Part shown: positions 1 to 64,000 of the stretch, one piece after another | Layout: each line of letters begins with the position of its first letter | How positions within the stretch are numbered: position 1 is the first letter of the stretch | Assembly (NCBI GenBank): GCA_964651115.1 | Contig: CAZYXJ010000001.1 | Coordinates: 106,509 to 170,508 of the forward strand | Reading direction: 5' to 3' | From: an uncultured Candidatus Saccharibacteria bacterium | Lineage (GTDB): Bacteria; Patescibacteriota; Minisyncoccia; Phycocordibacterales; JACOZG01 | Length of the DNA: 64,000 bases | Notes under the pieces: generated by a model | The model's input: the letters and a program-made list of their open reading frames with translations, nothing else | The model's database searches: none | What the model was told of the DNA's origin: nothing | Program-made: the position numbers and the translations under genes

Positions 1-272
1 GTCGGATTCTTAATCAACCGTGGATTAATCGCTACAACAAAGCCCTGGCGCATGGTGGCGGCCGTCACGCGCGTGCCATCTTTAGTTAAAAAATAAATCG
101 AACCACGATCTGGAGCATTGGTAACGGGACGTTGGTACTGCCGATCAGCCCGATCAGCATAGTAACCACCCTTTACAATTTGGATAAAAAATAAACGGGC
201 AACCAAAACCAGGACTCCTAAGACCAATAGGCCCGCAATAATTCCGATTCGCCGTTCCAATCTAACCGCCAT
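1..272 (-). CDS. ftsI: Class B penicillin-binding protein (FtsI-like) N-terminus, truncated by window edge
   Basis: Reverse-strand ATG at 272 gives MAVRLERRIGIIAGLLVLGVLVLVARLFFIQ..., a basic N-terminus followed by a TM anchor as in class B PBPs. It lies directly downstream of ftsL in the dcw order mraZ-rsmH-ftsL-ftsI. Confidence 0.5.
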   Translation of the reverse strand, partial: MAVRLERRIGIIAGLLVLGVLVLVARLFFIQIVKGGYYADRADRQYQRPVTNAPDRGSIYFLTKDGTRVTAATMRQGFVVAINPRLIKNP

Positions 273-288
273 AAACTCTCAAAGTTAC

Positions 289-606
289 TTAGCGGCGAAA
301 GCTAACTTGCGCGGTTGGAACACTGTCGCGGTAAGCAAAATCGGTCGCTCCAGCCACTGGCACCAAACCTAATTCGGTAGCCCGATCAAGGGTTACCGTG
401 CTAGCCAAAGTTAAGTAAGCCGACTCTAAGGTCGTCACCTCCGTTTGGATCTCGGCCAGTGACTGCAGGGCGCGCTCACGGCCGACTACGTCCATAATGA
501 TGGCATTAACAAAGAAAATATAGACGCCCAAGACCACCACCGCTAAAGCGAAAAAATAATGTACATACAAACGGTAGGGATATTCAACGGTGCGAAGTGT
601 GGTCAT
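289..606 (-). CDS. ftsL: Cell division protein FtsL-like small bitopic membrane protein
   Basis: 105 aa with a single TM followed by a coiled-coil-like segment. It sits between rsmH and the PBP gene and overlaps the rsmH stop by 4 nt. Confidence 0.5.
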   Translation of the reverse strand: MTTLRTVEYPYRLYVHYFFALAVVVLGVYIFFVNAIIMDVVGRERALQSLAEIQTEVTTLESAYLTLASTVTLDRATELGLVPVAGATDFAYRDSVPTAQVSFRR

Positions 607-1502
607 AAAGATACTCGTTTAATGGTTCGTAATTGAGCACTGCGACTGCGGGGATTTTCGCGAGTCTGAGCATAAGTCGGCTTAGTCACTTTTTTGTGAA
701 CAAACTCTGCTCGACCCTCCCGCACCAGTCCTTGAAAAAAAGTTTTAACGATTCGGGCCTCAAGACTGTGAAAACTGATCACGGCTAGTCGGCCGCCCGG
801 GGCCAAGACCTGCCAAGCACTGACTAACCCCGCCTGCAAAGCCCCGAGCTCATCATTCGTCGCCATCCGGATGGCCTGAAAAGTTTTAGTGGCGGGATGG
901 AGGCGCCGATGGGTGTACCAGGCCGGAACGGCACTTAGGACAATCGTCACCAGATCATCCGTCGTCTCGATCGGACGCAAGCGTCGCGTGGCTACAATGG
1001 CCGCGGCAATCCGAGGAGCAAAACGTTCTTCCCCAAACTCCCGCAAAATACTGACCAAGCGCTCTTCGCTCCACTGGTTAACAATTCTCGCCGCCGTCAA
1101 CTCATCGGGACCGGGATTGCTCGCATAAGTCATCAACAGAGGTTCGTGACGACGGAAGCTAAAACCTCGACCCGAACGCTCCAGCTCATCCGAGCTCCAA
1201 CCCAGATCCATCAGGATGCCGTTAACGCTCGCGATCCCGACTTCCTGCAACCGCTCAGCCAGATGACGAAAATTACTTTCGATCAACCTAACGGGGCAGG
1301 GACACTGGGCCAAAGCCGTCTTAGCCTCGACTAACGCCCCGCCATCGGCATCAATTCCGACCAAAAATCCCCCACCGGATAGTTGCTGACAAATTGCTCC
1401 AGCATGACCACCGCGATTGATCGTCGCATCCACCATCACATCATCGGGCTGAGGATCTAAGTCGGTCAGCACTTCTTCGAGTAAAACGGGTAGATGCGCC
1501 AT
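603..1502 (-). CDS. rsmH: 16S rRNA (cytosine1402-N4)-methyltransferase RsmH (MraW)
   Basis: 299 aa. It sits immediately downstream of mraZ and the translation is typical of MraW SAM-dependent methyltransferases. Confidence 0.88.
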   Translation of the reverse strand: MAHLPVLLEEVLTDLDPQPDDVMVDATINRGGHAGAICQQLSGGGFLVGIDADGGALVEAKTALAQCPCPVRLIESNFRHLAERLQEVGIASVNGILMDLGWSSDELERSGRGFSFRRHEPLLMTYASNPGPDELTAARIVNQWSEERLVSILREFGEERFAPRIAAAIVATRRLRPIETTDDLVTIVLSAVPAWYTHRRLHPATKTFQAIRMATNDELGALQAGLVSAWQVLAPGGRLAVISFHSLEARIVKTFFQGLVREGRAEFVHKKVTKPTYAQTRENPRSRSAQLRTIKRVSL

Positions 1503-1506
1503 GGCC

Positions 1507-1941
1507 CTAGATCACTCCAATTTCGCCCAACTTTTGCGCCAGAGCGTCTGCCTGCTTTTCGACTCCGCTCTTGTATTCGCGCCAACGAGCTTGATCCCAA
1601 ATCTCCAAACGATTATGAACTCCAGCCATCACCACTTCTTCTTGCAGACCGGCATACTCTTTCAGAAAATCAGGAATCAGCACTCGACCCATCTTGTCGA
1701 CCTCCGCTACCACCGCCCCCGCGAGCATAAAACGATTAAAGCTCCGCGTGTCTGCTTGACCCATTGAGAGGTTGCCTAACTTTTCGGCAACGTGGGACCA
1801 CTGCTTTTCCGGATAGACGGCCAAACAATGATCCAGCCCGTGCGTTATTACCACACTACGACCAAGTTCCTTACGCAGCCGCGAGGGCAAGGCGATTCGT
1901 TTCTTCTGGTCAATCGTATGATGATACTCGCCGATGAGCAT
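1507..1941 (-). CDS. mraZ: Transcriptional regulator MraZ
   Basis: 144 aa with duplicated MraZ-type halves and DxxxR-like segments. It is the first gene of the dcw cluster. Confidence 0.88.
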   Translation of the reverse strand: MLIGEYHHTIDQKKRIALPSRLRKELGRSVVITHGLDHCLAVYPEKQWSHVAEKLGNLSMGQADTRSFNRFMLAGAVVAEVDKMGRVLIPDFLKEYAGLQEEVVMAGVHNRLEIWDQARWREYKSGVEKQADALAQKLGEIGVI

Positions 1942-1944
1942 ATA

Positions 1945-2010
1945 AAACCCACTTTATCCCACCACGTTACTATTATATGCCACTTCCACCCACTAACCAA
2001 CCCCACTTAT
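1945..2010 (-). promoter_or_regulatory. mraZ promoter region with repeated AGTGGG (MraZ-box-like) motifs and a TATAAT -10
   Basis: On the minus strand the sequence reads AAGTGGGG..AGTGGG..AAGTGG-catataat-..GTGGTGGG..AAAGTGGG just upstream of the mraZ ATG. MraZ is known to bind GTGGG direct repeats in its own promoter. Confidence 0.5.
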
Positions 2011-2012
2011 CC

Positions 2013-2040
2013 ACAAAAAAAACTCCGCTTTTGGGCGGAG
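2013..2040 (-). terminator. Rho-independent terminator after the HlyD-like gene
   Basis: Stem ctccgc/gcggag with a 6-nt loop, followed on the minus strand by a T8 run. Confidence 0.6.
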
Positions 2041-2068
2041 GTTTGATCGTTGCCTAAAAAATTTAAAT

Positions 2069-3517
2069 TTACTCGCGCGGTGGGTCGGTTAAGACGACTT
2101 CGCCCGCCTCGAGGCCAGACAAAATCTCAATCAAGCCATTAACCCCCAAAATACCCGTCGTTACCGAACGTTTTTCTGAGCCCGTCGCTGTAGCCACATA
2201 CACCGCCGGTCCCCGATCGTCATAAATAAGGGCTCGGACAGGAATCGCTAAAGCATTATTGCTGGAAGCTGAGTTAATGTTAACGTTGGCCGTCATCCCC
2301 GAGCGGATCCGTTCGTCGCGAGAATCAAATTGAACCGTAATTTTGTAAGTCGCTACGTCATTGACCACCGTTTCCGCCGGATCAATCTGCGTTACCGTCA
2401 CCGGCAAGCGTAGGGCTTCGCCATAGGCGTCAAGTGTGGCCGTGCCCTTATTACCGACCGCCAATTTGGCGATCTCCGCTTCGGGCACCTTTGATTCGAT
2501 TTCAAAATTATTAGCCGAAATGACTTTGGCCACCACGACACCAGCCGAGACCAGCTCACCCACCTCGGCATCCTGGAGAGCCACCACGCCATCAATTGGC
2601 GAACGGAGCGTGCGCTGAGCAATCTCTTGCTCGAGACGACGGACCTCCGCTTCGGCCTGCGCCACCTCCGCCTCAGCCACCGTTAAGCCCGTCAACTTAC
2701 CAGTCACTCGGGCCTCGGCCTCACTAATCACTCGATCACGAGTCCTCATCGCTTCGCGGTAAGCATTGTAGTTGGCGGCGTAGTCACTGCTTGACCGATT
2801 AGGAATATCCACATACCAAGTGGTGTCGTTATAATTTAAAACATCGTCCGGGAAAGAAATGAACAGGCCCTGGGTTCCGAACGGCGTGGGCTCATTATCT
2901 TCAATCAAAATTGGCCCAGAGCGCTCCGCGCCAAAGGTCAACAATTCAAAATCATCCACGCCGCCAGTTTTACGCAGAATACGAATTTTATATTGGCCCT
3001 CCGACCCCGTGTAGCGACCGGTAATTAGGGGCGACGTCAGATCATAATTAGCCGACGATGGCACGGCCACCAAATTACTAGACAAGAGCGTGCGGTAAGC
3101 ACTCATCACCAACTGATCTTGCTCTTTGGTAACTTCACTCACATTAACGGAGGTGTTGCCGGCCTCGGCCCGCTTTAGGGCCACCGCGGCCCGAGCCGCC
3201 GCCAGCTGAGCTTCGAGCGTGGCCGTGTCTAATCTAATCAGCGCCTCACCAGTTTTAACAGTCTGACCCACCACGACTGGCGTCGCCACCACCCGACCCG
3301 CCGTCTCAAAAGCCAACGAAGTGTCGGTGGCGGCGGCCACCGTACCAATCACGGTGACGATCTGCTCCACATCACTCGGCGCCACCGTCACTCGATCAGT
3401 CGGCGCGGCGGGCTCGCGGAGCCACCACCACAACAAAGCGACCACCACTAACGCGGCGATCAGCCACCACCACCAACGCTTGAGTTTAAAATACTTCATC
3501 ATCTCTATTGTAAACAC
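2069..3517 (-). CDS. HlyD-family membrane fusion / efflux adaptor protein
   Basis: 482 aa with an N-terminal Trp-rich TM (WWWWLIAALVVVALLWWWL), long Ala/Glu-rich coiled-coil segments and a beta-barrel-like C-terminus, consistent with periplasmic adaptor proteins. Confidence 0.55.
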   Translation of the reverse strand: MFTIEMMKYFKLKRWWWWLIAALVVVALLWWWLREPAAPTDRVTVAPSDVEQIVTVIGTVAAATDTSLAFETAGRVVATPVVVGQTVKTGEALIRLDTATLEAQLAAARAAVALKRAEAGNTSVNVSEVTKEQDQLVMSAYRTLLSSNLVAVPSSANYDLTSPLITGRYTGSEGQYKIRILRKTGGVDDFELLTFGAERSGPILIEDNEPTPFGTQGLFISFPDDVLNYNDTTWYVDIPNRSSSDYAANYNAYREAMRTRDRVISEAEARVTGKLTGLTVAEAEVAQAEAEVRRLEQEIAQRTLRSPIDGVVALQDAEVGELVSAGVVVAKVISANNFEIESKVPEAEIAKLAVGNKGTATLDAYGEALRLPVTVTQIDPAETVVNDVATYKITVQFDSRDERIRSGMTANVNINSASSNNALAIPVRALIYDDRGPAVYVATATGSEKRSVTTGILGVNGLIEILSGLEAGEVVLTDPPRE

Positions 3518-3532
3518 AAATCACCTCCTTCG

Positions 3533-4996
3533 CTAGCGCGGGCGCATCGTCGGGAAGAAAATAACCTCCCGGATCGCCTGAGTGTCGGTGGCCAGCATCA
3601 CCAACCGATCAATCCCCAAGCCCCAACCAGTCGTTGGCGGCAAACCATACTCCAGCGCTTCCACATAAGAATCATCCTTAGCTTGCGCCTCCTCATCGCC
3701 GCTAGCGCGTCTGGCTTCTTGCTCGGTAAAGCGTTCGGCCTGATCCAAGGGATCATTAAGTTCGGCAAAGCCGTTAACCAACTCCAAACCACCAGCGACT
3801 AACTGAAAACGACTAATTAAACTGGGTTGATCGGCTTGGCGCTTGGCCAGCGGCGAAAACTCGACCGGATAATCAGTAATAAAAATGGGTTGAATTAATT
3901 TTGGCCGACACATCTTTTTGTAAATGCTGTCCAAAATCTTGGTCCGATGTTCGCCGGGGGCCACCGTAATACCAAATTGGGCGGCCTTTAACGCCAACTC
4001 TTTTTCGGGCAAGTTTAAATCATTGATCAGCGTGTATTTTTGCAGTAGGTCAGCAAAGGTGATCACCGGGATCTGACCAGCAAAAGAGAGCACCGCGCCA
4101 TTATAGGCTACCTCCGTGGTACCCAAGGCCTTTTTAAATACGGAGCGCACCATCTCGGCCACCAACTTCTGGGCCGCCCCGGGAGTGCCATAGGCCTCAT
4201 AGACCTCCAGCGAGGTAAACTCTGGATTGTGAGTCGCGTCGAGTCCTTCGTTACGAAAACTTCGCCCCAATTCAAAGACTTTAGAAAACCCACCAATCAC
4301 CATTTGTTTAAGATGAAGTTCAGGGGCGACTCGCAAATACAAATCGAGATCCAGCGCCTCGTGATGAGTAACAAAAGGGGTGGCCGTCGCCCCGCCAGCC
4401 ACCGTCTGGAGCATCGGCGTCTCCACCTCCATAAAATCATGTCGCTGTAAGAATTGGCGCACCTCGGCAATCAAGCGAGAACGCAAAACAAATCGCTGTC
4501 GCACTTCGGGCGACATCAGACTATCAAGATAACGTCGGCGAAAACGCTCCTCGACTTCCGAAAGTCCGTGCCACTGACTCGGCAGGGGCCGGAGTGCTTT
4601 CGCCAACATCAACCACTCAGCCACCGCCACGCTCTGTTCGCCTCGCTTGGTAACCACCAACGAACCCGTCACGCCAATAAAGTCGCCCAAGTCAACTGTC
4701 TCCACAAAACGTTCAAACAACTCAGCCGACAACTCATCTTTTTTAAACACGGCCTGAAAAGTTCCCGTTCCGTCATCAAGATTGCAAAACAAAATTCCCC
4801 CCTGACCACGGATCGCTCGGACCCGACCAACGATTGAGACTTTTTTGCCTGACGTTACCAACTCATCAAACTTGGCCACCACCTCGGCCACGCTGTGGTC
4901 ATGAGGAAAATCAATCGGATAAGGATCAACGCCCGCCGATCTGAGCGCCTCCAATTTTTTGATGCGCTCACTGCGTAATTCTTCTAATGAAGCCAT
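3533..4996 (-). CDS. lysS: Lysine--tRNA ligase (class II)
   Basis: 487 aa. It has an N-terminal OB anticodon-binding region and the class II catalytic core; the translation is strongly LysRS-like. Confidence 0.9.
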   Translation of the reverse strand: MASLEELRSERIKKLEALRSAGVDPYPIDFPHDHSVAEVVAKFDELVTSGKKVSIVGRVRAIRGQGGILFCNLDDGTGTFQAVFKKDELSAELFERFVETVDLGDFIGVTGSLVVTKRGEQSVAVAEWLMLAKALRPLPSQWHGLSEVEERFRRRYLDSLMSPEVRQRFVLRSRLIAEVRQFLQRHDFMEVETPMLQTVAGGATATPFVTHHEALDLDLYLRVAPELHLKQMVIGGFSKVFELGRSFRNEGLDATHNPEFTSLEVYEAYGTPGAAQKLVAEMVRSVFKKALGTTEVAYNGAVLSFAGQIPVITFADLLQKYTLINDLNLPEKELALKAAQFGITVAPGEHRTKILDSIYKKMCRPKLIQPIFITDYPVEFSPLAKRQADQPSLISRFQLVAGGLELVNGFAELNDPLDQAERFTEQEARRASGDEEAQAKDDSYVEALEYGLPPTTGWGLGIDRLVMLATDTQAIREVIFFPTMRPR

Positions 4997-4999
4997 GAG

Positions 5000-5458
5000 T
5001 TATTCTAGACTAAGAATTTTGTACTCCACACTGCCCCGAGGCGTCTCGACGGTGACGCTATCACCCTTCTTCCGTCCCAGGAGAGCGGCGCCAATCGGCG
5101 ATTGATAGGAAACTTTGCCCGACGCAATATCGGCCTCCTCACTACCCACAATCGTCAACAACTGGTCTGAACCACCGGCTCGCTTAACCTTAAGCGTCGT
5201 GCCAACCTCCACCACCGTACTGTGATGCGCCTCCACAATCTCGCTCGACTTGAGCAAATCCTCTAATTGACGGATTCGGTCTTCAATCTCCGCCTGCTCT
5301 TCGCGCGCGGCATGATACTCAGCGTTTTCCGAAAGATCGCCTAACGACTTCGCAAAATCTAGCCGCTCCGCTACCTCCTTTCGACGAATCATTTTTAATT
5401 CGTGTAATTCGGCAACCAACTGTTCATGCTTCTCGCGGCTTAAATAGTGTTTATCCAT
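5000..5458 (-). CDS. greA: Transcription elongation factor GreA
   Basis: 152 aa with an N-terminal coiled-coil and a C-terminal FKBP-like domain. The GDLSENAEYHAAREEQ motif matches the GreA acidic tip. Confidence 0.9.
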   Translation of the reverse strand: MDKHYLSREKHEQLVAELHELKMIRRKEVAERLDFAKSLGDLSENAEYHAAREEQAEIEDRIRQLEDLLKSSEIVEAHHSTVVEVGTTLKVKRAGGSDQLLTIVGSEEADIASGKVSYQSPIGAALLGRKKGDSVTVETPRGSVEYKILSLE

Positions 5459-5493
5459 GATGGCGCTTATTCTACTTTATTTCGTGGTCGCGG

Positions 5494-7176
5494 TCAACGA
5501 GTCTCGGCGAGCAAATATTCTGGCCGATTAGCGACGAGCCAATTGATGACCTGTCGCATCGCAAGAGTGGCCCCGACTAAATTATTTCGACTCCCTTGCT
5601 CCAAAACAACCACGTAAGCAAAACGAGGATTTTCGTAAGGCCAAAAACCCATCGTCCAGGAGTTAACGTCAGCTTTCGATACGCCAAGCTCCGCCGTTCC
5701 CGTCTTGCCCGCGATCGCTACCTCGTTAACCATTAATCCCTTGGCTGTCCCTTCCAGCACGGCCTGACGCATCCCCTCGCGGACAATTTGCAAATTCTCC
5801 GGCGAAACAGCCTTAAGCGGCGTGCTCACTGGCTGATCGGTGAGCGAAATAGTTGGTCGAACGAGAGACCCCGTCGCCAGCGCTCCCACCACGCGCACCA
5901 TCTGCAGAGGCGTGACCTGAAAGCCGTACTGCCCGATCACGGTATGATAAGTGTCGCCTAAACGCCAAGGCTCGCCGTCAAAAACTTTTTCTTTCCATTC
6001 GGGGGTCGGAATATTTCCGGTCTCTTCGCTACCAAATCTAAAGCCGGTGGCCTCACCCAGACCAAAAGCTTGGGCATAACGATCAATTGCCCGGATGCCG
6101 ATCCCCCGCTGATCCTCATAGCCGCCACCCACGGCGTAAAAATAGACGTTAGAAGACACCGCCAAGGCCCGACGAAGATCGACCCAACCGTGCGCCTTCC
6201 AATCGCGAAAAATCGACTTCTCTTTGGGATTGTAAGGATTAGCAATCGCGATTTCGCCGCTAGAATAAATCTGCTTAGTGGGTGAAATCACTCCTTCTTG
6301 CAAGGCGGCGGCGGCCATGATCGTTTTTACAATCGAGCCGGGCGTGTAGAGTCCACGCAAAACGCGATTAAGAAACGGGAGACGCTCATCGGCGAGATAG
6401 CCATTGATCGCGGCTCGATCCTGACCACCCGACAACACGCCAGACCCGTACTCTGGTGCGCTGACCATCGCCAACAATTGCCCCGTCTTAACATCCATAA
6501 TCAAACCGGCTCCACCGCGAAAGCCATACTCCGACATCATCGACTCAATCGCTCGACCTAGTTCTCCCTGGACTCCCAAATCAATCGAGAGCCGGACGGG
6601 TGCTCCGCTTTTGGGCACCTCCAACACATGCTCCGAGACCACCTGGCCACCCACATCCACCTCTTCAATTTTTAAACCCCGTCCACCCTCCAACTCCTCG
6701 TTAAACCAGCGCTCAGCTCCCTCACGCCCTACCATCTGCTTGGGGTGAAAGTTGCCGGTGGCCATCTCCTCTTCGTTAGGATAACCAATGTAGCCAACCA
6801 GGTGCGCTAACCCAGGCGCCTCATTATACGCTCGACCAAGTTCGGCATCGTTCCAAGCCAACTCCTCACCATTACGATCCTCGATAATTCCCCGTTCGGC
6901 AAAAATTGGGATGTGCCGCAAAGTATTGTTGTGACTACGCTCGGCCAAAGCATTACCTTGCACCACCTGCAATTGAAAAACTTTGCCTAAAAAAATAACC
7001 AGCACCAGAGCAAACAAGCCGGCCAAAAAATAAAACGAGAGTTTACTAATCGGTTTTTCTAGTCGTCCCTCGAATTGTTGAGTGTTGAACGAAGGCAGAT
7101 TGCGCGCGTCGAGCAAAACCTCATCCGGATCTAGATCGCGATAGGCCTGCTTAAATCGACGACGAAAAGGGGTCAT
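5494..7176 (-). CDS. mrdA: Penicillin-binding protein 2 (elongasome transpeptidase)
   Basis: 560 aa with an N-terminal TM. Transpeptidase motifs are present: SxxK (GSIVK), SSN (AVSSNVYF) and KTGTA (AGKTGTAE). It directly follows mreD. Confidence 0.8.
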   Translation of the reverse strand: MTPFRRRFKQAYRDLDPDEVLLDARNLPSFNTQQFEGRLEKPISKLSFYFLAGLFALVLVIFLGKVFQLQVVQGNALAERSHNNTLRHIPIFAERGIIEDRNGEELAWNDAELGRAYNEAPGLAHLVGYIGYPNEEEMATGNFHPKQMVGREGAERWFNEELEGGRGLKIEEVDVGGQVVSEHVLEVPKSGAPVRLSIDLGVQGELGRAIESMMSEYGFRGGAGLIMDVKTGQLLAMVSAPEYGSGVLSGGQDRAAINGYLADERLPFLNRVLRGLYTPGSIVKTIMAAAALQEGVISPTKQIYSSGEIAIANPYNPKEKSIFRDWKAHGWVDLRRALAVSSNVYFYAVGGGYEDQRGIGIRAIDRYAQAFGLGEATGFRFGSEETGNIPTPEWKEKVFDGEPWRLGDTYHTVIGQYGFQVTPLQMVRVVGALATGSLVRPTISLTDQPVSTPLKAVSPENLQIVREGMRQAVLEGTAKGLMVNEVAIAGKTGTAELGVSKADVNSWTMGFWPYENPRFAYVVVLEQGSRNNLVGATLAMRQVINWLVANRPEYLLAETR

Positions 7177-7448
7177 GACGACACCATTATACGACTTTTG
7201 ATCTCGGGGGCGAGCACCACCAACATCAGACTAATCACGGTAAGGGGTAAACGGACGAAAAAGGGCCACAGCAAGAAAAAGCCATACCACCAATCGAACA
7301 ACAGAGCCACCAGCACCAACTCGTAATAATATTTAAACTGCCACAAAGCGACGAGGGCCAAGGCTAAACTGCCCCACCACGGCAGACTAAAAATTGACCA
7401 CAGGAGCGCCAGAGTAAAAATCACTCTAGAAATCATGGATCTCGACAA
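7173..7448 (-). CDS. mreD: Rod shape-determining protein MreD-like
   Basis: 91 aa polytopic hydrophobic protein between mreC and the PBP2 gene. Confidence 0.5.
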   Translation of the reverse strand: MSRSMISRVIFTLALLWSIFSLPWWGSLALALVALWQFKYYYELVLVALLFDWWYGFFLLWPFFVRLPLTVISLMLVVLAPEIKSRIMVSS

Positions 7449-8247
7449 AGCGCAAGGCGCCGATATTTAGGGGAAAACGGAAAAAGATTTTCTGCGAGGA
7501 ATCGCTCGGGTCGCTCTCAATCTCACCGATCCGACCCAAGTAGCGCTCCACCGGCGAGCTCGAGGCCGTCACCACGTCGCCCACCATCACCGGGACGCCC
7601 CGCGGCAACGTCACCTCAAAGTTGCCGTTGCCGCGGCCGCGGGCTTTGACCGCGGCGGTGCTGGTGCCCACCAGCACGGGCGTCTCTGACCCGGGAGCAG
7701 AAAGCAGTCGAATGCGTACCAAATGATCGTTAACCTCACCCACTAAACCAAGCAACAAGGAACCACCGAAGGTCACTGGCGCTCCCACCCGAACTAACTG
7801 ACCAGTCGGAATCTCGGCAATTAACGTATCGTAGGGACTGGCCCAACCCAGGGACAAAACTCGACCAATCGTCACCGCCTCAGTCGAAGTAGCCTTAAAC
7901 CCCAATTGGCCCAACAGCGCCGCCCGCTCAGCGCGCACCTGATCATAATCGAGTAAGCGCACCTCCAGCTCGGCCACCTTGGTTTGCAACGCCTGATTTT
8001 GCGCCAACAAGCGATCTTTCCCACCCAACAAAGCCGACAGAAAATCTAGTCCACCCAAGGTGGCCTGACCAGCCGTTTTCGCCAGTGGCTCCACCACCGT
8101 CGCGGCCGGAGACAAGCGATCAGCCAGCCAACTACCGCCCCAAACCAAAAAGGCGGCGGCCGCGATCAGTACCAAGAAACGCCGCCAACGCTTAGGCCGC
8201 GGCCGAGCAAAACGATCAGGACCGGTCGGGTATTGAGTCATCGTCAT
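7426..8247 (-). CDS. mreC: Rod shape-determining protein MreC
   Basis: 273 aa with an N-terminal TM, a coiled-coil and beta-rich C-terminal domains. It is downstream of mreB. Confidence 0.75.
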   Translation of the reverse strand: MTMTQYPTGPDRFARPRPKRWRRFLVLIAAAAFLVWGGSWLADRLSPAATVVEPLAKTAGQATLGGLDFLSALLGGKDRLLAQNQALQTKVAELEVRLLDYDQVRAERAALLGQLGFKATSTEAVTIGRVLSLGWASPYDTLIAEIPTGQLVRVGAPVTFGGSLLLGLVGEVNDHLVRIRLLSAPGSETPVLVGTSTAAVKARGRGNGNFEVTLPRGVPVMVGDVVTASSSPVERYLGRIGEIESDPSDSSQKIFFRFPLNIGALRFVEIHDF

Positions 8248-9280
8248 TAATTAGAATATCACGATAACGCTCCAGATCATCGAGCACCACCCCCGTCCCT
8301 CGGACCACCGCCGTGAGGGGATCCTCGGTGACGGTAATCGGCAACTTGAGAGCGTGAGCCAAGAGCTCGGGCATCCCCTTAATCAAGGCGCCACCGCCAA
8401 CCAAAATGATTCCCTTGTGCATGACGTCAGAAATTACCTCCGGCGGCGTAGACTCAAGAACTTCCTTAATCGAATCCACCAAAATTTCGATCGACGGGCC
8501 AATCGCCTCTTTAATATCCGCGTCCGTGATCACCACTTCCTTAGGCAAACCCGTCACCAAATCTCTTCCGCGGACAGTCGCGTCAAGCGGCTCCTTAGAC
8601 TTCCAAACCGAACCGATGGCAATTTTTACGTCCTCGGCCGTTTTTTCGCCGAGTAAAATTTTAAACTCATCACGAATATAAGTCATGATGTCGGAATTTA
8701 AGCGGTCGCCGGCAATCTTTAAATTTTTTGCTCGCACAATGCCACCCAAAGAAATCACCGCGATATCCGTCGTCCCACCGCCAATATCAATAATCATACT
8801 GCCAACGGGTTCGTGAACCGGCAACCTAATGCCCACGGCGGCGGCCATCGGCTCCTCGATAATGGCGACTTCACCAGCGCCGGCATTACGCGCGGCATCT
8901 CGCACCGCCCGCACCTCGACGTTAGTCACCGAGACCGGAACGCCAATCACCACGCGCGGTCGCAAAAACTTTTTCGGACTAAACTCTTGCGCTCGCCGAA
9001 TAAAATACGCCAGCATCTCCTCGGCGACCTCAAAATTAGAAATCACCCCATCAACCAACGGTCGGATCACCGAGACGTGCGCCGGCGTCCGACCGACCAT
9101 TTGTTTAGCGTCGGTACCAATGGCCACTACCCGACCCGTCTTCTCGTTAATCGCCACGATTGTCGGCTCGTTAATAACGATGCCGTGACCTTTGATATAA
9201 ACGAGCGTGTTGGCCGTACCCAAATCAATGCCGATATCGGTAGACCATGAACGCTTTAGCTTGTCCCAAAATTTAGCCAT
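8216..9280 (-). CDS. mreB: Rod shape-determining protein MreB
   Basis: 354 aa actin-fold ATPase with GIDLGTANTLVY phosphate-1 and DIGGGTTD motifs. Confidence 0.9.
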   Translation of the reverse strand: MAKFWDKLKRSWSTDIGIDLGTANTLVYIKGHGIVINEPTIVAINEKTGRVVAIGTDAKQMVGRTPAHVSVIRPLVDGVISNFEVAEEMLAYFIRRAQEFSPKKFLRPRVVIGVPVSVTNVEVRAVRDAARNAGAGEVAIIEEPMAAAVGIRLPVHEPVGSMIIDIGGGTTDIAVISLGGIVRAKNLKIAGDRLNSDIMTYIRDEFKILLGEKTAEDVKIAIGSVWKSKEPLDATVRGRDLVTGLPKEVVITDADIKEAIGPSIEILVDSIKEVLESTPPEVISDVMHKGIILVGGGALIKGMPELLAHALKLPITVTEDPLTAVVRGTGVVLDDLERYRDILINDDDSIPDRS

Positions 9281-10562
9281 GACAATACGCCACTACTCGG
9301 TCAACCGGAATGATTTCTGTCTCGCTACTGCGTCGGCGTTTAGTCTCCACCCCACCACTCGCCAGACTGCGCTCGCTAACCACCAAGCGCAACGGCAAAC
9401 CCAACAAATCGCTATCGGCAAATTTTTCGCCAGCGGAAACTTCTCGGTCGTCGTAAAGTACCTCAATCCCGGCGCCCACCAGTGATTGATAAAGTTCTTC
9501 CGCCTTAGCCAGCACCGCCTCATCCTTGCCACCCAAGCCAATCAGGTGAACAGCAAAGGGCGCCACGGCGGCCGGCCAAACCAAACCTCGATCATCTGAG
9601 AGCACCTCGGCAATCGTCCCCAGAATCCGAGTCGGGCCCAGACCGTAGCTGGCCATCAACACCGGCTGGCGCTCGCCGGCCTCGTCCACAAAAGACAGTC
9701 CGAGGGCCTCCGAAAAGCGCGAACCTAATTTAAAAATATTTCCCACCTCAATCGCTTTGTGTGGCACCAAATCATCTTTAATCAAACGCAATTCGGCCAA
9801 AACTTCATCAGTGCAAACTTCCGTATTAACTGCCACTCCCCGCTCGCTGGAAAGATAAATGGTATCTTCGCCCGCCTCACAAATCGTCTGGAACTCATGG
9901 CTAAATTTGCTAAACATGCCACCAGAAGCAAAGGTGCGGTAAGTTAGATCGCCAAGACCGACCGCCTTAAAAATCCGTTCGTAACTAGTGGCCACCCGTT
10001 CGTAAAACTCATCGAGGTCCGCCATCGTCGCGTGGAACGAATAGAGATCCTTCATTAAAAATTCGCGGCCGCGCAACAGTCCGCTCTTAGCCCGCGTCTC
10101 GTTGCGGAACTTAGTTTGGATCTGATAAACAGCGCGCGGGAGATCGCGATAGGATTGAATAAAATCTTTCATAATCATCGTGAACGCCTCCTCGTGCGTT
10201 AGACCCAGACCCACCACTGACTCATTTTTTAAAGTCGTTTTAAACCAAACATCAACCACCTCATCGCTCCACCGACCCGTGGTCTGCCAACTGGTAGGAT
10301 CTTGAAGGGCTGACAATTCTGCCTCGCTCGCACCCAAGCCAGCCATCTCGCGACGGATAATGGAATTAATTTTTTCCAGCACGCGCAAACCCAGCGGCAG
10401 AAGAGAATAGACGCCGGCTAACTCTTTGTGCACATAACCGGCCCGGATCAAAAGTTCGGCGTTACGAGAGACCTCATCCTTAGGAGCTTCGCGGCGAGTT
10501 TTAGTAAAAAGTTGAGATTGGCGCATCGCCCTTAGCTTACTAGAAACCGCCCCCAGGGTCAA
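9273..10562 (-). CDS. proS: Proline--tRNA ligase (short bacterial type without editing insertion)
   Basis: 429 aa. N-terminal MRQSQLFTKTRREAPKD is typical of ProRS, and class II motifs 2/3 are present. Confidence 0.8.
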   Translation of the reverse strand: MTLGAVSSKLRAMRQSQLFTKTRREAPKDEVSRNAELLIRAGYVHKELAGVYSLLPLGLRVLEKINSIIRREMAGLGASEAELSALQDPTSWQTTGRWSDEVVDVWFKTTLKNESVVGLGLTHEEAFTMIMKDFIQSYRDLPRAVYQIQTKFRNETRAKSGLLRGREFLMKDLYSFHATMADLDEFYERVATSYERIFKAVGLGDLTYRTFASGGMFSKFSHEFQTICEAGEDTIYLSSERGVAVNTEVCTDEVLAELRLIKDDLVPHKAIEVGNIFKLGSRFSEALGLSFVDEAGERQPVLMASYGLGPTRILGTIAEVLSDDRGLVWPAAVAPFAVHLIGLGGKDEAVLAKAEELYQSLVGAGIEVLYDDREVSAGEKFADSDLLGLPLRLVVSERSLASGGVETKRRRSSETEIIPVDRVVAYCHG

Positions 10563-10598
10563 AAAACGAAAAAGGCGCCCGGATTTCTCCAGGCGCCC
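10561..10598 (-). terminator. Rho-independent terminator between the hypothetical gene and proS
   Basis: A GGCGCC...GGCGCC hairpin at 10574-10597, followed on the minus strand by a T-rich run (tttttcgtttttt). Confidence 0.5.
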
Positions 10599-10616
10599 GA
10601 CCCCCCCCTAGCATCT

Positions 10617-11024
10617 TCAGCTCGATGGCTGAGATTGGTTATTGTACGTGAGACCAACCCGACCAACCCAGAGAACGTCCGTGAACATCCCGGGCTCATT
10701 CCAAATAAACGAAACCTGTCGGACGACCACCTCATCGCCCACCTCCAACTTAAGGGAGGGGTCGATCAGGGCCGCGTAAATGCGGTTGGAGCTTTCTTTC
10801 CTCACCACCGCCCGACCGAAGGGAAAATCCGGGGTGGACGCAAGGAGGCGAACGACCGTCACCTTGCCGGGGAAATCCTTAACGCTAATCGGCCGGCCGA
10901 CGGACAAGTTAATCCGCTCAATCTCCCTCTGAACAGGATCGGTGGGCTTGCTACGCAACATCAGGTAGAGACAAACACCAAACAACCCCAAGGCCACCAC
11001 CTTACCAACACGATCCATAGTCAT
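10617..11024 (-). CDS. Hypothetical membrane-anchored protein
   Basis: 135 aa with an N-terminal TM. No recognisable motifs. Confidence 0.4.
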   Translation of the reverse strand: MTMDRVGKVVALGLFGVCLYLMLRSKPTDPVQREIERINLSVGRPISVKDFPGKVTVVRLLASTPDFPFGRAVVRKESSNRIYAALIDPSLKLEVGDEVVVRQVSFIWNEPGMFTDVLWVGRVGLTYNNQSQPSS

Positions 11025-11052
11025 GGCAGAACCCCTTTCTTTAATTAGATAA

Positions 11053-11075
11053 TGATCAACACCGAGTGTTGATCA
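11053..11075. repeat. REP-like palindrome TGATCAACAC-CGA-GTGTTGATCA (copy 1)
   Basis: Perfect 10-bp inverted repeat with a 3-nt spacer in an intergenic region. It is identical to the copy at 28586-28608 and closely related to the copies flanking the Y1 transposase gene. Confidence 0.7.
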
Positions 11076-11146
11076 GGAAAAGAAATCCAACGACATCCAA
11101 CACCACAATACATCAATATAAAATTTTGTCAATAGAGACAGTGGCC

Positions 11147-12253
11147 CTAAAAAAGATTGGCGATATCGTGGAAGGTAATCACCGCCATCAGCACCAATAG
11201 CAAGACAAAACCAAGGCCATTGGCCCAATTAGCAATAGCCGGACGAATGGCTGAACCTTTAATTTTTTCGATCAATAAAAACAATAGGCGTCCCCCATCA
11301 AGCGCCGGAAAGGGTACCAAGTTAATCACCGCCAAATTAATCGAGATCAGGGCCGTAAAGCTAAGCAGGTAAACCAAGCCCATCACTCGGGCATTCCCCA
11401 CTAGACCAACCAGGCCCACTGGCCCCGTGACGCTAGCGATAATTGATTCGCCCCGCCAAGCTTGCGCGACGAACGAAGCGAGCGCCGCGGCCGTGGCCTT
11501 AGTGAGCGAGACGGTCAAGTTAAAACCCTCCGCGATCGCGCGATGAGGCAGGACCTGACGCAGAGCAATCTCCTCCATCGCGATACCCAAAACTGGCGCC
11601 GAACCAGCTTGGAGCGATCGAGGCATTAGTTCGACCCGAGCCACAGGTAAATCCTTGCCGGTCAATACCCGTCCTCGACGATACTCCAAAATAATTTCCT
11701 CAGCGGGATGATCGGCGACAAAATCTTGCACCAGTTCTGGCGTTAATTGACCGGTGGTTCGGACCGCCGCGGCCCCTAAAGCGACGAGCTCGTCGCCGGG
11801 CCGGAGGCCCGCGGCCGCGGCGGGCGAATCGGGCATGACGTTAGTAACCAATAGTCGAGATGGCACACCGGGCATCTCGGCGGCCGGCGAAGGTAATCCA
11901 ACCATCAAGCCAACCGAAATTAATCCCCAAGCTAAAATTAAATTAAAAAAGACACCCGCGGCCAAGACCACGGCCTGTTGCCAGCGTGGCTTGTTAACCA
12001 AACTTCGACCCGAATCTACTCCCGTTAACGAATCGGCGTCTGGCGTCTCGCCAAAAATTTTGACAAACCCACCAAACGGAATAAGGTTGATCGAATATTC
12101 GGTTTCGCCCCGACGCCAGCCAACTAATTTGGGTGGAAAGCCCAAACCAAACTCGTCCACCCGAACACCAAAATATTTAGCCGCCAAAAAGTGCCCCAAC
12201 TCATGAGACAAAATCAGCACGGCTAAAATGATAAAAAATAAAACTAAGGTCAT
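11147..12253 (-). CDS. rseP: RIP metalloprotease RseP (site-2 protease, M50 family with PDZ domain)
   Basis: 368 aa. It has an HELGH zinc motif in the first TM, a central PDZ-like region and a C-terminal LDGG motif. Confidence 0.85.
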   Translation of the reverse strand: MTLVLFFIILAVLILSHELGHFLAAKYFGVRVDEFGLGFPPKLVGWRRGETEYSINLIPFGGFVKIFGETPDADSLTGVDSGRSLVNKPRWQQAVVLAAGVFFNLILAWGLISVGLMVGLPSPAAEMPGVPSRLLVTNVMPDSPAAAAGLRPGDELVALGAAAVRTTGQLTPELVQDFVADHPAEEIILEYRRGRVLTGKDLPVARVELMPRSLQAGSAPVLGIAMEEIALRQVLPHRAIAEGFNLTVSLTKATAAALASFVAQAWRGESIIASVTGPVGLVGLVGNARVMGLVYLLSFTALISINLAVINLVPFPALDGGRLLFLLIEKIKGSAIRPAIANWANGLGFVLLLVLMAVITFHDIANLF

Positions 12254-12801
12254 CCGGCAATTTCGGCTTCTTTACGTTCTAGCGCCGACTTTATTTTCTG
12301 ATTAACCTCATCTACTTGAGCTTGCAGATCTTCCTTCAAACGAAATTTTTCGTCTTCCGAAATGGTGCCATCCTGCTCGCCAGCCTGAATTTCGTTCCAA
12401 GTTTTTTCTCGCTCTTGCCGCAAAGCAATCCGCGCGGCTTCGGCCTTCTCACCCGCCACCTTAGACAACAATTTTCTTTTTTCCGCAGTCAGATCGGGGA
12501 AAATCACTCGAATGGCTGGACCATCCACGGTTACCGAAACGCCCAAATTAGCCACGCTAATGGCCTGCTCAACCGCCTTAACTTGAGATTTATCCCACAA
12601 AGTAATCCGCAAACTTCGCACGTCATCAACACCCACCGAGCCAAGCTGTTTAAGGGGCACACGCGAACCATAAGATTCGACGTTAATGCTATCGAGCAAG
12701 GCCGGAGTAGCGCGACCGGTTCGGATCGCGGCAAACTCCTTGGCCAAGTGATCAAGCACACCGTCTACGCCCGATTTAAATTTTGCAAATGAATAAGCCA
12801 T
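12250..12801 (-). CDS. frr: Ribosome recycling factor
   Basis: 183 aa; the translation is strongly RRF-like throughout. Confidence 0.9.
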   Translation of the reverse strand: MAYSFAKFKSGVDGVLDHLAKEFAAIRTGRATPALLDSINVESYGSRVPLKQLGSVGVDDVRSLRITLWDKSQVKAVEQAISVANLGVSVTVDGPAIRVIFPDLTAEKRKLLSKVAGEKAEAARIALRQEREKTWNEIQAGEQDGTISEDEKFRLKEDLQAQVDEVNQKIKSALERKEAEIAG

Positions 12802-12834
12802 AGCCGTATCGTACCACAGGTGAAAAGCTCTCGC

Positions 12835-13440
12835 CTAGACGCGGGGCAAAACCAGCGCCAAGTGCTCCAAAACTAGTTTAGGCAAGCCCGCTCGCGCGGC
12901 CAAAAAACGTCCAGCTTGCACCAGTTCGGCCAGGCCCCGGCGATAGCCGCCATGGTGGCGCGCCTTAGCGCGCCACGCCTCACCCAGCGCCTGGAGACCG
13001 GCCAAGGCTGCCACTCGCCCCTCTCCAGCGCTGGCTTCGGCGGCCAATAATTCCTCGACTAAGTCCAAACGGATCTCCGGTTTGGCCGACAAAAATTTCT
13101 GGGCCCAAACATTCTCCGGCGCCGCGCCCCAAATAATCTCCACCCGCGAGAGCAGAGTCGGCAACAAGCTTGTGCCCCGCGGCACCACCAAAATAAAATA
13201 ATGTCCTGGTGTCGGCTCCTCAAAAGTTTTCAGGAGGGCCTGTTGAGCTTCCAGGGTCACGCTCCCCGCCTCAATTAACCAAAATCGACTTTCTTCTCCC
13301 AGGGTCCGGCTTTGAGATTCTTTGAGAGTCCGACTGTCATCAATCGTTAAAACCGCAAACTGTTGACGAATCAAACCCGGACCAAGATCAATCAAAATTT
13401 CTGGAGGCAAATTTCCAAAACAAACTCGCGCATGATGCAT
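12835..13440 (-). CDS. holB: DNA polymerase III delta-prime-like protein (short, lacks recognisable P-loop region)
   Basis: 201 aa. It carries the clamp-loader box QQALLKTFEEPTPGHYFILV and the sensor-2-like LLPTLLSRVEII, but is much shorter than typical HolB. Confidence 0.5.
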   Translation of the reverse strand: MHHARVCFGNLPPEILIDLGPGLIRQQFAVLTIDDSRTLKESQSRTLGEESRFWLIEAGSVTLEAQQALLKTFEEPTPGHYFILVVPRGTSLLPTLLSRVEIIWGAAPENVWAQKFLSAKPEIRLDLVEELLAAEASAGEGRVAALAGLQALGEAWRAKARHHGGYRRGLAELVQAGRFLAARAGLPKLVLEHLALVLPRV

Positions 13441-13442
13441 GC

Positions 13443-14456
13443 CTAATTTTTGCTCATGACGCTTTTTTTGTAAACGTCGAGATGCTCAAGCGCGATACCC
13501 GTGCCTTTGGCCACGCAATAGAGAGCTTCTTCCGCCAAATGAGCCCGCACTCCCGTCCGCCGGAAAACTAATTCCGGCAGATTAGCCAACAAGGACGAAC
13601 CGCCAGTCATAATAATCCCATGATCAATAATGTCGGCCGCTAGCTCGGGAGGCGTATCTTGGAAAACAGTTTTAATCGCCCGAACAATTTCGCGCAACTC
13701 ACTATCGATGGCCCGCACAATCTCATTAGTCTTAATCTCCGCCGACCGAGGCAACCCCGTCAAAAAGTCCCGACCGCGAATGTCGTAAGCCAACTCCTCC
13801 TCCAGCGGCACCGCGGAGCCAATCTTCATTTTAACTTCTTCCGCCGTCTTATCACCGATAGCCAAATTGAAAGTTTTCTTGATGTAATCAGCGATGGCTT
13901 GATCAATTTTATTACCAGCACACTTAACTGACGTGGCCGCCACGATACCACCGAGCGAGATTACCGCCACGTCCGTCGTCCCGCCGCCGATATCACAAAT
14001 CATATAGCCCCGCGGTTCATAGATCGGGATGCCGGCACCAATCGCCGCCAAAATCGGTTCCTTAACCACGTACGCGTTTTTCGCGCCCGCGCGGATCGCG
14101 GCCTCAATCACCGCGCGCCGCTCCGTCGAGGTAATGCCCGCCGGGACCGAAATCAAAACATCGGGTTTGAGAAAATTATAACGCCCCAAAGCCTTGCCGA
14201 TATAATAGCGCAACATAATCTCCGTCACGCGATAATCAGCAATCACGCCATCTTTAAGGGGTCGATAAGCCGTGATCCCGTCGGGCGTCCGACCAATCAT
14301 CTCTTTGGCTTCCAAACCCACGGCTAAAACTTTTTTATCTAATTCCGAAACCGCCACCACTGATGGCTCATTAAGAACAATCCCTCGGCCCGGAACAAAA
14401 ACCAAGGTATTGGCCGTGCCCAAATCAATTCCCAACCGTCGGACGAAAAAAGCCAT
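13443..14456 (-). CDS. Second MreB/Mbl-like actin homolog
   Basis: 337 aa with GIDLGTANTLVF, DIGGGTTD and the full actin-fold ATPase. It is a distinct paralog of the mreB at 8216-9280. Confidence 0.85.
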   Translation of the reverse strand: MAFFVRRLGIDLGTANTLVFVPGRGIVLNEPSVVAVSELDKKVLAVGLEAKEMIGRTPDGITAYRPLKDGVIADYRVTEIMLRYYIGKALGRYNFLKPDVLISVPAGITSTERRAVIEAAIRAGAKNAYVVKEPILAAIGAGIPIYEPRGYMICDIGGGTTDVAVISLGGIVAATSVKCAGNKIDQAIADYIKKTFNLAIGDKTAEEVKMKIGSAVPLEEELAYDIRGRDFLTGLPRSAEIKTNEIVRAIDSELREIVRAIKTVFQDTPPELAADIIDHGIIMTGGSSLLANLPELVFRRTGVRAHLAEEALYCVAKGTGIALEHLDVYKKSVMSKN

Positions 14457-14498
14457 GGCGCCATTCTATGCTCTTTTCCAGTATTTGCCAAACCGACC

Positions 14499-16133
14499 TT
14501 ATTCCGTGAACTTGAAACGAGGGATCTCAATATCCTTAGTCAAAACGCCGCGTTTGAGGTCAAGGGGTTCCGTTTTGTAAAAAGTGTAATAGGTGCCGTC
14601 GGGATTCTTTTTTTCGAGCGTCAGATAATAGGTGCCCGGTCGAACTAAAAAGTAAATCCGGCCCAATTGATCGGCCACCAACTTTTTAACCTCTTGATTA
14701 ATGCCCGCCAGGTGGACCTTAACAATCACGTAAGGCAGGGGCTCATTGGTAATCTGCTGTTTAATCGTCACCAAACGGCGGGTGTTGGAATGCAGAGAAC
14801 GAAAAACGTAAAGCAAAACGTAAAGCAAAAAGACGCCACTATTTAACACGCTCGGCGCCATAATCAACGAACCCAAAGCCAAAACAAAACCGAAGACGTA
14901 AGTAAGCTTAAGCGCCCGCACCGTGATCAACTCTTTCTCAAAGCGGAATTGATTAAAGTCACCTTCGCGTTTCGCAAATTCGTTCCAGTCAAAACCCAAA
15001 GGATCCATCGGAATGTTAACGGCAATTGCCTCCTCACCCGTTGTTGTTACTGGACCGCCAAAATAGAGATTGGGGTAAAGCTCATCTTCTTTCTTGGCGC
15101 GCAAAAATTGCGACGGAAAGCGGTAATGGGACTTACTGACCTTAAGCTCATAAGTACCCGGCGGCACCAAAAAACCGTAACGACCCTCGATATCGGTAAT
15201 CGCGCTAGCGATTTCTACTCCATCTTTACTAACCGTCACATAAGCCGGATCAAGAGGGCGCTTAGTCACCGAGTCATAAACCGTCCCCCACGGCTTGCGC
15301 TTGCGCCGAAAGCCCAAGGCTCCAAAAAGCGCCCCCAAACCACGGGCCAGCAACAGATAGATATCATAAAAAGAGCCAATCGAACCCAAGGCGATAAATG
15401 GAGAGGCACCAGCCAGCACACCAGAAGCAATCGTCAGCGGTCGAACTACGGAATTAAAGGCGTCCGCGGCGCTGTCGCCCAGCGCGCCAATACCCGCCAC
15501 CTGCAAGGTACCCGACAACTTCTTCACTCGCTGATTACGAAAATCCAAAATGTGGATGTTAAACGGATACAAACCCGCGTGCGTCAGAGGCGCGATCGTT
15601 GCCGAGTAAACCTTACGCTCGTCATCGGCTCGTAAAACGAAAGAAGCGATCGCGCCGGGATTAGACGCGTCAAAAATCGTCATACCAATCGTCTTTAAAA
15701 CTTCCGGCACTTGCTCGTAATCCAAAGCGACCGTCAAATGCTTCCGCCCATTGATCCTGACATTACCGTTGTCGGTAAAGTTTTTTACTCCCTCGCCAAT
15801 TTGGATAAACGAAAAACTCTCCAGCGACAAGCGGGCCAGTTTTTCTTCGTCAGACAAACGAGTAGGTAGCAAATCGAACGGATCACCCGCGCCCGAACCA
15901 GACACCGGCGTTACCACTGGCGGCTCCGGCGGCAAGGACGGGGGTTCGGAGATATCTCCACCCTCGGAGCCGCCAGCATTACCCACCGAACCACTCGTTT
16001 GCGCGCAATCAAAGTTAGGGCAGATAATCGGTAGCGAGACGATAATGGTCGACTCCGAACCCTCCAGCGGCCGACCCAAGCCCAGCACCAAAACACCCAA
16101 GATCAAACCTAATTTTAAAAATGGAAGCTTCAT
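14499..16133 (-). CDS. Hypothetical membrane protein with two carboxypeptidase-regulatory-like beta-sandwich domains
   Basis: 544 aa. It has a signal peptide, internal TM helices, and two segments (DSVTKRPLDPAYVTVSKDGVEIASAITDIEGRYGFLVPPGTYEL and PLPYVIVKVHLAGINQ...YFLVRPGTYYLTL) matching the CarbopepD_reg pattern. Confidence 0.45.
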   Translation of the reverse strand: MKLPFLKLGLILGVLVLGLGRPLEGSESTIIVSLPIICPNFDCAQTSGSVGNAGGSEGGDISEPPSLPPEPPVVTPVSGSGAGDPFDLLPTRLSDEEKLARLSLESFSFIQIGEGVKNFTDNGNVRINGRKHLTVALDYEQVPEVLKTIGMTIFDASNPGAIASFVLRADDERKVYSATIAPLTHAGLYPFNIHILDFRNQRVKKLSGTLQVAGIGALGDSAADAFNSVVRPLTIASGVLAGASPFIALGSIGSFYDIYLLLARGLGALFGALGFRRKRKPWGTVYDSVTKRPLDPAYVTVSKDGVEIASAITDIEGRYGFLVPPGTYELKVSKSHYRFPSQFLRAKKEDELYPNLYFGGPVTTTGEEAIAVNIPMDPLGFDWNEFAKREGDFNQFRFEKELITVRALKLTYVFGFVLALGSLIMAPSVLNSGVFLLYVLLYVFRSLHSNTRRLVTIKQQITNEPLPYVIVKVHLAGINQEVKKLVADQLGRIYFLVRPGTYYLTLEKKNPDGTYYTFYKTEPLDLKRGVLTKDIEIPRFKFTE

Positions 16134-16136
16134 AAA

Positions 16137-16907
16137 TTAAGACGCGCTAATCGAAACAATTAAAGTCGCCGAGGTGTTAATCGTCAGCGGAACCGTCGTC
16201 GGCGCATCATTCAAACTAGATCCTAGTTCGGCTCGTAATTTTAAATCCAAAACTCGATTAGTCACCGCTCCGATCGACTGAGCAACGGTCGTAGCGGTAG
16301 TGGCAAAACCGTCCCAACAGTGGCCAGTCGTCGCCGTGCCCGCGCCGCAAACTAAGCCATTGTTTTTAAAAGTCGCTACCAAATCTACGCCTTCGGGACT
16401 AAAACCAAACCCCGACTCCCCGGCGCCCACCAACCAATCAAAATCCGGAGCGCCCGCGTAATCATTAATACTAATGGAGGTGCCGCGGGCGCCTGAACCC
16501 TTAAGGGCTGGATCAGTCGTGGCTCGGACGGAAAATTGATATCCGCCTCCTTCGCTAGTAATCACCCACGACGAAGTCGCATTGACTTGGCCGCCTTCAT
16601 TAATCGCCAGTGACGACGCCAGAGAGACATCCCCCGGCGAAGTCACCACAATCTCGCCGCCCAATAGCGCCTGATAACCAGCGTTAACCACGTAAGATCC
16701 GCTGCTACTCAACCCCGTCGCTACCTCACCCACCGTCTGATCGACACTATAAGATGTACCCGCCGACGAGCCGCCACCAATCGAGATACTGTCAGCGGCA
16801 ATCTGATAGTTAGAGCTCGAGCTGACGGCCGCCACGGCCAATCCCGGCACACTCAAAACTAACAGCAAAAATTTTATTAAACTCAAATTAGATTGCCGCC
16901 AAATCAT
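16137..16907 (-). CDS. Hypothetical secreted Gly/Ser/Thr-rich beta protein
   Basis: The start was trimmed to an internal Met (MIWRQSNLSLIKFLLLVLSVPGLAVAAV, a signal peptide), giving a 4-nt overlap with the upstream gene instead of 88 nt. The composition is beta-rich and there are no TMs after the signal. Confidence 0.4.
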   Translation of the reverse strand: MIWRQSNLSLIKFLLLVLSVPGLAVAAVSSSSNYQIAADSISIGGGSSAGTSYSVDQTVGEVATGLSSSGSYVVNAGYQALLGGEIVVTSPGDVSLASSLAINEGGQVNATSSWVITSEGGGYQFSVRATTDPALKGSGARGTSISINDYAGAPDFDWLVGAGESGFGFSPEGVDLVATFKNNGLVCGAGTATTGHCWDGFATTATTVAQSIGAVTNRVLDLKLRAELGSSLNDAPTTVPLTINTSATLIVSISAS

Positions 16908-17749
16908 TTTCGTCGCCACTGCCAAATTAGACCAATAATTATTCCCAGGGCTCCGACAAACCACCAAATCGACGGGCGACGGTGAGACCAAAAAATCGTC
17001 CGCCGATCCACTTCATTATTATACCCCCGATTAAGTTCGAGCGTGACCCAATAATAACCGGCTGGCCAATCGTCGACGGCAACGTCAAGCCAACGCTCGG
17101 ATTGAGGCAAAACAAACCATGGCTCAATAGCCCGGCTGGCAAATTTTTCGCCCCACCAATGACGCAAGGTTAACCCGCCGTAAGGATTAAGCTTGAGACT
17201 GCCACGATTAGCATAAATAAGTCGGAGGTGATCATCACCCACTGGTCCGAAATCGAGCAACTCTCCCCGCTCTTCGCCTCGACCGCTAATCCGCGCAAAA
17301 ACCAACGCTCCAATCTCGGTGGTTAACTTAACCGTAGAAGACGCGCCACTACCAAGACTAAACAAAATTGTCCCATAAGCTTCGGCCACTGGCGAAGAGG
17401 AAGCTAGGGAAAAATAAATCGGGACGGACTGCGACTGACCGGGCGCCATCCGATAACTGGCCGCCAGCGAAGACTCCTCCACGATCGACGATAACGCGTA
17501 AGAACTTGTTGAGGTCTCAGACAGTAGCTGGTAAGCCAGCGCTGGGGAATCGGCGGGAGCCACATCCACCACTCGCGGACTAACCGTAATCGTCTGATCA
17601 GAATAATTTTTGAGAGTAAAAATCTGCAGCACCGGCTGGCCGGTCATCAAATCCAACTCCACTCGCGCCGGCGACAAACCCACCTTCGTCTCGGCAAACG
17701 AAGTCAAAGGCCAAACCGCTAAACTGATTAAAAATAGCCACCACTTCAT
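16904..17749 (-). CDS. Hypothetical surface protein with C-terminal TM anchor
   Basis: 281 aa with a signal peptide and a C-terminal WWFVGALGIIIGLIWQWRRK anchor. The topology resembles the DUF916-type cell-surface proteins of WxL clusters; this is inference only. Confidence 0.4.
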   Translation of the reverse strand: MKWWLFLISLAVWPLTSFAETKVGLSPARVELDLMTGQPVLQIFTLKNYSDQTITVSPRVVDVAPADSPALAYQLLSETSTSSYALSSIVEESSLAASYRMAPGQSQSVPIYFSLASSSPVAEAYGTILFSLGSGASSTVKLTTEIGALVFARISGRGEERGELLDFGPVGDDHLRLIYANRGSLKLNPYGGLTLRHWWGEKFASRAIEPWFVLPQSERWLDVAVDDWPAGYYWVTLELNRGYNNEVDRRTIFWSHRRPSIWWFVGALGIIIGLIWQWRRK

Positions 17750-18777
17750 TAACGTCGAACGGGGGTAATAAGAAATAAATAACGATCAGCCGTTGGCCGG
17801 CTAAAAATTGGGGTAATCACTCCGCTCGTTCCCGTTTGATCAACCTCCAGGCGGATTTGATCAGAGAAGGTGCTCTGAATACGGGCCAAAATAGCCGCAT
17901 CCGTTTCTAAACTGCCAGACGAAGGCGCCAAAACCACACCCGTGGACGGCGAACGTCCAGCTGACGAACCGCCGCTAGCTTGTTTGGCCAAAACTTGCAA
18001 TTGGGCCGAAATCTGATCGGTAATATAGCGTTCGATCTCGGCCGTCGTCGTAGCGGCAAAAACTCCGCCACCCGCCAAATGATAACTACTTGGGCTGGCC
18101 ACCCCCTCCACGCCCAAAAATTTTCGCCAATTAGCGGCCACTCGCAGACGAATCAAGCGCCAACGCTCAGGCAAAGTCGACCAAAACGACTGAGCTTGAT
18201 CCAACTCCTCGACCGCACCGCTCACCACCGTTTCAGTCGCCGTCGCCGCCACCGATCCCACCGCTCCCGCGGCCGCCACCATCCCGGAAGAAAGTGGCAC
18301 CTCCGGCCAATCAATCGACCAAGCCGTCAGAATGGCCAAGCGCTGTTCGATCTTCGGCCACCAAGCGTAAGTCAGCGGCCAAGCCAAAGAGGTGCCGGAA
18401 CCAACCAGCATCAACAGAGCCACGGCCACTAAGGCTCGATACATTTTTAAATTATTATTTCTTTCTCGAGATTGTTGGCGCGCGCGAGAAATTTCGTCCT
18501 TAACCTCACCCACTCGCGCGCGCAATAATTGGCGACTAGCCGGATCAGCCAGTCGAGCGAGCGCGCCTTCGGCAATAAACCAGTCACGGCCGACGCGGCG
18601 ACACTCCAGTTGGCCTCGTTCACACATAAAAATTAGATCGTCAGCACTCCAAGACGAACGAGACTGCGCTTCTTCCAAAGAAACGTACGTAATCACGCTC
18701 TCTAGTATACCATAATCAAAAATGCTAAGGTTTAATCCTATGCACATCGTGAGCGTCATTCCTTTGGCGCGGGGCAT
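17749..18777 (-). CDS. Hypothetical protein with N-terminal excisionase/MerR-like HTH and one TM
   Basis: 342 aa. Residues ~30-75 look like a helix-turn-helix, followed by a TM and an Ala/Ser-rich extracytoplasmic part. The start codon is uncertain. Confidence 0.35.
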   Translation of the reverse strand: MPRAKGMTLTMCIGLNLSIFDYGILESVITYVSLEEAQSRSSWSADDLIFMCERGQLECRRVGRDWFIAEGALARLADPASRQLLRARVGEVKDEISRARQQSRERNNNLKMYRALVAVALLMLVGSGTSLAWPLTYAWWPKIEQRLAILTAWSIDWPEVPLSSGMVAAAGAVGSVAATATETVVSGAVEELDQAQSFWSTLPERWRLIRLRVAANWRKFLGVEGVASPSSYHLAGGGVFAATTTAEIERYITDQISAQLQVLAKQASGGSSAGRSPSTGVVLAPSSGSLETDAAILARIQSTFSDQIRLEVDQTGTSGVITPIFSRPTADRYLFLITPVRR

Positions 18778-20626
18778 CTTCCACGATGATCTGACCTACT
18801 TCTCGGCCAAACCGCTGGCCCTCGGAGCAGTGGTAACGGTGCCCGTCCGCAAAAAATCAATCCCCGCTGTCGTGGTGGCCTGTAAACCAGCCCAAGCCGA
18901 AAAAACGGCCCTGCGGCGGGCTTCCTATGCCTTAAAAAAAGTTGGCCGCCTCCAAACGGTCGGACTAGTCCGGCCAGGGTTTATTAGCGCCGCGGAAAAA
19001 ATCGCCGAATATGCCGCGGCGCCACTTGGCGGCATCCTGCCCGCCCTCATCTCTCAATCTCTAGTTGCCAATCTGAGCGCCCTCGAGCCAGCCGCTCCCG
19101 GCAACGAACAGGCGTCCACCGGTCTGCGACCCGATCTACAGGCCCTCCAAAATCAAGATGACGAACGCTGGTCGACTTATAAAAGCATTGTGCGCGAAGA
19201 ATTCGCCCGCACTCAATCCGTCCTCTTAATTGTCCCCACCCATCTCGACGCTCTGCGCGTCGCCGAAACCTTAAGCCGAGGCATTACCGATTTCACCTTC
19301 ATTCTCCACGGAAAATTAAGCAAAAAATCGCTCGTCGAATCATGGAATGGCGCGCTTAAAGAAACTCGTCCGGTGCTCATCATTACCACCCCCGCCTTTG
19401 CGGGTCTTCCCCGTCACGATCTTAAAACTTTTATCATTGAACGAGAAAACTCGCCCAGCTACAAAATGCTCGCGCGACCGTTTGTCGACTGGCGGCGATT
19501 TTTAGAACAACTCGCGGCGACCACCGGCGCCCGCGTCCTCTATGGCGACAGCGCCCTGAGAGTCGAAACTCTCTGGCGCCTCGAACGAGGCGAGCTCATG
19601 CCCGCCGAAAGCGTTAAACAACGCCTAGTCACCACGGCGGAAAATTTCTTGATCACTTCGAAAAGCGGCGAACCACTAGCGCCAGAAACCTTAGAGTTGA
19701 TTCGCGCCGGCCTGGCCGCTTCGGAGCATCTATTTATTCTGGCCGGCCGGCGCGGCCTGGCTCCCCTGGTGGTTTGCGACGACTGCGGTGAACCAGTCCT
19801 CTGCGCGCGTTGCCAAGGACCGGTCGCTCTCCACGAACGTCGAGCGGCCCCAGAGCAGGATTCGCGTTACTTCCTCTGCCATCGCTGTGGTCAAGAAAGA
19901 TCGGCTAAAGAAAAATGCCAAACTTGCGAGAGTTGGCGTTTACGCGAACTAGGAATTGGCATTAATCGAATTAGTCAACGATTGCAGGAGGCGTTCCCCG
20001 AAGCCCACATCGTCACCGTCGAAAGCGACACGCAAAACACTCCCAAGCGCACTCGCGATCAAATGAGAAACTTTAGCCAAGCCGCTAGTGGCATCTTAGT
20101 CGGCACGGAACTGGCTCTCCATTATTTGCTTACCCCGATTGATACGGCGATTATCGTCGCCGCCGACTCACTTTTAGCCCTCCCTGATTTTCGCATCCAT
20201 GAACGACTCTACTCTCTCACCGCTCGCGTTCGCTCCCTGGCCCGAAAAAACTTCGCCATCCAAACCCGTTACCCCGAAGAACCAGTCTTTAATTACGCCC
20301 TCACCGGCAACACCATCGAATTTTATCGCCACGAATTGGCCGATCGAGAATCATTTGATTATCCGCCCTTTAAAACGCTGATTAAAATCACACGCGAGGG
20401 CTCTCGCGCCGTCGTTAGAGAAGATATGAAACGGTTAGCCGCTCACCTCTCGACTTTCCAGCCCCAAATTTATCCCTCCTTCCAAGAACCGGGCTCTGAC
20501 AACTACCGCTTGCAAGCTCTAATCCGTCTGCCTCCCGAGCGCTGGCCTAACCCCACCCTCGTTTCGTTCTTGAAATCCTTGCCGCCATCGTTTATTGTCA
20601 ATGTTGACCCGGCCGATATCCTTTAA
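18722..20626 (+). CDS. priA: Primosomal protein N-prime (PriA)-like, helicase motifs I/II degenerate
   Basis: 634 aa with a PriA-like N-terminal 3-prime-DNA-binding region and a Cys-rich zinc module (CDDCGEPVLCARCQG...CHRCGQ...CQTCES). No GxGKT Walker A is present, and the DEEH box is replaced by EREN in the conserved FIIERENSPSYK context. Confidence 0.6.
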   Translation: MLRFNPMHIVSVIPLARGIFHDDLTYFSAKPLALGAVVTVPVRKKSIPAVVVACKPAQAEKTALRRASYALKKVGRLQTVGLVRPGFISAAEKIAEYAAAPLGGILPALISQSLVANLSALEPAAPGNEQASTGLRPDLQALQNQDDERWSTYKSIVREEFARTQSVLLIVPTHLDALRVAETLSRGITDFTFILHGKLSKKSLVESWNGALKETRPVLIITTPAFAGLPRHDLKTFIIERENSPSYKMLARPFVDWRRFLEQLAATTGARVLYGDSALRVETLWRLERGELMPAESVKQRLVTTAENFLITSKSGEPLAPETLELIRAGLAASEHLFILAGRRGLAPLVVCDDCGEPVLCARCQGPVALHERRAAPEQDSRYFLCHRCGQERSAKEKCQTCESWRLRELGIGINRISQRLQEAFPEAHIVTVESDTQNTPKRTRDQMRNFSQAASGILVGTELALHYLLTPIDTAIIVAADSLLALPDFRIHERLYSLTARVRSLARKNFAIQTRYPEEPVFNYALTGNTIEFYRHELADRESFDYPPFKTLIKITREGSRAVVREDMKRLAAHLSTFQPQIYPSFQEPGSDNYRLQALIRLPPERWPNPTLVSFLKSLPPSFIVNVDPADIL

Positions 20627-20634
20627 TCCAAGCC

Positions 20635-21183
20635 ATGCGCCAACATCAACCCCACTCACCCCATCAAGCCCCGCCCACCATTGTCCAAAATGGGGCAGAA
20701 GTTTTGCGCCAAGTAGCCGAGACCGTGAACGAGGCCGAATTTAATACTCCCGCCCTGCAAGAATTGGTGACCAGGATGGAAGAAGCACTAGCCAGCTGTG
20801 ACGATGGGGTTGCCATTGCCGCGCCGCAGATTGGTGTCGCTAAAAGAATTTTCGTGGTGGCTCCTCAGGCTTTTGATGATGGCCCCGAAACTACCGCCAA
20901 CCATCGCGTCTTCATCAACCCGATCATTACTAAAAAATCTAAACGAACGAGCGTGGTTGATGAGGGTTGTCTCTCGGTGCGCTGGCTTTACGGCAAAGTT
21001 CGACGCTCCACCAAAGCGACCGTCGAGGCCTACGACCTTAAGGGGAAAAAGTTTACTCATCACGGCACCGGTCTCCTGGCGCAAATTTTCCAGCACGAAA
21101 TTGATCACCTCAACGGCGTTCTATTTATCGATCAAGCTAGCCAACTAGAAGAAATTAAACCCAGCGACAATGATGCCGCCTAA
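20635..21183 (+). CDS. def: Peptide deformylase
   Basis: 182 aa with the motifs GVAIAAPQIG, EGCLS and HEIDHL. Confidence 0.9.
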   Translation: MRQHQPHSPHQAPPTIVQNGAEVLRQVAETVNEAEFNTPALQELVTRMEEALASCDDGVAIAAPQIGVAKRIFVVAPQAFDDGPETTANHRVFINPIITKKSKRTSVVDEGCLSVRWLYGKVRRSTKATVEAYDLKGKKFTHHGTGLLAQIFQHEIDHLNGVLFIDQASQLEEIKPSDNDAA

Positions 21184-21985
21184 ATTCGTTTTCTGGGGCA
21201 GTGACGATTTTTCGATTGGGGTCTTAAATGGCTTAGCCGCCGTCGGCCAGCAACCCGCGTTAATCGTCGGCACTCCACCCCGTATCAAGCGCGGCCAACC
21301 GCAACCAGCGGCCACGGCTCAGTGGGCAGAAAGTCACCAGATCCCCTTCACTATCGACCCCGCTACGATCCCGCCCCAAGCCTATGATTTTTTTATCGTC
21401 GCCTCATATGGCCAGATCATTTCCCCCGAATTACTGCGCCTGGCCAAACTGGGGACAATTAACGTCCACCCCTCACTCTTGCCGAAATACCGCGGGGCCA
21501 CGCCTCTCCAGAGCGCCATCCTAAACGGCGAAAGCGAAACTGGCGTTACCCTGATTGAACTGGACGAACAGCTTGATCATGGACCAATTTTAGCGCAGGC
21601 CACCCAGCCCCTCGGCCACTTAAATTTTAGCGAGTTAAGAGATCTACTGGCCCGCCGCGGAGCCGAATTGCTGGCCGAAATTCTGCCCGCTTACTTGGCG
21701 CAAACGCTTAAACCACAAACCCAAAATCACGACCAAGCTACGTTTACGCGTAAATTTACCAAAGCTGATGCCGAACTAAAATCTACTGACACTCCGATAA
21801 TTAAATTTAGAAAAGTCCTCGCCCTCAATCCCGAACCGGGCACTTGGCTAGTTGACGAACGCGGACAACGATTAAAAATTAAAACTGCCCGCCTCGAGGA
21901 CGGACAGTTTATTCCTGAAAAAGTGGTTCCTGAAGGTAGGCGTGAAATGACTTGGTCAGATTATCGCCGTGGCCAGCAACCCTAG
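21170..21985 (+). CDS. fmt: Methionyl-tRNA formyltransferase
   Basis: 271 aa. It has a formyl-transferase N-domain with the HPSLLPKYRG motif and overlaps def in the classic def-fmt arrangement. Confidence 0.88.
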   Translation: MMPPKFVFWGSDDFSIGVLNGLAAVGQQPALIVGTPPRIKRGQPQPAATAQWAESHQIPFTIDPATIPPQAYDFFIVASYGQIISPELLRLAKLGTINVHPSLLPKYRGATPLQSAILNGESETGVTLIELDEQLDHGPILAQATQPLGHLNFSELRDLLARRGAELLAEILPAYLAQTLKPQTQNHDQATFTRKFTKADAELKSTDTPIIKFRKVLALNPEPGTWLVDERGQRLKIKTARLEDGQFIPEKVVPEGRREMTWSDYRRGQQP

Positions 21986-22620
21986 CGAATTTCCACCTTC
22001 TCTACCACGACCGGCTTAAGAGGATGATCACTGCTACTTGTCGAAACATTTTCGATCGCACTCACGACGTCCAAACCGGCAATCACTTTACCGAAGGGTG
22101 TATGCCAACCGCCACCGGGCTTATTTAGCCAATCAACTCGGGGCGCCGTCACGATAAAAAATTGCGAACCATTAGTCCCACGACCACCGCGGAGACCGGC
22201 ATTAGCCATCGCCACGACGCCGCGTTCCAAGATCACATCATTCACCTCATCATCAAACACGTAACCCGGACCGCCCGTCCCATGAATGGCCAAGTTATCT
22301 GGCTCCGACTTAGTTAGCGGATCACCGCCCTGAATCATAAAGCCCTTGATTACTCGATGAAATTGGGTCCCGTCGTAAAAACCGCTTTGGGCCAATTTTA
22401 CAAAATTCTGGACTGTCACTGGCGCTTTAGTCGCATATAACTCTACCTCGATTACTCCGGCCGAAGTAGTTAGGACCGCCACTGGGCTAGTCAGAGAGGT
22501 TCGTTCGCCTGAAATCATTTTTTTACTAGTAATGCCGGCCTCCGGCGCAGTCCAAGCAAGCAAGCCAACTGCGGCCACCGCCAACACCACGATTAAGATT
22601 AAAAGTTTAAAATTTTTCAT
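21982..22620 (-). CDS. Cyclophilin-type peptidyl-prolyl cis-trans isomerase, membrane/secreted
   Basis: 212 aa with an N-terminal TM/signal. Cyclophilin motifs FHRVIKGFMIQGGD and GSQFFI are present. Confidence 0.85.
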   Translation of the reverse strand: MKNFKLLILIVVLAVAAVGLLAWTAPEAGITSKKMISGERTSLTSPVAVLTTSAGVIEVELYATKAPVTVQNFVKLAQSGFYDGTQFHRVIKGFMIQGGDPLTKSEPDNLAIHGTGGPGYVFDDEVNDVILERGVVAMANAGLRGGRGTNGSQFFIVTAPRVDWLNKPGGGWHTPFGKVIAGLDVVSAIENVSTSSSDHPLKPVVVEKVEIR

Positions 22621-22629
22621 AAACCCAAA

Positions 22630-23004
22630 CTAGCTACGCCAAGGATTAAAGCGTCGCAACATCTCTTTAACCCGTCGCCCGCCGCGGCGCAATAAAGTGT
22701 TCCGCTTCTCGGCATTCGTTTTAATCACTCGAGACATTTCGTCCTTAACCAGATCAATCGCCGCGTACAGATCGGCGGCATTTTCCACCGCGTACAACTG
22801 TTTACCATTGAACAATAAGCGGATCTCGGCGCGGTAAACATCGCCCTGACGATGATGCTCCGTATCCCGACCAATCTCCACATTGACCAGCAACTCATCA
22901 TTGCCGGCTGGCAACAATCGGCCCAACATCCCAACCTTCTCTTCCGCAAACTCCCGAATCGCGGGCGTCAACTCAATACTCGTTGCTTTAATATTGATCT
23001 TCAT
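22630..23004 (-). CDS. hpf: Ribosome hibernation promoting factor (HPF/RaiA family)
   Basis: 124 aa with the sigma-54 modulation protein/S30EA fold signature (MKINIKATSIELTPAIREFAEEK...). Confidence 0.8.
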   Translation of the reverse strand: MKINIKATSIELTPAIREFAEEKVGMLGRLLPAGNDELLVNVEIGRDTEHHRQGDVYRAEIRLLFNGKQLYAVENAADLYAAIDLVKDEMSRVIKTNAEKRNTLLRRGGRRVKEMLRRFNPWRS

Positions 23005-23011
23005 GCCCCCA

Positions 23012-24433
23012 TTATAACACCTCCGCGAGCATCATATTAGTGTCGACAGATTTGCCGAAAGGCATGCCCGCCGCTACCACCACCCGCTCCCCCTTTTTGC
23101 CCAGTTTATGCTCTAGGGCAAATTCCCGAACCATGGCCAAAACCTCGGCGGTGGTCTTAAACTTCTTAACCAAAGTCGGATAACAACCGTAACTCAAGGC
23201 CAACTGATTAACCGTCGCGCGATTGGGCGATAAGCAAATAATCCCCTGATTGGGTCGATAGCGAGAAATCATCCGCGCCGTAAAACCAGAATCAGTCAAG
23301 GCGACGATAAACTTGGCTCCCAACTGAGTCGAAGTCTCAACCGCGGCATTGCCCACGGCATCAGCCACGCTATTGTCGTGCAAAAAGTCACGATCGCGAC
23401 GTTGATACGAGCGATCGCGCTCCACCCGAAGCGCCACCCGCGTCATCACCCGAACCGCCTCCACCGGGTGCTCGCCCAAAGTCGTCTCTTCCGATAGCAT
23501 GACCGCGTCCGTACCATCTAAAATAGCATTAGCGACGTCCGAAACTTCGGCCCGGGTCGGCACCGGGGACTTAATCATCGACTCAAGCATTTGCGTCGCC
23601 GTAATCACTGGCTTGCCGGCGCGATTACATTTCTTAATAATCATCTTCTGGACCATCGGCACGTCTTCGGCCGGAATCTCCACCGCCAAATCTCCCCGCG
23701 CTACCATAATCCCATCCGACAATTCCAAGATCGCGTCAAAGTTTTCGACCGCTTCTTGGGTCTCAATTTTAGAAATAATTTTTGCTTCGGATTTACCCTT
23801 GTTCAACAATTCGCGCAGTTCGATCACGTCTTCAGGTCGCCGCACGAAGGAAAAAGCGATAAAATCAACTTTGTTCTTTAAGCCAAAAGCCAAATCTTTT
23901 TTATCCTTCTCCGTCAGCGAGCTCACCTTCAGATAAGCCCCGGGCAAATTAACGCCGCGACGGCCCTTGGTCTCCCCACCAACCACAATCTGGCAAATGA
24001 CGTCTGTCCCCTTAATCTCGACCACTTCCAAACGTTTCTTACCATCATCCACCATTACCACGTTACCGGGCTTAAGCTCTTCGTGTAGAGTCGGGTAGTT
24101 AATCGAGACTCGCTCCTCGGTACCCACAATTTTTTCCGGCGTTAAAGTAATGCGTTTGCCTGGCACCAAAGTCACCCGCTCTTGATAAAAATCACCGATT
24201 CGAAACTTGGGACCAGACAGATCCTGCAACAAAGCGACGGGCGTATTTAATTTTTTAGAGACAGCGCGAGTAATATCCACCTTGGGTTGATGCTCCGCGA
24301 AATCGCCGTGAGAAAAGTTCATGCGCACCACATTCATCCCCGAACGAACCAGTTCCGTTAACATCTTTTCGTTGGCCGTGACCGGTCCAATCGTGGCTAC
24401 AATTTTGGTTTTCTTAGAAATATGCATAAACAA
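23012..24433 (-). CDS. pyk: Pyruvate kinase
   Basis: 473 aa with TKIVATIGP and MVARGDLAVE motifs and a C-terminal regulatory domain. Confidence 0.9.
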   Translation of the reverse strand: MFMHISKKTKIVATIGPVTANEKMLTELVRSGMNVVRMNFSHGDFAEHQPKVDITRAVSKKLNTPVALLQDLSGPKFRIGDFYQERVTLVPGKRITLTPEKIVGTEERVSINYPTLHEELKPGNVVMVDDGKKRLEVVEIKGTDVICQIVVGGETKGRRGVNLPGAYLKVSSLTEKDKKDLAFGLKNKVDFIAFSFVRRPEDVIELRELLNKGKSEAKIISKIETQEAVENFDAILELSDGIMVARGDLAVEIPAEDVPMVQKMIIKKCNRAGKPVITATQMLESMIKSPVPTRAEVSDVANAILDGTDAVMLSEETTLGEHPVEAVRVMTRVALRVERDRSYQRRDRDFLHDNSVADAVGNAAVETSTQLGAKFIVALTDSGFTARMISRYRPNQGIICLSPNRATVNQLALSYGCYPTLVKKFKTTAEVLAMVREFALEHKLGKKGERVVVAAGMPFGKSVDTNMMLAEVL

Positions 24434-24451
24434 GACTTTAAATAATGAATT

Positions 24452-24976
24452 TTAACTATAATAAACGAAGAGCATGATTGCAACCACCAAACCAACTTGC
24501 AGTAACGGCCCAACCAAACCGCGCGGATTAAGTTTGTACTTGGTGTGAATCCAGAGATGAAAAAGTTGTAATCGCGCCAGCCACCGCCAGCGCAATTTGA
24601 AATAAACAAATTGCAAAAAATCCGGCGCCATCGCGCCAGCGGCCCCCGCCAGCGCGCCCAACGCCGCATTCTCTGATGACCACCAAATCACTAAGCCAGC
24701 CAATCCTAAGCCGAGCAAACCGTCGCTAACAATTTTTAATAAATCCCAAAAGAAATCTCGCCCCCAGCGCAAATCAGTGGCCAAAGGATTGTTTTGATCT
24801 TCCACCGCCGAACGCAGGGGGTAATCCCAGTGTGGCAAAGCATCAAGCGCGAAGTGACTGGCAAAGCCGAGCAGAAACGCGGCCGCCGGTTGCGCCGGGA
24901 CGAGGAGTGAGAGCGCGGCGCCGGCGGCCGCATGCGTGGCTAAAGTCATCGGCTCTACTATAACACAAGAAAACAC
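24452..24976 (-). CDS. Hypothetical polytopic membrane protein (possibly membrane-bound metal-dependent hydrolase family)
   Basis: 174 aa with several TM helices and conserved His/Asp residues (HWDYP). Weak call. Confidence 0.35.
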   Translation of the reverse strand: MFSCVIVEPMTLATHAAAGAALSLLVPAQPAAAFLLGFASHFALDALPHWDYPLRSAVEDQNNPLATDLRWGRDFFWDLLKIVSDGLLGLGLAGLVIWWSSENAALGALAGAAGAMAPDFLQFVYFKLRWRWLARLQLFHLWIHTKYKLNPRGLVGPLLQVGLVVAIMLFVYYS

Positions 24977-25016
24977 CCCGTTGGCCAGTGGCCAACGGGG
25001 TGTCAGAAAAGAACAA

Positions 25017-26216
25017 TTAAGGAGGTAAGGTTGGGTCCGCGAGGCAGGGGCCCGGCAAGCCGCTCCGGCTCAGGCAGGACTGAAGCAAGGTCCAATCAGC
25101 CTGGTTAGTAACGCCGTCGCGAGTTAGATCCCAAATTCGGCACTCGGGGACCAGCGGCGGTTGATTCCACTCCCCCAACCCCAAGCAAACCTGAAACGAC
25201 GAGACGTCTTCAGCATCGACGTCGCCATCGTAATCATGATCGCCATAAGGCGTACAGGGAACGGTGCTGACGAACTGATTGCGGGGGCAGGCGTCATGGC
25301 AGTCAAAAACGCCATCCCCGTCCCTATCGTTATCGGCCACCCCGCAACCGCACGGTCCCGGAGCAATCTTCTTGGGATCGTTAGGGCAACCATCCTGGCA
25401 ATCCAGAATCAAATCGCCATCGGCATCGAGCAGGCCGCCCGACCAATCGCAAGTGACGCAAGGCGGAAAACCAATTTCGCCCGGCACCAAAAGTGACTGC
25501 TGGCTCGGCGGGTCAACATTTTCGTTACTGCTGCCCCGCTCCTTCCAGCTCTTCTCACAGTCGACCCAAAGCTTGGCAACCGATTCGGTCGGCTGCACGT
25601 TGACCATGAAGGCCGTCGCCGTGATGTTATTGATAAACACCAACCGATGATTGGGCGGACCATTAGCCGATCCGAAATAAATGTCGGCCGACGGTTTGCT
25701 GGGATCGCGAATTACCCGGACGACAAGGTAAACAGGCCTCAGAATCGTATCGTCGCGATATGGCTTATCGCCCTTACGCGAGCCGAGCCGAAAGGTCATG
25801 ACTCCATTGTCATCCGCTTTCATTTTCCCCTTCATGATCCTCTTCTTGATGGGGAAGGGCTGGCCATTAACAAGACCGTAGCAGGTGTCATTGTTGGCCA
25901 TATTGCCCAAGAAAGCGTCCTCGGGGAAAGCCGCATTGGAACTGTAGACGAAATATTCCGCCTCCCAGCTCTGCTTGTAACGCTCCCCAAACTGATCCTT
26001 GATCGTTATGCCGATCTCGTACTCAAAACCGACCAAGCGAGCACCGCCGGGATTGCGCGGGTCCGCTTCATAGAGGCAATTCCCCCAGCGCGCGGAATCG
26101 AGTTTGATTTCGCGTGCCGTTTTGACGGGTGCCGGCGGCGGATTGCCCGCCGGCACCGTGTCTTGGCAACCAACTCCTGAAATGACCAGTCCCAGGAGCA
26201 GTAAAAATCTTTTCAT
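25017..26216 (-). CDS. Lipoprotein with thrombospondin type-3-like Ca-binding repeats and dockerin-like C-terminus
   Basis: 399 aa with a lipobox-like N-terminus (LLGLVISGVGCQ). Asp-rich DxDxDGxxDCxDxCP repeats are present (DADGDLILDCQDGCPNDP, DNDRDGDGVFDCHDACP), plus two dockerin-like segments (DYDGDVDAEDV..., DLTRDGVTNQADWTLL). Confidence 0.5.
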   Translation of the reverse strand: MKRFLLLLGLVISGVGCQDTVPAGNPPPAPVKTAREIKLDSARWGNCLYEADPRNPGGARLVGFEYEIGITIKDQFGERYKQSWEAEYFVYSSNAAFPEDAFLGNMANNDTCYGLVNGQPFPIKKRIMKGKMKADDNGVMTFRLGSRKGDKPYRDDTILRPVYLVVRVIRDPSKPSADIYFGSANGPPNHRLVFINNITATAFMVNVQPTESVAKLWVDCEKSWKERGSSNENVDPPSQQSLLVPGEIGFPPCVTCDWSGGLLDADGDLILDCQDGCPNDPKKIAPGPCGCGVADNDRDGDGVFDCHDACPRNQFVSTVPCTPYGDHDYDGDVDAEDVSSFQVCLGLGEWNQPPLVPECRIWDLTRDGVTNQADWTLLQSCLSRSGLPGPCLADPTLPP

Positions 26217-26234
26217 GATTTCGTCTCCTTGGAC

Positions 26235-26888
26235 TTAGCGAATCTCAGGAACCCGGTACAGATACCCGACGGTTGGCAGCGGCAACTCACTCGGCACTCC
26301 GCCCGTGACCGTCACCCGCACGCGCAGGCGAAAACCTCGCGCGCCCGCCACATAATCGGCCGGCGTCTGGCACTCGGCCAGCTTAGAATGCTGGAGTAAG
26401 TGCTCGATCGGCCCGCTGACTGACGCAAGCGAACCATCCGCCCCCTCGGCAACGAACTCGTCTCGGCCAAAGGTGACGGAAGCGTTCGGATTGGACGCCT
26501 TGTAAGCGGCGGCCGACGCCTCATGAGCCGCGTTGACGAGCGGCGTCCAAGCCGTCCCCTTGAGATACCCCGGGTAAGCCGAGAGGGTAAAGCCCTCCGG
26601 CACCCAAAGCACCAGCTTCTGCGCCGGCCCCCGTCCCCAGACGCCACACCAACCATTCGGCATCAGCCGGGAGTCGTGATGGCGCAGGAGTAAGATGGGC
26701 GGGCTCTCGAGCACGACGGTGCGCGAGGCCGGCTGACCCGGGCTCTCCACATCGAGCACTGGCGTCACCCGCACCGCCACCCCTTCGGTCAGCACCGCCG
26801 GCCGGGCTTGAGACGGCGAGGTACAAGATGAGATCCCCGCCACTCCTCCGAGGACGAAAAAGATCGCCCCCCAAATGATCTTCCGCAT
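26235..26888 (-). CDS. Hypothetical secreted protein
   Basis: 217 aa with a signal peptide and no recognisable motifs. Antisense ORFs inside it are probably GC-driven artefacts. Confidence 0.4.
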   Translation of the reverse strand: MRKIIWGAIFFVLGGVAGISSCTSPSQARPAVLTEGVAVRVTPVLDVESPGQPASRTVVLESPPILLLRHHDSRLMPNGWCGVWGRGPAQKLVLWVPEGFTLSAYPGYLKGTAWTPLVNAAHEASAAAYKASNPNASVTFGRDEFVAEGADGSLASVSGPIEHLLQHSKLAECQTPADYVAGARGFRLRVRVTVTGGVPSELPLPTVGYLYRVPEIR

Positions 26889-26961
26889 CGCAAACCTCCC
26901 ATGTCAGAGATCAAAGATTGATCAGGAACATCCTGAATCTGTTTTTACACTACAACGGTTT

Positions 26962-26989
26962 TTGTAGCTAGTCAATATGTGTTAAACTA
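26962..26989 (+). promoter_or_regulatory. Candidate sigma70-like promoter upstream of eno
   Basis: TTGTAG, then 16 nt, then TAAACT, about 25 nt upstream of the eno ATG in an AT-rich intergenic region. Weak. Confidence 0.3.
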
Positions 26990-27002
26990 AAGCCATAATT
27001 AA

Positions 27003-28319
<1,317 letters not shown>

Positions 28320-28332
28320 CCACCCCCACAAA

Positions 28333-28373
28333 AAAACAAAATGATCAACACCTAGTGTTGATCATTTTGTTTT
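28333..28373. repeat. Extended REP-like palindrome (copy 2), also a likely eno terminator
   Basis: aaaacaaaatgatcaacac-cta-gtgttgatcattttgtttt forms a ~19-bp stem with the TGATCAACAC/GTGTTGATCA core. It lies 14 nt after the eno stop and 22 nt before the transposase ATG, and is followed by a T-rich run. Confidence 0.7.
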
Positions 28374-28394
28374 GCTTTATGATAAGATAAAAGC

Positions 28395-29075
28395 ATGAGA
28401 GCGCTTAACTTGGCGGGCGGCGAATATTATCATCTTTTAAATCGCGGAATGGCAAAGCGTCCTATCTTCCATGACAACGATGATTATCTGCGTTTTCTCT
28501 TTCTGATCACCCATCTGCAATCCGGAAAATCCTTCCTTAATATGTCCCGCGACATTAACCTGTTTAAAAAAACTTTTTCTCGACCTGATCAACACCGAGT
28601 GTTGATCAATCAAGAATACGCCAAAGCGGCCTCCCACCAACCACTAGTAAAGCTCCTGGCCTTTTGTCTAATGCCCAATCACTTTCATCTTTTAGTTTTA
28701 GCGATTCAAGATAATGGCATCGCTCGATATTTACAAAGAATCCTAAATGCCTACGCCAAGTATTATAATTTGAAATACCAACAAACCGGCCACCTGTTCC
28801 AGGGCCCATATCGAGCCGTTCACGTTTCTGACAACGAGCAACTACTCTACACCTCGGCTTACGTGCACAAAAATTGTTGCGAACTATTAGCCTGGCAAGA
28901 AAACTTTGCAGAATATCCTTGGTCTAGCTTGCAAGATTATTGCGTTTTTAATCGCTGGAGCACCCTACTCGATCCCCAGATCATTATTGATCAATTCGAT
29001 AACCCGACTGAATATTTGTTGTGGGTGAAAAACAACCCCGCTAAAACCGAAAATTTCGGGGTTGATTCTGATTAA
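28395..29075 (+). CDS. Y1 (HuH) transposase of the IS200-like/REP-associated tyrosine transposase family
   Basis: 226 aa with YHLLNRG...PIFHDNDDY, the HuH motif MPNHFHLL, GHLFQGPYRAV, catalytic-Tyr region LLYTSAYVHKN and YPWSSL. These match the COG1943-type Y1 transposases. It is flanked and interrupted by cognate palindromes. Confidence 0.8.
   Translation: MRALNLAGGEYYHLLNRGMAKRPIFHDNDDYLRFLFLITHLQSGKSFLNMSRDINLFKKTFSRPDQHRVLINQEYAKAASHQPLVKLLAFCLMPNHFHLLVLAIQDNGIARYLQRILNAYAKYYNLKYQQTGHLFQGPYRAVHVSDNEQLLYTSAYVHKNCCELLAWQENFAEYPWSSLQDYCVFNRWSTLLDPQIIIDQFDNPTEYLLWVKNNPAKTENFGVDSD
28586..28608. repeat. REP-like palindrome TGATCAACAC-CGA-GTGTTGATCA (copy 3, inside the transposase ORF)
   Basis: Identical 23-mer to copy 1 at 11053. 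It encodes RPDQHRVLINQ within a region that looks like an insertion relative to family members. Confidence 0.65.
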
Positions 29076-29091
29076 CACCCGGTGTTGATCA
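29069..29091. repeat. REP-like palindrome TGATTAACAC-CCG-GTGTTGATCA (copy 4, at transposase stop)
   Basis: Inverted repeat with one mismatch, overlapping the TAA stop of the transposase gene. Confidence 0.6.
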
Positions 29092-29132
29092 AGGATGCCT
29101 GGCAGTTCCCAGTCTAGGCCAAAAGGTTTAAG

Positions 29133-30671
29133 ATGGAGCACATGAATCAAACCAAAAAACCGGTTGCTTTAATCATTCTCGACGGCTGGGGTTATCGCGA
29201 AGAAACTAAGGATAACGCCATCGCCGCAGCCCAAAAGCCGAACTTTGACCGCCTCTGGCAAACCTACCCTCACACTTTACTTAAAGCGAGCGGCAACGCC
29301 GTTGGCCTACCCGAAGGCCAAATGGGCAATTCCGAAGTTGGCCACATGACCATTGGCGCGGGCACGCCCATCGATACCGATCTCGTCCGGATCGACAAAG
29401 CAATCTCTGACGGCAGCTTTGAACAAAATCCTGCCTTCTTGAACTTATTTGACCACGTGAAAAAAAATAATTCGACGCTTCACGTCCAAGGTCTTGTCTC
29501 CCCCGGCGGCGTCCACAGTCATCAGAAACACCTCTTTGCCTTCTTGCGGCTAGCCAAAAAAATGAACGTGCCCCGAGTCGCTATCCACGTCTTTACTGAT
29601 GGCCGCGACACCGCACCCCAAAGCGCTTCGGCCTACCTCAAAGAACTAGAAACTTTAATCGCGGAACTTGGGCCAAACTTTTTCATCGCCACCATCTCGG
29701 GCCGCTATTTCGCGATGGACCGCGACAACAATTGGGACCGCTTAGCCAAAGTGGAGCAGGCGCTCTTTAAATGCGAGGGCAATGTTTGCCAAATTAACCC
29801 CTCACAATATCTCGAGGAGCAATATCGCGCTGGCAAAAATGATGAGTTGCTCGAGCCAACCGTCTGCGCTACGCCCGCGGGGCAAGGTTGTGCCATCAAG
29901 CCGGGCGACGCCGTCTTCTTCTTCAACTTCCGCGCCGATCGCGCTCGCATGCTCTCAGAGAAAATGCTCAATCTCCCCCAGGACCAACAAATTTTATTTA
30001 TCACTCTCACCGAATATTGCGTCGACTTTAAATGCGTGATGGCCTTCCCTCCCAAGCCTGTCGCCACCACGCTCGCGGCCGAGATCGCTCGCGCCGGCCT
30101 AACTCAAGCCCACATTGCCGAAACCGAAAAGTTTGCCCACGCGACCTACTTCTTAAATGGCGGCGTGGAAACGGCCTACCCCGGCGAGACCGACATTATG
30201 CTCCCCAGCCACAAAGACGTGGCCACTCACGATCAAGCCCCCAAGATGCAGGCGGCCGGAATTGCCGCCAAAGCCGTCGAACAGATTGCCGCCGGAGTCG
30301 ATTTTATTTTCATTAACTTTGCTAATGCTGATATGGTCGGACACACCGCCAACGTCCCCGCCATTATCACTTCCGTAGAAGCTGCCGACCGCGCGCTAGG
30401 CGAAGTTGTCGCCGCCCTCGAGAAAGTTGGTGGGACGGCCATCATCACCGCCGATCACGGCAATGCCGAGGTAAATATTGACCCGGTGACGGGCGCCAAA
30501 CACACCGCTCACACCACTAATCCCGTGCCCTGCATTGTGACTGATCACGGGGCCACCCTCCGCGCCGATGATCCGGCCGCGCCGCTCGGTCTAGCCGACC
30601 TCGCGCCCACCGTTCTTAAAATTTTAGATTTGCCAATCCCCCCAGCGATGACGGGACAGCCGCTAATTTAA
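29133..30671 (+). CDS. gpmI: 2,3-bisphosphoglycerate-independent phosphoglycerate mutase
   Basis: 512 aa with ALIILDGWGYRE, the SGNAVGLPEGQMGNSEVGHMTIGAG metal-site motifs and the iPGM C-terminal domain. Confidence 0.9.
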   Translation: MEHMNQTKKPVALIILDGWGYREETKDNAIAAAQKPNFDRLWQTYPHTLLKASGNAVGLPEGQMGNSEVGHMTIGAGTPIDTDLVRIDKAISDGSFEQNPAFLNLFDHVKKNNSTLHVQGLVSPGGVHSHQKHLFAFLRLAKKMNVPRVAIHVFTDGRDTAPQSASAYLKELETLIAELGPNFFIATISGRYFAMDRDNNWDRLAKVEQALFKCEGNVCQINPSQYLEEQYRAGKNDELLEPTVCATPAGQGCAIKPGDAVFFFNFRADRARMLSEKMLNLPQDQQILFITLTEYCVDFKCVMAFPPKPVATTLAAEIARAGLTQAHIAETEKFAHATYFLNGGVETAYPGETDIMLPSHKDVATHDQAPKMQAAGIAAKAVEQIAAGVDFIFINFANADMVGHTANVPAIITSVEAADRALGEVVAALEKVGGTAIITADHGNAEVNIDPVTGAKHTAHTTNPVPCIVTDHGATLRADDPAAPLGLADLAPTVLKILDLPIPPAMTGQPLI

Positions 30672-31441
30672 ACCAACCACCAGCCAGCTAGAAGCAGCGC
30701 CAAGATTAAACGATACCAACCAAAGTTTTCAAAGTTGTGCTGCTCCACATAACGGAGCAGCCACTTAATAACCAAACCAGCCACCACAAAAGCCACCACA
30801 AAGCCGACGGCCAGCGCTCGCCACTCTTCGGGCGCAAAGTCCACCGGCACTTTTAACAAATCTAAGCCCGTGGCCGCGGCCATCGTCGGTAGAGCTAAAA
30901 GAAAAGAAAACTCGACGATGGCCGGACGCGATAATCCCAGCACCAGACCACCCACCACTGTGGCCGCGGCGCGCGACACCCCTGGGACAATCGCCACCGA
31001 TTGCGCCAGGCCAATCAGCACGGCTTGGCGGTAAGAGAGCGTCGCCAGTTCCTGAGTTGGGCTTAAGCGCCGGCGATACCAACGCTCAAACATCACCAGG
31101 GCCACACCACCAACTCCCAAGGCCACAATCACCGTCGTCAGATCTTGGAACAAAAATTGTTTGATCAGAGAATAAAAAACCAAACCAATAATCGCCGTCG
31201 GCACAAAAGCCACCGCCACCTTACCTAACAGAGCGCGCGAACGCCACCAACGCCCTCGATACCACCAAACCACTGCCAAGATTGCGCCCAACTGAATGGC
31301 GACGTAAAAACTCGACAGAAAATCACCTGGCGCCAACCCCAAAATTTCGCCGGCAACAATTAAATGTCCCGTCGAAGAGATGGGCAAAAATTCGGTTAGC
31401 CCCTCGACCACTCCCAAGATCAACGCCTGGACGAGAGTCAT
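30668..31441 (-). CDS. uppP: Undecaprenyl-diphosphatase UppP (BacA)
   Basis: 257 aa with the signature EGLTEFLPISSTGHL. Its stop overlaps the gpmI stop (convergent). Confidence 0.88.
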   Translation of the reverse strand: MTLVQALILGVVEGLTEFLPISSTGHLIVAGEILGLAPGDFLSSFYVAIQLGAILAVVWWYRGRWWRSRALLGKVAVAFVPTAIIGLVFYSLIKQFLFQDLTTVIVALGVGGVALVMFERWYRRRLSPTQELATLSYRQAVLIGLAQSVAIVPGVSRAAATVVGGLVLGLSRPAIVEFSFLLALPTMAAATGLDLLKVPVDFAPEEWRALAVGFVVAFVVAGLVIKWLLRYVEQHNFENFGWYRLILALLLAGWWLV

Positions 31442-31446
31442 AAGAC

Positions 31447-31728
31447 TTAGGCCTGATCTTCTTTATAGTGACGATCCAACCAGCGAGCTAGATAGACGCC
31501 AAAAAACACAACAATCGCCGTGATTAAGGCCGCATACCAAAACTTCGCCATAACGCCATCTCGACCACCGAGCGGCAACCAATAATCAATCAAGGCTCTA
31601 ATGGCCTCGTTCCAAGCCAGACCAGCCACCAAACCCAGACCGCCAGTTATATAGCCCAGCGTTCGCAAGCGCAACTCTCGGCGCAAGGTCTGACTCTCTT
31701 GTTTTATTTTTTCGAGCGGAAACATCAT
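31447..31728 (-). CDS. Hypothetical small membrane protein
   Basis: 93 aa with two TM helices. Confidence 0.35.
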   Translation of the reverse strand: MMFPLEKIKQESQTLRRELRLRTLGYITGGLGLVAGLAWNEAIRALIDYWLPLGGRDGVMAKFWYAALITAIVVFFGVYLARWLDRHYKEDQA

Positions 31729-31733
31729 TAAGA

Positions 31734-31955
31734 TTAATGTGGCTGGACTAAAACAATTTTGTGAGGACTGCGTGAACCAGTCACAATCCTTAGTTGTTTG
31801 GGAGGCACCCCCAGATGCCGCCCCAAAAGAGACAACGTCCGTTGATTAGCCAAATTGCCGAGGGGTTTATCCCTAACGGCAATTTGAAAACGATTGCCCA
31901 CGCGTCGCAAACTCTCACGACGTGAATCTGGAGTGACGTGGACGCGGACGAACAT
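31734..31955 (-). CDS. DUF167 (YggU-like) family protein
   Basis: 73 aa. The pattern VRV.V.P.....L......IAV...P..G.AN..L..LL...LGVP.....IV.G..S..K.V matches UPF0235/DUF167. Confidence 0.45.
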   Translation of the reverse strand: MFVRVHVTPDSRRESLRRVGNRFQIAVRDKPLGNLANQRTLSLLGRHLGVPPKQLRIVTGSRSPHKIVLVQPH

Positions 31956-31959
31956 GAGT

Positions 31960-32493
31960 TTAATTAACGTCGAAGACGGCGGCCACTACTCGACCGTTAG
32001 TCTCTAGCAGACGATCTAATTTGTGGTTAAAAACGCGATCGCCATCATCTCGATAAAGAACAGCGGCATAAGTGCGTCCAGCTTGCGTCCCGCGCAAAAG
32101 TTCGACAGTCGCTAAACTACTAGCACCGGCATCAACTCGCTTGGCCCCGAGAATATTACCAAAACCCCCAGCCGACCAGTCGCGAATCGCCACCCAGCTA
32201 ACGGCATCCGCCTTAACTTCGTCAACAATCACTCGCGTTCCGGCTGCCTGGTTAGTTACTTCCACCAAAACGTCCGTGGCGGCTGAAGTTTCTTCATCCT
32301 GCATGACCGGCACACTGTCGCCACCCAAAATACCACCCGCCGTAGTAGTGGCCTTATTTTCGAGCAAGGTTCCAACCTTAACACCAGTAGCCGAAGACTT
32401 GCCTCCATAAGTATAGGCCCCCAAAGCAAAACCAATTATTAATCCTATAACTAAAGTTACAATCGTCCCCGTCGTAATTATTGACTTATCCAT
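31960..32493 (-). CDS. Hypothetical membrane-anchored extracytoplasmic protein
   Basis: 177 aa with an N-terminal TM and a Thr/Gly/Ala-rich beta region. Confidence 0.4.
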   Translation of the reverse strand: MDKSIITTGTIVTLVIGLIIGFALGAYTYGGKSSATGVKVGTLLENKATTTAGGILGGDSVPVMQDEETSAATDVLVEVTNQAAGTRVIVDEVKADAVSWVAIRDWSAGGFGNILGAKRVDAGASSLATVELLRGTQAGRTYAAVLYRDDGDRVFNHKLDRLLETNGRVVAAVFDVN

Positions 32494-32593
32494 AGCGATT
32501 ATCCGTAATTAACCTGGCCTTTATAATGATTGGAGTATAACATACTTCATCTAACCTTCACCTAATCCGACGTATACTTTAATCATAAAACTC

Positions 32594-33274
32594 ATGAAAG
32601 TATTGATTGTCGAGGATGATCGGGTCCTAGCCGAAGCCATTGCCTTTGGGCTCAACAAAGACGGCATGGAAACGACCCTAGAACACGATGGCGCAAAAGC
32701 CGTTGAGCATCCGCTGGCCGCCACGGCCGATCTTATAATTTTAGATCTCGGCTTGCCGACCCTGCCTGGATTAGAGGTCTGTCAACGCTGGCGAGCCCAA
32801 GGAATCACCACCCCCATCATCGTTCTAACGGCTAAAGATCAGTTGGACGACAAGGTAGCGGCCCTTAACGGCGGAGCAGATGATTATCTCACCAAACCCT
32901 TTTCTCTCGACGAATTGCGCGCTCGCCTCCAAGCCCTGACCCGTCGGGCGCGCAGTCTCTTGCCCGCCCGGCTAACTGCCGGACCACTCGTCCTTGATAC
33001 CGAAAAACGAACTCTCGAAGCGGATGGCCAACCAGTGCCCCTAACTCTAAAAGAATTCGCCATTGTGGAATATTTGATGCGTCACCCCCAATCAGTATTA
33101 ACTCGCGAGCAAATCCTTGATCATGTTTGGAATTATGACTTCGACTCGTTTAGTAATATCGTTGACGTCCACCTAAACAACATTCGAAAAAAAATCTCGG
33201 CCGTCACCTCAACTCCCATCCACTTAGAAACTGTTCGCGGAGTTGGTTACCGCATTAATACCAATCAACCATGA
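32594..33274 (+). CDS. OmpR-family response regulator (receiver + winged helix)
   Basis: 226 aa with receiver Asp pocket (DD...D in ILDLGLP), GADDYLTKPF, and a wHTH with RRAR and VRGVGYR. Confidence 0.85.
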   Translation: MKVLIVEDDRVLAEAIAFGLNKDGMETTLEHDGAKAVEHPLAATADLIILDLGLPTLPGLEVCQRWRAQGITTPIIVLTAKDQLDDKVAALNGGADDYLTKPFSLDELRARLQALTRRARSLLPARLTAGPLVLDTEKRTLEADGQPVPLTLKEFAIVEYLMRHPQSVLTREQILDHVWNYDFDSFSNIVDVHLNNIRKKISAVTSTPIHLETVRGVGYRINTNQP

Positions 33275-33471
33275 ACAACTACAATTTTATTCAAAAAGTG
33301 GAACATGATTTGCGCAACCACGTTGCCGTCATTAAACTGGCACTAGAAGCCCTCGCTAGCGGACCACTCTCGGCCGATCAAAAACGCTCCCGAGACGAAG
33401 CAGAATCTGCCCTCCAACGCTTAACCACTCAATTACACGACCTGCGGCTTGAGGCCGAAGCTAACCAATAA
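33271..33471 (+). CDS. Stand-alone HisKA/DHp-like 66-aa protein
   Basis: The H-box-like EHDLRNHVAVIKLALEAL resembles the HisKA phosphoacceptor helix (SHELRTPL...). No CA/ATPase domain is present. The ATGA start overlaps the stop of the upstream response regulator. Confidence 0.45.
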   Translation: MNNYNFIQKVEHDLRNHVAVIKLALEALASGPLSADQKRSRDEAESALQRLTTQLHDLRLEAEANQ

Positions 33472-33477
33472 CTGACC

Positions 33478-34170
33478 ATGAGAATTTTAGTCGCCGAAGA
33501 CGATAAAACTTTAGCCAACATTCTCAAAAAAACCCTAGAGAAGGAGGGTTATGCGGTGGACCTCTTGAGCGAAGGAGAAACGATTGAACGACGCCTAGAG
33601 ATCTCTCATGCGGATTACGATATTGTGATCTTGGATTTGGGTCTGCCGGGCCGAGACGGCTTAAGCATCTGTCGTGACACACGCGCTCACGGGATCAAAC
33701 TCCCCATCTTGGTTCTTTCGGCTCGTTCAGAACCAGAAATTAAAATTGCAGCCCTCGAAGCCGGCGCCGACGATTATCTCACTAAGCCTTTTGCCATCCA
33801 AGAACTTTTGGCGCGATTGCGCGCACTCCTGCGACGGCCAGCACCAGTCCAAATTGACGAGTTAACGGTCGGTGATCTCAAGCTTAATCGTCTCACTCGC
33901 ATCATTACTAGACAAAATCACCCCATTACCCTCACCGTCAAAGAATTTACGTTACTGGAATATCTAATGCGCCACCCCAACCAAATAATTAGTCGCCACC
34001 AGATCATTGATGAGCTCTGGGGTTACGACTTTGTTTCTGGTAGCAACATCGTTGACGTTCATATTAAAAATTTGCGCAAGAAAATTAGTTCCGGAAAACA
34101 AAAAGTACTAGAAACCGTGCGCGGCTTGGGTTATCGGCTCCTCGACCGAACTGGGCCGTTAAAAGAATAA
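33478..34170 (+). CDS. OmpR-family response regulator (second copy)
   Basis: 230 aa with the same architecture as 32594-33274. Confidence 0.85.
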   Translation: MRILVAEDDKTLANILKKTLEKEGYAVDLLSEGETIERRLEISHADYDIVILDLGLPGRDGLSICRDTRAHGIKLPILVLSARSEPEIKIAALEAGADDYLTKPFAIQELLARLRALLRRPAPVQIDELTVGDLKLNRLTRIITRQNHPITLTVKEFTLLEYLMRHPNQIISRHQIIDELWGYDFVSGSNIVDVHIKNLRKKISSGKQKVLETVRGLGYRLLDRTGPLKE

Positions 34171-34218
34171 GGCCGAGTTCACTTGACTTTCATTACCAGA
34201 CAGTAGAATCTTACCAAC

Positions 34219-34467
34219 ATGAAACCGAACAATATCCACAAACGAGGCTTTGCCTCAATGAGCGCCGAGCGACAGCGCGCCATCGCCGCTAAGGGTGGCA
34301 AAGCCGCTCATGCCAAAGGCACCGCTCACCAATTTTCCGCCGAAGAAGCTCGTAAAGCCGGAAAAAAGGGGGGCGAAGCTGTCAGTCGAGACCGCGTGCA
34401 CATGGCCGCCATCGGTCGGGTGGGTGGAAAAAAGAGTCGTCGCGGCAAAACCCGTCCCAAAATTTAA
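34219..34467 (+). CDS. KGG-repeat general stress protein (YciG-like)
   Basis: 82 aa; GGKAAHAKGTAHQFSAEEARKAGKKGG is a KGG-domain repeat. Confidence 0.6.
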   Translation: MKPNNIHKRGFASMSAERQRAIAAKGGKAAHAKGTAHQFSAEEARKAGKKGGEAVSRDRVHMAAIGRVGGKKSRRGKTRPKI

Positions 34468-34486
34468 AAACTTCCACTTGGACCAT

Positions 34487-34520
34487 AAAAAAACCAGCTT
34501 CTAGCCGAAGCTGGTTTTTT
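34487..34520. terminator. Bidirectional rho-independent terminator between convergent KGG genes
   Basis: An A7 run, then stem accagcttc / gaagctggt with loop tagcc, then a T6 run. It lies symmetrically between the two stops. Confidence 0.75.
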
Positions 34521-34525
34521 GAGTC

Positions 34526-34738
34526 CTACATGGACTCCTCGCTGTCGTCACTCATCCCGGCCGAGCTAGAGCGGCGACCAGCTTGGCCGCCCTTGCGACC
34601 AGCCTCTCGCGCCTCATCTGGAGTGAACTCATGAGCGGTCCCCCGCTCATGGGCGGCTTTGCCGCCGCGCGAGGCCACCTCGCGCCGTCGCTCCGGATCC
34701 ATTCCCGCAAACCCTCTCCGATTTTCGTTTTCTGCCAT
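34526..34738 (-). CDS. KGG-repeat general stress protein (YciG-like), paralog
   Basis: 70 aa; RGGKAAHERGTAHEFTPDEAREAGRKGG. Confidence 0.6.
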   Translation of the reverse strand: MAENENRRGFAGMDPERRREVASRGGKAAHERGTAHEFTPDEAREAGRKGGQAGRRSSSAGMSDDSEESM

Positions 34739-34820
34739 AGAGTTGTGGTAAGTGGTTATTACGGCTGATAAAATTCGACCTCTCTGGTGAGTATCTCAAC
34801 GCTGTGTTAAATTTCCGTTA

Positions 34821-35837
34821 ATGCCCGAAGATTATGACTACGCCTTACCGCCAGAATTAATCGCCACCACCCCCAGTCAACCACGCGACCAAGCCCGCTT
34901 GCTAATTTATGACCGCCAACAAAATAAAATTAGCTTTGACCGCTTTGCTCAACTGGAAAACTATCTGCCGGCTGGTAGTGAATTGGTTTTTAACGAAACA
35001 AAAGTCCTACCAGCCCGACTCACCGTCCACAAAACCACGGGCGGGCGCGTCGAGCTCTTGCGCCTCACTCCGCCTCGAGCCGACATCTGGGTCCTCGCCG
35101 ATCGCCGCCTGGCCATTGACGAAAAGCTCTACCACCAAGGCCAATCTCTGCTCCGAGTAGCCGAGCGAGAAAACGAACGTTACCGCTTAGATCCCCTAGT
35201 TAAGCCAGAAACCCTCGAACAAATTTTTGAAACTCACGGCCAGACACCTCTACCTCCCTATCTCAAACATTCTCCCCTGTCGGAAACAGCGAGACGTCAA
35301 GAATATCAAAGCGTCTTAGCCAAAGTCCCCGGCTCAGTCGCTGCGCCCACCGCCTCACTCCACTTTACGCCCGAACTATTGAGCCGCCTAACCAAAGCTG
35401 GCCACGCGCTAAACAAACTGACTCTTCACGTTGGTCTAGGCACCTTCGCGCCCCTCCGCGCCGAGCAACTAGCCAGCGGCAAATTACATACTGAACACTA
35501 TCACCTCTCCTCAGCCACCGCCGATCACTTAACTGCCGCCCATCGCGCCCAGCGACCGATTATCGCCGTGGGCACCACCGTAGCGCGCGCCCTAGAATCC
35601 GCTTGGGAAAACAACGCCCTCTTGGCTGGCGACCGTCAGACCAACATCTTTATTAAACCTCCCTATCAGTGGCACATCGTCACTGGCTTAATCACCAACT
35701 TTCACGTCCCTCGCTCCAGTCTAATGATGCTGGTGGCCTCTCTCGTGGGACGAGAAAAATTACTGGAAATTTATCAACGCGCCATTGACGAAAAAATGCG
35801 TTTTTACTCTTTTGGCGACGGCATGCTGATTATTTAA
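34821..35837 (+). CDS. queA: S-adenosylmethionine:tRNA ribosyltransferase-isomerase
   Basis: 338 aa. The N-terminus DYALPPELIATTP and the body are typical QueA. Confidence 0.88.
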   Translation: MPEDYDYALPPELIATTPSQPRDQARLLIYDRQQNKISFDRFAQLENYLPAGSELVFNETKVLPARLTVHKTTGGRVELLRLTPPRADIWVLADRRLAIDEKLYHQGQSLLRVAERENERYRLDPLVKPETLEQIFETHGQTPLPPYLKHSPLSETARRQEYQSVLAKVPGSVAAPTASLHFTPELLSRLTKAGHALNKLTLHVGLGTFAPLRAEQLASGKLHTEHYHLSSATADHLTAAHRAQRPIIAVGTTVARALESAWENNALLAGDRQTNIFIKPPYQWHIVTGLITNFHVPRSSLMMLVASLVGREKLLEIYQRAIDEKMRFYSFGDGMLII

Positions 35838-35860
35838 AATCTTCATGTTAAAATAAACCC

Positions 35861-36085
35861 ATGACTCATCAGAAAATGCCGGGTGGCGTACGCTACTTCG
35901 CCAACAATCTTAGTATCGTGATCGGTTTAGTTTTGGTTTGGCGGGGCGTCTGGTACGTTTTGGATGCCGTTGATTATGCTTATCTCGCGGGCAATCATCT
36001 CTTAAGCGGCTTAATCGGCATCGCCCTCGGCGTCCTCATTCTCTACCTACCCGACCACGATCTAAAAGAATTACAGAAGCTCTAG
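35861..36085 (+). CDS. Hypothetical small membrane protein
   Basis: 74 aa with two TMs. Confidence 0.3.
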   Translation: MTHQKMPGGVRYFANNLSIVIGLVLVWRGVWYVLDAVDYAYLAGNHLLSGLIGIALGVLILYLPDHDLKELQKL

Positions 36086-36088
36086 AGT

Positions 36089-36958
36089 TTAATCAAAAAG
36101 TTCCACGAGATACTCGTTGATCTCGCGCTGGTCGAGATCGTAAAAGTGCTTACCTTCGCGAACGAGGTCACGCGCAAGATCGCGGCCCACAAAACGCCAG
36201 TGCCACGGTTCGTACTGATAATAAGCGTTGCCCTTAGGATAAGAGAGGGTAAATCCGTAGCGAGCGGCATTTTCTTTTAGCCACGCAAAAGCCGGGGTGG
36301 ACTCAAAACTTACCACCAAAGTGGTCGCAGAATCCGGAGTAGCAAAATCAACGGCGGTGGCTAATTGGTGCTCAGAATAACCCTGGTCAGCCGAAAACTG
36401 ATTGGCGGTACCCGCGCCATAAGTCACACGATAAGCAGTTTTGAGAGCCGCCTGAGTGCCAAAGGAGCGATAAGCCGAAGCCACCCTCAGATCAATTCCG
36501 TTATCGGCGGCCGCCTCCAATAAGTTTTCCAAAAAATCAATCGCTTCACCATGAAATTCTTGCGGCTTTTTCTCGTCATACCAATAGCTCTTATCAATAA
36601 GCGACAACTTTTTAGGAACATAATGCTCGTTTAAGAAGTAGACCTTAGAATATTTTTCCAAAAGCTCCTTGTCGGTTTGACTCAATTTTTCCAGCGTACC
36701 AACGGTGCCCGAAATTTTTCGAATCTGACGCTCAAAATCGTCGTTGCGCTCGATCGCCTCATCCAACTGCTCGGTGGTGGTGGCGAGGCGACCCGACAAC
36801 TTTTCCGTTTCTTCCCGCGCGGCGATTAAAGCGATGGTGGTACTCGCCAAATCGCTCTGGACGATAGTCAAAGAACGCCACTGATAAAAAATAACGCCGC
36901 CAGCGATAACCACTACCCCACCGACGGCCCATGGCCACCACCCCAAAGTTGAGTTCAT
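36089..36958 (-). CDS. VanY-like D-alanyl-D-alanine carboxypeptidase (M15B peptidase), membrane-anchored
   Basis: 289 aa with an N-terminal TM and coiled-coil. The catalytic region ASAYRSFGTQ...SEHQLATAVDF matches the SxHxxGxAxD zinc motif of M15 peptidases. Confidence 0.65.
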   Translation of the reverse strand: MNSTLGWWPWAVGGVVVIAGGVIFYQWRSLTIVQSDLASTTIALIAAREETEKLSGRLATTTEQLDEAIERNDDFERQIRKISGTVGTLEKLSQTDKELLEKYSKVYFLNEHYVPKKLSLIDKSYWYDEKKPQEFHGEAIDFLENLLEAAADNGIDLRVASAYRSFGTQAALKTAYRVTYGAGTANQFSADQGYSEHQLATAVDFATPDSATTLVVSFESTPAFAWLKENAARYGFTLSYPKGNAYYQYEPWHWRFVGRDLARDLVREGKHFYDLDQREINEYLVELFD

Positions 36959-36970
36959 GTCGGGATTGTA

Positions 36971-37606
36971 TCACGAAGACGGACCGGGCGGCAGGGGCCA
37001 ATCCACTAACTCGCCGGCCCGCCGTTCTAGCTTACTGGCGCGGCGCAAGCGCCGTGAGGCGCCGAGCGGCAGGAGCCGCTCGTGAGGCGAAGCATCAAGC
37101 GCCGCCACCAGCTCATCAAGATCATCCTCGGCCGTCACCCACGGCGCCGGCCAGCGCGAAAGATCAAAAGGTCGAGAATATTCCCGCAGCGTCTTTTCTC
37201 CAGTTTCGTTTAAAAAATATTCGTGGAAATATGACAACGCCAACTCTCGCACCGAACGATAAATCGGATCGCGCCAGCGCAAAACCGCGTGATTAGTCTT
37301 GCTAATCGCGCCCCAATATCCGCCTCGACGAAAGAGGGCCACCACGTGATCCTGATCAGCCCCCGCCGTCCGGAGATCCAGTAAAAGCGGCCGCTCCTTA
37401 TTAAACCAGAGCGCGGCGGCGGCCAAGAGCGCGCCCTCTAGGCAATGGGCCTCACCTGCCACCAAGACTTGCCGCGGCGAACGATAAGTAAAACCGAACG
37501 TCTCAAAATTAATCGGCAAGGCCTCCAGAAAATCTTGGATCTTTTCTGGCGTGGAAAGGCGACGAAACACCGCTCGCTCTGCCGCCGTTAACGCTTCTCT
37601 CATCAC
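36971..37606 (-). CDS. Hypothetical protein, possible transglutaminase-like cysteine peptidase fold
   Basis: 211 aa with a Cys...His...Asp arrangement (CLEGALLAAAAL, DQDHVVAL). Weak inference. Confidence 0.3.
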   Translation of the reverse strand: MMREALTAAERAVFRRLSTPEKIQDFLEALPINFETFGFTYRSPRQVLVAGEAHCLEGALLAAAALWFNKERPLLLDLRTAGADQDHVVALFRRGGYWGAISKTNHAVLRWRDPIYRSVRELALSYFHEYFLNETGEKTLREYSRPFDLSRWPAPWVTAEDDLDELVAALDASPHERLLPLGASRRLRRASKLERRAGELVDWPLPPGPSS

Positions 37607-37637
37607 CTGAGTGTAGCATCAATGCTATACTAGCCGT

Positions 37638-38717
37638 ATGGTGAAAAAAATTATAATTTTAGTCTTATCGATCTTAGCTCTAGCCCCCTCGGCTCAAGCC
37701 GCTGAACTGGAAGTCTCGGGCTGGATCCCCTACTGGTCGGCCAGCGGGGGGACGCGCGACGCTCGGCGCAGCCTCTCGGATCTCTCCGAAATCAACCCCT
37801 TCGTCTACAGTCTCCAACCCTCGGGCGAGATCCGCGACCTGGGCAATTTAAGTGCTCGCACCTGGAAAAATCTCTTTACCGCCGCGCGCAAACAAAATGT
37901 GGAAATTGTCCCGACAATCATGAGCTCGAGCGGCTCCGGCGTCCACGCCCTGCTCTCTGATCCCGTCCGCCGTGCCGCTCACGTCCAAGAAATCGCCAGT
38001 CTTGTGCGCCGCCAAAAATTTGACGGCATCGATATTGATTACGAAGGCAAGTTGGGCGCCACGCGACCCTTCTTCTCCCTCTTTCTCCTCGAGCTTAAGG
38101 TGGCACTAGGCGAAAAACTGCTTTCCTGCACCATCGAAGCGCGCACGCCACCCGACTCACTCTACCGCACCCTCCCCACAAACCTAGAATATGCTAACGA
38201 CTTCCCCACCCTGGCGGCCGCCTGTGACCGCGTCAAGATCATGACCTACGACCAACAACGTGCCGACTGGAAGTTAAATACTGCCAACAGCGACGAGCCC
38301 TACATCCCCGTCTCCGATCCCTCCTGGGTCGAAAAAGTGATCCAGCTAACGACCAAAACGATCCCCGCCGAAAAAATCATGCTTGGCATCCCCACCTACG
38401 GCCATGAGTACGAAGTAACAGAGACCCCCGACGGCACTCGACGCTACGTCCGGATGCGCGCCATCAATGCTCCGGCCGCCGAGCGACTAGCCAAGAAAGA
38501 ACGAGCCAAAACTTACCGGGCCGCCTCGGGCGAAATCGCCTTTCGCTACGACGACGTCGTCTTAATCCCGGGAACGGAAACCTACCGCTACGTTACCTGG
38601 AGCGACGGCCAGGCCATTGCTGATAAAATCACGCTCGCCAAAAAATATAATCTCGCCGGCGTCGCCTTCTTTAAAATTGACGGCGACCAAGACGACGATC
38701 TCTGGGATAATTTATAA
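37638..38717 (+). CDS. Glycoside hydrolase family 18 (chitinase-like) secreted protein
   Basis: 359 aa with a signal peptide and the catalytic DGIDIDYE (DxxDxDxE) motif. Confidence 0.75.
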   Translation: MVKKIIILVLSILALAPSAQAAELEVSGWIPYWSASGGTRDARRSLSDLSEINPFVYSLQPSGEIRDLGNLSARTWKNLFTAARKQNVEIVPTIMSSSGSGVHALLSDPVRRAAHVQEIASLVRRQKFDGIDIDYEGKLGATRPFFSLFLLELKVALGEKLLSCTIEARTPPDSLYRTLPTNLEYANDFPTLAAACDRVKIMTYDQQRADWKLNTANSDEPYIPVSDPSWVEKVIQLTTKTIPAEKIMLGIPTYGHEYEVTETPDGTRRYVRMRAINAPAAERLAKKERAKTYRAASGEIAFRYDDVVLIPGTETYRYVTWSDGQAIADKITLAKKYNLAGVAFFKIDGDQDDDLWDNL

Positions 38718-38757
38718 AAAGAAAAAGCGCCCGCTTCTCTGAGAAGAAGTCGGGCAC
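38716..38757 (-). terminator. Probable terminator downstream of csrA
   Basis: An imperfect GC-rich hairpin (gcccg..cttctc-aga-gagaag..cgggc), followed on the minus strand by tttttcttttt. Confidence 0.45.
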
Positions 38758-38780
38758 CGAGCCACATGTGCGCCACGCGG

Positions 38781-39002
38781 CTATTTCTTTTTTTTGAGGA
38801 TAAGAATATCCTCCGGTTTTACGCTGGCCGCCGCGCGCTTCTCGCGCTTGATGGCCTCATAGACCTCTTTGCGATGGACGGTAATACCGGGGGGAGCATT
38901 AATCCCCAACCGCACCTTGTTGCCGCGGATGTCAATGACGGTGACCTCAATATCATCGCCGACCATGAACGCTTGATTAACCTGCCGCGCAAATACCAAC
39001 AT
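38781..39002 (-). CDS. csrA: Carbon storage regulator CsrA
   Basis: The start was trimmed to MLVFARQVNQAFMVGDDIEVTVIDIRGNKVRLGINAPPGITVHRKEVYEAI, which closely matches the CsrA consensus. 73 aa. Confidence 0.75.
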   Translation of the reverse strand: MLVFARQVNQAFMVGDDIEVTVIDIRGNKVRLGINAPPGITVHRKEVYEAIKREKRAAASVKPEDILILKKKK

Positions 39003-39149
39003 CTGAGACTCCTTTCTCGAATCTCGACCTCCCCTGATCCCCACTGGATCAGTCTGGCAACACAATGACATATATTTTTCAGCCTTGCAAGCATGATGTT
39101 TACTGAGTTGAAATCCGGTCGGCTTTTGGTAAGATAAACAAGTCTACAT

Positions 39150-39197
39150 TTGGGAGGGTATAATGGGTTGATAGAAAGAATATTCCGCGATAGCTCA
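39150..39197 (+). repeat. 48-bp direct repeat copy 1 (tRNA-Asn promoter plus first 14 nt of tRNA)
   Basis: ttgggagggTATAATgggttgatagaaagaatattccgcgatagctca. It is repeated at 39227-39274 with a single base difference. Confidence 0.8.
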
Positions 39198-39226
39198 TCC
39201 GCCGGCTGGCGGAGGTAGAGCGTCGC
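39184..39226 (+). pseudogene. Partial tRNA-Asn-like remnant (5-prime third, D-arm interrupted by a 16-nt palindrome)
   Basis: tccgcga-tagctca matches the tRNA acceptor and D-stem. The D-loop gtt is replaced by tccgccggctggcgga, then ggtagagcg-tcgc follows, after which the next repeat copy begins. Confidence 0.55.
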
Positions 39227-39260
39227 TTGGGGGGGTATAATGGGTTGATAGAAAGAATAT

Positions 39261-39333
39261 TCCGCGATAGCTCAGTTGGTAGAGCGCCTCGCTGTTAACG
39301 AGGATGTCCCAGGTTCGAGCCCTGGTCGCGGAG
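39261..39333 (+). tRNA. tRNA-Asn (anticodon GTT)
   Basis: A manual cloverleaf fits: acceptor tccgcga/tcgcgga, D-arm gctc-agttggt-agagc, anticodon arm cctcg-ctGTTaa-cgagg, variable loop atgtc, T-arm ccagg-ttcgagc-cctgg, discriminator G. There is a TATAAT 19 nt upstream. Confidence 0.85.
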
Positions 39334-40959
39334 CCTGACTGACAAAAGTGGCACATGATGCCACTTTTGTCGTATGTGGCCTGGCTTTTTAGAGGTTCGA
39401 GCGTGCTCTATTTCCTGCATAATAGCTTCTCGTGCTTTTATGAGGCTCAAAAAGAAAGAACTGTAAGAAAGCTGGATCTTTTTGTCTGAAATGGTGAGGT
39501 TCGAGCCAAGGCATGCGAGTATCGCTCTTTTGGTCTTTTCATCGCCATTTGCGTACCAAAGGTGGGCGTAGCAGGCAAAGTCAAAGGTTTGCTCTGAAAG
39601 TTCAGCCCATTGTTCTACAGCCTTATTCTTGATCTTCAACTCGTCCTCAAGAAGGCCCTTCTTTCTGAGTAGTTCAGACTTTAAGGACTGGTATTCCTGT
39701 TCGCCGATAACGGTTCGATTCTTGTTTGATGGTGCAGTAAAGTTAAGGGTCAAAGATTGCAGCTGCTGCGTTACTTCTTCACATTCCTTGTGCTTGGTCC
39801 TTATTGCGATTGAATCACTCTCAGCCTCATTCTTGCGGACCTCATGGACATGGCGAACCGCCCAGTCACGATACTCCTCTGAAATTCTTATATCTTTAAG
39901 GATCGCCCCGATCTGTAAGTGTAGTAGTTTTACTTCCACATGCTTTTCAGTACAGCCAGCGTCATATCTCTTTTTGGTGCAGTTGTAGTAAACGTAATGA
40001 TGGACGTTACCGTTCTTGCAACGCTTTACTTTGGCTTGGGCAGTGATGCTGCAACCACAGGTGGCACATTTCATAAGACCAGTAAAAGCAAACATCCTCT
40101 CTTCGTGTCGTGGGCGCGGTTGGTTGGTCCTACCCATAACCTTTTGTACCTGATCAAATTCTTCTTTGGTTACCATCGGCGCGTGCGCTCCTTTATTCCA
40201 ATTACCACTGTGGAGCGGAAACTCAAACCAGCCATAATAAAATGGGTTACCGAGGACTGCATAAATTGCTGATCGAGAAAGATGTTCACCGCCGATATTT
40301 CTACGTGGGACCGTTCGGAGATTCAACTGTTTTCTTGAAATATTCCAAATCTGGGCCATTGAATAATTGCCGGTAAGCGCAAGATCAAAGAGTCTTCGGA
40401 CCAACGGGAATCTATCAGGATCTTTTTCTAAGGTCTTGTAACCCTTTTGTTTATTGGGTGTGTTGAGATATCCAATCGGCGCACCGCTTGGCATCCAACC
40501 ATCTCTCACTTTCTTTTGCAGACCTCGCTTTACATTCACTGATAGGTCTCGAATAAACTGATTGGCCATGCCAAGTTCTACTTGCATCATGAGCACGTTG
40601 TCTGTTGGGTAATAGGTTCGACCGAAGGTAACGATTTGAGATACGGCACTCTGCTGCAACATCCAACTTATCTGGCCACCATCGACAGGATTACGGGCTA
40701 GGCGGTCCAGTTTCCAGCATAGGATGCCATTGGCTTCGCCTTTATAGATCCTCTCAAGCATTGAGTTGAATACCTTCCTACCTGGTTTCTTGGCTGATTG
40801 TGATTCTTCAAGGATATCCAGGATGTGTAAACCTTGATCCTTTGCAATCTTCAAAAGCTCGTCTTTCTGGGCATCTATGGACGCTGCCTGGCGATCTTCT
40901 GCCTCGCTGGATTTACGAGCATAGAGGAAGTATTTAATTGGTTGGTTTGTCTGGTTCAT
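39295..40959 (-). CDS. Large serine recombinase (integrase/resolvase family)
   Basis: 554 aa. The N-terminal catalytic domain has YARKSSEAEDRQAASIDAQ (nucleophile Ser region) and a recombinase domain, followed by a zinc ribbon (CATCGC...CTKKR) and a coiled-coil. The C-terminal ~25 codons read through the hairpin and tRNA 3-prime end on the opposite strand. Confidence 0.8.
   Translation of the reverse strand: MNQTNQPIKYFLYARKSSEAEDRQAASIDAQKDELLKIAKDQGLHILDILEESQSAKKPGRKVFNSMLERIYKGEANGILCWKLDRLARNPVDGGQISWMLQQSAVSQIVTFGRTYYPTDNVLMMQVELGMANQFIRDLSVNVKRGLQKKVRDGWMPSGAPIGYLNTPNKQKGYKTLEKDPDRFPLVRRLFDLALTGNYSMAQIWNISRKQLNLRTVPRRNIGGEHLSRSAIYAVLGNPFYYGWFEFPLHSGNWNKGAHAPMVTKEEFDQVQKVMGRTNQPRPRHEERMFAFTGLMKCATCGCSITAQAKVKRCKNGNVHHYVYYNCTKKRYDAGCTEKHVEVKLLHLQIGAILKDIRISEEYRDWAVRHVHEVRKNEAESDSIAIRTKHKECEEVTQQLQSLTLNFTAPSNKNRTVIGEQEYQSLKSELLRKKGLLEDELKIKNKAVEQWAELSEQTFDFACYAHLWYANGDEKTKRAILACLGSNLTISDKKIQLSYSSFFLSLIKAREAIMQEIEHARTSKKPGHIRQKWHHVPLLSVRLRDQGSNLGHPR
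39341..39371. other. Perfect 13-bp hairpin immediately 3-prime of tRNA-Asn
   Basis: gacaaaagtggca-catga-tgccacttttgtc. It is a possible tRNA terminator and/or recombination site, and lies inside the 3-prime end of the recombinase reading frame. Confidence 0.6.
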
Positions 40960-41878
40960 GGTTTATTTGTGTGTCAGGTATGTGGGTCTCATTTACTGGC
41001 TCTGCCCATTTTTCACCGTTTTTTAACGGTGGTTCCGTAGTATCTGATTGGATACTGCCGACTTCCCGTAAATTTCCCGCTATATCGGGAAAATTATCTG
41101 CGTTTTCTGTGGGTCTCACTACCTCACTTAAGGGTATCTTTCCTTCATAGGCTGTCTCAACGACATCATGCCCAGAAGGCTCTTGAATAGCAACTTGTTC
41201 CGGTAGCTGCCACTTATGCATTTTCCTCTTTAGAACATCTCCGATGCTAGTTAAAGAATTCGGGGATTTATTTATTTGGTTAGTTAGAGTATCTACGTTA
41301 ATACTACGGTTTCTACGCTTTCGGATACTACGGAGATGTATATCTGGATACTGCGCAACTGAATCTTTAAGTTTTAGACGCCCTTTAATATGGGCTATGC
41401 TTTTCCAAAAATCGACCGACTTAAAGTAGTACAGGTTCAGTGTTTTGAATCCGCTCTTTGTCTGGACCACACCAAGAATGCTGCACTCAACAAGAAGTCG
41501 GACCGCATTGGCTACATAGTTTCTGTTTTTCTCTCCGGTTAGGTCCTGGATGGTAGTCAGACTTGGCCACGCAACTTGTGTTTGCGTATTTCCATGCTTC
41601 AGAATGGCGCAGTAGACAAGTGTACAAATCTTTGGCAACTTTTCCATATAGCCATGCTCCACAAATTCGTTCTCTACGAAAAACCGAGTTGGTTTTCTCT
41701 TGCCGCGTAACAGGGACCGGTCAATCTGATTCTTCAGTTCCTCGATCTTCGCCTTGTGGTAGGCATGGGCTATCTCCACTTTGTTCTTCTTCGGGTCCAA
41801 CCACTCGAGGAAATACTTCTCGTTGTTGTTCATATTCTTTAAGCCACACCTTTTTGACAGGCCGATAGACAAGGTCAA
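40934..41878 (-). CDS. Hypothetical winged-helix DNA-binding protein (possible replication initiator)
   Basis: 314 aa with a central wHTH-like segment (WPSLTTIQDLTGEKNRNYVANAVRLLVECSILGVV). It sits downstream of the iteron-like repeat region. The start codon is uncertain, with several in-frame Met. Confidence 0.4.
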   Translation of the reverse strand: MTLSIGLSKRCGLKNMNNNEKYFLEWLDPKKNKVEIAHAYHKAKIEELKNQIDRSLLRGKRKPTRFFVENEFVEHGYMEKLPKICTLVYCAILKHGNTQTQVAWPSLTTIQDLTGEKNRNYVANAVRLLVECSILGVVQTKSGFKTLNLYYFKSVDFWKSIAHIKGRLKLKDSVAQYPDIHLRSIRKRRNRSINVDTLTNQINKSPNSLTSIGDVLKRKMHKWQLPEQVAIQEPSGHDVVETAYEGKIPLSEVVRPTENADNFPDIAGNLREVGSIQSDTTEPPLKNGEKWAEPVNETHIPDTQINHEPDKPTN

Positions 41879-41990
41879 AGACGGTTAGGAGTTTAGTTGC
41901 TTCTTCAACGAGGACTTCATCGGATGGGACCTCGCCATGTTCCTGGCGGTAAATTTCCCGATATTCGTCTAGCGCTTGTTTGCTTAGCAT
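41721..41990 (-). CDS. Hypothetical small protein
   Basis: 89 aa with a helical N-terminal 50 aa. It overlaps the next ORF substantially, so the extent is uncertain. Confidence 0.3.
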   Translation of the reverse strand: MLSKQALDEYREIYRQEHGEVPSDEVLVEEATKLLTVFDLVYRPVKKVWLKEYEQQREVFPRVVGPEEEQSGDSPCLPQGEDRGTEESD

Positions 41991-42049
41991 GATGATGTAG
42001 TTGTTTGGTTAATAATTTCGACCGTTATTGAGATCTTCCTGAAAACAGA

Positions 42050-42098
42050 AAGAGCTGAGTCCCAGTTGCAAGTGACTCAGCTCTTTCCGTGCAACTGG
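42050..42098. other. Two mutually exclusive perfect hairpins (12-bp and 9-bp stems)
   Basis: Stem A aagagctgagtc/gactcagctctt (42050-61 with 42074-85). Stem B ccagttgca/tgcaactgg (42062-70 with 42090-98). B's 5-prime arm lies in A's loop. Confidence 0.6.
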
Positions 42099-42124
42099 AA
42101 GTGTTATGTATCGTAGACCCAATT

Positions 42125-42475
42125 TCGTGCAAAATTGCGTGCATTACTTTTGGACCGTCCGATTTGTCTATTCTGAAGCCCTATTAATCCCTAACTGCAG
42201 GAATTACTTCGGACCAAAGAACTACTTAATCCTAGTGCTTAAAAAAAGCAAAACATGGTGTATTACTTTTTATGGCTAGGATTATGGGTTTATCCTAAGA
42301 GATATAAAGTTCCTAACTGTAGGAATTACTCTTACCTCTTAGAACTGTCTTAATCCTATTGTCAAAAAAGTGAAAAATGCGTTGCATTACTTTCATCTCC
42401 TTAGACAGTCATATCCTAAAATCAAATGTGGTGCATTTCGGTGTGCATTACTTTTCCTTTAGGACCAGGTAAGTA
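42125..42475. repeat. Iteron-like degenerate direct repeats (~122-bp units) in a 590-bp AT-rich intergenic region
   Basis: TG(C/T)ATTACTTT occurs at 42140, 42259, 42383 and 42444. CCTAACTG(C/T)AGGAATTACT occurs at 42189 and 42312. There are recurring TTAATCCTA and GGACC motifs. Confidence 0.65.
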
Positions 42476-42586
42476 TGAGGTCCCAATAAGTGCAAATTAG
42501 TGGGTATTGGCCGAGACAACGTAAAAAGCCCTGAATAGGCTTGGAAAAGCGTACACAGGGCAATTTAGGGGCTAATTACGGGCCTT

Positions 42587-45568
42587 TTACTTCTTCATTT
42601 TCTTAATCACATACTCGAATACGCGCTCTTGCACAAACTTCTTAAGCTCAGGACTCTGGTCTAACTTTTGATACAAGCTAAAGTGTTTATCGAGCACGCT
42701 GACGAGCTCATCTTGGAACAGCTGGTCGAATTTCAACTTCGCCGCATCCTTGCTGTTGTTCATGACTGAACCCTGAAGAACCTCGCTTTCAAGAAGTCGC
42801 TTACTTAGATCGTTGAGAATAACCCTGTCTCCATCATTGAAGTTTGTACCATACCGATCATTAACTTCTTTGATGATTCGTGACAAAGCGTCCCTTTCAT
42901 CTTCAGAAAGAGTCTTGGCATCACCACCACCCATCGGTTCGATAATACCTTCTGCATTTTCAAGCTGAAGATGCATCTCACCCTTCTTTTCTATTCTGTA
43001 TGTTTCCATGTCTATTGCTTGGAGTACTTCGTATGGCAATGGATTTTCTCTCTTTGGAAGCTTTCTAATCAAGTACTTCAAGAAGATAAATAACTTTTCT
43101 AATTGTGGATCTTCAAACGTCACAATCTGAGATATGAAAGCGTATTTTTTAAGGTAGTCGAAAGCTGTAGATTTGAAACCTTCCATTTCTTCTTCGGTAA
43201 GATTCTCATTGTTGATTCGAGAGACTACACTGTCAATGATGTGATTCAACTTGTCAGGAGTTGCTCGGGAGTAAAGTTCATCAATAAATCCATTCACTTC
43301 AAAGTCGGTGAAGAATTTAAAGCCTCGCACGTCGCGCTCAAGATCATGCAGGATATTTGGGTCAGTCGCCTCTGATAGGACCGTAGTTGTGTAATAAGGC
43401 TGGAAAGCTTCTTTGATGTCATCTGTTTGATTTACGAAATCTAGCACAAAGGTGTCGTCTTTTCCGTACGTAGTTCGGTTGAGACGAGACAAAGTCTGGA
43501 CCGCACTTACACCGCCAAGTTTCTTATCTACGTACATCACCGACAAGAGTGGCTGGTCAAATCCAGTCTGGAACTTCTCAGCTACAATCAAGAATTTATA
43601 ATCATCATTCTTAAATTCTTCAGCAGTTTGACTCTCTGGGACCTTATTCATCTGTCCTTCCGTATACTCAAGCTTAGTATCAACATCCTTAACTGTTCCC
43701 GAGAAAGCCACGAGAGCTTTATGCCCATATCCTTTTTCTTTGAGGTACTTATCAAACGCGATCTTATATCTGACCGCATGAAGTCGTGACTTGGTTACTA
43801 CCATAGCCTTTGCCTTTCCATTGATAAGTGAGGAAATCTTTTCTTCAAAGTGCTCCACCATAATAGCCACCTTCTTATCGATTGCATGTTCGTGTCGCTC
43901 GACATAGCCAACCATGAGTCGCTGGGCTTTCTTTTTATCGAACTCAGGGTCATCCTCAACTTTCTTCAAAAGCCCAAAGTAGGTTTCGTATGTTGTGTAG
44001 TTTTTGAGCACATCAAGAATAAACTTCTCTTCAATCGCTTGCTTCATTGAGTAAAGGGAGAAGGGGCCGAATTTACCAGTTAAAGGATCTTCAGTACCAA
44101 AGAGTTCAAGTGTTTTTTGCTTTGGAGTTGCAGTAAATGCAAAGAATGACAGATTTGGAGACGATACCTTTCGGGCTTTCATGCGTTCAACAATCTGATC
44201 TTCAATTGTTTTGAATAATTTCTCTTCTTCCTGGCTTTCTTTTTCAGCTTCATCGAGAGTGAGGACCTGGCGTAGATCGGCGGCTGATTCTCCTGATTGA
44301 GATGAGTGTGCCTCGTCAATAATGACAGCAAACTTTCTACCCTCAACTTTTTCTATGGCATCCACAATAACCGGAAACTTCTGCAAAGTTGTAGTGATAA
44401 TCTTTACACCCGACTCAAGGGACTCCTTGAGCTCTTTACCACCGTTTTCTACATGCTTAACCAGGCCAGTAACTTGGCTAAAGCTTTTAACTGTATCTGA
44501 AAGCTGTCTATCGAGTACACGTCGATCAGTTACAACTATCACGCCGTCAAAAACATTCTTTCCTTCAGTGTCGTGGAGCTCGGCCAATCGGTGTGCAGTC
44601 CAAGCGATAGTATTACTCTTTCCGGAACCAGCGCTGTGCTGGATTAGGTAGTTCTTACCTGAGCCATGTATCCTGGTATCCTCGACAATGCGTTTTACCG
44701 TCTCGAGCTGGTGATATCGAGGAAAGATAACTTTTTCTTCTTTACGCTTTTTACCATTCTTATCTTCCTTTTCTTCAGTCACTTCTTGTATGAAGTTTCC
44801 AATCAAATCAAAGATGCTATCTTTGGACCAGATTTCTTCCCAGAGATAGTGAGTCTTATATTTGCCCTTAGGTGCTTCAGGATTGCCTGACGACCCTTTA
44901 TTGCCCTTATTAAAGGGTAAGAAGTAGGTAGTGAGACCGGTGATACGGGTCGTCATATACGCCTGTTCTGTATCGAGCGCAAAGTGTGTGAGGCATCGCT
45001 TGAATGTTATAAGCTTCTCCTTTTGGTCGCGGTCCGTCTTGTACTGCGAAATGGCATTGATAACATTTTGGCCTGTGAACTGATTTTTGAGTTCAGAAGT
45101 AAACAGAGGGAGTCCATTCACAAAGATCACCATGTCTATGGAGTTCTCGTTTTTAGCGCTGTACTTTACCTGACGCATTACGCTCAAAATGTTCCCTGCG
45201 TAGTCTGCAAGGGTCTCAGGATTCTTGTCATTCTCTGGCTTGAAGTATGCAAGGCGGATTATGACACCTCGATCCTTTACTCCCTCCCTGAGCACACTGA
45301 GAAGACCACGAGAAAGAAGCTCTTCATCTAACCTAGCCAAGAATCTTTCAGCGACACTGTCTCCATATTGTTCAACAAGTTTTTCCCAATTATCTTTCTG
45401 GGTACTCTGAATAAACTCCAGGACCAGTTCAGTATCCATGCAGAGTTCCTTGTTGTATGAAGAATTAGAACGCTTTCGGTAGTTATGCAGACTTACAAGC
45501 TCCTGCTCGATAAATTCTTCAAATCCTGATTCTTTTGTATTGGTTTTTGTTGTCATGTTATTCGGCAT
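42587..45568 (-). CDS. hsdR: Type I restriction enzyme R subunit
   Basis: 993 aa with an N-terminal nuclease region, SF2 motor motifs (HSAGSGKS Walker A, VIIDEAHSSQ DEAH box) and a C-terminal helical domain. Confidence 0.9.
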   Translation of the reverse strand: MPNNMTTKTNTKESGFEEFIEQELVSLHNYRKRSNSSYNKELCMDTELVLEFIQSTQKDNWEKLVEQYGDSVAERFLARLDEELLSRGLLSVLREGVKDRGVIIRLAYFKPENDKNPETLADYAGNILSVMRQVKYSAKNENSIDMVIFVNGLPLFTSELKNQFTGQNVINAISQYKTDRDQKEKLITFKRCLTHFALDTEQAYMTTRITGLTTYFLPFNKGNKGSSGNPEAPKGKYKTHYLWEEIWSKDSIFDLIGNFIQEVTEEKEDKNGKKRKEEKVIFPRYHQLETVKRIVEDTRIHGSGKNYLIQHSAGSGKSNTIAWTAHRLAELHDTEGKNVFDGVIVVTDRRVLDRQLSDTVKSFSQVTGLVKHVENGGKELKESLESGVKIITTTLQKFPVIVDAIEKVEGRKFAVIIDEAHSSQSGESAADLRQVLTLDEAEKESQEEEKLFKTIEDQIVERMKARKVSSPNLSFFAFTATPKQKTLELFGTEDPLTGKFGPFSLYSMKQAIEEKFILDVLKNYTTYETYFGLLKKVEDDPEFDKKKAQRLMVGYVERHEHAIDKKVAIMVEHFEEKISSLINGKAKAMVVTKSRLHAVRYKIAFDKYLKEKGYGHKALVAFSGTVKDVDTKLEYTEGQMNKVPESQTAEEFKNDDYKFLIVAEKFQTGFDQPLLSVMYVDKKLGGVSAVQTLSRLNRTTYGKDDTFVLDFVNQTDDIKEAFQPYYTTTVLSEATDPNILHDLERDVRGFKFFTDFEVNGFIDELYSRATPDKLNHIIDSVVSRINNENLTEEEMEGFKSTAFDYLKKYAFISQIVTFEDPQLEKLFIFLKYLIRKLPKRENPLPYEVLQAIDMETYRIEKKGEMHLQLENAEGIIEPMGGGDAKTLSEDERDALSRIIKEVNDRYGTNFNDGDRVILNDLSKRLLESEVLQGSVMNNSKDAAKLKFDQLFQDELVSVLDKHFSLYQKLDQSPELKKFVQERVFEYVIKKMKK

Positions 45569-46799
45569 AAATGTTATAGATCAAATGATGTATTCTTATC
45601 GTCTTACCTGAATCCTCGGGGAGGGTGTGATCGGACACAAAGTGATTGCTACTCAATTGCTTGAACCCCGATTTATATTGCGGGTGCCTCTGGATGATCT
45701 CTGGTATCTGGGCCAATATCTTTGAAAAATCTTTATTTTTTGAAAACATAATTACTACGCCGTAATTTTGTCTCCAGGTAACATATCCCATTAATTGATC
45801 TACAGTATCTAGATATACCTTTTCTCCACCCCAATTTTTGCATTCAAAAATAAGAATTTCTCCCTTCTCAATCTTAAGGTGTATGTCAGTTTTACCTTTC
45901 TTAACAAAAGTCTCTCCCGTAGCATCTCCTTCAAAGATGCCATTCAGGGCAGAAAGGATCACATCTCGAAGTTGCTCTTCTCCTAATTGCTTATATGCCC
46001 CAGGAGTCCGCTCAAAGGTCCGGCATTGATTATCAACGAATCCTAAAATGTCTTTCAGGATCGGTTCCTCGAGCGTATACTCGGCTGGCAATTTAGGGGT
46101 TGGTTTTACAACATGGACAAACTTTTTTACGTCAACGCGAATTTTTGTGGCAGAAGGACCAGGCTTCTGCTTTAGTGGTATTTTTATCTTCTGAGTCAGC
46201 GTGCTTAGTTTTTCCTTGTCGCTTACCAACTTTTCTTTTCGTTTAGCAATTCCATCTTTTATTGTTTTCAAGAGAAGTGCGTTTCCAGATTCAATACTAG
46301 AGTTTTTCTGATTTAAACTCTCAATTAGTCTTTGGGATTTTGTGTTGATTTCATTCGCGATACTATCTTCATTCGAGTGGCCGCCATACCACTTAACGTC
46401 AAAAGAAAATGAGATCTCATTTTGACCATAGACCACTCTTTTATCAAATCCATCCATGTGGTGTACGGGACCCGATAACTTCTTTAGCCAATCTAAATTA
46501 GGGTTAGTCTCTATGGGTAAGGAAACTACTGCGGATTCATATTCAAAATCGAGATCGCCGTCATGTCGGTAAAATTCATCACGTTGATGAGCTGGTACTC
46601 GTCGGACTTCCTTTTTCATTTCATATGATAAATCAGCTGAATCAAATGTTAGTGGAACTAAACCGTATTTTTGACAATGAAAAGCTGCAAGATCATCTAT
46701 TTCCGATCCTAAGATTTGTTCATCAGATTCCCTCAAGATGTCTTGATTAAACATCTCTATTGCTTTTCTATAATAATCGTCAAAAGTTGGTCCAAACAT
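45558..46799 (-). CDS. Uncharacterised 413-aa protein embedded between hsdS and hsdR; C-terminal PD-(D/E)xK-like nuclease motif
   Basis: No Walker A is present. The C-terminus GKTDIHLKIEKGEILIFECKNWGGEKVYLD...QLMGYVTWRQNYGVVIMF fits the D...(E/D)xK restriction-endonuclease-fold pattern. It is translationally coupled, overlapping hsdR by 11 nt and starting 5 nt after hsdS. Confidence 0.5.
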   Translation of the reverse strand: MFGPTFDDYYRKAIEMFNQDILRESDEQILGSEIDDLAAFHCQKYGLVPLTFDSADLSYEMKKEVRRVPAHQRDEFYRHDGDLDFEYESAVVSLPIETNPNLDWLKKLSGPVHHMDGFDKRVVYGQNEISFSFDVKWYGGHSNEDSIANEINTKSQRLIESLNQKNSSIESGNALLLKTIKDGIAKRKEKLVSDKEKLSTLTQKIKIPLKQKPGPSATKIRVDVKKFVHVVKPTPKLPAEYTLEEPILKDILGFVDNQCRTFERTPGAYKQLGEEQLRDVILSALNGIFEGDATGETFVKKGKTDIHLKIEKGEILIFECKNWGGEKVYLDTVDQLMGYVTWRQNYGVVIMFSKNKDFSKILAQIPEIIQRHPQYKSGFKQLSSNHFVSDHTLPEDSGKTIRIHHLIYNIYAE

Positions 46800-46803
46800 A
46801 TAT

Positions 46804-48108
46804 TTATATTTTAATTTTCCCTGTTACAACGTTTGATATCAGTGAGAACTTAAACTCCTTAAGACTCAAAATTGTTTTTTCGACCTTCTTTATGGCCTCG
46901 TCAAAAAGAGGGATCTTTTTGTTCAAAACGTTAAGTATCTTTTCTTGCTCCTTTATTGGAGGTAGTGCAATTAGAAAATCCTTATACTTCTCAGCACTCA
47001 CATTTTGTATTGTTGATCGAATAAATATTGAATTAATCCATTTCCAGTAGTAGTCAGACTTTGTTATGTATTCCAAATATTCAGAACTGATCTTCTTTTG
47101 ATTAACGTTCATTCTTATCAAGTATCCGGCATAGCAGCAGGGACCCCACTCTTTTTTATATCTAAAAGATTTTCCAACCGTACCACCTGTTCTTGCAAAC
47201 AAAATATCACCCTCTTCCAGAAGATATGGCTTAGCAAGTTCAAGATCCAAAGACTTAAACGTGTCTTCTCTTAAATTACCCGCTTCATCAATATCGCTGA
47301 TTCTTATGAATCTAGGTTGAGATTTATCATTGTGTAATCCCGCTTCATTAGCTCCGTACTGAAGTGGTTTCTTTGCAAGGAATTTCATTTTTTGAATTTC
47401 CCATCCTTCTGGTATTTCTTTAAAGCTGCTTATTTTGGTTTTAATAAAATTCGCTTTCGAATCAGTCCCTTTTGTTACAGCAAGGTTAATAGCAGCTAAT
47501 CGTTTCTCGTTTAATAAACCGATTTGCTTTTGTTTTTTCTCTACAATTTCATCTAGACAGACAGTTTTTTTATCAAGATACACTGCAATCTTTTTTTGCT
47601 GCTCTGGACTAGGAATACTTATCATTATTCTCTTCATTTCACTCTCTCGGGTGGTCCAGAGATCATCAACAATGCCTCGTCCCCAGCGGTAAAATTCTTC
47701 TGAAAAAAGTTTACTCCTAAACAAGTAATGGAAATACTTTGAATCGAATGATTGGTCTCTTTTTCTTAGAACATTGTAAACAAGAGAAACACCACCTTCG
47801 TACTCAGACATCCCAACAGCACCCTTTCTGTCTGATCGACCGTTGATAGCAATATCACCAACTTTTACGAGCTTGCGCAAACTGCCCTCTGCAACTTTAG
47901 CTGCATTATCAATTTGCTTTTTAATTCCATCGTAAGTAACCGACAATGGTTCGTGCGTAACTTCTGTGACTTTTTGATTTGGAAAATCAAAAATAGAGAC
48001 AACTTTCGACACACCCCATTCTTTAGGAACTTTACCCAACCACTCAACGCCTGAATCTTTGTATTCAGGATACTTCTCATATTTCTTTGTGAGTTTGAGT
48101 GTTTGCAT
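46804..48108 (-). CDS. hsdS: Type I restriction-modification specificity subunit
   Basis: 434 aa with two target-recognition-domain halves separated by conserved helical spacers, the typical HsdS layout. Confidence 0.8.
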   Translation of the reverse strand: MQTLKLTKKYEKYPEYKDSGVEWLGKVPKEWGVSKVVSIFDFPNQKVTEVTHEPLSVTYDGIKKQIDNAAKVAEGSLRKLVKVGDIAINGRSDRKGAVGMSEYEGGVSLVYNVLRKRDQSFDSKYFHYLFRSKLFSEEFYRWGRGIVDDLWTTRESEMKRIMISIPSPEQQKKIAVYLDKKTVCLDEIVEKKQKQIGLLNEKRLAAINLAVTKGTDSKANFIKTKISSFKEIPEGWEIQKMKFLAKKPLQYGANEAGLHNDKSQPRFIRISDIDEAGNLREDTFKSLDLELAKPYLLEEGDILFARTGGTVGKSFRYKKEWGPCCYAGYLIRMNVNQKKISSEYLEYITKSDYYWKWINSIFIRSTIQNVSAEKYKDFLIALPPIKEQEKILNVLNKKIPLFDEAIKKVEKTILSLKEFKFSLISNVVTGKIKI

Positions 48109-48109
48109 A

Positions 48110-49294
48110 TTATTTATCCTCGCTCTCTTTTGGCTCAGGCAACTCCAAAGACTCGATCTTCTGCAGTTGGATAACTCCGCTCAAGTCACCATAGATACCG
48201 ACTGTATTTTTGATGACCTTCTGTATCTGCTTTTCTTTTTCGGACCAAGACTTTTCAAAATAAAGACGCTCTTTATCCAAGGAAGTCTTCATGCTTGAAA
48301 ACGTCTCTACGATGACCTCAATCTTTTGTTTGAATTCATTGCCAGACAGATAAGCATAGAGAATCTCCATCTTTTCATTTTTACCCACAGACATAGACTT
48401 TTCGCGACACACAAGCTCAAGGGTATTTCGTAATGCCGTTGCTATCGAGATTGCCAGTTTAATATCACAAACCCAGACTCCTTCGCGTTGAGCTATGCCT
48501 TCCAAACCACCAGGCAATACGGAAGATACGATAACTGCAATGTCGGCCTTAACACTTCGCTGATCTTCTTTCAGTTTCTTAATCCAACTGTCGGTCCAAG
48601 CCTTGGTTTTTTTTGATTCCCAGATAATCTTTCCGCATTCAACACCAGCTTTAGTCTTAACAGTTTGTATAACATCCGCACCGGTAACACCCTTAGGGAC
48701 CGGAGAAATATCATCGTAGATAAATTCTGCCTTGAGAAGTTCCTCAAGGGCTATCTCTTGGACCTCGCCTTGAGTCTGTTGTGATCCCTGCTCAAGCTTT
48801 CGGGCTAGTTCATCCTTCGCTTTTGTGGCATCGGAAAGCTGCTTATTGAGCTGATCTATTTTTGCCTGTTGTGCCTCTGTCGCTTTCTTTGAAGCCTCTT
48901 CTTCAATTGTCTTTCTTTCTGCATCAAGCTGACGCGCCTTTTCTAGTTCAAAAGCATCCTTTTCATCTTTGAGCTTTTGAGTGGCCTTACGCAACTCAAG
49001 CTCATTCTTGTTAGCTTCTTTAAGCTTGAGGTCCTTATCAGCTAGCTGTTCCTCAAGGAACTTCTTGTCAGAGGCTGCTTCTTTTTCTACTCGTTCCCTT
49101 ATTTGCTTTTTCAACAGTTCTTCTATTTCTTGCAACTCTTTCTTGTGTTCCTTCTCTTTTGCTGCGCGTGTAGCTTTTTCTTGTTCTTCAAAATCCTTTC
49201 TGATTTTACTTTCAAGCTGATGCGTTAAAACTTCATCAATCGAGATTGATTTTCCGCAATGAGGACAACTAATATTTCTTGTATCGTTAGTCAT
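48110..49294 (-). CDS. Zinc-ribbon plus long coiled-coil protein (DUF2130-like) embedded between hsdM and hsdS
   Basis: 394 aa with an N-terminal CPHCGKSISIDE (CxxC), a ~170-aa Lys/Glu-rich coiled-coil and a conserved-looking C-terminal globular domain. Proteins of this layout are recurrently found inside type I R-M loci. Confidence 0.5.
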   Translation of the reverse strand: MTNDTRNISCPHCGKSISIDEVLTHQLESKIRKDFEEQEKATRAAKEKEHKKELQEIEELLKKQIRERVEKEAASDKKFLEEQLADKDLKLKEANKNELELRKATQKLKDEKDAFELEKARQLDAERKTIEEEASKKATEAQQAKIDQLNKQLSDATKAKDELARKLEQGSQQTQGEVQEIALEELLKAEFIYDDISPVPKGVTGADVIQTVKTKAGVECGKIIWESKKTKAWTDSWIKKLKEDQRSVKADIAVIVSSVLPGGLEGIAQREGVWVCDIKLAISIATALRNTLELVCREKSMSVGKNEKMEILYAYLSGNEFKQKIEVIVETFSSMKTSLDKERLYFEKSWSEKEKQIQKVIKNTVGIYGDLSGVIQLQKIESLELPEPKESEDK

Positions 49295-49298
49295 ATGT

Positions 49299-51281
49299 TT
49301 AGAGTTGCTTTAAAAGAGTGAGTAATTCATTCTCGACTTTTTCTATGTCGGACTCGATGGCCTCGAGGCTGCGTGGAGCTTCGTATTTGTAGAAATATCG
49401 CGTGAATGGGATCTCGTATCCAACCACACCAATTTTTCCATCTTTATGATCCTGGACCGACTCGTTTATCCAAGCATCAGGGACATACGGTTTCACTTCT
49501 TTGTTGAAATAATCTTTGATATCCACCTCGTATGGTACGTTTTCAAAATCCCGCAACTCACCGTCTGGTTCAGGGTTACCATCCTTATCAGTACAAATTG
49601 TTGCTTCCTCGTCACGCACACCGACTATCGATATAAGTTTCTTATACTGACCTGCTGTGAACTTAACGGCGACGTATTGTTTAAGTCCCGCTTCGATTCT
49701 TTCATCTAGAACTTTTTTGCTTGTTATAATTTGATTCTCAAAGGATTCAATAAAATCTTTCATGCCATTCTTGTTGTCTTTGATGTCAAAAGCAACAAGG
49801 AGTTCTTTTACCTTTTCTGGGGTGAAATCAAACTTAAGACGGAGAGATCGCTCGATCGTGATCTGTCGATAAGCAAAGTCGGTAGTCTTGAAGATCTTTG
49901 AATGTTCGCTTTCATCAAACTTCTCGTAGATGTCCAATATCTTTTTCTTTGATTCCGCGTCAATCTCGTGACGCTTGCTGCCGAGACTCTTGCGAGTCTT
50001 CTTAAAGAAGGCGCGAGCGTCGATAAGCTGGACCTTACCTTTTCTTTCTTTTGACTTTCTGTTCGTCACAAACCAGAGATACGTATTGATACCGGTGTTA
50101 TAGAAAAGTTGATCTGGCAAAGCCACAATCCCTTCAAGTAAATCTTTTTCAAGAATCCAACGGCGTATTTCGCTTTCGCCGCTTCCTGCGTCGCCTGTAA
50201 ATAGAGGGGACCCATTATGAACGATCGCAATACGTGAGCCGCCATCTTTTTCAGATTTCATCTTTGATATGAGATGCTGCAAGAACAAGAGCTGTCCGTC
50301 GGAAATACGTGGAGTACCTGCACCGAATCGGCCTGCGTATCCGCGAGACGCTTCGCGCTCTACGGCATCCTTATCTTTCTTCCAATCAACTCCGTAGGGT
50401 GGATTTGAGAGCCCATAATCGAATACTTCCGCAAAGAATTGGTCGTTAGCGAGCGTACTTGCCTTTGAATGGTCTTTCTCACCACCTCGAATAAGATCAG
50501 GGTCATCACCTTTGATAAGCATATCTGACTTTGCCATAGCGTAGGTCACTGAGTTGAGTTCCTGGCCGTAAAGGAAAATGTCGGCTTCTTTGTTTATGTT
50601 TTCTAGAATGTAATCCTTGGCAACAGAAAGCATTCCGCCCGTACCGCAGGCAGGGTCGTAAATCTTTTTGATAACATGAGGCTTCTTAAGATCCTTTTTA
50701 TCAGGTGAAAAGAGCATCTCAGTCATGAGTCCGATCACATCTCGTGGTGTGTAGTGTTCTCCGGCGGTCTCATTAGACATTTCAGAAAATTTTCGGAGAA
50801 GTTCTTCAAAAACATGACCCATCTGATAGTTATCTACTTTCGAAGGATGCAGGTCTACCTTGTTAAGCTCCTGGATCACATAAAACAACAGATCGCCACC
50901 TTCAAGACGTTCAAGTTGTTTGCTGAAATCAAACTTTTCAAAAATGTCCTGGATGTTTTTGCTGTAGCCATTTATATATTGCTTGAAATTCTTTGCGAGA
51001 TGCTTAGGTTCGCCAAGGATAGTCTTAAAATCGTAGTCGGAGATATTGTAAAAGGCAGTACCCGATGTCTTCTTGAGAATCGGATCGAGATCGTTTACCT
51101 TGCCTTTGTACTCGTTATATTTCTCGAGGACCGATGCCTTAGTATCAGCAAGAATGGAATCCAGGCGCTTTAAAACCACCAGAGGTAATATTACGTCCTG
51201 GTATTCGTGCTGTTTCCAACCGCCGCGCAATATGTCGGCGATGCTCCATATCATTGATGTTTTTTGGTTGAAGTTTTCCAT
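49299..51281 (-). CDS. hsdM: Type I restriction-modification DNA methyltransferase subunit M
   Basis: 660 aa with an HsdM N-domain, SAM-binding DPACGTGGML and the catalytic NPPYG motif. Confidence 0.9.
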   Translation of the reverse strand: MENFNQKTSMIWSIADILRGGWKQHEYQDVILPLVVLKRLDSILADTKASVLEKYNEYKGKVNDLDPILKKTSGTAFYNISDYDFKTILGEPKHLAKNFKQYINGYSKNIQDIFEKFDFSKQLERLEGGDLLFYVIQELNKVDLHPSKVDNYQMGHVFEELLRKFSEMSNETAGEHYTPRDVIGLMTEMLFSPDKKDLKKPHVIKKIYDPACGTGGMLSVAKDYILENINKEADIFLYGQELNSVTYAMAKSDMLIKGDDPDLIRGGEKDHSKASTLANDQFFAEVFDYGLSNPPYGVDWKKDKDAVEREASRGYAGRFGAGTPRISDGQLLFLQHLISKMKSEKDGGSRIAIVHNGSPLFTGDAGSGESEIRRWILEKDLLEGIVALPDQLFYNTGINTYLWFVTNRKSKERKGKVQLIDARAFFKKTRKSLGSKRHEIDAESKKKILDIYEKFDESEHSKIFKTTDFAYRQITIERSLRLKFDFTPEKVKELLVAFDIKDNKNGMKDFIESFENQIITSKKVLDERIEAGLKQYVAVKFTAGQYKKLISIVGVRDEEATICTDKDGNPEPDGELRDFENVPYEVDIKDYFNKEVKPYVPDAWINESVQDHKDGKIGVVGYEIPFTRYFYKYEAPRSLEAIESDIEKVENELLTLLKQL

Positions 51282-51289
51282 GGCGTTGG

Positions 51290-52432
51290 TTATTTATTAA
51301 AGAGATTAATGTATTCCGTTAGGTAGAAGATTCGATCTTTCTTGAGCCCCGTCTTTTCTGAGAACAAACCAAGTTTCTGAAAATCCATTGCGATCGCTGA
51401 TGCGGTCGGGAATGTTACCGACAGCATTGATTCAATATCCCTAATCGTCACAACCGGCTGTGAGAACAAGCAGCGCAAAAGTTCCTTACCAAGCTTTTGG
51501 CGCTTGATGCCCATACCTTTTTCGATTGTTGTTTCGTACTTCTTTCGGAGATCAATAATCTTTTCGAGTGTTTGTCGAGAATTCTTTGCTGTCTCCAATA
51601 CTCCAGTGAGAAAGAAACGTAGCCAGTGTTCGATGTCGTGTGTCTCGCGGACACGTGAAAGACCATCGTAATATTGCGGACGATGTTTTTCGAAGAAATC
51701 TGAAATGTAGAGAGTTGGTTTTTGAAGAATACCAAGGCTTACCAAGTGGAGCGTGATCATAAGTCGACCAATACGTCCGTTACCATCGAGGAATGGGTGG
51801 ATCGTTTCAAACTGATAGTGTGAGATAGCTATCTTGATGAGATCCGGAATATCTACTTCCTTGTTGTGCCAGAATCTTTCCAGGTCACTCAGTAACTCGC
51901 TGACCTCTTCGTAGTGAGGCGGAATGAACACTGCATCTTTGAGAGTTGCACCACCGATCCAGTTTTGGCTGCGGCGAACTTCTCCTGGCAACTTTGTATA
52001 CCCACGCACGCTTGAAAGAAGGACCTTGTGTGTATCCTTTACGAGACGCATTGAGAGCGGTAGTTTTTCAAGCTCAGCGATCGAGTAGTTAATCGCTTTG
52101 ACGTAATTCTGAACTTCTTCCCAGTCGTTTCTTTTTTCGGGATCTATTTCAAGCTCGGGCAAGAGTGCCTCATCGAGCTTTGTTTGTGTACCCTCAATTT
52201 TGCTTGAAGTGGTAGCTTCTTTTGCGATGTGCATTTTTATGAAAAAATCCACGTCAGGGACCAACTTTGAAAATGCGTTGAGCTCGCCGAGATATCTCAT
52301 GGCATCGGCAAGAAGCACATCGATGCGCTTGTCTGTCCATTCAAAATCCTTGTTCACTAAAGACGGCTGAAAGCTCTTGTAGCCATCGTGCTGCTTATGG
52401 GTTCCTGACTTGTATTTTTCTGTCATGCACAC
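51290..52432 (-). CDS. Fic/DOC family protein (putative AMPylator) with C-terminal winged helix
   Basis: 380 aa with the Fic motif [12 protein letters not shown]. It is co-oriented with hsdM and lies 8 nt upstream. Confidence 0.85.
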
Positions 52433-52587
52433 ATCCTAGCACTTTAATATATATAATGCAAATTAAAGATTTAGACCTTAACTTTTAATACAAAGACAGT
52501 AAATTAAAGAAAATAAGCCAATTTAGCCCTAAAACCAGTAAAAATAGGGTGTTTCAAGAATATTCGAGAAAATCGGTTAAAGAGGCT

Positions 52588-52932
52588 TTATCGTCCAAAT
52601 GGGATTTTATTTCGTATAAAAAAGTCTGAAACCCTTTCTTGATCTCCCTTGCAGCCCACATGCCACACCTCAATAGTCCGGGCATGATTCATCGACTTGT
52701 AGTCATAAATCGTTACGACAGTCGGCTTAGGGCCAGGCAGTCTGAAAGCCCATTCCACCTGAGTCTTCCAGTCACCCGATTTCCATGGACCATCCTTAAA
52801 CCTGTCGTGTGGCTCTCCAAACTGGGCGACAAGGTCATGGTAGGTACAAATCGCGTACCCTATAAAACCTGTGTGGTTTACTTCGTTTGGACGTGCGTTT
52901 TTATATCCTTTTTTCATGGCACGAACGAACAT
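52588..52932 (-). CDS. Hypothetical protein
   Basis: 114 aa with no recognisable motifs. Confidence 0.3.
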   Translation of the reverse strand: MFVRAMKKGYKNARPNEVNHTGFIGYAICTYHDLVAQFGEPHDRFKDGPWKSGDWKTQVEWAFRLPGPKPTVVTIYDYKSMNHARTIEVWHVGCKGDQERVSDFFIRNKIPFGR

Positions 52933-52999
52933 ACCGGAAGGTTCTGAGGAAGTCTAGCGGGACCTTTACTTTTTTGACTTCTAGGAATAATGTTGCCAC

Positions 53000-53308
53000 A
53001 TGAGCGAATTATTTATTACTGTGGTTGGAGGTCTTGTTGTCCTTATTTTAGGCGCTTGGCTTGGCCTTAGTGGTTCTACGAAAGTGCGCGTTGAAGGTGG
53101 TCACAAAGTTAAGAAAACTGGAAAACTGCTTATCCTCATCTCTGTTGCGATGATCATCGGCGGACTTTCCTGGGCGGGCAGCAATGCTCCGGCTCAAGGT
53201 GGTATTGATTTGCATATACCTGGAATGCTCTACGGAATCACTCTTGCAGGATATGGTGTGCTTCTATTAATCGTCGGTAAAGTCGTTGCATGGTGGCAAC
53301 GTCCTTAA
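53000..53308 (+). CDS. Hypothetical small membrane protein
   Basis: 102 aa with three hydrophobic helices. Confidence 0.35.
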   Translation: MSELFITVVGGLVVLILGAWLGLSGSTKVRVEGGHKVKKTGKLLILISVAMIIGGLSWAGSNAPAQGGIDLHIPGMLYGITLAGYGVLLLIVGKVVAWWQRP

Positions 53309-53538
53309 AATATATGCAATTAACTGATAAAGACCTTGAGAGTTTTCAGGCACTTTATAAAAAACATTTCAATAAAGATATTTCGCGTGCCGAAGCTCTC
53401 GCAAAAGGCACACAACTTTTGACTTTAATGAAGGCTGTATACAAACCCATGACGCAAGAACAGTTCGATGCTATACAGCAGCGAAGAAAAGATACCTTAC
53501 CAGCTTTAATTAAAAGGCTGGAGCAAGATCAACTTTGA
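53290..53538 (+). CDS. Hypothetical small helical protein
   Basis: 82 aa. Its start overlaps the upstream membrane protein gene. Confidence 0.3.
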   Translation: MVATSLKYMQLTDKDLESFQALYKKHFNKDISRAEALAKGTQLLTLMKAVYKPMTQEQFDAIQQRRKDTLPALIKRLEQDQL

Positions 53539-53963
53539 AACTCAACCTCAAAAGGATACATTCCCATTCCGCATGATCCTTGGAGTGTGCCAAGTTTGCC
53601 GCTACCAATATCAATATCTGTAGATCCTGTCTGAGGTAATAATTTTGATATGTTCATGCTTGGTATTCGGACCGATGACGAGCAGTCGAAGGTTCCCTTT
53701 GTATTGAAGCGAATGATAGTTGGTATACCTGCCTTAGCAATACTCTTGCGAGGTTGATAACCACCTTTGGCATTTATCTCTATGATTTGTTTTCCGTCTA
53801 CAATGGTGACGTTGTTTGCGTTTACTACTTGTCCGGTATCACCACCGTTTCTTGTAAACATGAAAGCACCTCCGATGAGGATTACTGCCACAATGCTTGA
53901 AATAATAGTTGCTTTCATAATTAGAATTATACTAGAAGTTAAATATTGGCGGTATGACTCCAA
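53529..53963 (-). CDS. Hypothetical membrane-anchored Cys/Met-containing protein, possibly metal-binding
   Basis: 144 aa with an N-terminal TM and a C-terminal beta region with CSSS...SCGMGMY. It is the last gene of the copper cluster. Confidence 0.35.
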   Translation of the reverse strand: MESYRQYLTSSIILIMKATIISSIVAVILIGGAFMFTRNGGDTGQVVNANNVTIVDGKQIIEINAKGGYQPRKSIAKAGIPTIIRFNTKGTFDCSSSVRIPSMNISKLLPQTGSTDIDIGSGKLGTLQGSCGMGMYPFEVEFQS

Positions 53964-54963
53964 TTACCACCAAGCTATTAATAAGATTGAAAAGCGCGAA
54001 CATGATCACGATTAGTCCTGCAGTCTTGAAGAACACTCCAGCTTTGGAACTCTTTTGAATACTGAATGAGCTGAAGCTGATGAGTGCTAAAACTGGGAGT
54101 GTACCAAGCGCAAATGCGAGCATAGTAAGTCCTCCTGTGAGGAAACTACCCGTAGTGAGCGTATAGAGCTGCATCGACTGAGTAAATCCGCATGGTAGGA
54201 AAAAGGTTGCTATACCAACAAGAAGCGGAGTGAGGGTGTGATTGAACTTGGATACACCATGAGCATGCTTAGCAATAAATTTCGGCATCGATGGTTGAAG
54301 TTTTTTTGCCCAGTGAAAAGTATCGAGAAGATTGATGCCGAGAATGAGCATGACGATGCCGATAATGAGGCTCAATATAAATGTAGCGGAAGTATTGAGT
54401 GTGAAGGCTGACCCAATCGCACCAATTATGCCACCGAGAATAAAGAACGAAGCGATTCGACCTCCATGGAACATGAGCTGGGGTCGAACCTTATCACCCT
54501 CTTTAGCAAATGTAGCCGACATCGAAAGGACCAATCCACCCACAACAGCCATGCATGTTGAAAGCGATGCGATTATACCAATCACAAATGCTGTGCCGTA
54601 GGTTACATTGCCAGCGCTAACCAGATTTACAATTCCCATTTTCTGCAGGACCACAAAGAGTACGGCAAAGACAAGTGCAATTGGGACAGCAATCTTGAAA
54701 TCTCCCCATTTGGCATTGTGCTGCTGTTTTTCTACTGAGACAGTGTAGCCATGAGGTTTAAGCGGAATTGTCAGTTCCTCTGCAATCTGTTCTGGTGTCT
54801 TATTGCCAAAGTCTCCGGTAACTTCTACCGAATGATTCTTTAGACTCGATTTTACGTGAGTTATATTTGGCAAATCGCCAAGTTCGCTTTCTGTCATGAG
54901 CACACAAGCGTTGCAGTGCATGCCGTGTACGTGAAAGGTATATTTTTGGATTTGTGTATTCAT
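53932..54963 (-). CDS. Heavy-metal-associated (HMA) domain fused to DsbD_2/TauE-like polytopic membrane protein
   Basis: 343 aa with an N-terminal GMHCNAC metal-binding motif and a ~7-TM domain with conserved intramembrane Cys (LSTCMAV, FLPCGFT). Confidence 0.55.
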   Translation of the reverse strand: MNTQIQKYTFHVHGMHCNACVLMTESELGDLPNITHVKSSLKNHSVEVTGDFGNKTPEQIAEELTIPLKPHGYTVSVEKQQHNAKWGDFKIAVPIALVFAVLFVVLQKMGIVNLVSAGNVTYGTAFVIGIIASLSTCMAVVGGLVLSMSATFAKEGDKVRPQLMFHGGRIASFFILGGIIGAIGSAFTLNTSATFILSLIIGIVMLILGINLLDTFHWAKKLQPSMPKFIAKHAHGVSKFNHTLTPLLVGIATFFLPCGFTQSMQLYTLTTGSFLTGGLTMLAFALGTLPVLALISFSSFSIQKSSKAGVFFKTAGLIVIMFALFNLINSLVVIGVIPPIFNF

Positions 54964-54968
54964 GATAA

Positions 54969-57296
54969 TTATAGTTTTTTAGCCTTAATGCGAAGTGAGT
55001 TCGACACCACGGATACCGACGACATAGCCATGGCAAATCCAGCAAAGACTGGGTTCAAGAGCCATCCAAAGACCGGATACAAAGCTCCGGCAGCGAGTGG
55101 AATGCCGACAATGTTGTAAATGAATGCCCAGAAAAGGTTCTGTTTTATTCCTCGCATGGTGATCTTTGAAAGTTTGATAGCTTTCACCAGCTTTGAAATA
55201 TCTCCGCCGAGAAGCGTGATACCGGCCGACTCTATAGCAACATCTGTTCCGGTCCCCATAGCGATACCGACATCTGCCTGCGCAAGTGCTGGAGCGTCAT
55301 TTACGCCGTCACCAGCCATTGCAACCACTCGACCTTGTGATTGCAAATCCTGAATCTTTTTCAACTTATCTTCAGGAAGCACATGTGCAACAACATCATC
55401 AATGCCAACAAGTGAGGCAATATATTTTGCGGCCTTTTCATCATCTCCAGTAAGCATAACCACCTTGATACCGAGAGCATGGAGGTTCTTTACCGCTTCC
55501 ACTGATTCCGCCTTTATTTCATCCGCCACCATGACAAAACCGAGGACCTTTTCTTTGGTAGCGAGAATAACTGGTGTCTTGCCTTGGGAAGTAAACTCAT
55601 TAAGCTTAGCAGTGTCAAAAGAAACTCTAAGGTCGCTTACTAGTTTTGTATTACCAACAAAGTATTCAGTGTCTTTAATGGATCCTTTAAGTCCCTTGCC
55701 CTGGATACCCTCAAAGTTAGAGACATCTGATACGGAGATATTTTTCTCCTGGGCATAATTTACGATCGCATGAGCAATAGGGTGTTCAGATTTTTTCTCA
55801 AGAGAAGCGAGGATCGAAACCAGCTCATCATCTTTTAAGTCAGAAAGATTTTGTATATCTACGAGAGTCGGTTTTCCTTTAGTGATCGTCCCTGTTTTAT
55901 CAACCACCACTGTATTTACCTTATGTAGTTTTTCAAGTGTTGCAGCATCCTTGATGAGAATGCCTTCTTTAGCTCCCTTACCAACTCCCACGATGATTGC
56001 TGTGGGTGTAGCGAGACCAAGGGCGCATGGACATGCGATAACCAGTATTCCCACAAACGACACAAGACCAAACGAAAGAGCTTGAGAGAAGCCAAGATAT
56101 TGCGAACCTACGATAAGCCACGTCCCGAGAGTGAGGAATGCAATCACCAGAACAATTGGCACAAAGATTGCTGAAATCTTGTCTGCCAGTGCTTGAATTG
56201 GAGCTTTGCTACCTTGAGCATCTTCAACCATCTTTATAATCTGGGCCAGGAGTGTTTCGGACCCAACCTTGGTGGCCTTGAAAGTAAATGAACCGCTTGT
56301 GTTTATGGTTCCGGATACGACACTGTCACCGATTTTCTTCTGAGCAGGCATCGGCTCTCCAGTAACCATCGACTCATCAATAAAAGAGGACCCTTCGGTG
56401 ATAACGCCATCTACAGGAATCTTTGCGCCTGGCTTAACGATAATAAGATCACCATGCTTGACCTCATTTACTGAAATCTCCACTTCCTTTCCGTCACGAA
56501 TAACCAGTGCTGTTTTTGCCTGCAGGTTAAGGAGTTTTTCTATAGCATCACCTGTCTTTATTTTCGATCGAGCTTCAAGATATTTGCCAAGGGCTATAAA
56601 AGTAATGACCACAATCGTGACATCATAGTATTGGTAGTCCACGTTTATAAATGGACGTAGAGCTTCTTCAAAAGCAGTGACAGCAAAGCTATATAAAAAT
56701 GCGGCAGTGGTTCCAATACCGATAAGCGTATCCATGTTTGCCTTGCCGTATCTAAGGAATCGATAAAAACCCATGAGGTATGGTTTACCGACAACAAACA
56801 GGATATATGTAGCTAGTATCGGAAGAAGATGGTGGATAAATTCTTTGATCGTATAGCTCATTTCAGGAACCGCCTTGTATTGAGCGAGAATATCCCATCC
56901 CATAACGAGTGCTGCGAAAATTGCAAGAGGAATGGCAGAGAATAATTTTGTTCGCATATCAGCAACTTCAGCAAGCTTCTCTTTCTTGGACTGATTGAGT
57001 CCCAGATGTGCCGCATGTTCATCTGCCGACATACCCATCGCTTCTGCTGATTGACTACCATGGTCATGTGACATTTCTTGGTCCAGAGCCAAGGAGTAGC
57101 CAAGTGGCTCTATTTTCTTTGAAAGCTCCTGCGCACTTGTTTTTGATTCATCAAAGACAACCTTCGCTTTTTCGGTCCCATAATTTACTTCAGCAGAATG
57201 GACTCCCTCAGTCTTCTTGAAGGTCTTCTCAATAATGCCAGCGCAAGAAGCGCAATGCATTCCTTTTACTCTGTATGTTTTAGTGGGATGATTCAT
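54969..57296 (-). CDS. copA: Copper-translocating P1B-type ATPase
   Basis: It has an HMA domain GMHCASCAG, the TM metal site CPC (ACPCALG), the phosphorylation site DKTGTIT and the hinge GDGVNDAPAL. The start was chosen at MNHPTKTYRVKGMHC (57296) rather than the upstream ATG at 57362, which would overlap csoR by 62 nt. Confidence 0.88.
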   Translation of the reverse strand: MNHPTKTYRVKGMHCASCAGIIEKTFKKTEGVHSAEVNYGTEKAKVVFDESKTSAQELSKKIEPLGYSLALDQEMSHDHGSQSAEAMGMSADEHAAHLGLNQSKKEKLAEVADMRTKLFSAIPLAIFAALVMGWDILAQYKAVPEMSYTIKEFIHHLLPILATYILFVVGKPYLMGFYRFLRYGKANMDTLIGIGTTAAFLYSFAVTAFEEALRPFINVDYQYYDVTIVVITFIALGKYLEARSKIKTGDAIEKLLNLQAKTALVIRDGKEVEISVNEVKHGDLIIVKPGAKIPVDGVITEGSSFIDESMVTGEPMPAQKKIGDSVVSGTINTSGSFTFKATKVGSETLLAQIIKMVEDAQGSKAPIQALADKISAIFVPIVLVIAFLTLGTWLIVGSQYLGFSQALSFGLVSFVGILVIACPCALGLATPTAIIVGVGKGAKEGILIKDAATLEKLHKVNTVVVDKTGTITKGKPTLVDIQNLSDLKDDELVSILASLEKKSEHPIAHAIVNYAQEKNISVSDVSNFEGIQGKGLKGSIKDTEYFVGNTKLVSDLRVSFDTAKLNEFTSQGKTPVILATKEKVLGFVMVADEIKAESVEAVKNLHALGIKVVMLTGDDEKAAKYIASLVGIDDVVAHVLPEDKLKKIQDLQSQGRVVAMAGDGVNDAPALAQADVGIAMGTGTDVAIESAGITLLGGDISKLVKAIKLSKITMRGIKQNLFWAFIYNIVGIPLAAGALYPVFGWLLNPVFAGFAMAMSSVSVVSNSLRIKAKKL

Positions 57297-57300
57297 ATTT

Positions 57301-57567
57301 TTATTTGCGCTTGAGCTTATAAACCTTAAGAATCTCATCGACAGCTTTCTTTTCACTGCCATGCTTCATTTGGTGAACGACATGTGTAGAAAGATGATTT
57401 TCAAGGACCAGGTTCTCAATCCCAGTGAGTGCTTCCTTAATAGCTGATGCTTGAGTAATAATATCGATACAATACTTCTCATCCTCCACCATCTTTTGGA
57501 GTCCTCTAATCTGTCCCTCAACAATTTTTAATCGGCGAATAGCTTTTGTTTTTATGTCTTGTCTCAT
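57301..57567 (-). CDS. csoR: CsoR/RcnR-family copper-sensing repressor
   Basis: 88 aa. It has a ..YCIDI...H...H.. arrangement of metal ligands and a coiled-coil fold signature. Confidence 0.85.
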   Translation of the reverse strand: MRQDIKTKAIRRLKIVEGQIRGLQKMVEDEKYCIDIITQASAIKEALTGIENLVLENHLSTHVVHQMKHGSEKKAVDEILKVYKLKRK

Positions 57568-57575
57568 ATATAGGT

Positions 57576-57604
57576 ATGATACCCCTAGGGGGTATATGAG
57601 TCAA
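57576..57604 (-). promoter_or_regulatory. csoR-copA promoter (TTGACT-17-TATCAT) with embedded CsoR operator ATACCCC-TAG-GGGGTAT (57579-57595)
   Basis: On the minus strand, -35 TTGACT and -10 TATCAT are separated by 17 nt containing a perfect 7-bp GC-rich inverted repeat. This matches known CsoR operators (ATACCC..GGGGTAT type). The ATG is ~8 nt after the -10, implying a leaderless or very short-leader mRNA. Confidence 0.7.
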
Positions 57605-57746
57605 CTGTGGATTTCTACACCAGAGCCAATTGTTCGCTCGTCGGCCGGACCAAAGGATAGATTCCATCCTTCAAATTAGGGATGTAATGGTAGTTACTTG
57701 TGGTCCTAAAATAGGTAGTTATTTCATCAACGACGCGGAGCAAAAA

Positions 57747-57775
57747 TTGACAAGTTAATCTAATTACTCTATGGT
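57747..57775 (+). promoter_or_regulatory. Near-consensus sigma70 promoter TTGACA-17-TATGGT
   Basis: Divergent from the csoR promoter, ~60 nt upstream of the ORF at 57838. Confidence 0.5.
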
Positions 57776-57837
57776 AAAAACTAGAGTTTGTTATCAGAAA
57801 AATTGAAACCCTCAAACCCAAGAAAGGGCGGTGTATT

Positions 57838-58134
57838 GTGGGTAAGTTGTCTCAACAGACAACCAGGAGCCTTGTTATAGAAGCATCTTCAGAAAATTGT
57901 TCAAAAGAACGCCGAGAAGAAATTCGCGGCGAGCTCATGAGAGCAATCGATTTCACAGAGGAAGACAGTCTCTATCGTGGACCCGTTGCCATCACGAGAG
58001 AATTGTTTCTCCAAGCAACGGAGGCGAACCCCCGACACCTTCTTGGTTTATTGCCTATGTTCCTTATGATGTGCGGTAATGGGGTCGAAGGGGAAAAGAA
58101 CCTCACCGCCAAAATCGATTGGTCTCTCGTATAA
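57838..58134 (+). CDS. Hypothetical protein
   Basis: 98 aa, preceded by a good promoter and followed by a strong terminator. Confidence 0.35.
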   Translation: MGKLSQQTTRSLVIEASSENCSKERREEIRGELMRAIDFTEEDSLYRGPVAITRELFLQATEANPRHLLGLLPMFLMMCGNGVEGEKNLTAKIDWSLV

Positions 58135-58136
58135 AG

Positions 58137-58197
58137 CCCGCTCCGGCGACGAACGGAAACCTTCCGTTTGTCGTATCGGCGGCGGGTTTTCTTTTTC
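58137..58197 (+). terminator. Rho-independent terminator
   Basis: Stem gacgaacgg/ccgtttgtc with a G-U wobble, extended by outer GC pairs, followed by ttttcttttt. Confidence 0.6.
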
Positions 58198-58288
58198 CAA
58201 AAAGTTCTCCTCCTTCGCTTAAGCTTCGGAGGACAGGTCACATCCTCAACCAGGTGGAGCCAGTTTCGAATTTTGATATACTTCGCTT

Positions 58289-58798
58289 ATGAAAATACCA
58301 TTCTTGCTTCTACTCGACGGCATGACTGGCTCAGGCAAAACGACCACTTCCGAACTTCTTGCTAAGCAGATTCCAAGATTGGCAACCATCGGCATTGATC
58401 GAGTCAAACTATTTCTTTCTGATTTTGAACGTGGTGACAGAGACAACGATATTGCCAGGGACATTATTCTATCGATGACACAAATATATTTTGATAACAA
58501 TATATCTGTTATTGTCGATCAACCCATCAGAACGCGAGAAATTAACGTGTACGAAGCTATTGCGAAAAAATATTCCGTTCCGATCTATAAAATTCAGCTT
58601 GTGACATCGCCCGAAAATGCATTTAAGCGAATAGTTAACCGAATGAAGACTTGGACCAACCCCACCTCCGAGGAGCAAGTCAAAAAGAATATCTCATTCT
58701 TTAAAAGTAAAAAAGATATGGGTTTTACTCAAATAGATACCACCGCCCTACAACCTAATCAAGTTGCCGAACAAATAATCGAATTACTTAATTCCTAA
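58289..58798 (+). CDS. P-loop NTPase / small-molecule or nucleotide kinase-like protein
   Basis: 169 aa with Walker A LLDGMTGSGKTT at the N-terminus. Its size and layout resemble AAA_33/zeta-toxin-like kinases. Confidence 0.5.
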   Translation: MKIPFLLLLDGMTGSGKTTTSELLAKQIPRLATIGIDRVKLFLSDFERGDRDNDIARDIILSMTQIYFDNNISVIVDQPIRTREINVYEAIAKKYSVPIYKIQLVTSPENAFKRIVNRMKTWTNPTSEEQVKKNISFFKSKKDMGFTQIDTTALQPNQVAEQIIELLNS

Positions 58799-58891
58799 TT
58801 TTCCCTTATTATTGACAATATATACTTTGCAGTGTATAAAGCTGAAAGCTCTTTCACACAACCAAGGCCGATAAGGCGAAAGGAGTTAGTC

Positions 58892-59398
58892 ATGAGGTGG
58901 AAAAAGTTCCGTAAGCTGCAAGCTCAATACCCCTTCCTCGAACACGATCTGGGCTGGGGCTGTGTACTACCCAAAATCAAAAAGTTCGTCAGGACAAAGG
59001 TCGACTACATTGCCTTCCGTCCGTTCGACGAGCTCGAACTGAACGCAAAGCCAGTCTCGACCGGCACACCGCTCCAGAGCGATTACGTCCACGTAAAGAT
59101 GGTGGAGTACTACAAGACAGTCGACTACCACCTGATTTTCCACATTGAGGGCGAGGAGCAAGGTGCTCGCCTCCGCTACGTGACCGACCAAATCGGAGAC
59201 GGCAGCATCCAAGCTCACATCGACGATGTCACCAAATGGTTTGAGGGTTGCGAACTCTTTCGCGGCAAGAAACTCATCTGGGAACGCGTCATCAAACAGG
59301 CCACGAGCGGGAGCACGCTGATGGGCATGTCCAACATGAGCTTGGAAATCTATGAATTTCCCCCAACGCTCAATCCCGCTCAACAGAAGGTCGCCTAA
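58892..59398 (+). CDS. Hypothetical protein
   Basis: The start was placed at MRWKKFRK because AGGAG lies 8 nt upstream. 168 aa with no recognisable motifs. Confidence 0.4.
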   Translation: MRWKKFRKLQAQYPFLEHDLGWGCVLPKIKKFVRTKVDYIAFRPFDELELNAKPVSTGTPLQSDYVHVKMVEYYKTVDYHLIFHIEGEEQGARLRYVTDQIGDGSIQAHIDDVTKWFEGCELFRGKKLIWERVIKQATSGSTLMGMSNMSLEIYEFPPTLNPAQQKVA

Positions 59399-59435
59399 CT
59401 CGCGACCCAACCGCCTCAACAAAAGAGAACCATCT

Positions 59436-59759
59436 CTACGTTGAGGTGGTTTTCTTTTTGGCCAGTTTATTCAAAATATATTTCTGCGACGGACTAATTG
59501 TTTTATCTCGACGGTGGACACAACCCAGCCAACAACAGGGCCGGCGCTTGCCGCCACCAAGATCGGTCACTGCTCTCTGGAGATGCTTGTTTCTCGTCTC
59601 TATCGTCTCAACCGAGATCACCCAACAAATCCATTCGTTACGCGCCAGTGGCGTAATGCTTTCCCAAGTAGCCAGAGCCTTGGGAGCAGCGAGCAGGGCC
59701 CGGCGCAAGTCAGCGGGCAGTTGGTGCGCCGGGCCGCCAGAAATTTTTTTCTTAACCAT
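59436..59759 (-). CDS. YdeI/OmpD-associated family protein (DUF1801-like)
   Basis: 107 aa. LPADLRRALLAAPKALATWESITPLARNEWICWVISVETIETRNKHLQRAV matches the conserved pattern of this family. Preferred over the overlapping plus-strand ORF. Confidence 0.5.
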   Translation of the reverse strand: MVKKKISGGPAHQLPADLRRALLAAPKALATWESITPLARNEWICWVISVETIETRNKHLQRAVTDLGGGKRRPCCWLGCVHRRDKTISPSQKYILNKLAKKKTTST

Positions 59760-59845
59760 CGTTAACCATTTTAGCAGGTCTTGTTAAAGCGGTTTTCTTT
59801 TTGATAATTGTGGTGTAAGGTAGAAAATAGAAAGGAAGGATCAAA

Positions 59846-60370
59846 ATGTCTCTGTTACCGCCTCTATACATAGGTAGTGTCGTCAAGGTAATTGGCGACC
59901 ATTGTGATTTTTTGGGCAAAGAAGGCCAGGTTGTGGGCTTAGAATCAGCAGAAAAGGAAGGGGGTAAGGAGATCGCCCGCGTCTGGTTTGGCCGGGAAAT
60001 CGATTATCTAAACGACCGCCGAATACAGGATGATCTGGGACCACACGCAATTGAGCCCCCACCATCCAACAAGCAAGCTGACGATCCTCGAACTTGGTCC
60101 TACTCCCGCGACGATCTAACGATCTGCTCCACGTGGAGCATGAAAACCCTAGCCACCAGATACTTTGGCAATCACTGGAATTGCTGGCAAGAACCGCTGA
60201 CACTCTTTGTCTCCGGGACTAATCCCTGCCAAGTTGCCAAATGCCCCCAACTGTCTGTCCGGCGGATTATCGTTAACATTTGGGGCACAGTCTGCACCGC
60301 TGATGTCTGCACTGCCTGCGCGGTCAAATATCACGGAAGAATGTTTGAGATCTTCCCCTGGCGTCAGTAA
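59846..60370 (+). CDS. Hypothetical protein with Cys-rich C-terminus
   Basis: 174 aa with a good SD (aaggaagg) upstream and C-terminal CxxxxC...C..C..C spacing. Confidence 0.4.
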   Translation: MSLLPPLYIGSVVKVIGDHCDFLGKEGQVVGLESAEKEGGKEIARVWFGREIDYLNDRRIQDDLGPHAIEPPPSNKQADDPRTWSYSRDDLTICSTWSMKTLATRYFGNHWNCWQEPLTLFVSGTNPCQVAKCPQLSVRRIIVNIWGTVCTADVCTACAVKYHGRMFEIFPWRQ

Positions 60371-60382
60371 GGACAGCCAACG

Positions 60383-60410
60383 AACCCCTAGACGGAAAAG
60401 TCTAGGGGTT
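60383..60410. other. Perfect 11-bp hairpin between convergent genes
   Basis: aacccctagac-ggaaaa-gtctaggggtt. The flanking U-run is weak, so it may be a terminator or a regulatory stem. Confidence 0.4.
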
Positions 60411-60421
60411 TAATCTTGGCA

Positions 60422-60622
60422 CTAAGCGGCTTCCCACTTCTGCTTCATTTCCCGACCCCATTTTTGGGGATCCTCGGCATGCATTTTCTCCATTTCACTA
60501 GCGACTTCGGGATGATTATTAATGACGTGCTCCGTCATTACTTTAACCATTTCGTCCCAAGTCTCAGCCCTAAGCTCCTCATCGCAACTGCCGCCTAATT
60601 CCCGACAAGTTAAAGTTTTCAT
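60422..60622 (-). CDS. DUF1059-like small Cys-containing protein
   Basis: 66 aa. MKTLTCRELGGSCDEEL... resembles the DUF1059 small-protein family. There is a good SD (aaggtggag). Confidence 0.45.
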   Translation of the reverse strand: MKTLTCRELGGSCDEELRAETWDEMVKVMTEHVINNHPEVASEMEKMHAEDPQKWGREMKQKWEAA

Positions 60623-60740
60623 GTCTCCACCTTACACTTCAGAAATGAAAGGGGCGTGAATGACTTTACCGCTGGAGAGTTGTACGGTAGTCTAAAAAAC
60701 AGACCCGATCTTAAGGCCCATCAAGATAAGGAGAACGGCC

Positions 60741-61193
60741 GTGCCTCAACCTTTTCGTTCCCAAGGGTTCTTCATTGCCGGGAGTAGCCATACTCCCAAC
60801 CCCAGCAAGCTGCCCGCGCCCACAAAACAGTGCCGAGTAATCTGGCTAAGTTTGTTAAACCGAAGTTATAAGTGCGGGCATCGCAACAGCCGCCGCTTTC
60901 GGGTCAGCGCCTTCGGTCGGGAGACCAAAAATATCTCCCAAATCGAGCGCTGTCCCACCTGCTTTCTGGAGTGGATAAAGCAGCACACGATCTTCTGCGC
61001 GCTGTGTGGCTTGCCCATTATGTCGGGAGACCCAGTTGTTCTGTATGATGATATGGTGGGAGTAAGGGAGGAAGCAACCCGATTTGGCAACAGCGTTTTT
61101 TGCTGCACGCGGAATAATTGTTCTCCTGCGGCAGTTGATATCCCTTCCGGCCACTGGTCCACCGAGGGATTTAAACCATTAATTATCGGGTAA
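60741..61193 (+). CDS. Hypothetical Cys-rich protein
   Basis: 150 aa with many Cys in C..C pairs. The start is uncertain. It is followed by a strong terminator. Confidence 0.3.
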   Translation: MPQPFRSQGFFIAGSSHTPNPSKLPAPTKQCRVIWLSLLNRSYKCGHRNSRRFRVSAFGRETKNISQIERCPTCFLEWIKQHTIFCALCGLPIMSGDPVVLYDDMVGVREEATRFGNSVFCCTRNNCSPAAVDIPSGHWSTEGFKPLIIG

Positions 61194-61203
61194 ATACCAA
61201 CCA

Positions 61204-61238
61204 AGCCCGGGTCTTACGACCCGGGCTGTTCCATTTTT
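61204..61238 (+). terminator. Rho-independent terminator
   Basis: agcccgggtc-ttac-gacccgggct (perfect 10-bp stem) followed by gttccattttt. Confidence 0.65.
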
Positions 61239-61251
61239 AAGCTAAAGAAAT

Positions 61252-61599
61252 TTATGGCGTCGGCAAAACGAGCGTCGTCGCTTCGATAATCTTATTAGTC
61301 GACGGTCGATAGAGAATCACCTTGCGTGTCGCCGCGAAAACCAAAATTTTGTCACCATTTTCGGCTTGAGCAAAAAATGGTTCGTTGGCCACCCGACTCT
61401 GATCAACCACCGTCGCCACACCCGGCACCTCATCTGGCACCATCATCAACTCGCCCACCCGGTCGCGCAGCTCCACCGCCTCACGCTCCACCGCCGCGCT
61501 ACCAGAGTCAACTTGGTGCCCCTGCCCCAAGCGATAGGCCACCACCAAGCCAACCAAGATAATTACTGCGACAATTAATTGTTTTTTAGTCATATTCAT
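61252..61599 (-). CDS. Hypothetical membrane-anchored/secreted protein
   Basis: 115 aa with an N-terminal TM. Confidence 0.4.
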   Translation of the reverse strand: MNMTKKQLIVAVIILVGLVVAYRLGQGHQVDSGSAAVEREAVELRDRVGELMMVPDEVPGVATVVDQSRVANEPFFAQAENGDKILVFAATRKVILYRPSTNKIIEATTLVLPTP

Positions 61600-61608
61600 G
61601 AATATAGT

Positions 61609-63333
61609 TTACTTGCCTTTTTCGATCCGTTCAATCTGTTTGGCGACATACTTCTCCAAGGCGTCAATATTGCGCTCCAATTCCGCCACCACCACCTCCT
61701 GCTCTTTAGACAGCGGCCGATCGCTACGGGCAGATTGTAAGAGAGACAGATGAGCTGTTAAATCTTCTTTGACGAGACCAAAGGCACGATGGATGCCATC
61801 ACGCGCCACTCGCGCGCGGCGCCGGACCCGATAACGGTAGACGCTAATGCCGTACCACAGGACGTAAACAACAAAGACAAGAAGGAGACAAGAGCCAACA
61901 ACTGGCACAATAATCGACAAATACTTCATCACCCACGGACCATACTGCGCCACCACCGAATCAGTAATTTCAATCGTCGAGGCGGCAGAACGAGCACTTA
62001 GAGGACCGGACGGACCAATCACTTCCGCGGAGATCTGCCAGCGACCCGCTCGATCAAGGTCCCCGGTCCAAGAAAAGGCGCCGGCATCATCGGCTACCAC
62101 CGTTACTGGTCGACGGAGTGATCCTTCGAATTCCGCCAAGATCGAAACGCTCGCGCCGGCGCCCACTCCCCGTCCTGTAACTGTAAATTCTTGATTGGCC
62201 GGAACGCTGGTCGGCACAAAGTCGAGAGTTGGAGCAGGATCAAGCGGCACCTCCAAAGCCAACTCAGACTCCGCGGTGTTACCCGCCCGATCAATAACTC
62301 GAACCACAACTTCGTGCTGACCAGGTTTATTAAAGGCCAAGCGATAAGCGCCATCCTTGACTGACTCAGCCGCCACCTTAACTGGCGCATCAGCCCCCAC
62401 CGCAATTTGATACTCAGCAATTCCCGAAGTTGCATCCTCTGCCGCCAGCTTAAAGTCAATCGCCCGCTCGATAGTATTGTAAGACGCCAAGGCGCGTAAA
62501 TTCTTCGGCGGCGTTAGATCGATCTTGATCGGGAAATGCGCAATGCCGCCCCAGCCAGCGGAGTTCTGGAAACGAAGATGGAAGTACCACGTCCCGTCAG
62601 TTAAGTCCTTGAGCGTTTTGCTGGCGATCGCCGGTTGATAATTTACATAAGGGACCGAATTAGGAAAGCTGCCCAGCAGAGTTTGGGCGGCGGTCACGCC
62701 AGCTGGCACCGTCCAAGTTAACTCAGCCACCGGAGCCGAATACCAGGTCGCCGAATCGGGGTGGGTCTTGGAAACAATTTTAGGCGTCGCCGGAACAGCC
62801 GGCGACGCGATCACCGGCCAACTGGCCACAACTGGAGTCACCGCAGGAACCGTGGTCCCCGATCCCAGCGCGACAGTAATTGGAGCTGGGTCGTTAGTTA
62901 AAACATCCGTCCCCTGGCCATCATTGGCTCGAACAGCCGAAGAGGCCGTGACGATAGAAGCACTCCCACTCTGCTTGGCGCGAAAAATGATCGTCAAAAC
63001 CTGACCCGTCTGTCCGCTGTAGCCCGGATTGGGAATGCCGCCGTTAAAAATTACTTCTCCTGCAGCATTAGAAAACGAAGGACCCTCCACCCACAGTGGC
63101 AAAATGGATCGATCCTTATTAATCGACACTACTTCCAAAAGATCGGTCGGAAACTTAATCGTCCCTTCCACTGCATTGATCGCCACGCCGCCAGTATTGA
63201 CGGAGACCGTCAGCGTCACCAGATCACCTACGCCAAAAGAGCTCGCCGAGGGAGTGAGCTGGAGCGTAGCCGCGCGCACCAAACCCACAGGCAAGACCAA
63301 CGCCAACAAAATACTTAAGATAAATCGCTTCAT
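61609..63333 (-). CDS. Large surface protein with Ig-like beta domains, C-terminal TM and cytoplasmic coiled-coil tail
   Basis: 574 aa with a signal peptide, Thr/Val/Ala-rich beta-sandwich-like repeats, a TM (LSIIVPVVGSCLLLVFVVYVLWY) and a basic, helical C-terminus. Confidence 0.45.
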   Translation of the reverse strand: MKRFILSILLALVLPVGLVRAATLQLTPSASSFGVGDLVTLTVSVNTGGVAINAVEGTIKFPTDLLEVVSINKDRSILPLWVEGPSFSNAAGEVIFNGGIPNPGYSGQTGQVLTIIFRAKQSGSASIVTASSAVRANDGQGTDVLTNDPAPITVALGSGTTVPAVTPVVASWPVIASPAVPATPKIVSKTHPDSATWYSAPVAELTWTVPAGVTAAQTLLGSFPNSVPYVNYQPAIASKTLKDLTDGTWYFHLRFQNSAGWGGIAHFPIKIDLTPPKNLRALASYNTIERAIDFKLAAEDATSGIAEYQIAVGADAPVKVAAESVKDGAYRLAFNKPGQHEVVVRVIDRAGNTAESELALEVPLDPAPTLDFVPTSVPANQEFTVTGRGVGAGASVSILAEFEGSLRRPVTVVADDAGAFSWTGDLDRAGRWQISAEVIGPSGPLSARSAASTIEITDSVVAQYGPWVMKYLSIIVPVVGSCLLLVFVVYVLWYGISVYRYRVRRRARVARDGIHRAFGLVKEDLTAHLSLLQSARSDRPLSKEQEVVVAELERNIDALEKYVAKQIERIEKGK

Positions 63334-63995
63334 ATTTTTTTAGCCACGCGCCACACCACCAAAATTAAAATCGCCACCAGCAACAAGAGCGGCGCCAGTG
63401 GCACCGGCGGCGCCTCGGGTCCACGCAGAACCACCGTCTGAGTATTGCCAGCTAGGTCAGTCGTTCGAAGACTCAAGAAAGCTGAGCGTTCAGCGGCACC
63501 CAGCACATAAGGACTCGTCACGGGCACAAACTTACCCATCCCGAGCGCGAGCTCCGTCTTAGCTACTCCCGTTCCCTGATCAATGGCATAGAAGCTGACA
63601 AACGGCTGACCATCGTAAATCGAAGGATCGTCTCCAATCTCGGCCGTCAGTTTGGGCTGAGACAAATCCAACGATCGAACACCCCCATAACTTCCCGCGG
63701 CCTCGGCAACAACTAACGAAGTCTGACTTCGAGCCAAGGCCTCGGGGGTACCAGCACCATCCATCCGATAAACTCTCGCCGCGCCAATCTCTAACTGGCG
63801 TTCGCCGATTGTCTCTGGTACAAAAGTAATCTTAGCCACCAAAACATCGCTCCCCGCCCGCACCCCTGCTGGCGCCCCGCCGATAAAAGTAATCTTCCCT
63901 TCGCCTGGATGATAGACCGGCGACTGGGGCCAAAGAGAAAAAGCTGAATCCGCTACCGAAAGTTCAATTTGGCCAAGCGAAGAATAATCACCCAA
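63330..63995 (-). CDS. Hypothetical surface protein with C-terminal TM anchor (N-terminus may extend beyond window)
   Basis: 221 aa with beta-rich composition and a C-terminal LAPLLLLVAILILVVWRVAKKI anchor. It is immediately upstream of the large surface protein. Confidence 0.4.
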   Translation of the reverse strand: MGDYSSLGQIELSVADSAFSLWPQSPVYHPGEGKITFIGGAPAGVRAGSDVLVAKITFVPETIGERQLEIGAARVYRMDGAGTPEALARSQTSLVVAEAAGSYGGVRSLDLSQPKLTAEIGDDPSIYDGQPFVSFYAIDQGTGVAKTELALGMGKFVPVTSPYVLGAAERSAFLSLRTTDLAGNTQTVVLRGPEAPPVPLAPLLLLVAILILVVWRVAKKI

Positions 63996-64000
63996 AGCGA

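Follow-up and report, generated by a model that had tools for sequence, protein, structure and literature searches.

Extent and composition of the island

The stretch of DNA analysed here (64,000 nucleotides, hereafter the window) raises the question of how a block of low-GC DNA came to lie directly behind a tRNA gene and where that block ends. The drop in GC starts at the 3' end of tRNA-Asn(GTT) (39261-39335, + strand; ARAGORN; Rfam 69.7 bits). By segment, GC is 0.528 over 1-39260, 0.421 over 39336-57741, 0.417 over 57742-58850 and 0.529 over 58851-64000. An earlier note on this DNA had described a fall from about 60% to about 40%; the fall at the end of the tRNA is as described, but host DNA, from a Patescibacteria (Paceibacterota) MAG, stands at about 53% as a whole, with 55-58% directly upstream of the tRNA, rather than at about 60%. 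The low-GC block is a real foreign island, with a mobile unit of 18,406 bp at 39336-57741. We consider it very probable that a large serine recombinase (LSR) with attP inside its own ORF inserted this unit, as an integrative element of 18.4 kb, behind tRNA-Asn at its 3' end, and that the unit is a mosaic of two lineages.

The tRNA-Asn gene is identical in the sister genome L003 as far as 39335, where host homology (83-89% at the nucleotide level) stops and a different element begins in L003. The closest related genome thus bears another element at the same tRNA, rather than the conserved locus that the earlier note had named as grounds against its reading. Homology to the elements of L083 and L168 starts at 39331. 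At the right, the match to L169 runs out at 57744 and that to L170 at 57742. The span proposed before, 39334-58800, is too long: the recombinase-defined unit stops at 57741, where an orphan recombinase tail, an 8-bp core and the L169 and L170 breakpoints come together.

A recombinase gene split by integration

The first gene of the island (39295-40959, - strand) codes for a protein of 554 aa with Pfam Resolvase, Recombinase and Zn_ribbon_recom domains. The Resolvase domain covers residues 11-154 (1.8e-20), and R15 and S17 of the catalytic motif are invariant in alignments of 31 and 44 sequences. The Recombinase domain and Zn_ribbon_recom are C-terminal, and an AF2 model of P0002 shows long helices at 361-408 and 420-471, in keeping with a coiled coil inserted in the zinc ribbon. 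Judged by its domains, the coiled coil and the att rule described below, the protein is a large serine recombinase for which attP x attB catalysis is predicted. The best NCBIfam matches, XisF and CcrB, are far under their cut-offs, and the CcrA/B/C scores likewise fall far short of theirs.

The earlier note had taken these 554 aa as the whole gene; an LSR it is, but in the truncated form of a 583-aa gene split by integration. Read directly from the sequence, its last 13 codons (RLRDQGSNLGHPR) are antisense to tRNA-Asn and its TAA stop falls in the anticodon loop; the L003 recombinase has the same antisense tail. At the far end of the unit lies an orphan recombinase 3' end of 42 codons plus stop (57615-57741, - strand), which includes the P arm of attP (57714-57741). 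It was matched by tblastn with the tail of P0023 (57740-57624(-), E 6e-9) and by a tail HMM, and other recombinase bodies carry fused homologues of this tail that are 78-100% identical to it. Joined in frame, body and orphan, 18.4 kb apart, form an ORF of 583 aa. The attachment site lies within the recombinase's own gene and the gene is split on integration, a layout previously reported only for archaeal tyrosine integrases and found here in a serine recombinase. Integration leaves the body at attL with its tRNA-antisense tail and strands the last 42 codons at attR; excision would restore the 583-aa ORF. All Pfam domains are retained in the 554-aa product. The lost tail holds a conserved peptide, RTYW...FIPKLS, and might have a regulatory role; residues 521-584 of the attP-form protein have pLDDT of 40-54 (AlphaFold), which gives no structural support for a functional tail.

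The same design in relatives

About 100 relatives share this design, with integrated copies abutting tRNA 3' ends and unintegrated copies carrying a long tail. The recombinase ORF ends in or abuts an antisense tRNA in 40 of 80 metagenome loci (Asn, Ser, His, Gly, Trp, Glu, Gln, Arg, Val and Tyr), and it enters the antisense tRNA in the same frame in 28/28. Long tails with a D-V-R-T motif occur at about 20 loci. Among the best 115 homologues, DSN/GSN tails were found in 42 and about 46 end 2-4 residues past the core. All 12 members of the window recombinase's 90%-identity cluster, which lie at different tRNAs and in different hosts, are identical as far as ...SVRL (AGG CTC) and then diverge into at least seven different tRNA-antisense or short tails and two long attP-form tails, the two attP-form copies lying on short contigs without host genes. 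This divergence, with the break in L003 homology at 39335, bears out the earlier view of a foreign, recently mobile element put in at tRNA-Asn by an LSR.

Thirteen integrated loci, with elements of 2.2-18.4 kb, have tail-like fragments that lie upstream of the recombinase and on its strand, and index-joined pairs gave in-frame full-length ORFs in 9/9 cases, plus L159. Unintegrated relatives are found on contigs of 9-11 kb without host genes. Those of L083 and L168 are plasmid-like, which agrees with the suggestion of a possible plasmid origin; these two contigs have no terminal overlap, so that a circular form is not proven. Long-tailed members also occur on long contigs (L138, on 276 kb), and a long tail does not always denote an episome.

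Anatomy of the attachment sites

A search for the attL/attR core, as the earlier note had advised, found the 8-mer CGCGGAGC at 39327-39334 (attL; tRNA positions about 67-74) and, as a direct repeat, at 57734-57741 (attR). Shared cores are 4-10 bp across the att sites of the family, and crossover maps within GAGC (39331-39334). The B arm of attB consists of the tRNA T-arm and the 3' strand of the acceptor, and the B' arm of the A/T-rich DNA just downstream. In the window the B' flank (57742-57775, + strand; AAAAATTGACA...) is A/T-rich like the B' arms of other loci and also holds a TTGACA-17-TATGGT promoter for a 98-aa gene. For about 16 bp the P arm of attP stays in register with the tRNA 3' end, whose antisense sequence it copies; a 5-bp insertion then precedes the T-loop-like TTAGAACC.

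Two further motifs are embedded in the recombinase ORF. Box 1 (39394-39401; CTCGAACC on the - strand), an 8-mer resembling a T-loop, lies upstream of the T-loop of the antisense tRNA at a distance of 82-83 nt, and this spacing is fixed in 37 of 40 integrated loci, in two different reading frames. Box 0 (39496-39507, - strand; GGCTCGAACCTC) codes for a conserved GSNL: its codons TCG AAC are present in 60/60 loci, against 12% TCG among the Ser codons of the same genes. The distance to box 1 is 82-83 nt from the T-loop motif in attL and 87-88 nt from the P-arm motif in 18 attP forms. This shift of 5 bp between attP and attB matches the published rule for LSRs, by which attP has its zinc-ribbon domain (ZD) binding motif 5 bp more distant from the centre than attB does (Rutherford et al., 2013; PMC3783163).

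With crossover in GAGC, at the very end of the tRNA, the tRNA-Asn gene is left intact by insertion, and the element supplies a hairpin behind it. This hairpin (39340-39372) has a 13-bp stem between an A-tract and a T-tract, within the recombinase ORF. Hairpins occupy this position in 54 members of the family (median MFE -15 kcal/mol, median z -2.1), with a T-run in the tRNA sense in at least 29 of the 54. A simple terminator scan did not call the window's hairpin a terminator; it probably serves as a replacement terminator for tRNA-Asn.

The attR P arm, which departs from that of L083 at many positions, is non-cognate for the resident recombinase, so that the island may be incapable of excision. 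Neither the empty site (attB) nor the circular junction (attP) of this exact element was found, and the predicted attB 24-mer had no match in JGI metagenomes.

Cargo and mosaic origin

Profile HMMs matched the gene content listed earlier (recombinase, winged-helix gene, R-M/Fic and copper modules), and Pfam and PADLOC agree on defence and copper cargo. Next to the recombinase is a protein of 314 aa (40934-41878, - strand) with HTH_36 as its sole domain (Pfam 2.3e-8), no NCBIfam match and no match to a Rep family in Pfam or NCBIfam. Its homologues adjoin the recombinase in 11 loci; it is a conserved recombinase partner and possibly a replication or regulatory protein. An 89-aa backbone ORF (41721-41990, - strand) is 92-94% identical in L084 and L168. 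The iteron-like region at 42100-42460, 89-91% identical in the same two loci, contains GYRYATTACTTT four times and CCTAACTGYAGGAATTACT and CTTAATCCTA twice each (repeat search D1, D3, D18), dispersed rather than in tandem.

There follows on the - strand a type I R-M operon (42587-51281; Pfam, PADLOC) with two genes interleaved: HsdR (42587-45568; Pfam, PADLOC REase_I), PDC-S54 (45558-46799; PADLOC 8e-83), HsdS (46804-48108; Pfam, PADLOC Specificity_I), DUF2130 (48110-49294; Pfam) and HsdM (49299-51281; Pfam, PADLOC MTase_I 1.7e-262). Beside it are a Fic-domain protein of SoFic type (51290-52432, - strand; Pfam Fic_N and Fic, PADLOC SoFic 1.5e-114), a small ORF of 114 aa (52588-52932, - strand) and one of 102 aa (53000-53308, + strand), which is 56% identical to an ORF beside Fic in L084 and marks the end of what we call the B-type backbone.

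The A-type module (53288-57567, - strand; Pfam) is colinear with L169 at about 82% nucleotide identity. It comprises an 82-aa ORF (53290-53538, + strand), a cupredoxin (53529-53963), an HMA-DsbD_2 protein (53932-54963), CopA (54969-57362; E1-E2_ATPase, HMA, Hydrolase) and CsoR (57301-57567; Trns_repr_metal 1.4e-25), the last four on the - strand and assigned by Pfam. With CsoR and a P1B-type ATPase bearing an HMA domain, it is by gene content a CsoR-regulated copper export module.

The island was earlier read as a single element; it is instead a mosaic of two recombinase-element lineages. Over 39311-42577 it is 91% identical to L084, and over 53288-57744 it is 82% identical to L169, where the order is recombinase fragment, tail, csoR, copA and so on, the copper module following the same tail. 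P0137 and P0138 carry the tail type of the window fused to recombinase C-termini of L003 type. By sequence comparison the B-type left part comprises the LSR, HTH_36 gene, iteron-like region, type I R-M, PDC-S54 and SoFic, and the A-type right part the 82-aa ORF, copper module and tail; in the sister genome this tRNA is taken by a recombinase of the A-type clade. The mosaic may have arisen by successive insertions at this tRNA and a later internal deletion, or alternatively by hybrid excision and reinsertion.

DNA to the right and rival explanations

The low-GC DNA at 57742-58850 (+ strand; 0.417) lies outside the recombinase-defined unit. It carries the 98-aa ORF (57838-58134, + strand), homologues of which lie beside core genes elsewhere, and an AAA_33/zeta-like kinase (58289-58798, + strand; Pfam). 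Because its GC is the same as that of the element, composition alone does not mark 57741. The recovery noted earlier near 58.8 kb is a real compositional edge, near 58.85 kb. The intermediate-GC stretch of about 2.5 kb to about 61.2 kb is not part of the island: GC of 58851-61200 is 0.511, close to host level, and in a distant relative two of its genes, OmdA and DUF1059, are again close to that GH18 gene, which identifies this segment as host DNA.

It is improbable that a single 19.5-kb element fills 39334-58800, with its right att near 58.8 kb and the 98-aa gene and kinase as cargo. The GC of 57742-58850 cannot be told from 0.421 before the jump to 0.53 at about 58850, and no kinase homologues were found in the fetched host loci, as such an element would have it. 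However, no tail-, P-arm- or tRNA-like sequence was found near 58.8 kb; 57741-57744 is where the orphan tail, the 8-bp core and two independent breaks in homology coincide; the flank from 57742 resembles A/T-rich B' arms and has a complete promoter for the next gene; and homologues of the 98-aa gene adjoin core ribosomal genes in another Patescibacteria contig. A stronger, though still doubtful, candidate is that 57742-58850 is the remnant of an older insertion at the same tRNA, in which case at least three acquisitions would have built up the locus, the most recent lying closest to the tRNA. Its foreign-like GC would fit, the family's poorly specified B' arm makes it plausible that one tRNA is used repeatedly, two lineages already make up the island and this tRNA holds yet another element in the sister genome; against this, no recombinase remnant, tail or att-like sequence was found in the segment or at its end, and 1.1 kb is too short for composition to be decisive.

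It is very improbable that the recombinase is no integrase for this DNA but resident, as a resolvase or invertase, or domesticated and next to the tRNA by chance, with the low-GC block acquired otherwise. The weak XisF and CcrB matches, the non-cognate P arm and the lack of an observed excised form would suit it, but it does not account for a 90%-identity cluster that breaks at one codon at different tRNAs and in different hosts, for the two attP-form copies on short contigs without host genes, for 13 split-gene pairs across the family or for a sister genome in which colinearity holds through the final base of the tRNA and then gives way to different DNA. An integrative conjugative element was ruled out, as Pfam detected no relaxase, coupling protein or type IV secretion system in the 16 main ORFs (at least 82 aa) within 39336-57741. 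A tRNA-linked tyrosine-integrase island was also rejected: no ORF was found to be a tyrosine integrase, the only repeat is the 8-bp core, and no second copy of the tRNA 3' half was found within the window.

Comparison with known systems

The LSR-inserted element described here shares with phiC31, Bxb1, A118/LI and SPbeta SprA the Resolvase, Recombinase and zinc-ribbon/coiled-coil architecture as well as short att sites, a core of a few bp and the 5-bp offset of the ZD motif (PMC3783163). Unlike these phage and mobile-element integrases, the island family targets tRNA 3' ends with the T-arm as one half-site, has attP inside the recombinase's coding sequence, embeds two more T-loop-like boxes and a hairpin in that ORF and has Patescibacteria as hosts. 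No recombination directionality factor was identified for the island element.

The 'suicidal' tyrosine integrases of SSV1/pTN3/pT26-2 type likewise have att inside the integrase gene, target tRNAs and are split by integration, and chimeric integrase genes between related elements have been reported (PMC8371274). They are said to be exclusive to archaea, whereas the island enzyme is a serine recombinase in a bacterial genome and lacks the tyrosine recombinase fold (Phage_integr_3) of archaeal origin. In the SSV1 type the split falls between Int(N) and the catalytic Int(C), which leaves the enzyme inactive; the island family loses only the last 25-45 codons and keeps all catalytic and DNA-binding domains together. 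In the integration-dependent immunity of mycobacteriophage BPs, attP also lies in the 3' part of an ORF and integration alters the C-terminus (PMC4557955), but the split gene there is a repressor, the integrase is a tyrosine recombinase and removal of a degradation tag has been demonstrated, whereas in the island family it is the recombinase itself that is split and the consequence is hypothesised. Islands at tRNAs with tyrosine integrases resemble this one in insertion at the tRNA 3' end, a preserved tRNA and defence or metal cargo of foreign GC; their flanking direct repeats, which derive from the tRNA sequence, measure 15-50 bp, against 8 bp and a serine recombinase here. SCCmec/Ccr cassettes target rlmH (orfX) rather than a tRNA and have internal, unsplit ccr genes; like the island, they hold cargo that a serine recombinase has placed at the 3' end of a conserved host gene, which stays active, and tandem, mosaic cassettes build up at one site much as at this locus.

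Boundaries of the mobile unit

The large serine recombinase (LSR) of the window, a protein of 554 amino acids (39295-40959, minus strand), is encoded in antisense overlap with tRNA-Asn(GTT) (39261-39335), the only tRNA in the window and the one at whose 3' end the fall in GC begins. The left boundary is defined by comparison with the closest relative, the metagenome locus L003 (GH18 amino-acid identity 89%), which aligns colinearly with the window (83-89% nucleotide identity) as far as the final tRNA base, 39335, and shows no relation beyond it. A different element occupies the same tRNA-Asn in L003. Its LSR, of 511 amino acids, is merely 28% identical to that of the window; the ORF likewise runs antisense into the tRNA, with a stop at the same anticodon-loop TAA and an identical tail, RLRDQGSNLGHPR. 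The L003 contig terminates within its own element, the right end of which is out of view.

At the other end of the island an orphan tail (57615-57741, minus strand) was matched by tblastn at 57740-57624 with an E value of 6e-9 against the tail of recombinase P0023, the sole significant tail-like match in the 64 kb. Next to this tail the tRNA acceptor end (39327-39334) is repeated exactly, as CGCGGAGC at 57734-57741, and joining the two ends at this 8-bp core gives an unbroken ORF of 583 amino acids. The metagenome contig L169, with the order [LSR C-terminal fragment + same tail]-csoR-copA-…-DsbD_2-cupredoxin, is about 82% identical to 53288-57744 and its similarity ends at the core; that of another contig, L170, ends at 57742. 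The tail, the core repeat, the in-frame fusion and these two breakpoints together place the mobile unit at 39336-57741 (18,406 bp), and the right end at 58800 proposed in the earlier note is thus moved inwards. The classical layout of repeated tRNA att sites is ruled out by the lack of a second copy of the tRNA 3' half anywhere in the window, with up to three mismatches allowed, and no long direct or inverted repeats were found flanking the island. The predicted junction sequences are ...CCCTGGTCGCGGAGCAAAAATTGACAAG for attB and ...ATCAACGACGCGGAGCCTGACTGACAAAAG for attP. The predicted empty-site 24-mer, GGTCGCGGAGCAAAAATTGACAAG, had no match in JGI metagenomes, and a search for the empty site through the contexts of the 98-amino-acid right-flank gene returned only three distant homologues, none adjoining tRNA-Asn.

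The split recombinase gene

Comparison of C-termini among the best 120 homologues of the window LSR showed that most are antisense-translated tRNA 3' halves (…LRDQGSNLGHP, …GWDSNPRPIGY) or stop 2-4 residues past the core, with W/L-L-R/P-G as the core preceding short C-termini. The others, a minority, extend 25-45 residues further and share a conserved D-V-R-T…F-I-P-K/N-L peptide. Within the 90%-identity cluster of the window LSR, all 12 members are identical through …HHVPLLSVRL and divergent thereafter; their ends comprise two long tails and at least seven distinct tails that are short or derived from a tRNA. L083 and L168, the copies with long tails, are on contigs of 9-11 kb with the same backbone genes and without host genes; no terminal overlaps that would indicate circularity were found in L083 or other contigs. 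A short-tailed copy, L084, lies on a 222-kb contig and adjoins a tRNA with a group I intron. Two kinds of C-terminus are what one would expect with an attP located in the LSR ORF and a C-terminus swapped on integration into a tRNA. The intron itself (L084 11705-12031; Rfam RF00028, 54 bits) is situated in the tRNA targeted by a 97%-identical recombinase, and because of it this tRNA is missed by ARAGORN; several further loci with DSN-type tails yet without an ARAGORN tRNA may likewise have intron-containing tRNAs.

A scan of metagenome contigs with an LSR alignment returned 80 loci, and at 40 of these the LSR ORF ends in or abuts an antisense tRNA. The commonest target is tRNA-Asn, and tRNAs for Ser, His, Gly, Trp, Glu, Gln, Arg, Val and Tyr are also used; entry of the ORF into the tRNA is in one constant frame (28/28). 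A profile made from the long tails detected orphan tails in 13 integrated loci, all of them upstream of the LSR and on the same strand, defining elements of 2.2-18.4 kb. Joining LSR and tail by position restored in-frame ORFs of 546-583 amino acids in nine of nine pairs and in locus L159. Extra orphan tail fragments near full-length or truncated recombinase genes (L152 4600-4746; L115 13174-13263; L132 3009-3146) may reflect tandem or nested insertion among related elements.

The LSRs form a large family of serine integrases, seen so far mostly in Patescibacteria, in which attB is the 3' end of a tRNA gene and attP is kept inside the recombinase ORF with a P arm that mimics a tRNA.

Anatomy of the attachment sites

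Positions in the att sites were counted from the antisense of tRNA position 74. In the B arm, that is the tRNA, TCGAACC is found at 17-23. The P arm follows the tRNA sequence as far as about position 16, with GGA at 13-15; beyond that point TAGAACC occupies 22-28. Box 1, a conserved T-loop-like 8-mer inside the ORF, served as a distance ruler: it lies 82-83 nt from the tRNA T-loop in attL and 87-88 nt from the P-arm motif in 18 attP forms, and the motif is thus shifted by 5 bp between attP and attB in both sub-lineages. The cores shared by attL and attR put the crossover at about tRNA positions 71-74, so that the tRNA is unaltered.

In serine integrases the ZD motif is the sequence bound by the zinc-ribbon domain of the recombinase. 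Candidate variants of this motif, TTCGAACC and TTAGAACC, occur in the B arm, the P arm, box 1 and a further T-loop-like motif, box 0. In the structure of the LI integrase with attP the ZD motif was assigned to half-site positions 16-24 in attP and 11-19 in attB (PMC3783163). The 5-bp shift seen here agrees with that rule, and the family provides a natural, many-fold replicated confirmation of a shift proposed from one crystal structure.

The internal boxes (TCGAACC) of the window, box 1 at 39394-39401 and box 0 at 39496-39507 on the minus strand, are conserved at fixed spacing in 54-60 related loci. The reading frame of box 1 differs between lineages (two frames, giving LEP or A/V-R-T) at constant DNA spacing, and the codons TCG AAC of box 0 (conserved GSNL) are found in 60 of 60 loci, whereas just 12% of all Ser codons in those genes are TCG. 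It follows from the two reading frames and the codon bias that the T-loop-like boxes, three in direct repeat, are conserved at the DNA level.

In most members a hairpin, different in sequence from one to the next, lies between box 1 and the core. RNAalifold gave a consensus of 0 pairs because the register of the hairpin varies among members, and hairpins were folded per sequence instead, with a median MFE of -15 kcal/mol, a median z of -2.1 and a T-run in the tRNA sense in at least 29 of 54. The hairpin is most simply explained as a replacement terminator for the tRNA; a simple terminator scan did not call the window's own hairpin.

Mosaic structure

The left and right parts of the island have different relatives. 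The segment 39311-42577 (LSR, HTH_36 gene, 89-amino-acid ORF and repeats) matches L084 and L168 at 89-91% identity, a similarity that ends at the hsdR stop codon, and a 102-amino-acid ORF beside Fic is also common to L084. Identity between the window tail and the cognate tail of the LSR's lineage is only about 31%; it reaches 78-100% with tails joined to other LSR bodies, notably those of the L003 type (recombinases P0137 and P0138). This tail type accompanies the copper module in L169. The identity of the left part to L084 and L168, together with the foreign tail, assigns attL to lineage B, that of the left part from LSR to SoFic, and attR to lineage A, that of the copper module and tail. The single integrative element described in the earlier note is upheld as a mobile unit inserted at tRNA-Asn, but it is a mosaic of two lineages.

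In L169 what is left of an A-type recombinase gene, its final ~75 codons with an intact tail (9553-9903, an attP-form junction), lies beside the same copper module. This remnant and module, from another metagenome, are bordered by host-like genes, and they are a degraded representative of the element lineage from which the right part of the window island came. Neither remnants of an A-type recombinase nor of a B-type tail were found in the window. The mosaic could have arisen by repeated insertion at one tRNA and then internal deletion, or by hybrid excision and reinsertion; the family thus offers a mechanism for the shuffling of modules among elements competing for one tRNA. The element is presumably still able to excise, although the non-cognate P arm argues for caution.

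Relation to known integrases and a possible switch

Its domains and the logic of its att sites make the enzyme a large serine integrase, with two unusual features: the targeting of a tRNA 3' end and the location of attP within the gene that encodes it. Closest to it among known systems are the archaeal 'suicidal' tyrosine integrases, stated in a 2021 review to be exclusive to archaea (PMC8371274), a statement that the LSR family contradicts for self-gene-splitting recombinases. A second analogue is the integration-dependent immunity of mycobacteriophage BPs (PMC4557955). A large survey of LSRs from 2022 nowhere mentions tRNA, and literature searches, with most subscription journals outside their coverage, gave nothing relevant on tRNA-targeting or self-splitting serine recombinases or on integrative elements of CPR (Patescibacteria). 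The family offers candidate integrases with a conserved, predictable target.

Beyond the P arm the tail bears a conserved peptide. An AlphaFold model of the attP-form protein gave the tail pLDDT values of 40-54, of low confidence and uninformative on docking. That loss of the tail on integration alters the behaviour of the recombinase is a tentative and rather unlikely proposal. If it were true, the C-terminal peptide RTYW...FIPKLS would be present only in the circular element and would act as a built-in switch of directionality or stability, the full-length enzyme integrating and the truncated, tRNA-tailed form behaving differently. It is doubtful that the Patescibacteria LSRs are, all features taken jointly, the bacterial serine-recombinase counterpart of the archaeal 'suicidal' integrases, with a tail switch, accessory boxes and broad tRNA targeting. 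Were this so, the two extra T-loop-like boxes would be accessory sites for the zinc-ribbon domain and, with a near-universal tRNA T-arm as B arm, such LSRs could be aimed at tRNA genes of many genomes.

Cargo, host and flanking sequence

The host is a Patescibacteria (Paceibacterota/Parcubacteria) MAG, as judged by a scan with the neighbouring GH18 protein, and contigs from Logan SRR14271375 and the sister sample SRR14271373 agree with the window arrangement wherever they overlap it. The low-GC island and its onset at the 3' end of tRNA-Asn were borne out by segment GC, which is 0.528 for 1-39260, 0.421 for 39336-57741, 0.417 for 57742-58850 and 0.529 for 58851-64000; host GC had been put at ~60% and was measured at about 53%, with 55-58% just upstream of the island.

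Profile searches recovered every gene that had been listed for the island: the LSR, the HTH_36 protein, HsdR, PDC-S54, HsdS, DUF2130, HsdM, SoFic, cupredoxin, HMA-DsbD_2, CopA and CsoR. The HTH_36 gene and the repeat-rich region (42100-42460) would support episomal replication of the element. The type I R-M operon is interrupted by two genes (45558-46799 and 48110-49294), the former for a PDC-S54 candidate defence protein (PADLOC 8e-83) and the latter for a DUF2130 protein, which suggests a composite defence operon. The island itself is an ordinary tRNA genomic island with defence and metal-resistance cargo, and the integration module is its unusual part. The island is also a record of defence and copper-resistance genes moving horizontally between ultra-small Patescibacteria, a group about whose mobile elements little is known.

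The segment 57742-58850 lies outside the unit although it is as GC-poor as the element, and may be an older acquisition. It opens with an A/T-rich flank that resembles B' arms at other loci and doubles as a complete predicted promoter for the 98-amino-acid gene, homologues of which are rare and lie among core genes elsewhere. Just beyond the element is a gene for an AAA_33/zeta-toxin-like P-loop kinase (58289-58798, GC about 0.38-0.41), with no homologue among the fetched loci save a 100% identical one on the same-species contig L087. The low-GC edge near 58.8 kb stands as a shift in composition at ~58.85 kb, but the stretch beyond, which had been described as orphan genes, is host-like: in the distant relative L025, which lacks an LSR there, OmdA and DUF1059 are found no more than 6.5 kb from GH18.

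Just upstream of the true tRNA-Asn, at 39150-39226 (L003 11528-11572), is a 48-nt copy of the promoter and tRNA nt 1-14. It runs on into a degenerate 5' half of a tRNA, which has acquired a GC hairpin within its D-loop and stops in the anticodon loop. This half-tRNA of 43 nt shows 100% identity to that of L003 despite the diverged spacer around it and has a folding energy of -21.6 kcal/mol (z -2.3). Its interpretation as an anticodon-loop integration scar was rejected, as it is conserved in L003 and outside the att site. Two further differences from L003 lie in the host sequence. The ~820 bp at 28320-29141 (GC about 0.46), absent from L003, encode a 226-amino-acid ORF (28395-29075) with a Y1_Tnp (IS200-like transposase) domain and are probably a small separate insertion, and about 280 bp at 31442-31724 without alignment in L003 form a second small host indel.

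Follow-up and report, generated by a model that had tools for sequence, protein, structure and literature searches.

Iteron-type theta replicons, such as P1 incC-repA, pSC101 and F, carry the rep promoter inside the repeats. Classical iterons are tandem sequences of 17–22 bp, usually placed about two helical turns apart. In phage lambda the iterons are located inside the O gene, and phage "replisome organiser" proteins are DnaD-like and of the SPP1 G38P type. Integrative satellites and islands (SaPI/PICI with their pri-rep-ori region, Vibrio PLE, SGI1) have their own initiator next to non-coding repeats, replicate after excision and carry anti-phage cargo; PLE uses a large serine recombinase as integrase, together with a RepA_N initiator and non-coding iterons. 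Other relevant arrangements are the leaders of pT181 and of pIP501/pAMbeta1-type plasmids, where the rep mRNA is attenuated by exclusive structures formed through a shared segment, and the F centromere sopC, which consists of 12 tandem units of 43 bp. The Patescibacteria (Candidate Phyla Radiation) form a huge and mostly uncultured group whose mobile elements are barely described and for which, to our knowledge, there are almost no genetic tools. In the REP modules of Paracoccus plasmids, HTH_36 Rep proteins are found with iteron-like direct repeats in an upstream or adjacent oriV (PMC3832669). Examples are pAES7, pMARC3 and pMOS2, whose Rep carries HTH_36 and whose repeats measure 18–39 bp (PMC3832669).

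The locus described here lies in the window, the whole stretch of 64,000 nucleotides that was analysed. As in iteron replicons and the Paracoccus plasmids, a winged-helix initiator-type gene is located downstream of tandem direct repeats, whose number is variable. The repeats occupy a gap between hsdR and a core of three genes, those of a small ORF, an HTH_36 winged-helix protein and a large serine recombinase (Table 1). Judged from its sequence, this gap is a conserved cis-acting control region of a Patescibacteria integrative element. Four parts make up its anatomy, which is established: a conserved block that includes a terminator-like hairpin, a repeat array, a promoter-like site and a two-helix leader. 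An earlier note on this DNA had described a 590-bp, AT-rich gap with repeats. The repeats are confirmed and the full length is 596 bp; AT-rich is true only in a mild sense, since the GC content is 39% in the gap, compared with some 42% in the island and some 52% in its flanks. The relevant strand, corrected from that note, is the minus strand, which is also that of the flanking genes. Similarity searches returned no matching DNA for the region from E. coli genomes, plasmid or phage collections; in IMG/VR the DNA pattern gave two chance matches and the profile of the winged-helix protein gave none. With the covariance models of Rfam 15, run over 38.5–60 kb at E up to 1, tRNA-Asn was the sole match. 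Literature and database searches found neither a published description of the element family nor a database match for the module.

Table 1. Position of the control region, its parts and the neighbouring genes in the window
Feature	Position	Strand	Remarks
Intergenic control region	41991-42586	minus (gene strand)	596 bp
Left block of module	42456-42586	minus	near-identical DNA after unrelated upstream genes
Terminator-like hairpin	42516-42542	minus	AAGCCTATTCAGGGCTT then TTTACGTTGT; terminator scan (window, L007)
Array plus left block, with candidate binding boxes	42103-42586		AAAGTAATGCAC, AAAGTAATTCCTAC, TAGGA-N9-TCCTA
Six-unit array	42103-42455	minus	~61-bp units, gene-strand order A-A-B-A-B-A
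Unit U1 (approximate)	42394-42455	minus	
Unit U2 (approximate)	42333-42393	minus	
Unit U3 (approximate)	42270-42332	minus	
Unit U4 (approximate)	42211-42269	minus	
Unit U5 (approximate)	42151-42210	minus	
Unit U6 (approximate)	42103-42150	minus	
Promoter-like site in last unit	42105-42133	minus	TTTGCA 42133-42128, 17 nt, TACATA 42110-42105
Helix a, 5' arm	42090-42098	minus	CCAGTTGCA; pairs with 42062-42070
Helix b, 5' arm	42074-42089	minus	CGGAAAGAGCTGAGTC; pairs with 42046-42061
Helix a, 3' arm	42062-42070	minus	TGCAACTGG; inside apical loop of helix b
Helix b, 3' arm	42040-42061	minus	GACTCAGCTCTTTCTG then TTTTCA
Conserved box	42016-42023	minus	GGTCGAAA; between leader hairpin and start codon
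Small ORF	41721-41990	minus	89 aa; no Pfam match
HTH_36 winged-helix protein	40934-41833	minus	299 aa from ATG 41833; PF13730
Large serine recombinase	39295-40959	minus	Resolvase + Recombinase + Zn_ribbon_recom
tRNA-Asn (GTT), insertion site	39261-39335	plus	

The module precedes the same three genes, next to tRNA-Asn, in more than 25 Patescibacteria loci (related loci, of about 12 kb each, are given L-numbers; module-bearing: L001-L004, L007-L016, L018, L036, L042, L077, L078, L084, L089, L114, L141 and L142). The cargo upstream differs among them, and the module is present even where the winged-helix protein is only about 40% identical. The recombinase homologues are 66–98% identical and occupy an identical position in all loci. 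With a Resolvase, Recombinase and zinc-ribbon protein at its edge, the element belongs among those that use a large serine recombinase at a tRNA gene. Its junction with the host, at the right end of the element, is the extreme 3' end of tRNA-Asn. The tRNA gene adjoins the element in the window, as it does in L001, L003, L004, L013 and L016; in L002, L007, L010, L015 and L018 a group I intron directly follows a tRNA-Asn-like 3' part beside the recombinase, which suggests an intron-interrupted tRNA-Asn in these five loci. A displaced 3' half of tRNA-Asn was not found at the far end of the island. Searches did not find the far end itself, whose sole mark is a GC shift near 58.8–59 kb. The cargo includes defence and metal-resistance genes. 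In combining an initiator-like gene beside non-coding repeats with defence cargo, the element resembles SaPI, PICI and PLE, and it shares with PLE the large serine recombinase as integrase. Unlike these elements and SGI1, it has no known helper phage or plasmid and no packaging or mobilisation genes, is found in another host phylum and carries a module without sequence similarity to their origins. The suggestion that it is plasmid-derived found no backing, as no plasmid, phage or IMG/VR relative was recovered; nor was a circular or extrachromosomal copy found.

Only a few bases separate the start of the left block from the stop codon of hsdR. The block includes three sub-repeats of about 11–12 nt (GGCCCgTAATTA, GCCCCTAAATT and GCCCTGTGTAC), a degenerate box, ACTAATTTGCAC, and the inverted repeat GGACC-N12-GGTCC. 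Its DNA is nearly identical in L001-L018, L036, L042, L077, L078, L084, L089, L114 and L141, and its 17-mer CCCTGTGTACGCTTTTC occurs once in the window. The stem of the terminator-like hairpin varies yet stays complementary (TAACCCC/GGGGTTA in L004, GCCCC/GGGGC in L012, AAGCCCC/GGGGCTT in L016 and L077), and the hairpin is retained even where the upstream gene is divergent (L003, L018). It probably insulates the module from transcription of the cargo. We also considered the left block as an att arm that would match, as an inverted repeat, the end next to the recombinase. The two have no more than AGCCC(C)TA in common, and this reading was dropped because the motif does not co-vary between right ends of the window type and those of the L010 type.

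The array itself is marked by short motifs which the earlier note had correctly placed and which are far above chance. TG(C/T)ATTACTTT occurs four times on the plus strand (42140, 42259, 42383 and 42444) and nowhere else in the 64 kb, where 0.07 copies would be expected; CCTAACTGYAGGAATTACT has two copies, which start at 42190 and 42312 with a spacing of 122 bp, for an expectation of 0.00. The region further includes two copies of TTAATCCTA, three of GGACC and four of ATCCTA (42229, 42292, 42353 and 42413). The copies of the first motif had been described as lying about 120 bp apart. Their number is correct, but the spacings are 119, 124 and 61 bp. The ATTACT core is present six times, at 42143, 42203, 42262, 42325, 42386 and 42447, with spacings of 60, 59, 63, 61 and 61. 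The true period is thus about 61 bp, and the repeat of about 122 bp noted before is a super-period which arises because two unit types alternate. In place of two degenerate tandem units with flanking partial units, the array is formed by six units of about 61 bp. In every related locus k-mer autocorrelation peaks at about 61, 122 and 184.

Type A units have the form AAAGTAATGCAC-N7-TTTGCAC and type B units the form AAAGTAATTCCTACAGTTAGGAA, while the unit junctions carry TAGGA(T)-N9-11-(A)TCCTA or GGTCC. Measured from AGTAAT, TGCA is found at +5 and +17, TAGGA at +33, TCCTA or GGTCC at +47 to +52 and the next AGTAAT box at +59 to +63. The phasing of these composite units is established across the loci, where unit length is 55–68 bp with a mode of 59–63 and where the number of units is about 2–7, including degenerate ones, with 1 to 6 exact AGTAAT boxes per relative. 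Wherever an exact AGTAAT is present, the last box lies 56–60 nt from helix b of the leader. Two to four unit types can be distinguished. Copies of the unit are only about 50–75% identical, with conserved boxes throughout the unit; the boxes are short, invariant and at fixed offsets, with variable spacers between them, as is typical of protein-binding arrays. Self-complementarity is similar on both strands, which points to DNA dyads rather than strand-specific RNA stems. Here the locus departs from iteron replicons, as its units are composite, with two or more box types and dyads, and the 12-bp-spaced TGCA(C) doublet of type A units is the only feature resembling an iteron pair. Like sopC of F, the array repeats in phase a unit that is tens of bp long and has a dyad of its own; unlike sopC, the units are heterogeneous and no ParA/ParB-type match was found among the genes scanned against Pfam or PHROGs.

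The promoter-like site is embedded in the repeat nearest the genes, another likeness to iteron replicons. TTTGCA or TTTTCA followed after 16–17 nt by TATAAA is kept in most of the 22 aligned loci; the −10-like hexamer of the window, TACATA, is weak, and TATAAA is found in most relatives. A consensus scanner missed the site because it demands a T at position 6. From this arrangement we infer that transcription starts a few bases ahead of helix a, at about 42100-42104 on the minus strand. A possible antisense promoter opposite the leader was rejected, since the spacing from a conserved GGTCGA box to the possible −10 is not conserved.

The leader downstream contains two helices supported by covariation on the RNA strand, which is established. 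Helix a (9 bp) and helix b (16 bp) are both 100% paired in 22 sequences, with compensatory changes at 4 and 5 pairs, respectively, making 9 of 25 pairs in total; shifted-register controls are only 35–49% paired. The leader of L084 shows further compensatory variants. On the gene strand, non-Watson–Crick pairs are G-U at 5 positions and never A-C, and the structure is therefore one of RNA from the gene strand. The short stem of 9 bp had been recognised previously; the long stem, given then as 12 bp, measures 16–17 bp including one G-U, with 14 contiguous Watson–Crick pairs. Mutual exclusion of the stems also stands, but it does not come from common nucleotides: the four arms follow one another as a-b-a'-b', joined by linkers of 1, 3 and 0 nt, and this interleaving sterically prevents coexistence. 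Folding predictions give helix a (−13 kcal/mol) for nascent RNA up to a', and helix b (−35 kcal/mol, z = −5.8) for the full leader. Helix b has a loop of 12 nt and is followed by a T-run of 2–5 among the loci, of which the first two are invariant. A terminator scanner did not flag it, and with this short and variable T-run termination at helix b is uncertain. Since the interleaved helices exclude each other, the leader is probably a switch that acts by attenuation or on stability. It is conserved, lies just upstream of replication/recombination genes and offers two exclusive structures, the stabler one followed by U's, as do the leaders of pT181 and pIP501/pAMbeta1-type plasmids. It differs from them in that exclusivity is due to interleaving, no counter-transcript promoter was identified and the U-tract is short and variable; the leader matches no Rfam family. 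Beyond the hairpin, AAGGTCGAA is nearly invariant in the 22 loci, at variable distances from both the hairpin and the ATG.

The small ORF is confined to this element family. Only its first 55 or so amino acids are conserved, and its tail runs into the beginning of the following gene, which is read in a different frame. The HTH_36 gene begins about 160 bp downstream of the array module, with the small ORF in between. Its product matches PF13730 (E = 2e-8, 34 bits for a cut-off of 25), has no Rep_3 match in Pfam and combines a single winged helix with a disordered C-terminal half that includes invariant short motifs. As in the Paracoccus plasmids, HTH_36 is the sole recognisable initiator domain. 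A profile search recovered 1010 relatives; all of the 87 sampled contain HTH_36, and 9 also contain DnaD_N. Against PHROGs, 70 of the 87 match phrog_270 ("replication initiation protein"); families annotated as "replication initiation O-like" are matched by 59 and 55 of them, and "DnaD-like helicase loader" by 45. An AF2 model built with the 87 diverse relatives has a pLDDT above 90 for residues ~20–150, while one built with 25 close homologues only was poor (pLDDT 47). Foldseek placed DnaD-N (2v79) at the top of the PDB matches, which are weak (E ~2e-3 to 2e-2), and listed the RepA_N initiators 4pql, 4pt7 and 5kbj, with MarR/PadR-type regulators mixed in. The top viral matches were "replicon initiation protein", "replication protein O" and "GpO N-terminal" (E = 8e-7 to 8e-5). 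By sequence and predicted fold, the protein belongs to the HTH_36/lambda-O-like/DnaD-N-like initiator group, a family kinship that we consider established. The earlier note had allowed for homology to a non-replicative regulator; the relatives overwhelmingly match initiator, O-like and DnaD-like families. The window protein's own PHROG match is weak (E = 0.009) and the fold matches are weak and mixed, so that its assignment as an initiator rests on transitive homology.

The likeness to lambda O and the replisome organisers extends to an N-terminal winged helix of the same fold and sequence neighbourhood and to a flexible remainder whose short conserved motifs could recruit host replication proteins. 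Unlike lambda, the array is located upstream and there is no adjacent P/DnaC-like loader or helicase gene. No lambda-style repeats were found inside the core genes, which leaves the upstream array as the only candidate site for the winged-helix protein, and the three-gene core includes no helicase, primase or loader gene. A box, AAAGTAATGC, was considered as a family-wide site upstream of more distant HTH_36 relatives; it was rejected, being present in L143 only and absent in six others. The ORF at 52588-52932 was likewise discarded as a relative of the small ORF, as the translations are unrelated and a BLAST match in L005 is a deletion variant.

We propose, with a probability of roughly one in two, that the array is a binding array for the initiator-like protein which serves as origin and autoregulated promoter and is followed by an attenuator-like leader. 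In such a scheme the terminator-like block would shield the module from transcription leaving the cargo. The phased units of about 61 bp would be repeated binding sites, with AAAGTAAT(GCAC / TCCTAC) boxes alternating with TAGGA-N9-11-TCCTA dyads, most likely bound by the adjacent lambda-O/DnaD-like protein and possibly by a host factor or the small protein. The nucleoprotein complex formed in this way would act as replication origin once the element is excised and, for its own operon, as operator. The promoter of this operon would be located within the last unit, an arrangement known from iteron plasmids that have their rep promoter among the iterons. On transcription, helix a would form first and would give way to the far more stable helix b once the 3' arm of the latter is made. 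This switch may keep the small-protein/initiator/recombinase operon low until a signal favours read-through.

The link between iteron-like repeats and an adjacent winged-helix gene, proposed in the earlier note, is borne out by the same place and the same genes in more than 25 loci. The classical form of a theta-type iteron origin does not fit, with composite units of about 61 bp instead of 17–22 bp and neither a DnaA box nor an unwinding element. Indeed, in 22 modules no DnaA box (TTATCCACA, up to 1 mismatch) was found, nor any distinct AT-rich unwinding element, the richest 25-bp windows being 72–88% AT and scattered within the units. Another difference is that the element is integrated, with a serine recombinase to move it, and as an origin the array is a candidate only. 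A partition site, also envisaged before, is unlikely: no partition protein was matched among the genes scanned against Pfam and PHROGs, and the core has only three genes. The further suggestion of a regulatory site agrees with the terminator, promoter-like site and RNA leader switch, which make the region at least partly regulatory.

A serious rival to the origin reading, although a less likely one, is a purely transcriptional switch without replication. The HTH_36 protein, the small protein or both would then act through the array as a long operator or an enhancer-like platform, which together with the leader RNA would set the recombinase operon on or off and so control excision and integration. 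The promoter-like site within the last unit, where the AAAGTAAT box abuts the −35, the dyad-symmetric, operator-like sites at unit junctions and the two-state leader directly upstream of the operon would all suit such a switch, as would the missing DnaA boxes and unwinding element and the MarR/PadR-type fold matches. Distant HTH_36 relatives also adjoin tyrosine integrases and Xis-like genes, where regulators are common as well. However, three to eight phased units over 200–450 bp far exceed the need of a simple operator, the nearest annotated protein families are replication initiators and helicase loaders rather than repressors, and the array is more conserved than the protein across loci with 40% protein identity. 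It appears improbable that the array is some other DNA site of the excised element, for packaging (pac/cos-like) by a helper phage, for oriT-like transfer or as a centromere. Tandem phased repeats of 40–60 bp are typical of some centromeres, defence cargo is found in phage satellites, and the few core genes mean that the element may depend on a helper. Against this, the genes scanned in the window island and related loci with Pfam and PHROGs gave no match to terminase, capsid, relaxase, ParA/ParB or coupling protein, relatives are absent from IMG/VR and from phage and plasmid collections, and the sole DNA-binding protein consistently linked to the array is initiator-like.

Less probable again is that the array is transcribed and acts as RNA, as a long structured leader or as one hairpin RNA per unit of about 61 nt. 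Relative to shuffled sequences, the window array does fold more stably as gene-strand RNA, with z = −5.0 to −6.7, than as its complement, with z = −2.7, and G-U pairs are present in some of the unit stems when these are read on the gene strand, but over 17 loci the asymmetry is weak (mean z −4.0 versus −3.1, the gene strand being lower in 11 of 17). The inner hairpin of type B units is not conserved, conservation resides in short boxes rather than in paired columns, a terminator precedes the array, the promoter-like site follows it and Rfam gives no match. As for a non-functional repeat, due to chance similarity or to decayed IS, MITE or CRISPR-like remnants, the degeneracy of the units might suggest one, but the comparative data refute it: motif counts are far above chance, and position, phase and boxes are kept in more than 25 loci from different genomes. 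The earlier note had raised the possibility of known IS or MITE fragments. The array is found at one locus in the window and in a fixed context elsewhere, has no dispersed copies, terminal inverted repeats or target duplications, and resembles no DNA in the E. coli, plasmid and phage collections. A CRISPR array is equally rejected, since the units are 50–75% identical with boxes throughout, hypervariable spacers are lacking and the Pfam-scanned genes of the island gave no cas domain.

These loci define a family of integrative elements that carry defence genes and share a core of three genes together with a compact control region, itself conserved. They offer testable parts: defined boxes, a candidate origin, a candidate promoter, a covarying leader absent from Rfam and a serine recombinase whose target is mapped to the 3' end of tRNA-Asn. 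As an origin, the array would broaden the concept of an iteron origin and provide a replicon for Patescibacteria; if it is only a switch, it would still be a clear case of combined control of a serine recombinase by a DNA array and an RNA leader. More tentatively, and with some doubt, the module may represent a hitherto undescribed, self-contained unit that controls both replication and expression and is peculiar to Patescibacteria mobile elements, with composite "super-iterons" of about 61 bp, a minimal initiator with a single winged helix that recruits the host replisome via motifs of its disordered tail, and a new class of interleaved two-helix leader RNA gating the initiator/recombinase operon. 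The module, the two small genes and the recombinase would then form a toolkit for replication and integration. A metagenome scan with a degenerate 17-mer proved too loose, yielding 120 loci that were mostly chance matches and about 10 real ones. Within the loci of about 12 kb, the AAAGTAATRCA box is found almost exclusively inside the module.

The non-coding control module fills a gap of 596 bp that separates the stop codon of the gene for a type I restriction R subunit from the start of a small ORF, and is described on the minus strand because all flanking genes lie on that strand. Among related loci from genomes and metagenomes (numbered L001 onwards) the same order recurs: variable cargo genes, the module, the small ORF, a gene for an HTH_36 winged-helix protein, a large serine recombinase gene and tRNA-Asn (16 genome loci and about 10 metagenome loci). 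Whichever gene lies upstream, the module begins a few bases at most from the stop codon of that gene, and it is kept even where this gene is divergent; in the window and L001 the cores (small ORF, HTH_36 and recombinase genes) are near-identical (98%) and the upstream genes unrelated. The box AAAGTAAT(G/A)CA is retained upstream of the core even at 40-58% protein identity and is essentially restricted to the module in each locus of ~12 kb. One locus, L005, is a deletion variant without the module. The repeat array is evolutionarily and physically coupled to the initiator-like winged-helix gene and consists of conserved, phased, box-structured DNA. No description of the element family or of its non-coding module was found in the literature and databases searched.

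Features of the control module, its neighbours and the introns of related loci
Feature	Position	Strand	Remarks
Type I restriction R subunit	42587-45568	minus	
Left block	42586 to ~42456	minus	conserved more than proteins
Type A unit	unit array	gene strand	AAAGTAATGCAC-N7-TTTGCAC
Type B unit	unit array	gene strand	AAAGTAATTCCTACAGTTAGGAA
Promoter-like TTTGCA-17-TACATA	42133-42105	minus	inferred, read from alignment A2 (22 loci)
Leader	42098-42040	minus	a CCAGTTGCA, b CGGAAAGAGCTGAGTC, ACT, a' TGCAACTGG, b' GACTCAGCTCTTTCTG, TTTTCA
Conserved GGTCGAAA box	42016-42023	minus	between leader hairpin and start codon
Small ORF, 89 aa	start 41990	minus	downstream of gap
HTH_36 winged-helix protein, 299 aa	ATG at 41833	minus	downstream of gap
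Large serine recombinase, 554 aa		minus	downstream of gap; gene 3' end abuts tRNA-Asn
Group I intron RF00028	L002 8546-8872; L007 8565-8829; L010 8564-8818; L015 8468-8744; L018 8557-8794	minus of each locus	

An earlier note had described the gap as AT-rich, with iteron-like repeats of ~122 bp. Its observation of repeats is real, and several details are corrected here. The motif TG(C/T)ATTACTTT, which becomes AAAGTAAT(G/A)CA when read on the gene strand, indeed occurs four times (42140, 42259, 42383 and 42444) and nowhere else in the 64 kb (chance expectation 0.07), at measured spacings of 119, 124 and 61 bp instead of the uniform ~120 bp proposed. The two copies of the 19-mer CCTAACTGYAGGAATTACT are present at 42190 and 42312 (chance expectation 0.00), as are the recurring ATCCTA and GGACC motifs. 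The ATTACT core is found six times in the gap, 59-63 bp apart, and ATCCTA four times with the same period; the gap therefore holds six units of ~61 bp of two alternating kinds, so that the 122-bp repeat stands as a super-period and not as the basic period. The AT-richness is mild (39% GC), the surrounding island already being at ~42% GC.

Some relatives include further unit types, e.g. AATTGATTCCGCAGA. Offsets from AGTAAT are fixed (TGCA at +5 / +17, TAGGA at +33, TCCTA or GGTCC at +47 to +52, and at +59 to +63 the following box), which places TAGGA-N9-11-TCCTA dyads at the unit junctions. Loci carry 1 to 6 exact AGTAAT boxes, 55-68 bp apart (L004 has none), and ~2-7 units when degenerate units are counted; autocorrelation peaks at ~61, 122 and 184 in every locus. 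Where present, the last exact AGTAAT always lies 56-60 nt from helix b of the leader. The left block includes a short hairpin followed by T's, rated as an intrinsic terminator in both the window and L007; in L004, L012, L016 and L077 the sequence of this terminator-like stem is altered and its complementarity retained.

What is conserved in the array is a set of short boxes with fixed spacing, as would be expected of protein-binding sites. In the window, array folding gives z = -5.0 on the gene strand vs -2.8 on the opposite strand; across 17 loci the mean z is -4.0 vs -3.1, with the gene strand lower in 11 of the 17, and excess self-complementarity is similar on both strands. In type B units the inner hairpin is not conserved. 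Judged from its sequence features, the array looks like DNA sites rather than RNA; that it acts as RNA is highly improbable, strand-specific support being absent.

In alignment A2, the last unit carries, directly ahead of the leader, a promoter-like site (TTTGCA or TTTTCA, 16-17 nt, TATAAA); it was not flagged by a simple consensus scanner. The leader itself bears out the two-state hairpin of the earlier note by covariation. Both helices, a (9 bp) and b (16 bp), are paired in every one of the 22 sequences (25 of 25 pairs intact), with changes on both sides in 9 of these pairs, and pairing falls to 35-49% in a shifted-register control. New compensatory variants in helix a as well as helix b come from one more locus, L084. 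Non-Watson-Crick pairs are confined to G-U or U-G, at five positions, with no A-C; all of them would be mismatches on the opposite strand. This combination of pairing, compensatory change and G-U without A-C places the structure on the gene strand, most simply as RNA. The two helices interleave through linkers of 1, 3 and 0 nt, so that a complete pseudoknot should be sterically impossible and a and b are alternatives. A transcript ending at arm a' is predicted to fold into helix a (-13 kcal/mol) and the full leader into helix b (-35 kcal/mol, z = -5.8). After helix b the first two T are invariant and the T-run is only 2-5 long; termination at this point is plausible. The leader matches no Rfam family. 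The AAGGTCGAA box that follows it is nearly invariant, at variable distances from the leader hairpin and the start codon, and no Shine-Dalgarno-like sequence precedes the small ORF.

HTH_36 is the sole Pfam match of the window winged-helix protein, whose homologues are few (61 clusters, all unnamed) and, among reference genomes, come only from MAGs of Patescibacteria that carry the label Paceibacteria or Saccharibacteria. Searching with a profile built from 25 family members retrieved 1010 relatives from 1.84 billion representatives searched. Among the relatives sampled, HTH_36 was present in 87/87 and DnaD_N also in 9/87, and PHROG matches included phrog_270 'replication initiation protein' (70/87), two 'replication initiation O-like' families (59/87 and 55/87) and 'DnaD-like helicase loader' (45/87). 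Since the window protein's own PHROG match is weak (E = 0.009), the link to initiators is transitive, via strong E-values. The top matches to viral models were 'replicon initiation protein', 'replication protein O' and 'GpO N-terminal' of phages (E = 8e-7 to 8e-5). In a structure model from a deeper alignment, residues ~20-150 are confident and form a long helix and a winged helix; the best PDB match, with a weak E-value, is the DnaD N-terminal domain, and staphylococcal RepA_N initiators are among the PDB matches, their E-values weak and generic winged-helix regulators interspersed. Plasmid replication modules include Rep proteins with HTH_36 as the only recognised domain and iteron-like direct repeats in the adjacent oriV (PMC3832669). 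No repeats were found inside the core genes. The C-terminal half of the protein is predicted to be disordered yet has invariant short motifs. In 40%-identical homologues these are NVDTLTNQ, VAIQEPS, PVIAGNLRE, DTT and PPFxNGEK (window 40934-41400), which are candidates for the docking of host replication or recombination proteins.

The small protein is conserved only in its first ~55 residues, its non-conserved tail overlapping the HTH_36 gene start in another frame; it has no Pfam match and is seen only in this Patescibacteria element family. In distant HTH_36 relatives, too, a small ORF directly precedes the HTH_36 gene, in some cases overlapping its start, and Xis-like genes and tyrosine integrases lie alongside; 'small protein + HTH_36 + integrase' is therefore a core that integrative elements share in general, whichever type of recombinase they use. 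The order small ORF, HTH_36, (HTH_17 Xis-like), tyrosine integrase is found in L143 (2528-4613), L150 (2729-5023) and L151 (2725-5074), at ~25% identity. The module box is not shared by the distant relatives examined, except for one AAAGTAATGC box at 2361 upstream in L143, where there is also a triple 10-bp tandem repeat (AGTGACTAAA).

In our preferred reading, to which we assign a probability of about 0.5, the array, preceded by a terminator-like hairpin and followed by the promoter-like site and the covarying two-state leader, would be both the origin of the excised element and a regulator of the operon promoter. Its boxes would be bound by the winged-helix protein, possibly together with a host factor or the small protein; the resulting complex would form the origin and also regulate the embedded promoter, and the leader would act on the small-protein, initiator and recombinase operon as an attenuator or stability switch. 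Most alike in working are iteron replicons with a rep promoter inside the repeats and the rep-ori modules of integrative satellites. Rep-leader attenuators are similar to the leader in logic, but their segments are shared whereas those of the module are interleaved, and no counter-transcript is detectable for the module leader.

The main alternative is that the region controls excision and integration purely as a transcriptional switch. This reading draws on the modules having neither DnaA boxes nor an AT-rich unwinding element, on the odd unit size (~61 bp), on the absence of helicase and primase genes and on the genomic position of the distant HTH_36 relatives; we consider it rather unlikely, if a serious contender. 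The module departs from classical iteron origins in three of their defining features, namely repeat size and spacing, the DnaA box and the AT-rich element, and is therefore not counted among them. For a packaging, transfer or centromere role of the array no partner genes were seen among those scanned against Pfam or PHROGs, and such a role is improbable. To our knowledge, there are almost no genetic tools for Patescibacteria; the module provides a well-defined, testable control region from this group, with a proposed mechanism.

The recombinase ORF runs antisense through the tRNA terminator hairpin into the tRNA (window 39295-39375; compare L001 8380-8520). The window and L001, whose cores are 98% identical, cease to match precisely at the 3' end of the tRNA (GGAGCC), which places the crossover at the extreme 3' end of tRNA-Asn and makes the last 15-30 recombinase residues host-dependent. 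A 48-bp direct duplication (39150-39197 and 39227-39274, 98% identical) takes in the promoter region of tRNA-Asn and nucleotides 1-14 of the tRNA, its upstream copy running into unrelated sequence, and may be the scar of an earlier recombination at this site. The window tRNA-Asn has no intron. In five relatives (L002, L007, L010, L015 and L018) a group I intron (54-92 bits) directly follows a tRNA-Asn-like 3' part beside the recombinase; their tRNA-Asn is probably intron-interrupted, which would be why ARAGORN found no tRNA there.

Upstream of the gap, a low-GC island reaches ~58.8 kb and includes a type I restriction-modification system, DUF2130, a Fic protein and copper-resistance genes. No far end of the element could be located. 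This cargo (42587-58800) is a defence and metal-resistance island, with an extra 413-aa gene and DUF2130 between the restriction-modification subunits and, for copper, a copper ATPase, DsbD and a cupredoxin. Relatives have other defence genes at the same position (SIR2 with DUF87/HerA, GmrSD and an EcoRI methylase). The copper genes common to the window and L007 are 86-93% identical at the amino acid level vs only 58-67% for the core, which indicates cargo shuffling. Three sub-repeats of ~11-12 nt (GGCCCgTAATTA, GCCCCTAAATT and GCCCTGTGTAC) at the start of the left block (42556-42586, minus) lie where variable cargo gives way sharply to the conserved core, and may be a protein-binding site or a recombination site for cargo exchange. 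Three loci are deletion or rearrangement variants: in L005 (5700-6010) the 3' part of the small ORF is joined to a homologue of window ORF 52588-52932 and none of the module remains, and in L102 (minus, ~2395-2480) and L057 (3095-3179) a small-ORF-like start lies no more than ~40 nt after the left block, the gene context being a different one.

Follow-up and report, generated by a model that had tools for sequence, protein, structure and literature searches.

Defence genes are frequent among the genes embedded in type I R-M operons (bioRxiv 10.1101/2024.01.29.577857), and such operons are known as landing pads for other immune genes. The paradigm of a restriction-linked back-up effector is PrrC/RloC, an accessory nuclease whose gene is nested among the hsd genes and co-expressed with them. 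In PrrC, an ABC ATPase is joined to an RNase directed at tRNA-Lys, and its gene is located between hsdS and hsdR. The Shield effector ShdA consists of a PD-(D/E)xK (RmuC) DNase linked by a coiled coil to an anchor at the N-terminus; it works as a single gene, being a DNase in vitro that protects by itself (PMC10270631), and is reported in Pseudomonas only. RmuC-like coiled-coil nucleases have also been reported within Pseudomonas type I R-M loci (PMC11090510). Finally, the PADLOC guilt-by-embedding study (Payne et al. 2024 preprint) has proposed PDC candidates from uncharacterised genes nested in type I R-M loci.

Here we analysed a 64,000-nt stretch of DNA (called the window) from an uncultured Candidatus Saccharibacteria bacterium, in which a DUF2130-family gene lies between hsdM and hsdS. 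As with PrrC/RloC, a putative accessory nuclease gene is nested among hsd genes and co-expressed. Unlike PrrC, which joins an ABC ATPase to an anticodon nuclease, the DUF2130 protein carries no ATPase domain (Pfam), has a predicted DNase-type fold and belongs to a family found mostly outside type I loci. With ShdA and other RmuC-domain nucleases (PF02646) it shares its layout, with a non-catalytic tip at the N-terminus, a PD-(D/E)xK domain of DNase type at the C-terminus and a long helical or coiled-coil stalk between the two, as well as an occurrence in defence islands and within type I R-M or DISARM-like loci. The tip is a transmembrane helix in ShdA/RmuC, in contrast to a soluble CPxC hairpin in DUF2130, and DUF2130 is spread across many phyla. 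The RmuC model PF02646 does not match the protein at E<=0.01, and hhalign comparison of two DUF2130-side alignments with E. coli RmuC gave probabilities of 0.1-0.2%, a weak comparison as the RmuC side was a single sequence. The type of evidence is that used for the PDC candidates, which include the operon neighbour PDC-S54, whereas no model of PADLOC-DB v2.0.0 matches the DUF2130 protein at E<=0.01 and DUF2130 is not named in the main text and 11 supplementary files of the guilt-by-embedding study. The resemblance to the Rad50/SbcC zinc hook is no more than an analogy: in both, a single CxxC stands where a long helical stalk ends and could bridge two chains through a zinc ion. In Rad50/SbcC, however, the motif marks the turning point of an antiparallel coiled coil formed within one chain of an ABC ATPase, whereas in DUF2130 it lies at the extreme N-terminus of a predicted nuclease.

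The reading that we favour, with moderate confidence, is that of an autonomous accessory PD-(D/E)xK DNase riding in a type I R-M operon and acting in second-layer defence or exclusion of mobile genetic elements. A metal-dependent DNA nuclease would be held at the end of a long charged stalk with a single CPxC knuckle as its tip. Its gene would be a self-contained cassette inserted into the hsdM-to-hsdS slot, expressed alongside the restriction system and not encoding one of its subunits, in an operon that carries two further passengers, SoFic and PDC-S54. Read in this manner, the protein would be functionally analogous to ShdA, kinship with ShdA not being implied.

The operon and its genomic island

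The operon reads SoFic-HsdM-DUF2130-HsdS-PDC-S54-HsdR (Table 1), with gaps of 8, 4, 1 and 4 nt, in this order, followed by an 11-nt overlap. Between the hsdM stop codon (49299-49301) and the DUF2130 ATG at 49294 there are 4 nt, and the DUF2130 stop codon (48110-48112) is followed by one nucleotide and then by the hsdS ATG at 48108. Both the coordinates and the junction sequence thus agree with the initial annotation of a 394-aa protein separated by 1-4 nt from hsdM and hsdS. No Shine-Dalgarno motif is visible in the junction sequence upstream of the DUF2130 ATG, and a GAGGA Shine-Dalgarno-like motif precedes that of hsdS. Scanning for promoters and terminators within the operon gave nothing beyond shuffled expectation, the sole result being a terminator-like hairpin past hsdR (42526-42542). 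The DUF2130 gene is co-transcribed with the type I R-M operon and is probably translationally coupled to it. It is kept at 97-100% identity on other contigs.

Table 1. Genes of the window and domains of the DUF2130 protein discussed in the text
Feature	Position	Strand	Evidence and remarks
tRNA-Asn	39261-39335	+	ARAGORN and Rfam; left edge of the island
Large serine recombinase	39295-40959	-	Pfam Resolvase, Recombinase and Zn_ribbon_recom; abuts tRNA-Asn
hsdR, type I restriction/translocase subunit, 993 aa	42587..45568	-	Pfam HSDR_N, SWI2_SNF2, ResIII, T1R_D3-like; TIGR00348; PADLOC REase_I
PDC-S54 candidate, 413 aa	45558..46799	-	PADLOC PDC-S54 E=8e-83
hsdS, type I specificity subunit, 434 aa	46804..48108	-	Pfam Methylase_S; PADLOC Specificity_I E=4e-95
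DUF2130-family gene, 394-aa ORF	48110..49294	-	ORF list of the window; Pfam PF09903; AF2 model; conserved residues; Foldseek
hsdM, type I methyltransferase subunit, 660 aa	49299..51281	-	Pfam HsdM_N and N6_Mtase; PADLOC MTase_I E=1.7e-262
SoFic-type Fic, 380 aa	51290..52432	-	Pfam Fic_N and Fic; PADLOC SoFic E=1.5e-114; first gene of the operon
CPxC knuckle	residues 7-18		DUF2130 protein
Long charged helix	residues 19-166		DUF2130 protein
Invariant QGSQQTQGEVQE linker	residues 169-180		DUF2130 protein
PD-(D/E)xK core	residues about 175-276		DUF2130 protein; E180, D207, E226, K228
C-terminal helical bundle	residues 278-368		DUF2130 protein

Two accessory genes had been counted at first, DUF2130 and a nuclease-like gene now recognised as PDC-S54. 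The number is three, because a SoFic-type gene, left out of that count, sits 8 nt upstream of hsdM. An identical six-gene order, SoFic position included, is found in a Candidatus Yonathbacteria MAG. The description 'nuclease-like' holds. No Pfam model matches PDC-S54. Its AF2 model (pLDDT 85) begins with an alpha/beta domain, continues as a long helix and ends in a PD-(D/E)xK-like domain; D305, E319 and K321, in a D...ExK arrangement, are invariant in the homologue alignment, and Foldseek finds weak matches to NucS/EndoMS, BamHI, OkrAI and Cas4-like proteins. Homologues of PDC-S54 elsewhere stand alone in islands.

The R-M operon sits on a low-GC mobile island beside the tRNA-Asn gene and the serine recombinase gene. 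GC content drops from 0.51-0.57 to 0.37-0.45 at about 40-58 kb of the window and is back to about 0.51 by 60-62 kb. Housekeeping genes flank the island, and relatives at least 90% identical, in Candidatus Paceibacterota MAGs, were found for the island genes only. No att-like direct repeat of the tRNA-Asn end was detected on the right side of the island.

Domain layout of the DUF2130 protein

Membership in DUF2130 was proposed in the initial annotation, and the Pfam model confirms it: PF09903 covers residues 143-382 with positions 2-249 of its 255 and scores 212.9 bits (cut-off 26.7; E=6.3e-63). PF09903 is also present in 120/120 homologues among the matches listed. The outcome named beforehand as adverse, lack of a family match or assignment to an SMC-like structural protein, clearly did not occur. 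The CPxC knuckle, a helix of variable length, the QGSQQxQGE linker and the E...D...ExK core are shared with the family (PF09903, COG4487), and no feature sets the window protein apart from it. Membership explains little, because the family itself has no assigned function. DUF2130 is already listed in a census of the PD-(D/E)XK superfamily, with function 'Unknown' (Steczkiewicz et al. 2012, PMC3424549); no function test of any DUF2130 protein was found in the literature searched, in line with the annotation as a family of unknown function.

Conservation was scored over 128 family representatives with 33-74% identity. E180, D194, D207, E226, K228, K240 and G176 are invariant among them and all present in the window protein. 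In the AF2 model (mean pLDDT 74), secondary structure elements follow in the order H175-190, E195-198, E208-213, E219-228, H236-248 and E252-257. This gives an alpha-beta-beta-beta-alpha-beta core in which D207 starts strand 2 and E226-x-K228 ends strand 3, that is, the core order, acidic strand 2 and (D/E)xK strand 3 that define the PD-(D/E)xK superfamily. The top Foldseek matches in the PDB are all PD-(D/E)xK nucleases (BstEII, Bax1, the SPARDA nuclease, EcoT38I, MspJI, DdmD and BamHI), the E-values against solved structures being weak (1e-3 or worse). BFVD yielded Mrr-like restriction endonucleases (E-values down to 3e-10). Model and alignment together show a predicted nuclease fold with an intact catalytic tetrad, and the C-terminal globular domain that had been anticipated is indeed there. 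Sequence searches of PDB chains with the protein and the family profile returned zinc-finger-like and coiled-coil noise only, and NCBIfam and PHROGs had no match for either the DUF2130 protein or PDC-S54.

Upstream of the core, the N-terminus was initially described as a zinc ribbon with a CxxC. The CxxC stands, at C10/C13: C10, P11 and C13 are at least 90% conserved, and 118/128 representatives have exactly one such motif. The ribbon does not, as a four-ligand ribbon has two knuckles within one small domain and here there is a single knuckle, with no conserved Cys or His pair downstream of the CxxC in the 128 representatives. H25 is not conserved, and the zf_UBZ match is under its Pfam cut-off (16.8 against 25.6 bits). 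C220 and C276 sit far off, in the nuclease domain; completion of a zinc site by these two residues was considered and dropped, because C276 is not conserved (30/128 representatives). The AF2 model starts with a beta-hairpin followed by the charged helix, and inspection of the N-terminal sequence MTNDTRNISCPHCGKSISIDEVLTHQLESKIRK revealed no hydrophobic segment.

Residues 19-166 form one unbroken predicted helix in the AF2 model, 19.6% K, 18.9% E and 19% hydrophobic. The annotation of a 170-aa Lys/Glu-rich coiled-coil was therefore right in composition; the helix is of 148 residues and its heptad signal is not significant, as the power at a period of 3.5 residues was reached by a fraction of 0.38-0.61 of shuffled sequences. 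Averaged over the family, hydropathy periodicity of the helix peaks at 3.65-3.85. A long amphipathic helix is a supported description of the stalk, and formation of a dimeric coiled coil is plausible. If the stalk does dimerise, the CPxC knuckles of both chains might hold a zinc ion jointly.

Genomic contexts and possible roles of DUF2130

Co-occurrence was counted in the 80 closest species-level loci, scoring type I components within 10 kb. This sample is biased, because the loci are those nearest the query, and leans to the query's subfamily and to Patescibacteria MAGs. At least two type I components were present in 16/80 loci and one component in 10 more; in 12 of the 16, DUF2130 occupies the hsdM-to-hsdS slot. 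No type I component was found within 10 kb in the other 54. Type I R-M loci therefore do carry DUF2130 repeatedly as a passenger, as had been suggested, but in a minority of cases only, and the association is not obligatory since most relatives sit outside such loci. With no Hsd domain and no obligatory co-occurrence, the protein does not qualify as a type I core subunit. Metagenome contigs supplied more type I-associated examples, as did a plasmid of Chryseobacterium, where the DUF2130 gene is upstream of hsdM.

Other neighbours are an Eco57I-like methyltransferase with an SNF2/PLD protein, Thoeris, GmrSD, type II R-M, WYL and PIN genes, the most frequent immediate ones belonging to the R-M, OLD, GmrSD, HerA, RhuM and Bro-N families. 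For about half of the 80 closest relatives, no partner was recognised. Copies of DUF2130 that share 56-69% identity with the query adjoin HsdM and HsdR that share only 23-33% with those of the window, and the gene therefore moves as a cassette. Recurrence in type I and in other methyltransferase or defence contexts, with cassette-like mobility, is thus shown. Homing-endonuclease-like insertion into the hsdM-to-hsdS slot was considered and rejected as unsupported, because the flanking hsdM genes (25-32% protein identity to that of the window) are too divergent to offer a conserved target.

Position between methyltransferase and specificity genes raises the question of a PrrC-style guard, in which HsdM/HsdS or other methyltransferases would hold DUF2130 latent until a phage anti-restriction protein disabling R-M frees the DNase. 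PrrC itself is cited as almost always nested within type I R-M loci and is activated by the R-M inhibitor Stp; the DUF2130 gene is tightly coupled to both hsdM and hsdS, between which it lies, and a slot directly behind a methyltransferase recurs, in the 12 type I loci above and after the Eco57I-like enzyme. Most relatives, however, have no adjacent methyltransferase, a Bro-N, RhuM or DUF3800 gene parts hsdM from DUF2130 in six loci, and the Chryseobacterium copy precedes hsdM. Moreover, DUF2130 copies of 56-69% identity have HsdM neighbours that share only 25-32% with that of the window, which disfavours a conserved specific interface, and we consider a guard unlikely. The protein could also be the effector half of a pair with an OLD-family ABC ATPase, so that the window copy would be an orphan whose ATPase has been lost, or would borrow another partner, and may be inactive alone. 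An AAA_15/AAA_21 protein (best PADLOC match 'Old', E=5e-78) is encoded directly downstream in 14/77 loci, usually within about 35 nt, and the pair occurs between hsdM and hsdS in L031, L055, L057 and L058; defences that combine an ABC ATPase with a PD-(D/E)xK nuclease, HEC-02 for example, are validated and need both genes. Against this, the ATPase is not adjacent in >80% of relatives, all the closest type I-embedded ones included (L011, L016, L020, L021), and the window protein has intact catalytic residues and its gene is conserved on other contigs as described above. For the window copy, dependence on an OLD partner is quite improbable.

A role away from defence, as a housekeeping or plasmid-maintenance recombination/repair nuclease functionally analogous to RmuC and only incidentally placed in the operon, would account for the many relatives that adjoin ordinary chromosomal genes (for instance L093, by PGA_cap and UDG), for the solo copies near relaxase and ParA genes on rhizobial conjugative plasmids, and for the RmuC-like layout, in which a PD-(D/E)xK domain comes after a long helix. 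It fits poorly with the patchy distribution and horizontal mobility of the gene, with the low-GC island, with the commonest immediate neighbours and with 1-4 nt operon spacing, which is unlikely by chance placement; nor is a sequence relation to E. coli RmuC detectable. We regard it as rather unlikely for the window gene; since 54/80 loci lack type I components and many copies lie by ordinary genes, a housekeeping or plasmid-biology role may apply to part of the family. Profile matches to keratin, stathmin and Mediator coiled coils would suggest that the protein is structural and has no enzymatic activity, for example a coiled-coil fragment of SMC-like or cytoskeletal type, but they are limited to the low-complexity helix (E-values 4e-4 to 1). 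Pfam finds no ABC ATPase head, the C-terminal domain has the invariant nuclease tetrad and nuclease fold, and the Pfam match and catalytic motif effectively refute this explanation, which we give almost no credence. A more ambitious proposal combines several of these elements: DUF2130 would be a widespread unrecognised defence nuclease, a dimer joined by a shared-zinc 'hook' that tips a stalk of variable length, acting with an OLD-type ATPase or guarding DNA methyltransferase complexes and cutting DNA once a phage disables the type I enzyme, hence a DNA-targeting counterpart of PrrC that has repeatedly settled between hsdM and hsdS in unrelated type I systems. We view it as speculative and unlikely as a whole.

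The autonomous accessory DNase thus remains the preferred reading. Its substrate would be DNA, and the protein may confer protection against phages or plasmids. The gene is a fairly ordinary candidate for phage defence. If it does protect, a common single-gene defence is gained, possibly together with a DUF2130-OLD pair; if it does not, the gene is another uncharacterised nuclease passenger. The case is useful and would not surprise a specialist. The operon is a compact example of its kind, uniting SoFic, type I R-M and two different predicted PD-(D/E)xK nucleases. The family itself is large and mobile, tied repeatedly to methyltransferases and OLD ATPases, yet without a PADLOC v2 model. At E<=1e-3 it forms 3,705 clusters (50% identity); it was found on 45 plasmids and is rare in phages (7/50,697 records).

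The hsd operon and its island

The six genes of the hsd operon lie on the same strand, with spacings of 8, 4, 1 and 4 nt followed by an 11-nt overlap. The initial annotation had set a 394-aa ORF at 1-4 nt from both hsdM and hsdS, and the junction sequences bear this out, with 4 nt on the hsdM side and 1 nt on the hsdS side: the hsdM stop codon is followed by ACAT and the DUF2130 ATG, and a single base separates the DUF2130 TAA from the hsdS ATG. At these junctions, no Shine-Dalgarno-like motif was seen before the DUF2130 ATG, whereas a GAGGA lies 5' of the hsdS start. This is consistent with translational coupling, and, judged from the sequence, translation of DUF2130 may thus be coupled with that of hsdM.

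Genes of the hsd operon (positions in the window)
Feature	Position	Strand	Remark
Fic, SoFic-type	51290-52432	-	first gene of the operon, 8 nt upstream of hsdM; PADLOC SoFic, E=1.5e-114
hsdM	49299-51281	-	stop codon 49299-49301
DUF2130 ORF, 394 aa	48110-49294	-	ATG at 49294, TAA 48110-48112
hsdS	46804-48108	-	ATG at 48108
PDC-S54 gene, 413 aa	45558-46799	-	PADLOC candidate PDC-S54, E=8e-83
hsdR	42587-45568	-	

The operon is carried by an island of about 20 kb, with a GC content of 0.37-0.45 at about 40-58 kb against 0.51-0.57 in the flanks, which consist of housekeeping genes; by 60-62 kb, GC has recovered to about 0.51. The left edge is formed by a tRNA-Asn and a large serine recombinase, then an HTH protein (39261-41878). 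To the right of the operon (52588-60400) lie a copper-resistance cassette (cupredoxin, HMA-DsbD_2, CopA P-type ATPase and CsoR) and a zeta-toxin/AAA_33-like gene. An att-like direct repeat was looked for and not found, so that the right boundary is not fixed. A terminator-like hairpin is present 3' of hsdR. A repeat of about 31 nt (GTGCA...GTGCATTACTTTT) also occurs three times in the 600-nt non-coding stretch directly downstream of this gene (42121-42151, 42364-42394 and 42425-42455), and at least two of its copies overlap hairpin-plus-T-run sites on the + strand.

Two accessory genes had been counted in this operon; the SoFic-type Fic gene had been overlooked, and SoFic, DUF2130 and PDC-S54 bring the passengers to three, of which two are predicted PD-(D/E)xK nucleases. 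The description of the PDC-S54 gene as nuclease-like holds. It belongs to a small family (150 matches) without a Pfam domain, in whose alignment D305...E319-x-K321 is invariant. Its model is confident (pLDDT 85), with a PD-(D/E)xK-like C-terminal domain weakly matching NucS/EndoMS, BamHI, OkrAI and Cas4-like nucleases. Elsewhere, its homologues are solitary and close to integrases or recombinases. Fic genes also occur near DUF2130 in seven loci of its relatives (L011, L016, L057, L059, L067, L102 and L103).

Fold and conservation of the DUF2130 protein

The proposed family assignment was confirmed by an HMM search, in which the protein matched Pfam DUF2130 (PF09903) with 212.9 bits and E=6.3e-63; NCBIfam, PHROGs and PADLOC gave no match. 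The family is large, with 2,920 matches at E<=1e-5 in a word-indexed search. The C-terminal domain alone as query retrieved 3,705 50%-identity clusters at E<=1e-3; in all of these matches that domain forms the C-terminus and is preceded by about 110-380 further residues.

An AlphaFold2 model (mean pLDDT 74; 72-85 over most of the nuclease core) places the CPxC on a beta-hairpin (residues 7-18), followed by a single unbroken helix (19-166), a low-confidence linker containing the invariant QGSQQTQGEVQE, a canonical alpha-beta-beta-beta-alpha-beta PD-(D/E)xK core and a C-terminal helical bundle (278-368). D207 opens strand 2, and E226-S-K228 closes strand 3. Foldseek top matches in the PDB were weak (E ~1e-3) and mutually consistent, all being PD-(D/E)xK nucleases (BstEII, Bax1, SPARDA nuclease, EcoT38I, MspJI, DdmD and BamHI); matches in BFVD were Mrr-like restriction endonucleases and other PD-(D/E)xK proteins, with E down to 3e-10. 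In an alignment of 128 representatives (33-74% identity), G176, E180, D194, G202, G205, D207, E226, K228, K240 and F321 are invariant, and C10, P11 and C13 are conserved at 90% or more.

The N-terminus had been read as a zinc ribbon followed by a 170-aa coiled coil. The first reading fails: there is a single CPxC knuckle, exactly one CxxC is found in 118 of the 128 relatives, and neither H25 nor C276 is conserved. Two chains would be required to supply four ligands for zinc. Of the second, a long charged helix stands (59% E/K/R/D/Q, 19% hydrophobic), but it measures 148 residues and its heptad (3.5-residue) periodicity is no higher than in shuffles; hydropathy averaged over the family peaks at 3.65-3.85 residues. 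The helix is predicted from the model to be an amphipathic charged stalk. Family-wide, the distance between CxxC and QGE varies between 90 and 322 residues, as expected of a spacer. In six close homologues of about 505 aa (P0028, P0031, P0033, P0034, P0103 and P0109), the first half of the helix is extended by some 110 inserted residues; their identity is 68-75% over the whole alignment and reaches 84% in the best local one.

Relatives in type I loci and elsewhere

Scanning one genome per GTDB species yielded at least 472 relatives, and the closest 80 (44-77% identity) were examined; they are mostly from Patescibacteria, with some from Gammaproteobacteria, Bdellovibrionales, Bacteroidota and others. 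Iterative HMMs identified two or more type I components within 10 kb at 16 of the 80 loci, one at 10 more and none at 54, fractions that are not a family-wide census since these loci are the closest to the query. As a general estimate, some 1-2% of random genes would have a type I system within 10 kb. Of the 16 loci with two or more components, 12 have DUF2130 in the interval from hsdM to hsdS. The suggestion of a recurrent passenger of type I loci is thus upheld for a minority of relatives.

The gene order of the operon is reproduced in a Candidatus Yonathbacteria MAG (77%-identical DUF2130, same six-gene order), whose hsdS-to-hsdR slot holds a different, unannotated gene. Other arrangements include HsdM-DUF2130-HsdS-ThsB-ThsA-HsdR, WYL-DUF2130-HsdM-HsdS-...-PIN-HsdR on a Chryseobacterium plasmid, SNF2/PLD followed by an Eco57I-like methyltransferase, DUF2130 and DUF2779, and DUF2130 followed by AAA_15 and an Eco47II type II R-M system; one copy lies amid ordinary genes. 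Further defence-type neighbours are scattered (Eco57I-like methyltransferases, GmrSD, HerA, MTES_1575, RhuM, Bro-N and WYL).

Type I-embedded DUF2130 proteins are 56-69% identical to that of the window, whereas the adjoining HsdM and HsdR are only 23-33% identical to their window counterparts; the window's hsd genes are shared (77-81% identity) only by two Fic-containing loci, L011 and L016. Judged by these identities, the DUF2130 gene has been transferred among unrelated type I systems. The hsdM-hsdS interval is itself a general slot for passengers, six loci carrying Bro-N (three), RhuM (two) or DUF3800 (one) between hsdM and DUF2130. Together, transfer and slot favour an autonomous module over a co-evolved R-M subunit. 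In related type I operons, these two slots are taken by other passengers, with ThsB and ThsA (Thoeris) in that between hsdS and hsdR. Slot passengers were located, in coordinates of each locus, in L095 (9364-10751), L018 (9139-9792), L019 (1970-2800), L031 (9155-9997), L032 (9127-9957), L050 (8934-9926) and L056 (3191-4132).

Candidate functions

The DUF2130 family, its superfamily assignment and the embedding of genes in type I loci are already known: the 2012 PD-(D/E)XK census lists DUF2130 with function 'Unknown' (PMC3424549), RmuC-like proteins resembling Shield ShdA are reported within Pseudomonas type I R-M loci (PMC11090510), and embedded genes are often defence genes, with experimental support (Payne et al., bioRxiv 10.1101/2024.01.29.577857). 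No defence role for DUF2130 was found in the literature searched or in PADLOC v2. The recurrent pairing with OLD-family ATPases and the shuffling among unrelated type I systems are observations of the present analysis.

In the best-supported reading, DUF2130, whose catalytic site is intact, would be a metal-dependent DNase that is expressed alongside the R-M genes, acts independently of them and serves as a second-layer defence or exclusion factor. Dimerisation through the stalk, a zinc shared at its tip, the substrate and the sparing of host DNA are what we infer. The closest functional precedent would, by analogy, be Shield ShdA, in which a membrane anchor and a coiled coil are joined to an RmuC-type PD-(D/E)xK DNase and which is active in vitro, defends alone and occurs in defence islands (PMC10270631); DUF2130, in contrast, has no transmembrane segment. 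Membership of the RmuC/ShdA group is not supported, there being no PF02646 match, an insignificant hhalign result against a single RmuC sequence, that of E. coli, and no such segment. DUF2130 is best regarded as an experimentally tractable candidate single-gene defence.

Three rival readings each explain less of what was observed, and a fourth, that of an SMC-like structural protein, is effectively refuted. The first of the three is a PrrC-like guard of the methyltransferase. Among 77 loci with a neighbour on the given side (Pfam and PADLOC scans), HsdM is directly upstream in 9 and HsdS directly downstream in 5. An OLD-family ABC ATPase is directly downstream in 14 of 77 (AAA_15/AAA_21; best PADLOC 'Old', E=5e-78), starting 0-80 nt after DUF2130 (which itself mostly spans about 10001-11200; the loci include L017/L092, L029, L030, L031, L034, L035, L037, L048, L049, L053, L055, L057 and L063), and the pair occupies the hsdM-hsdS slot in four loci (L031, L055, L057 and L058). 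The two may form a two-gene module, of which the window protein would be an orphaned partner; this too accounts for less than an independent co-expressed DNase does.

The same holds for a housekeeping or plasmid recombination nuclease. On conjugative plasmids of rhizobia, solo copies do lie close to genes for relaxase or ParA, and plasmid and prophage copies hint at a function in mobile-element biology beyond R-M alone. Examples are L103 (a Bradyrhizobium plasmid) and L108 (Mesorhizobium pMLa), and 31 of 45 plasmid matches are from Bradyrhizobium. DUF2130 is very rare among phage records, with 7 of 50,697, all of them Helicobacter heilmannii prophage predictions; in predicted Helicobacter prophages, the solo gene lies close to a ParA fragment (L107, from H. 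heilmannii).
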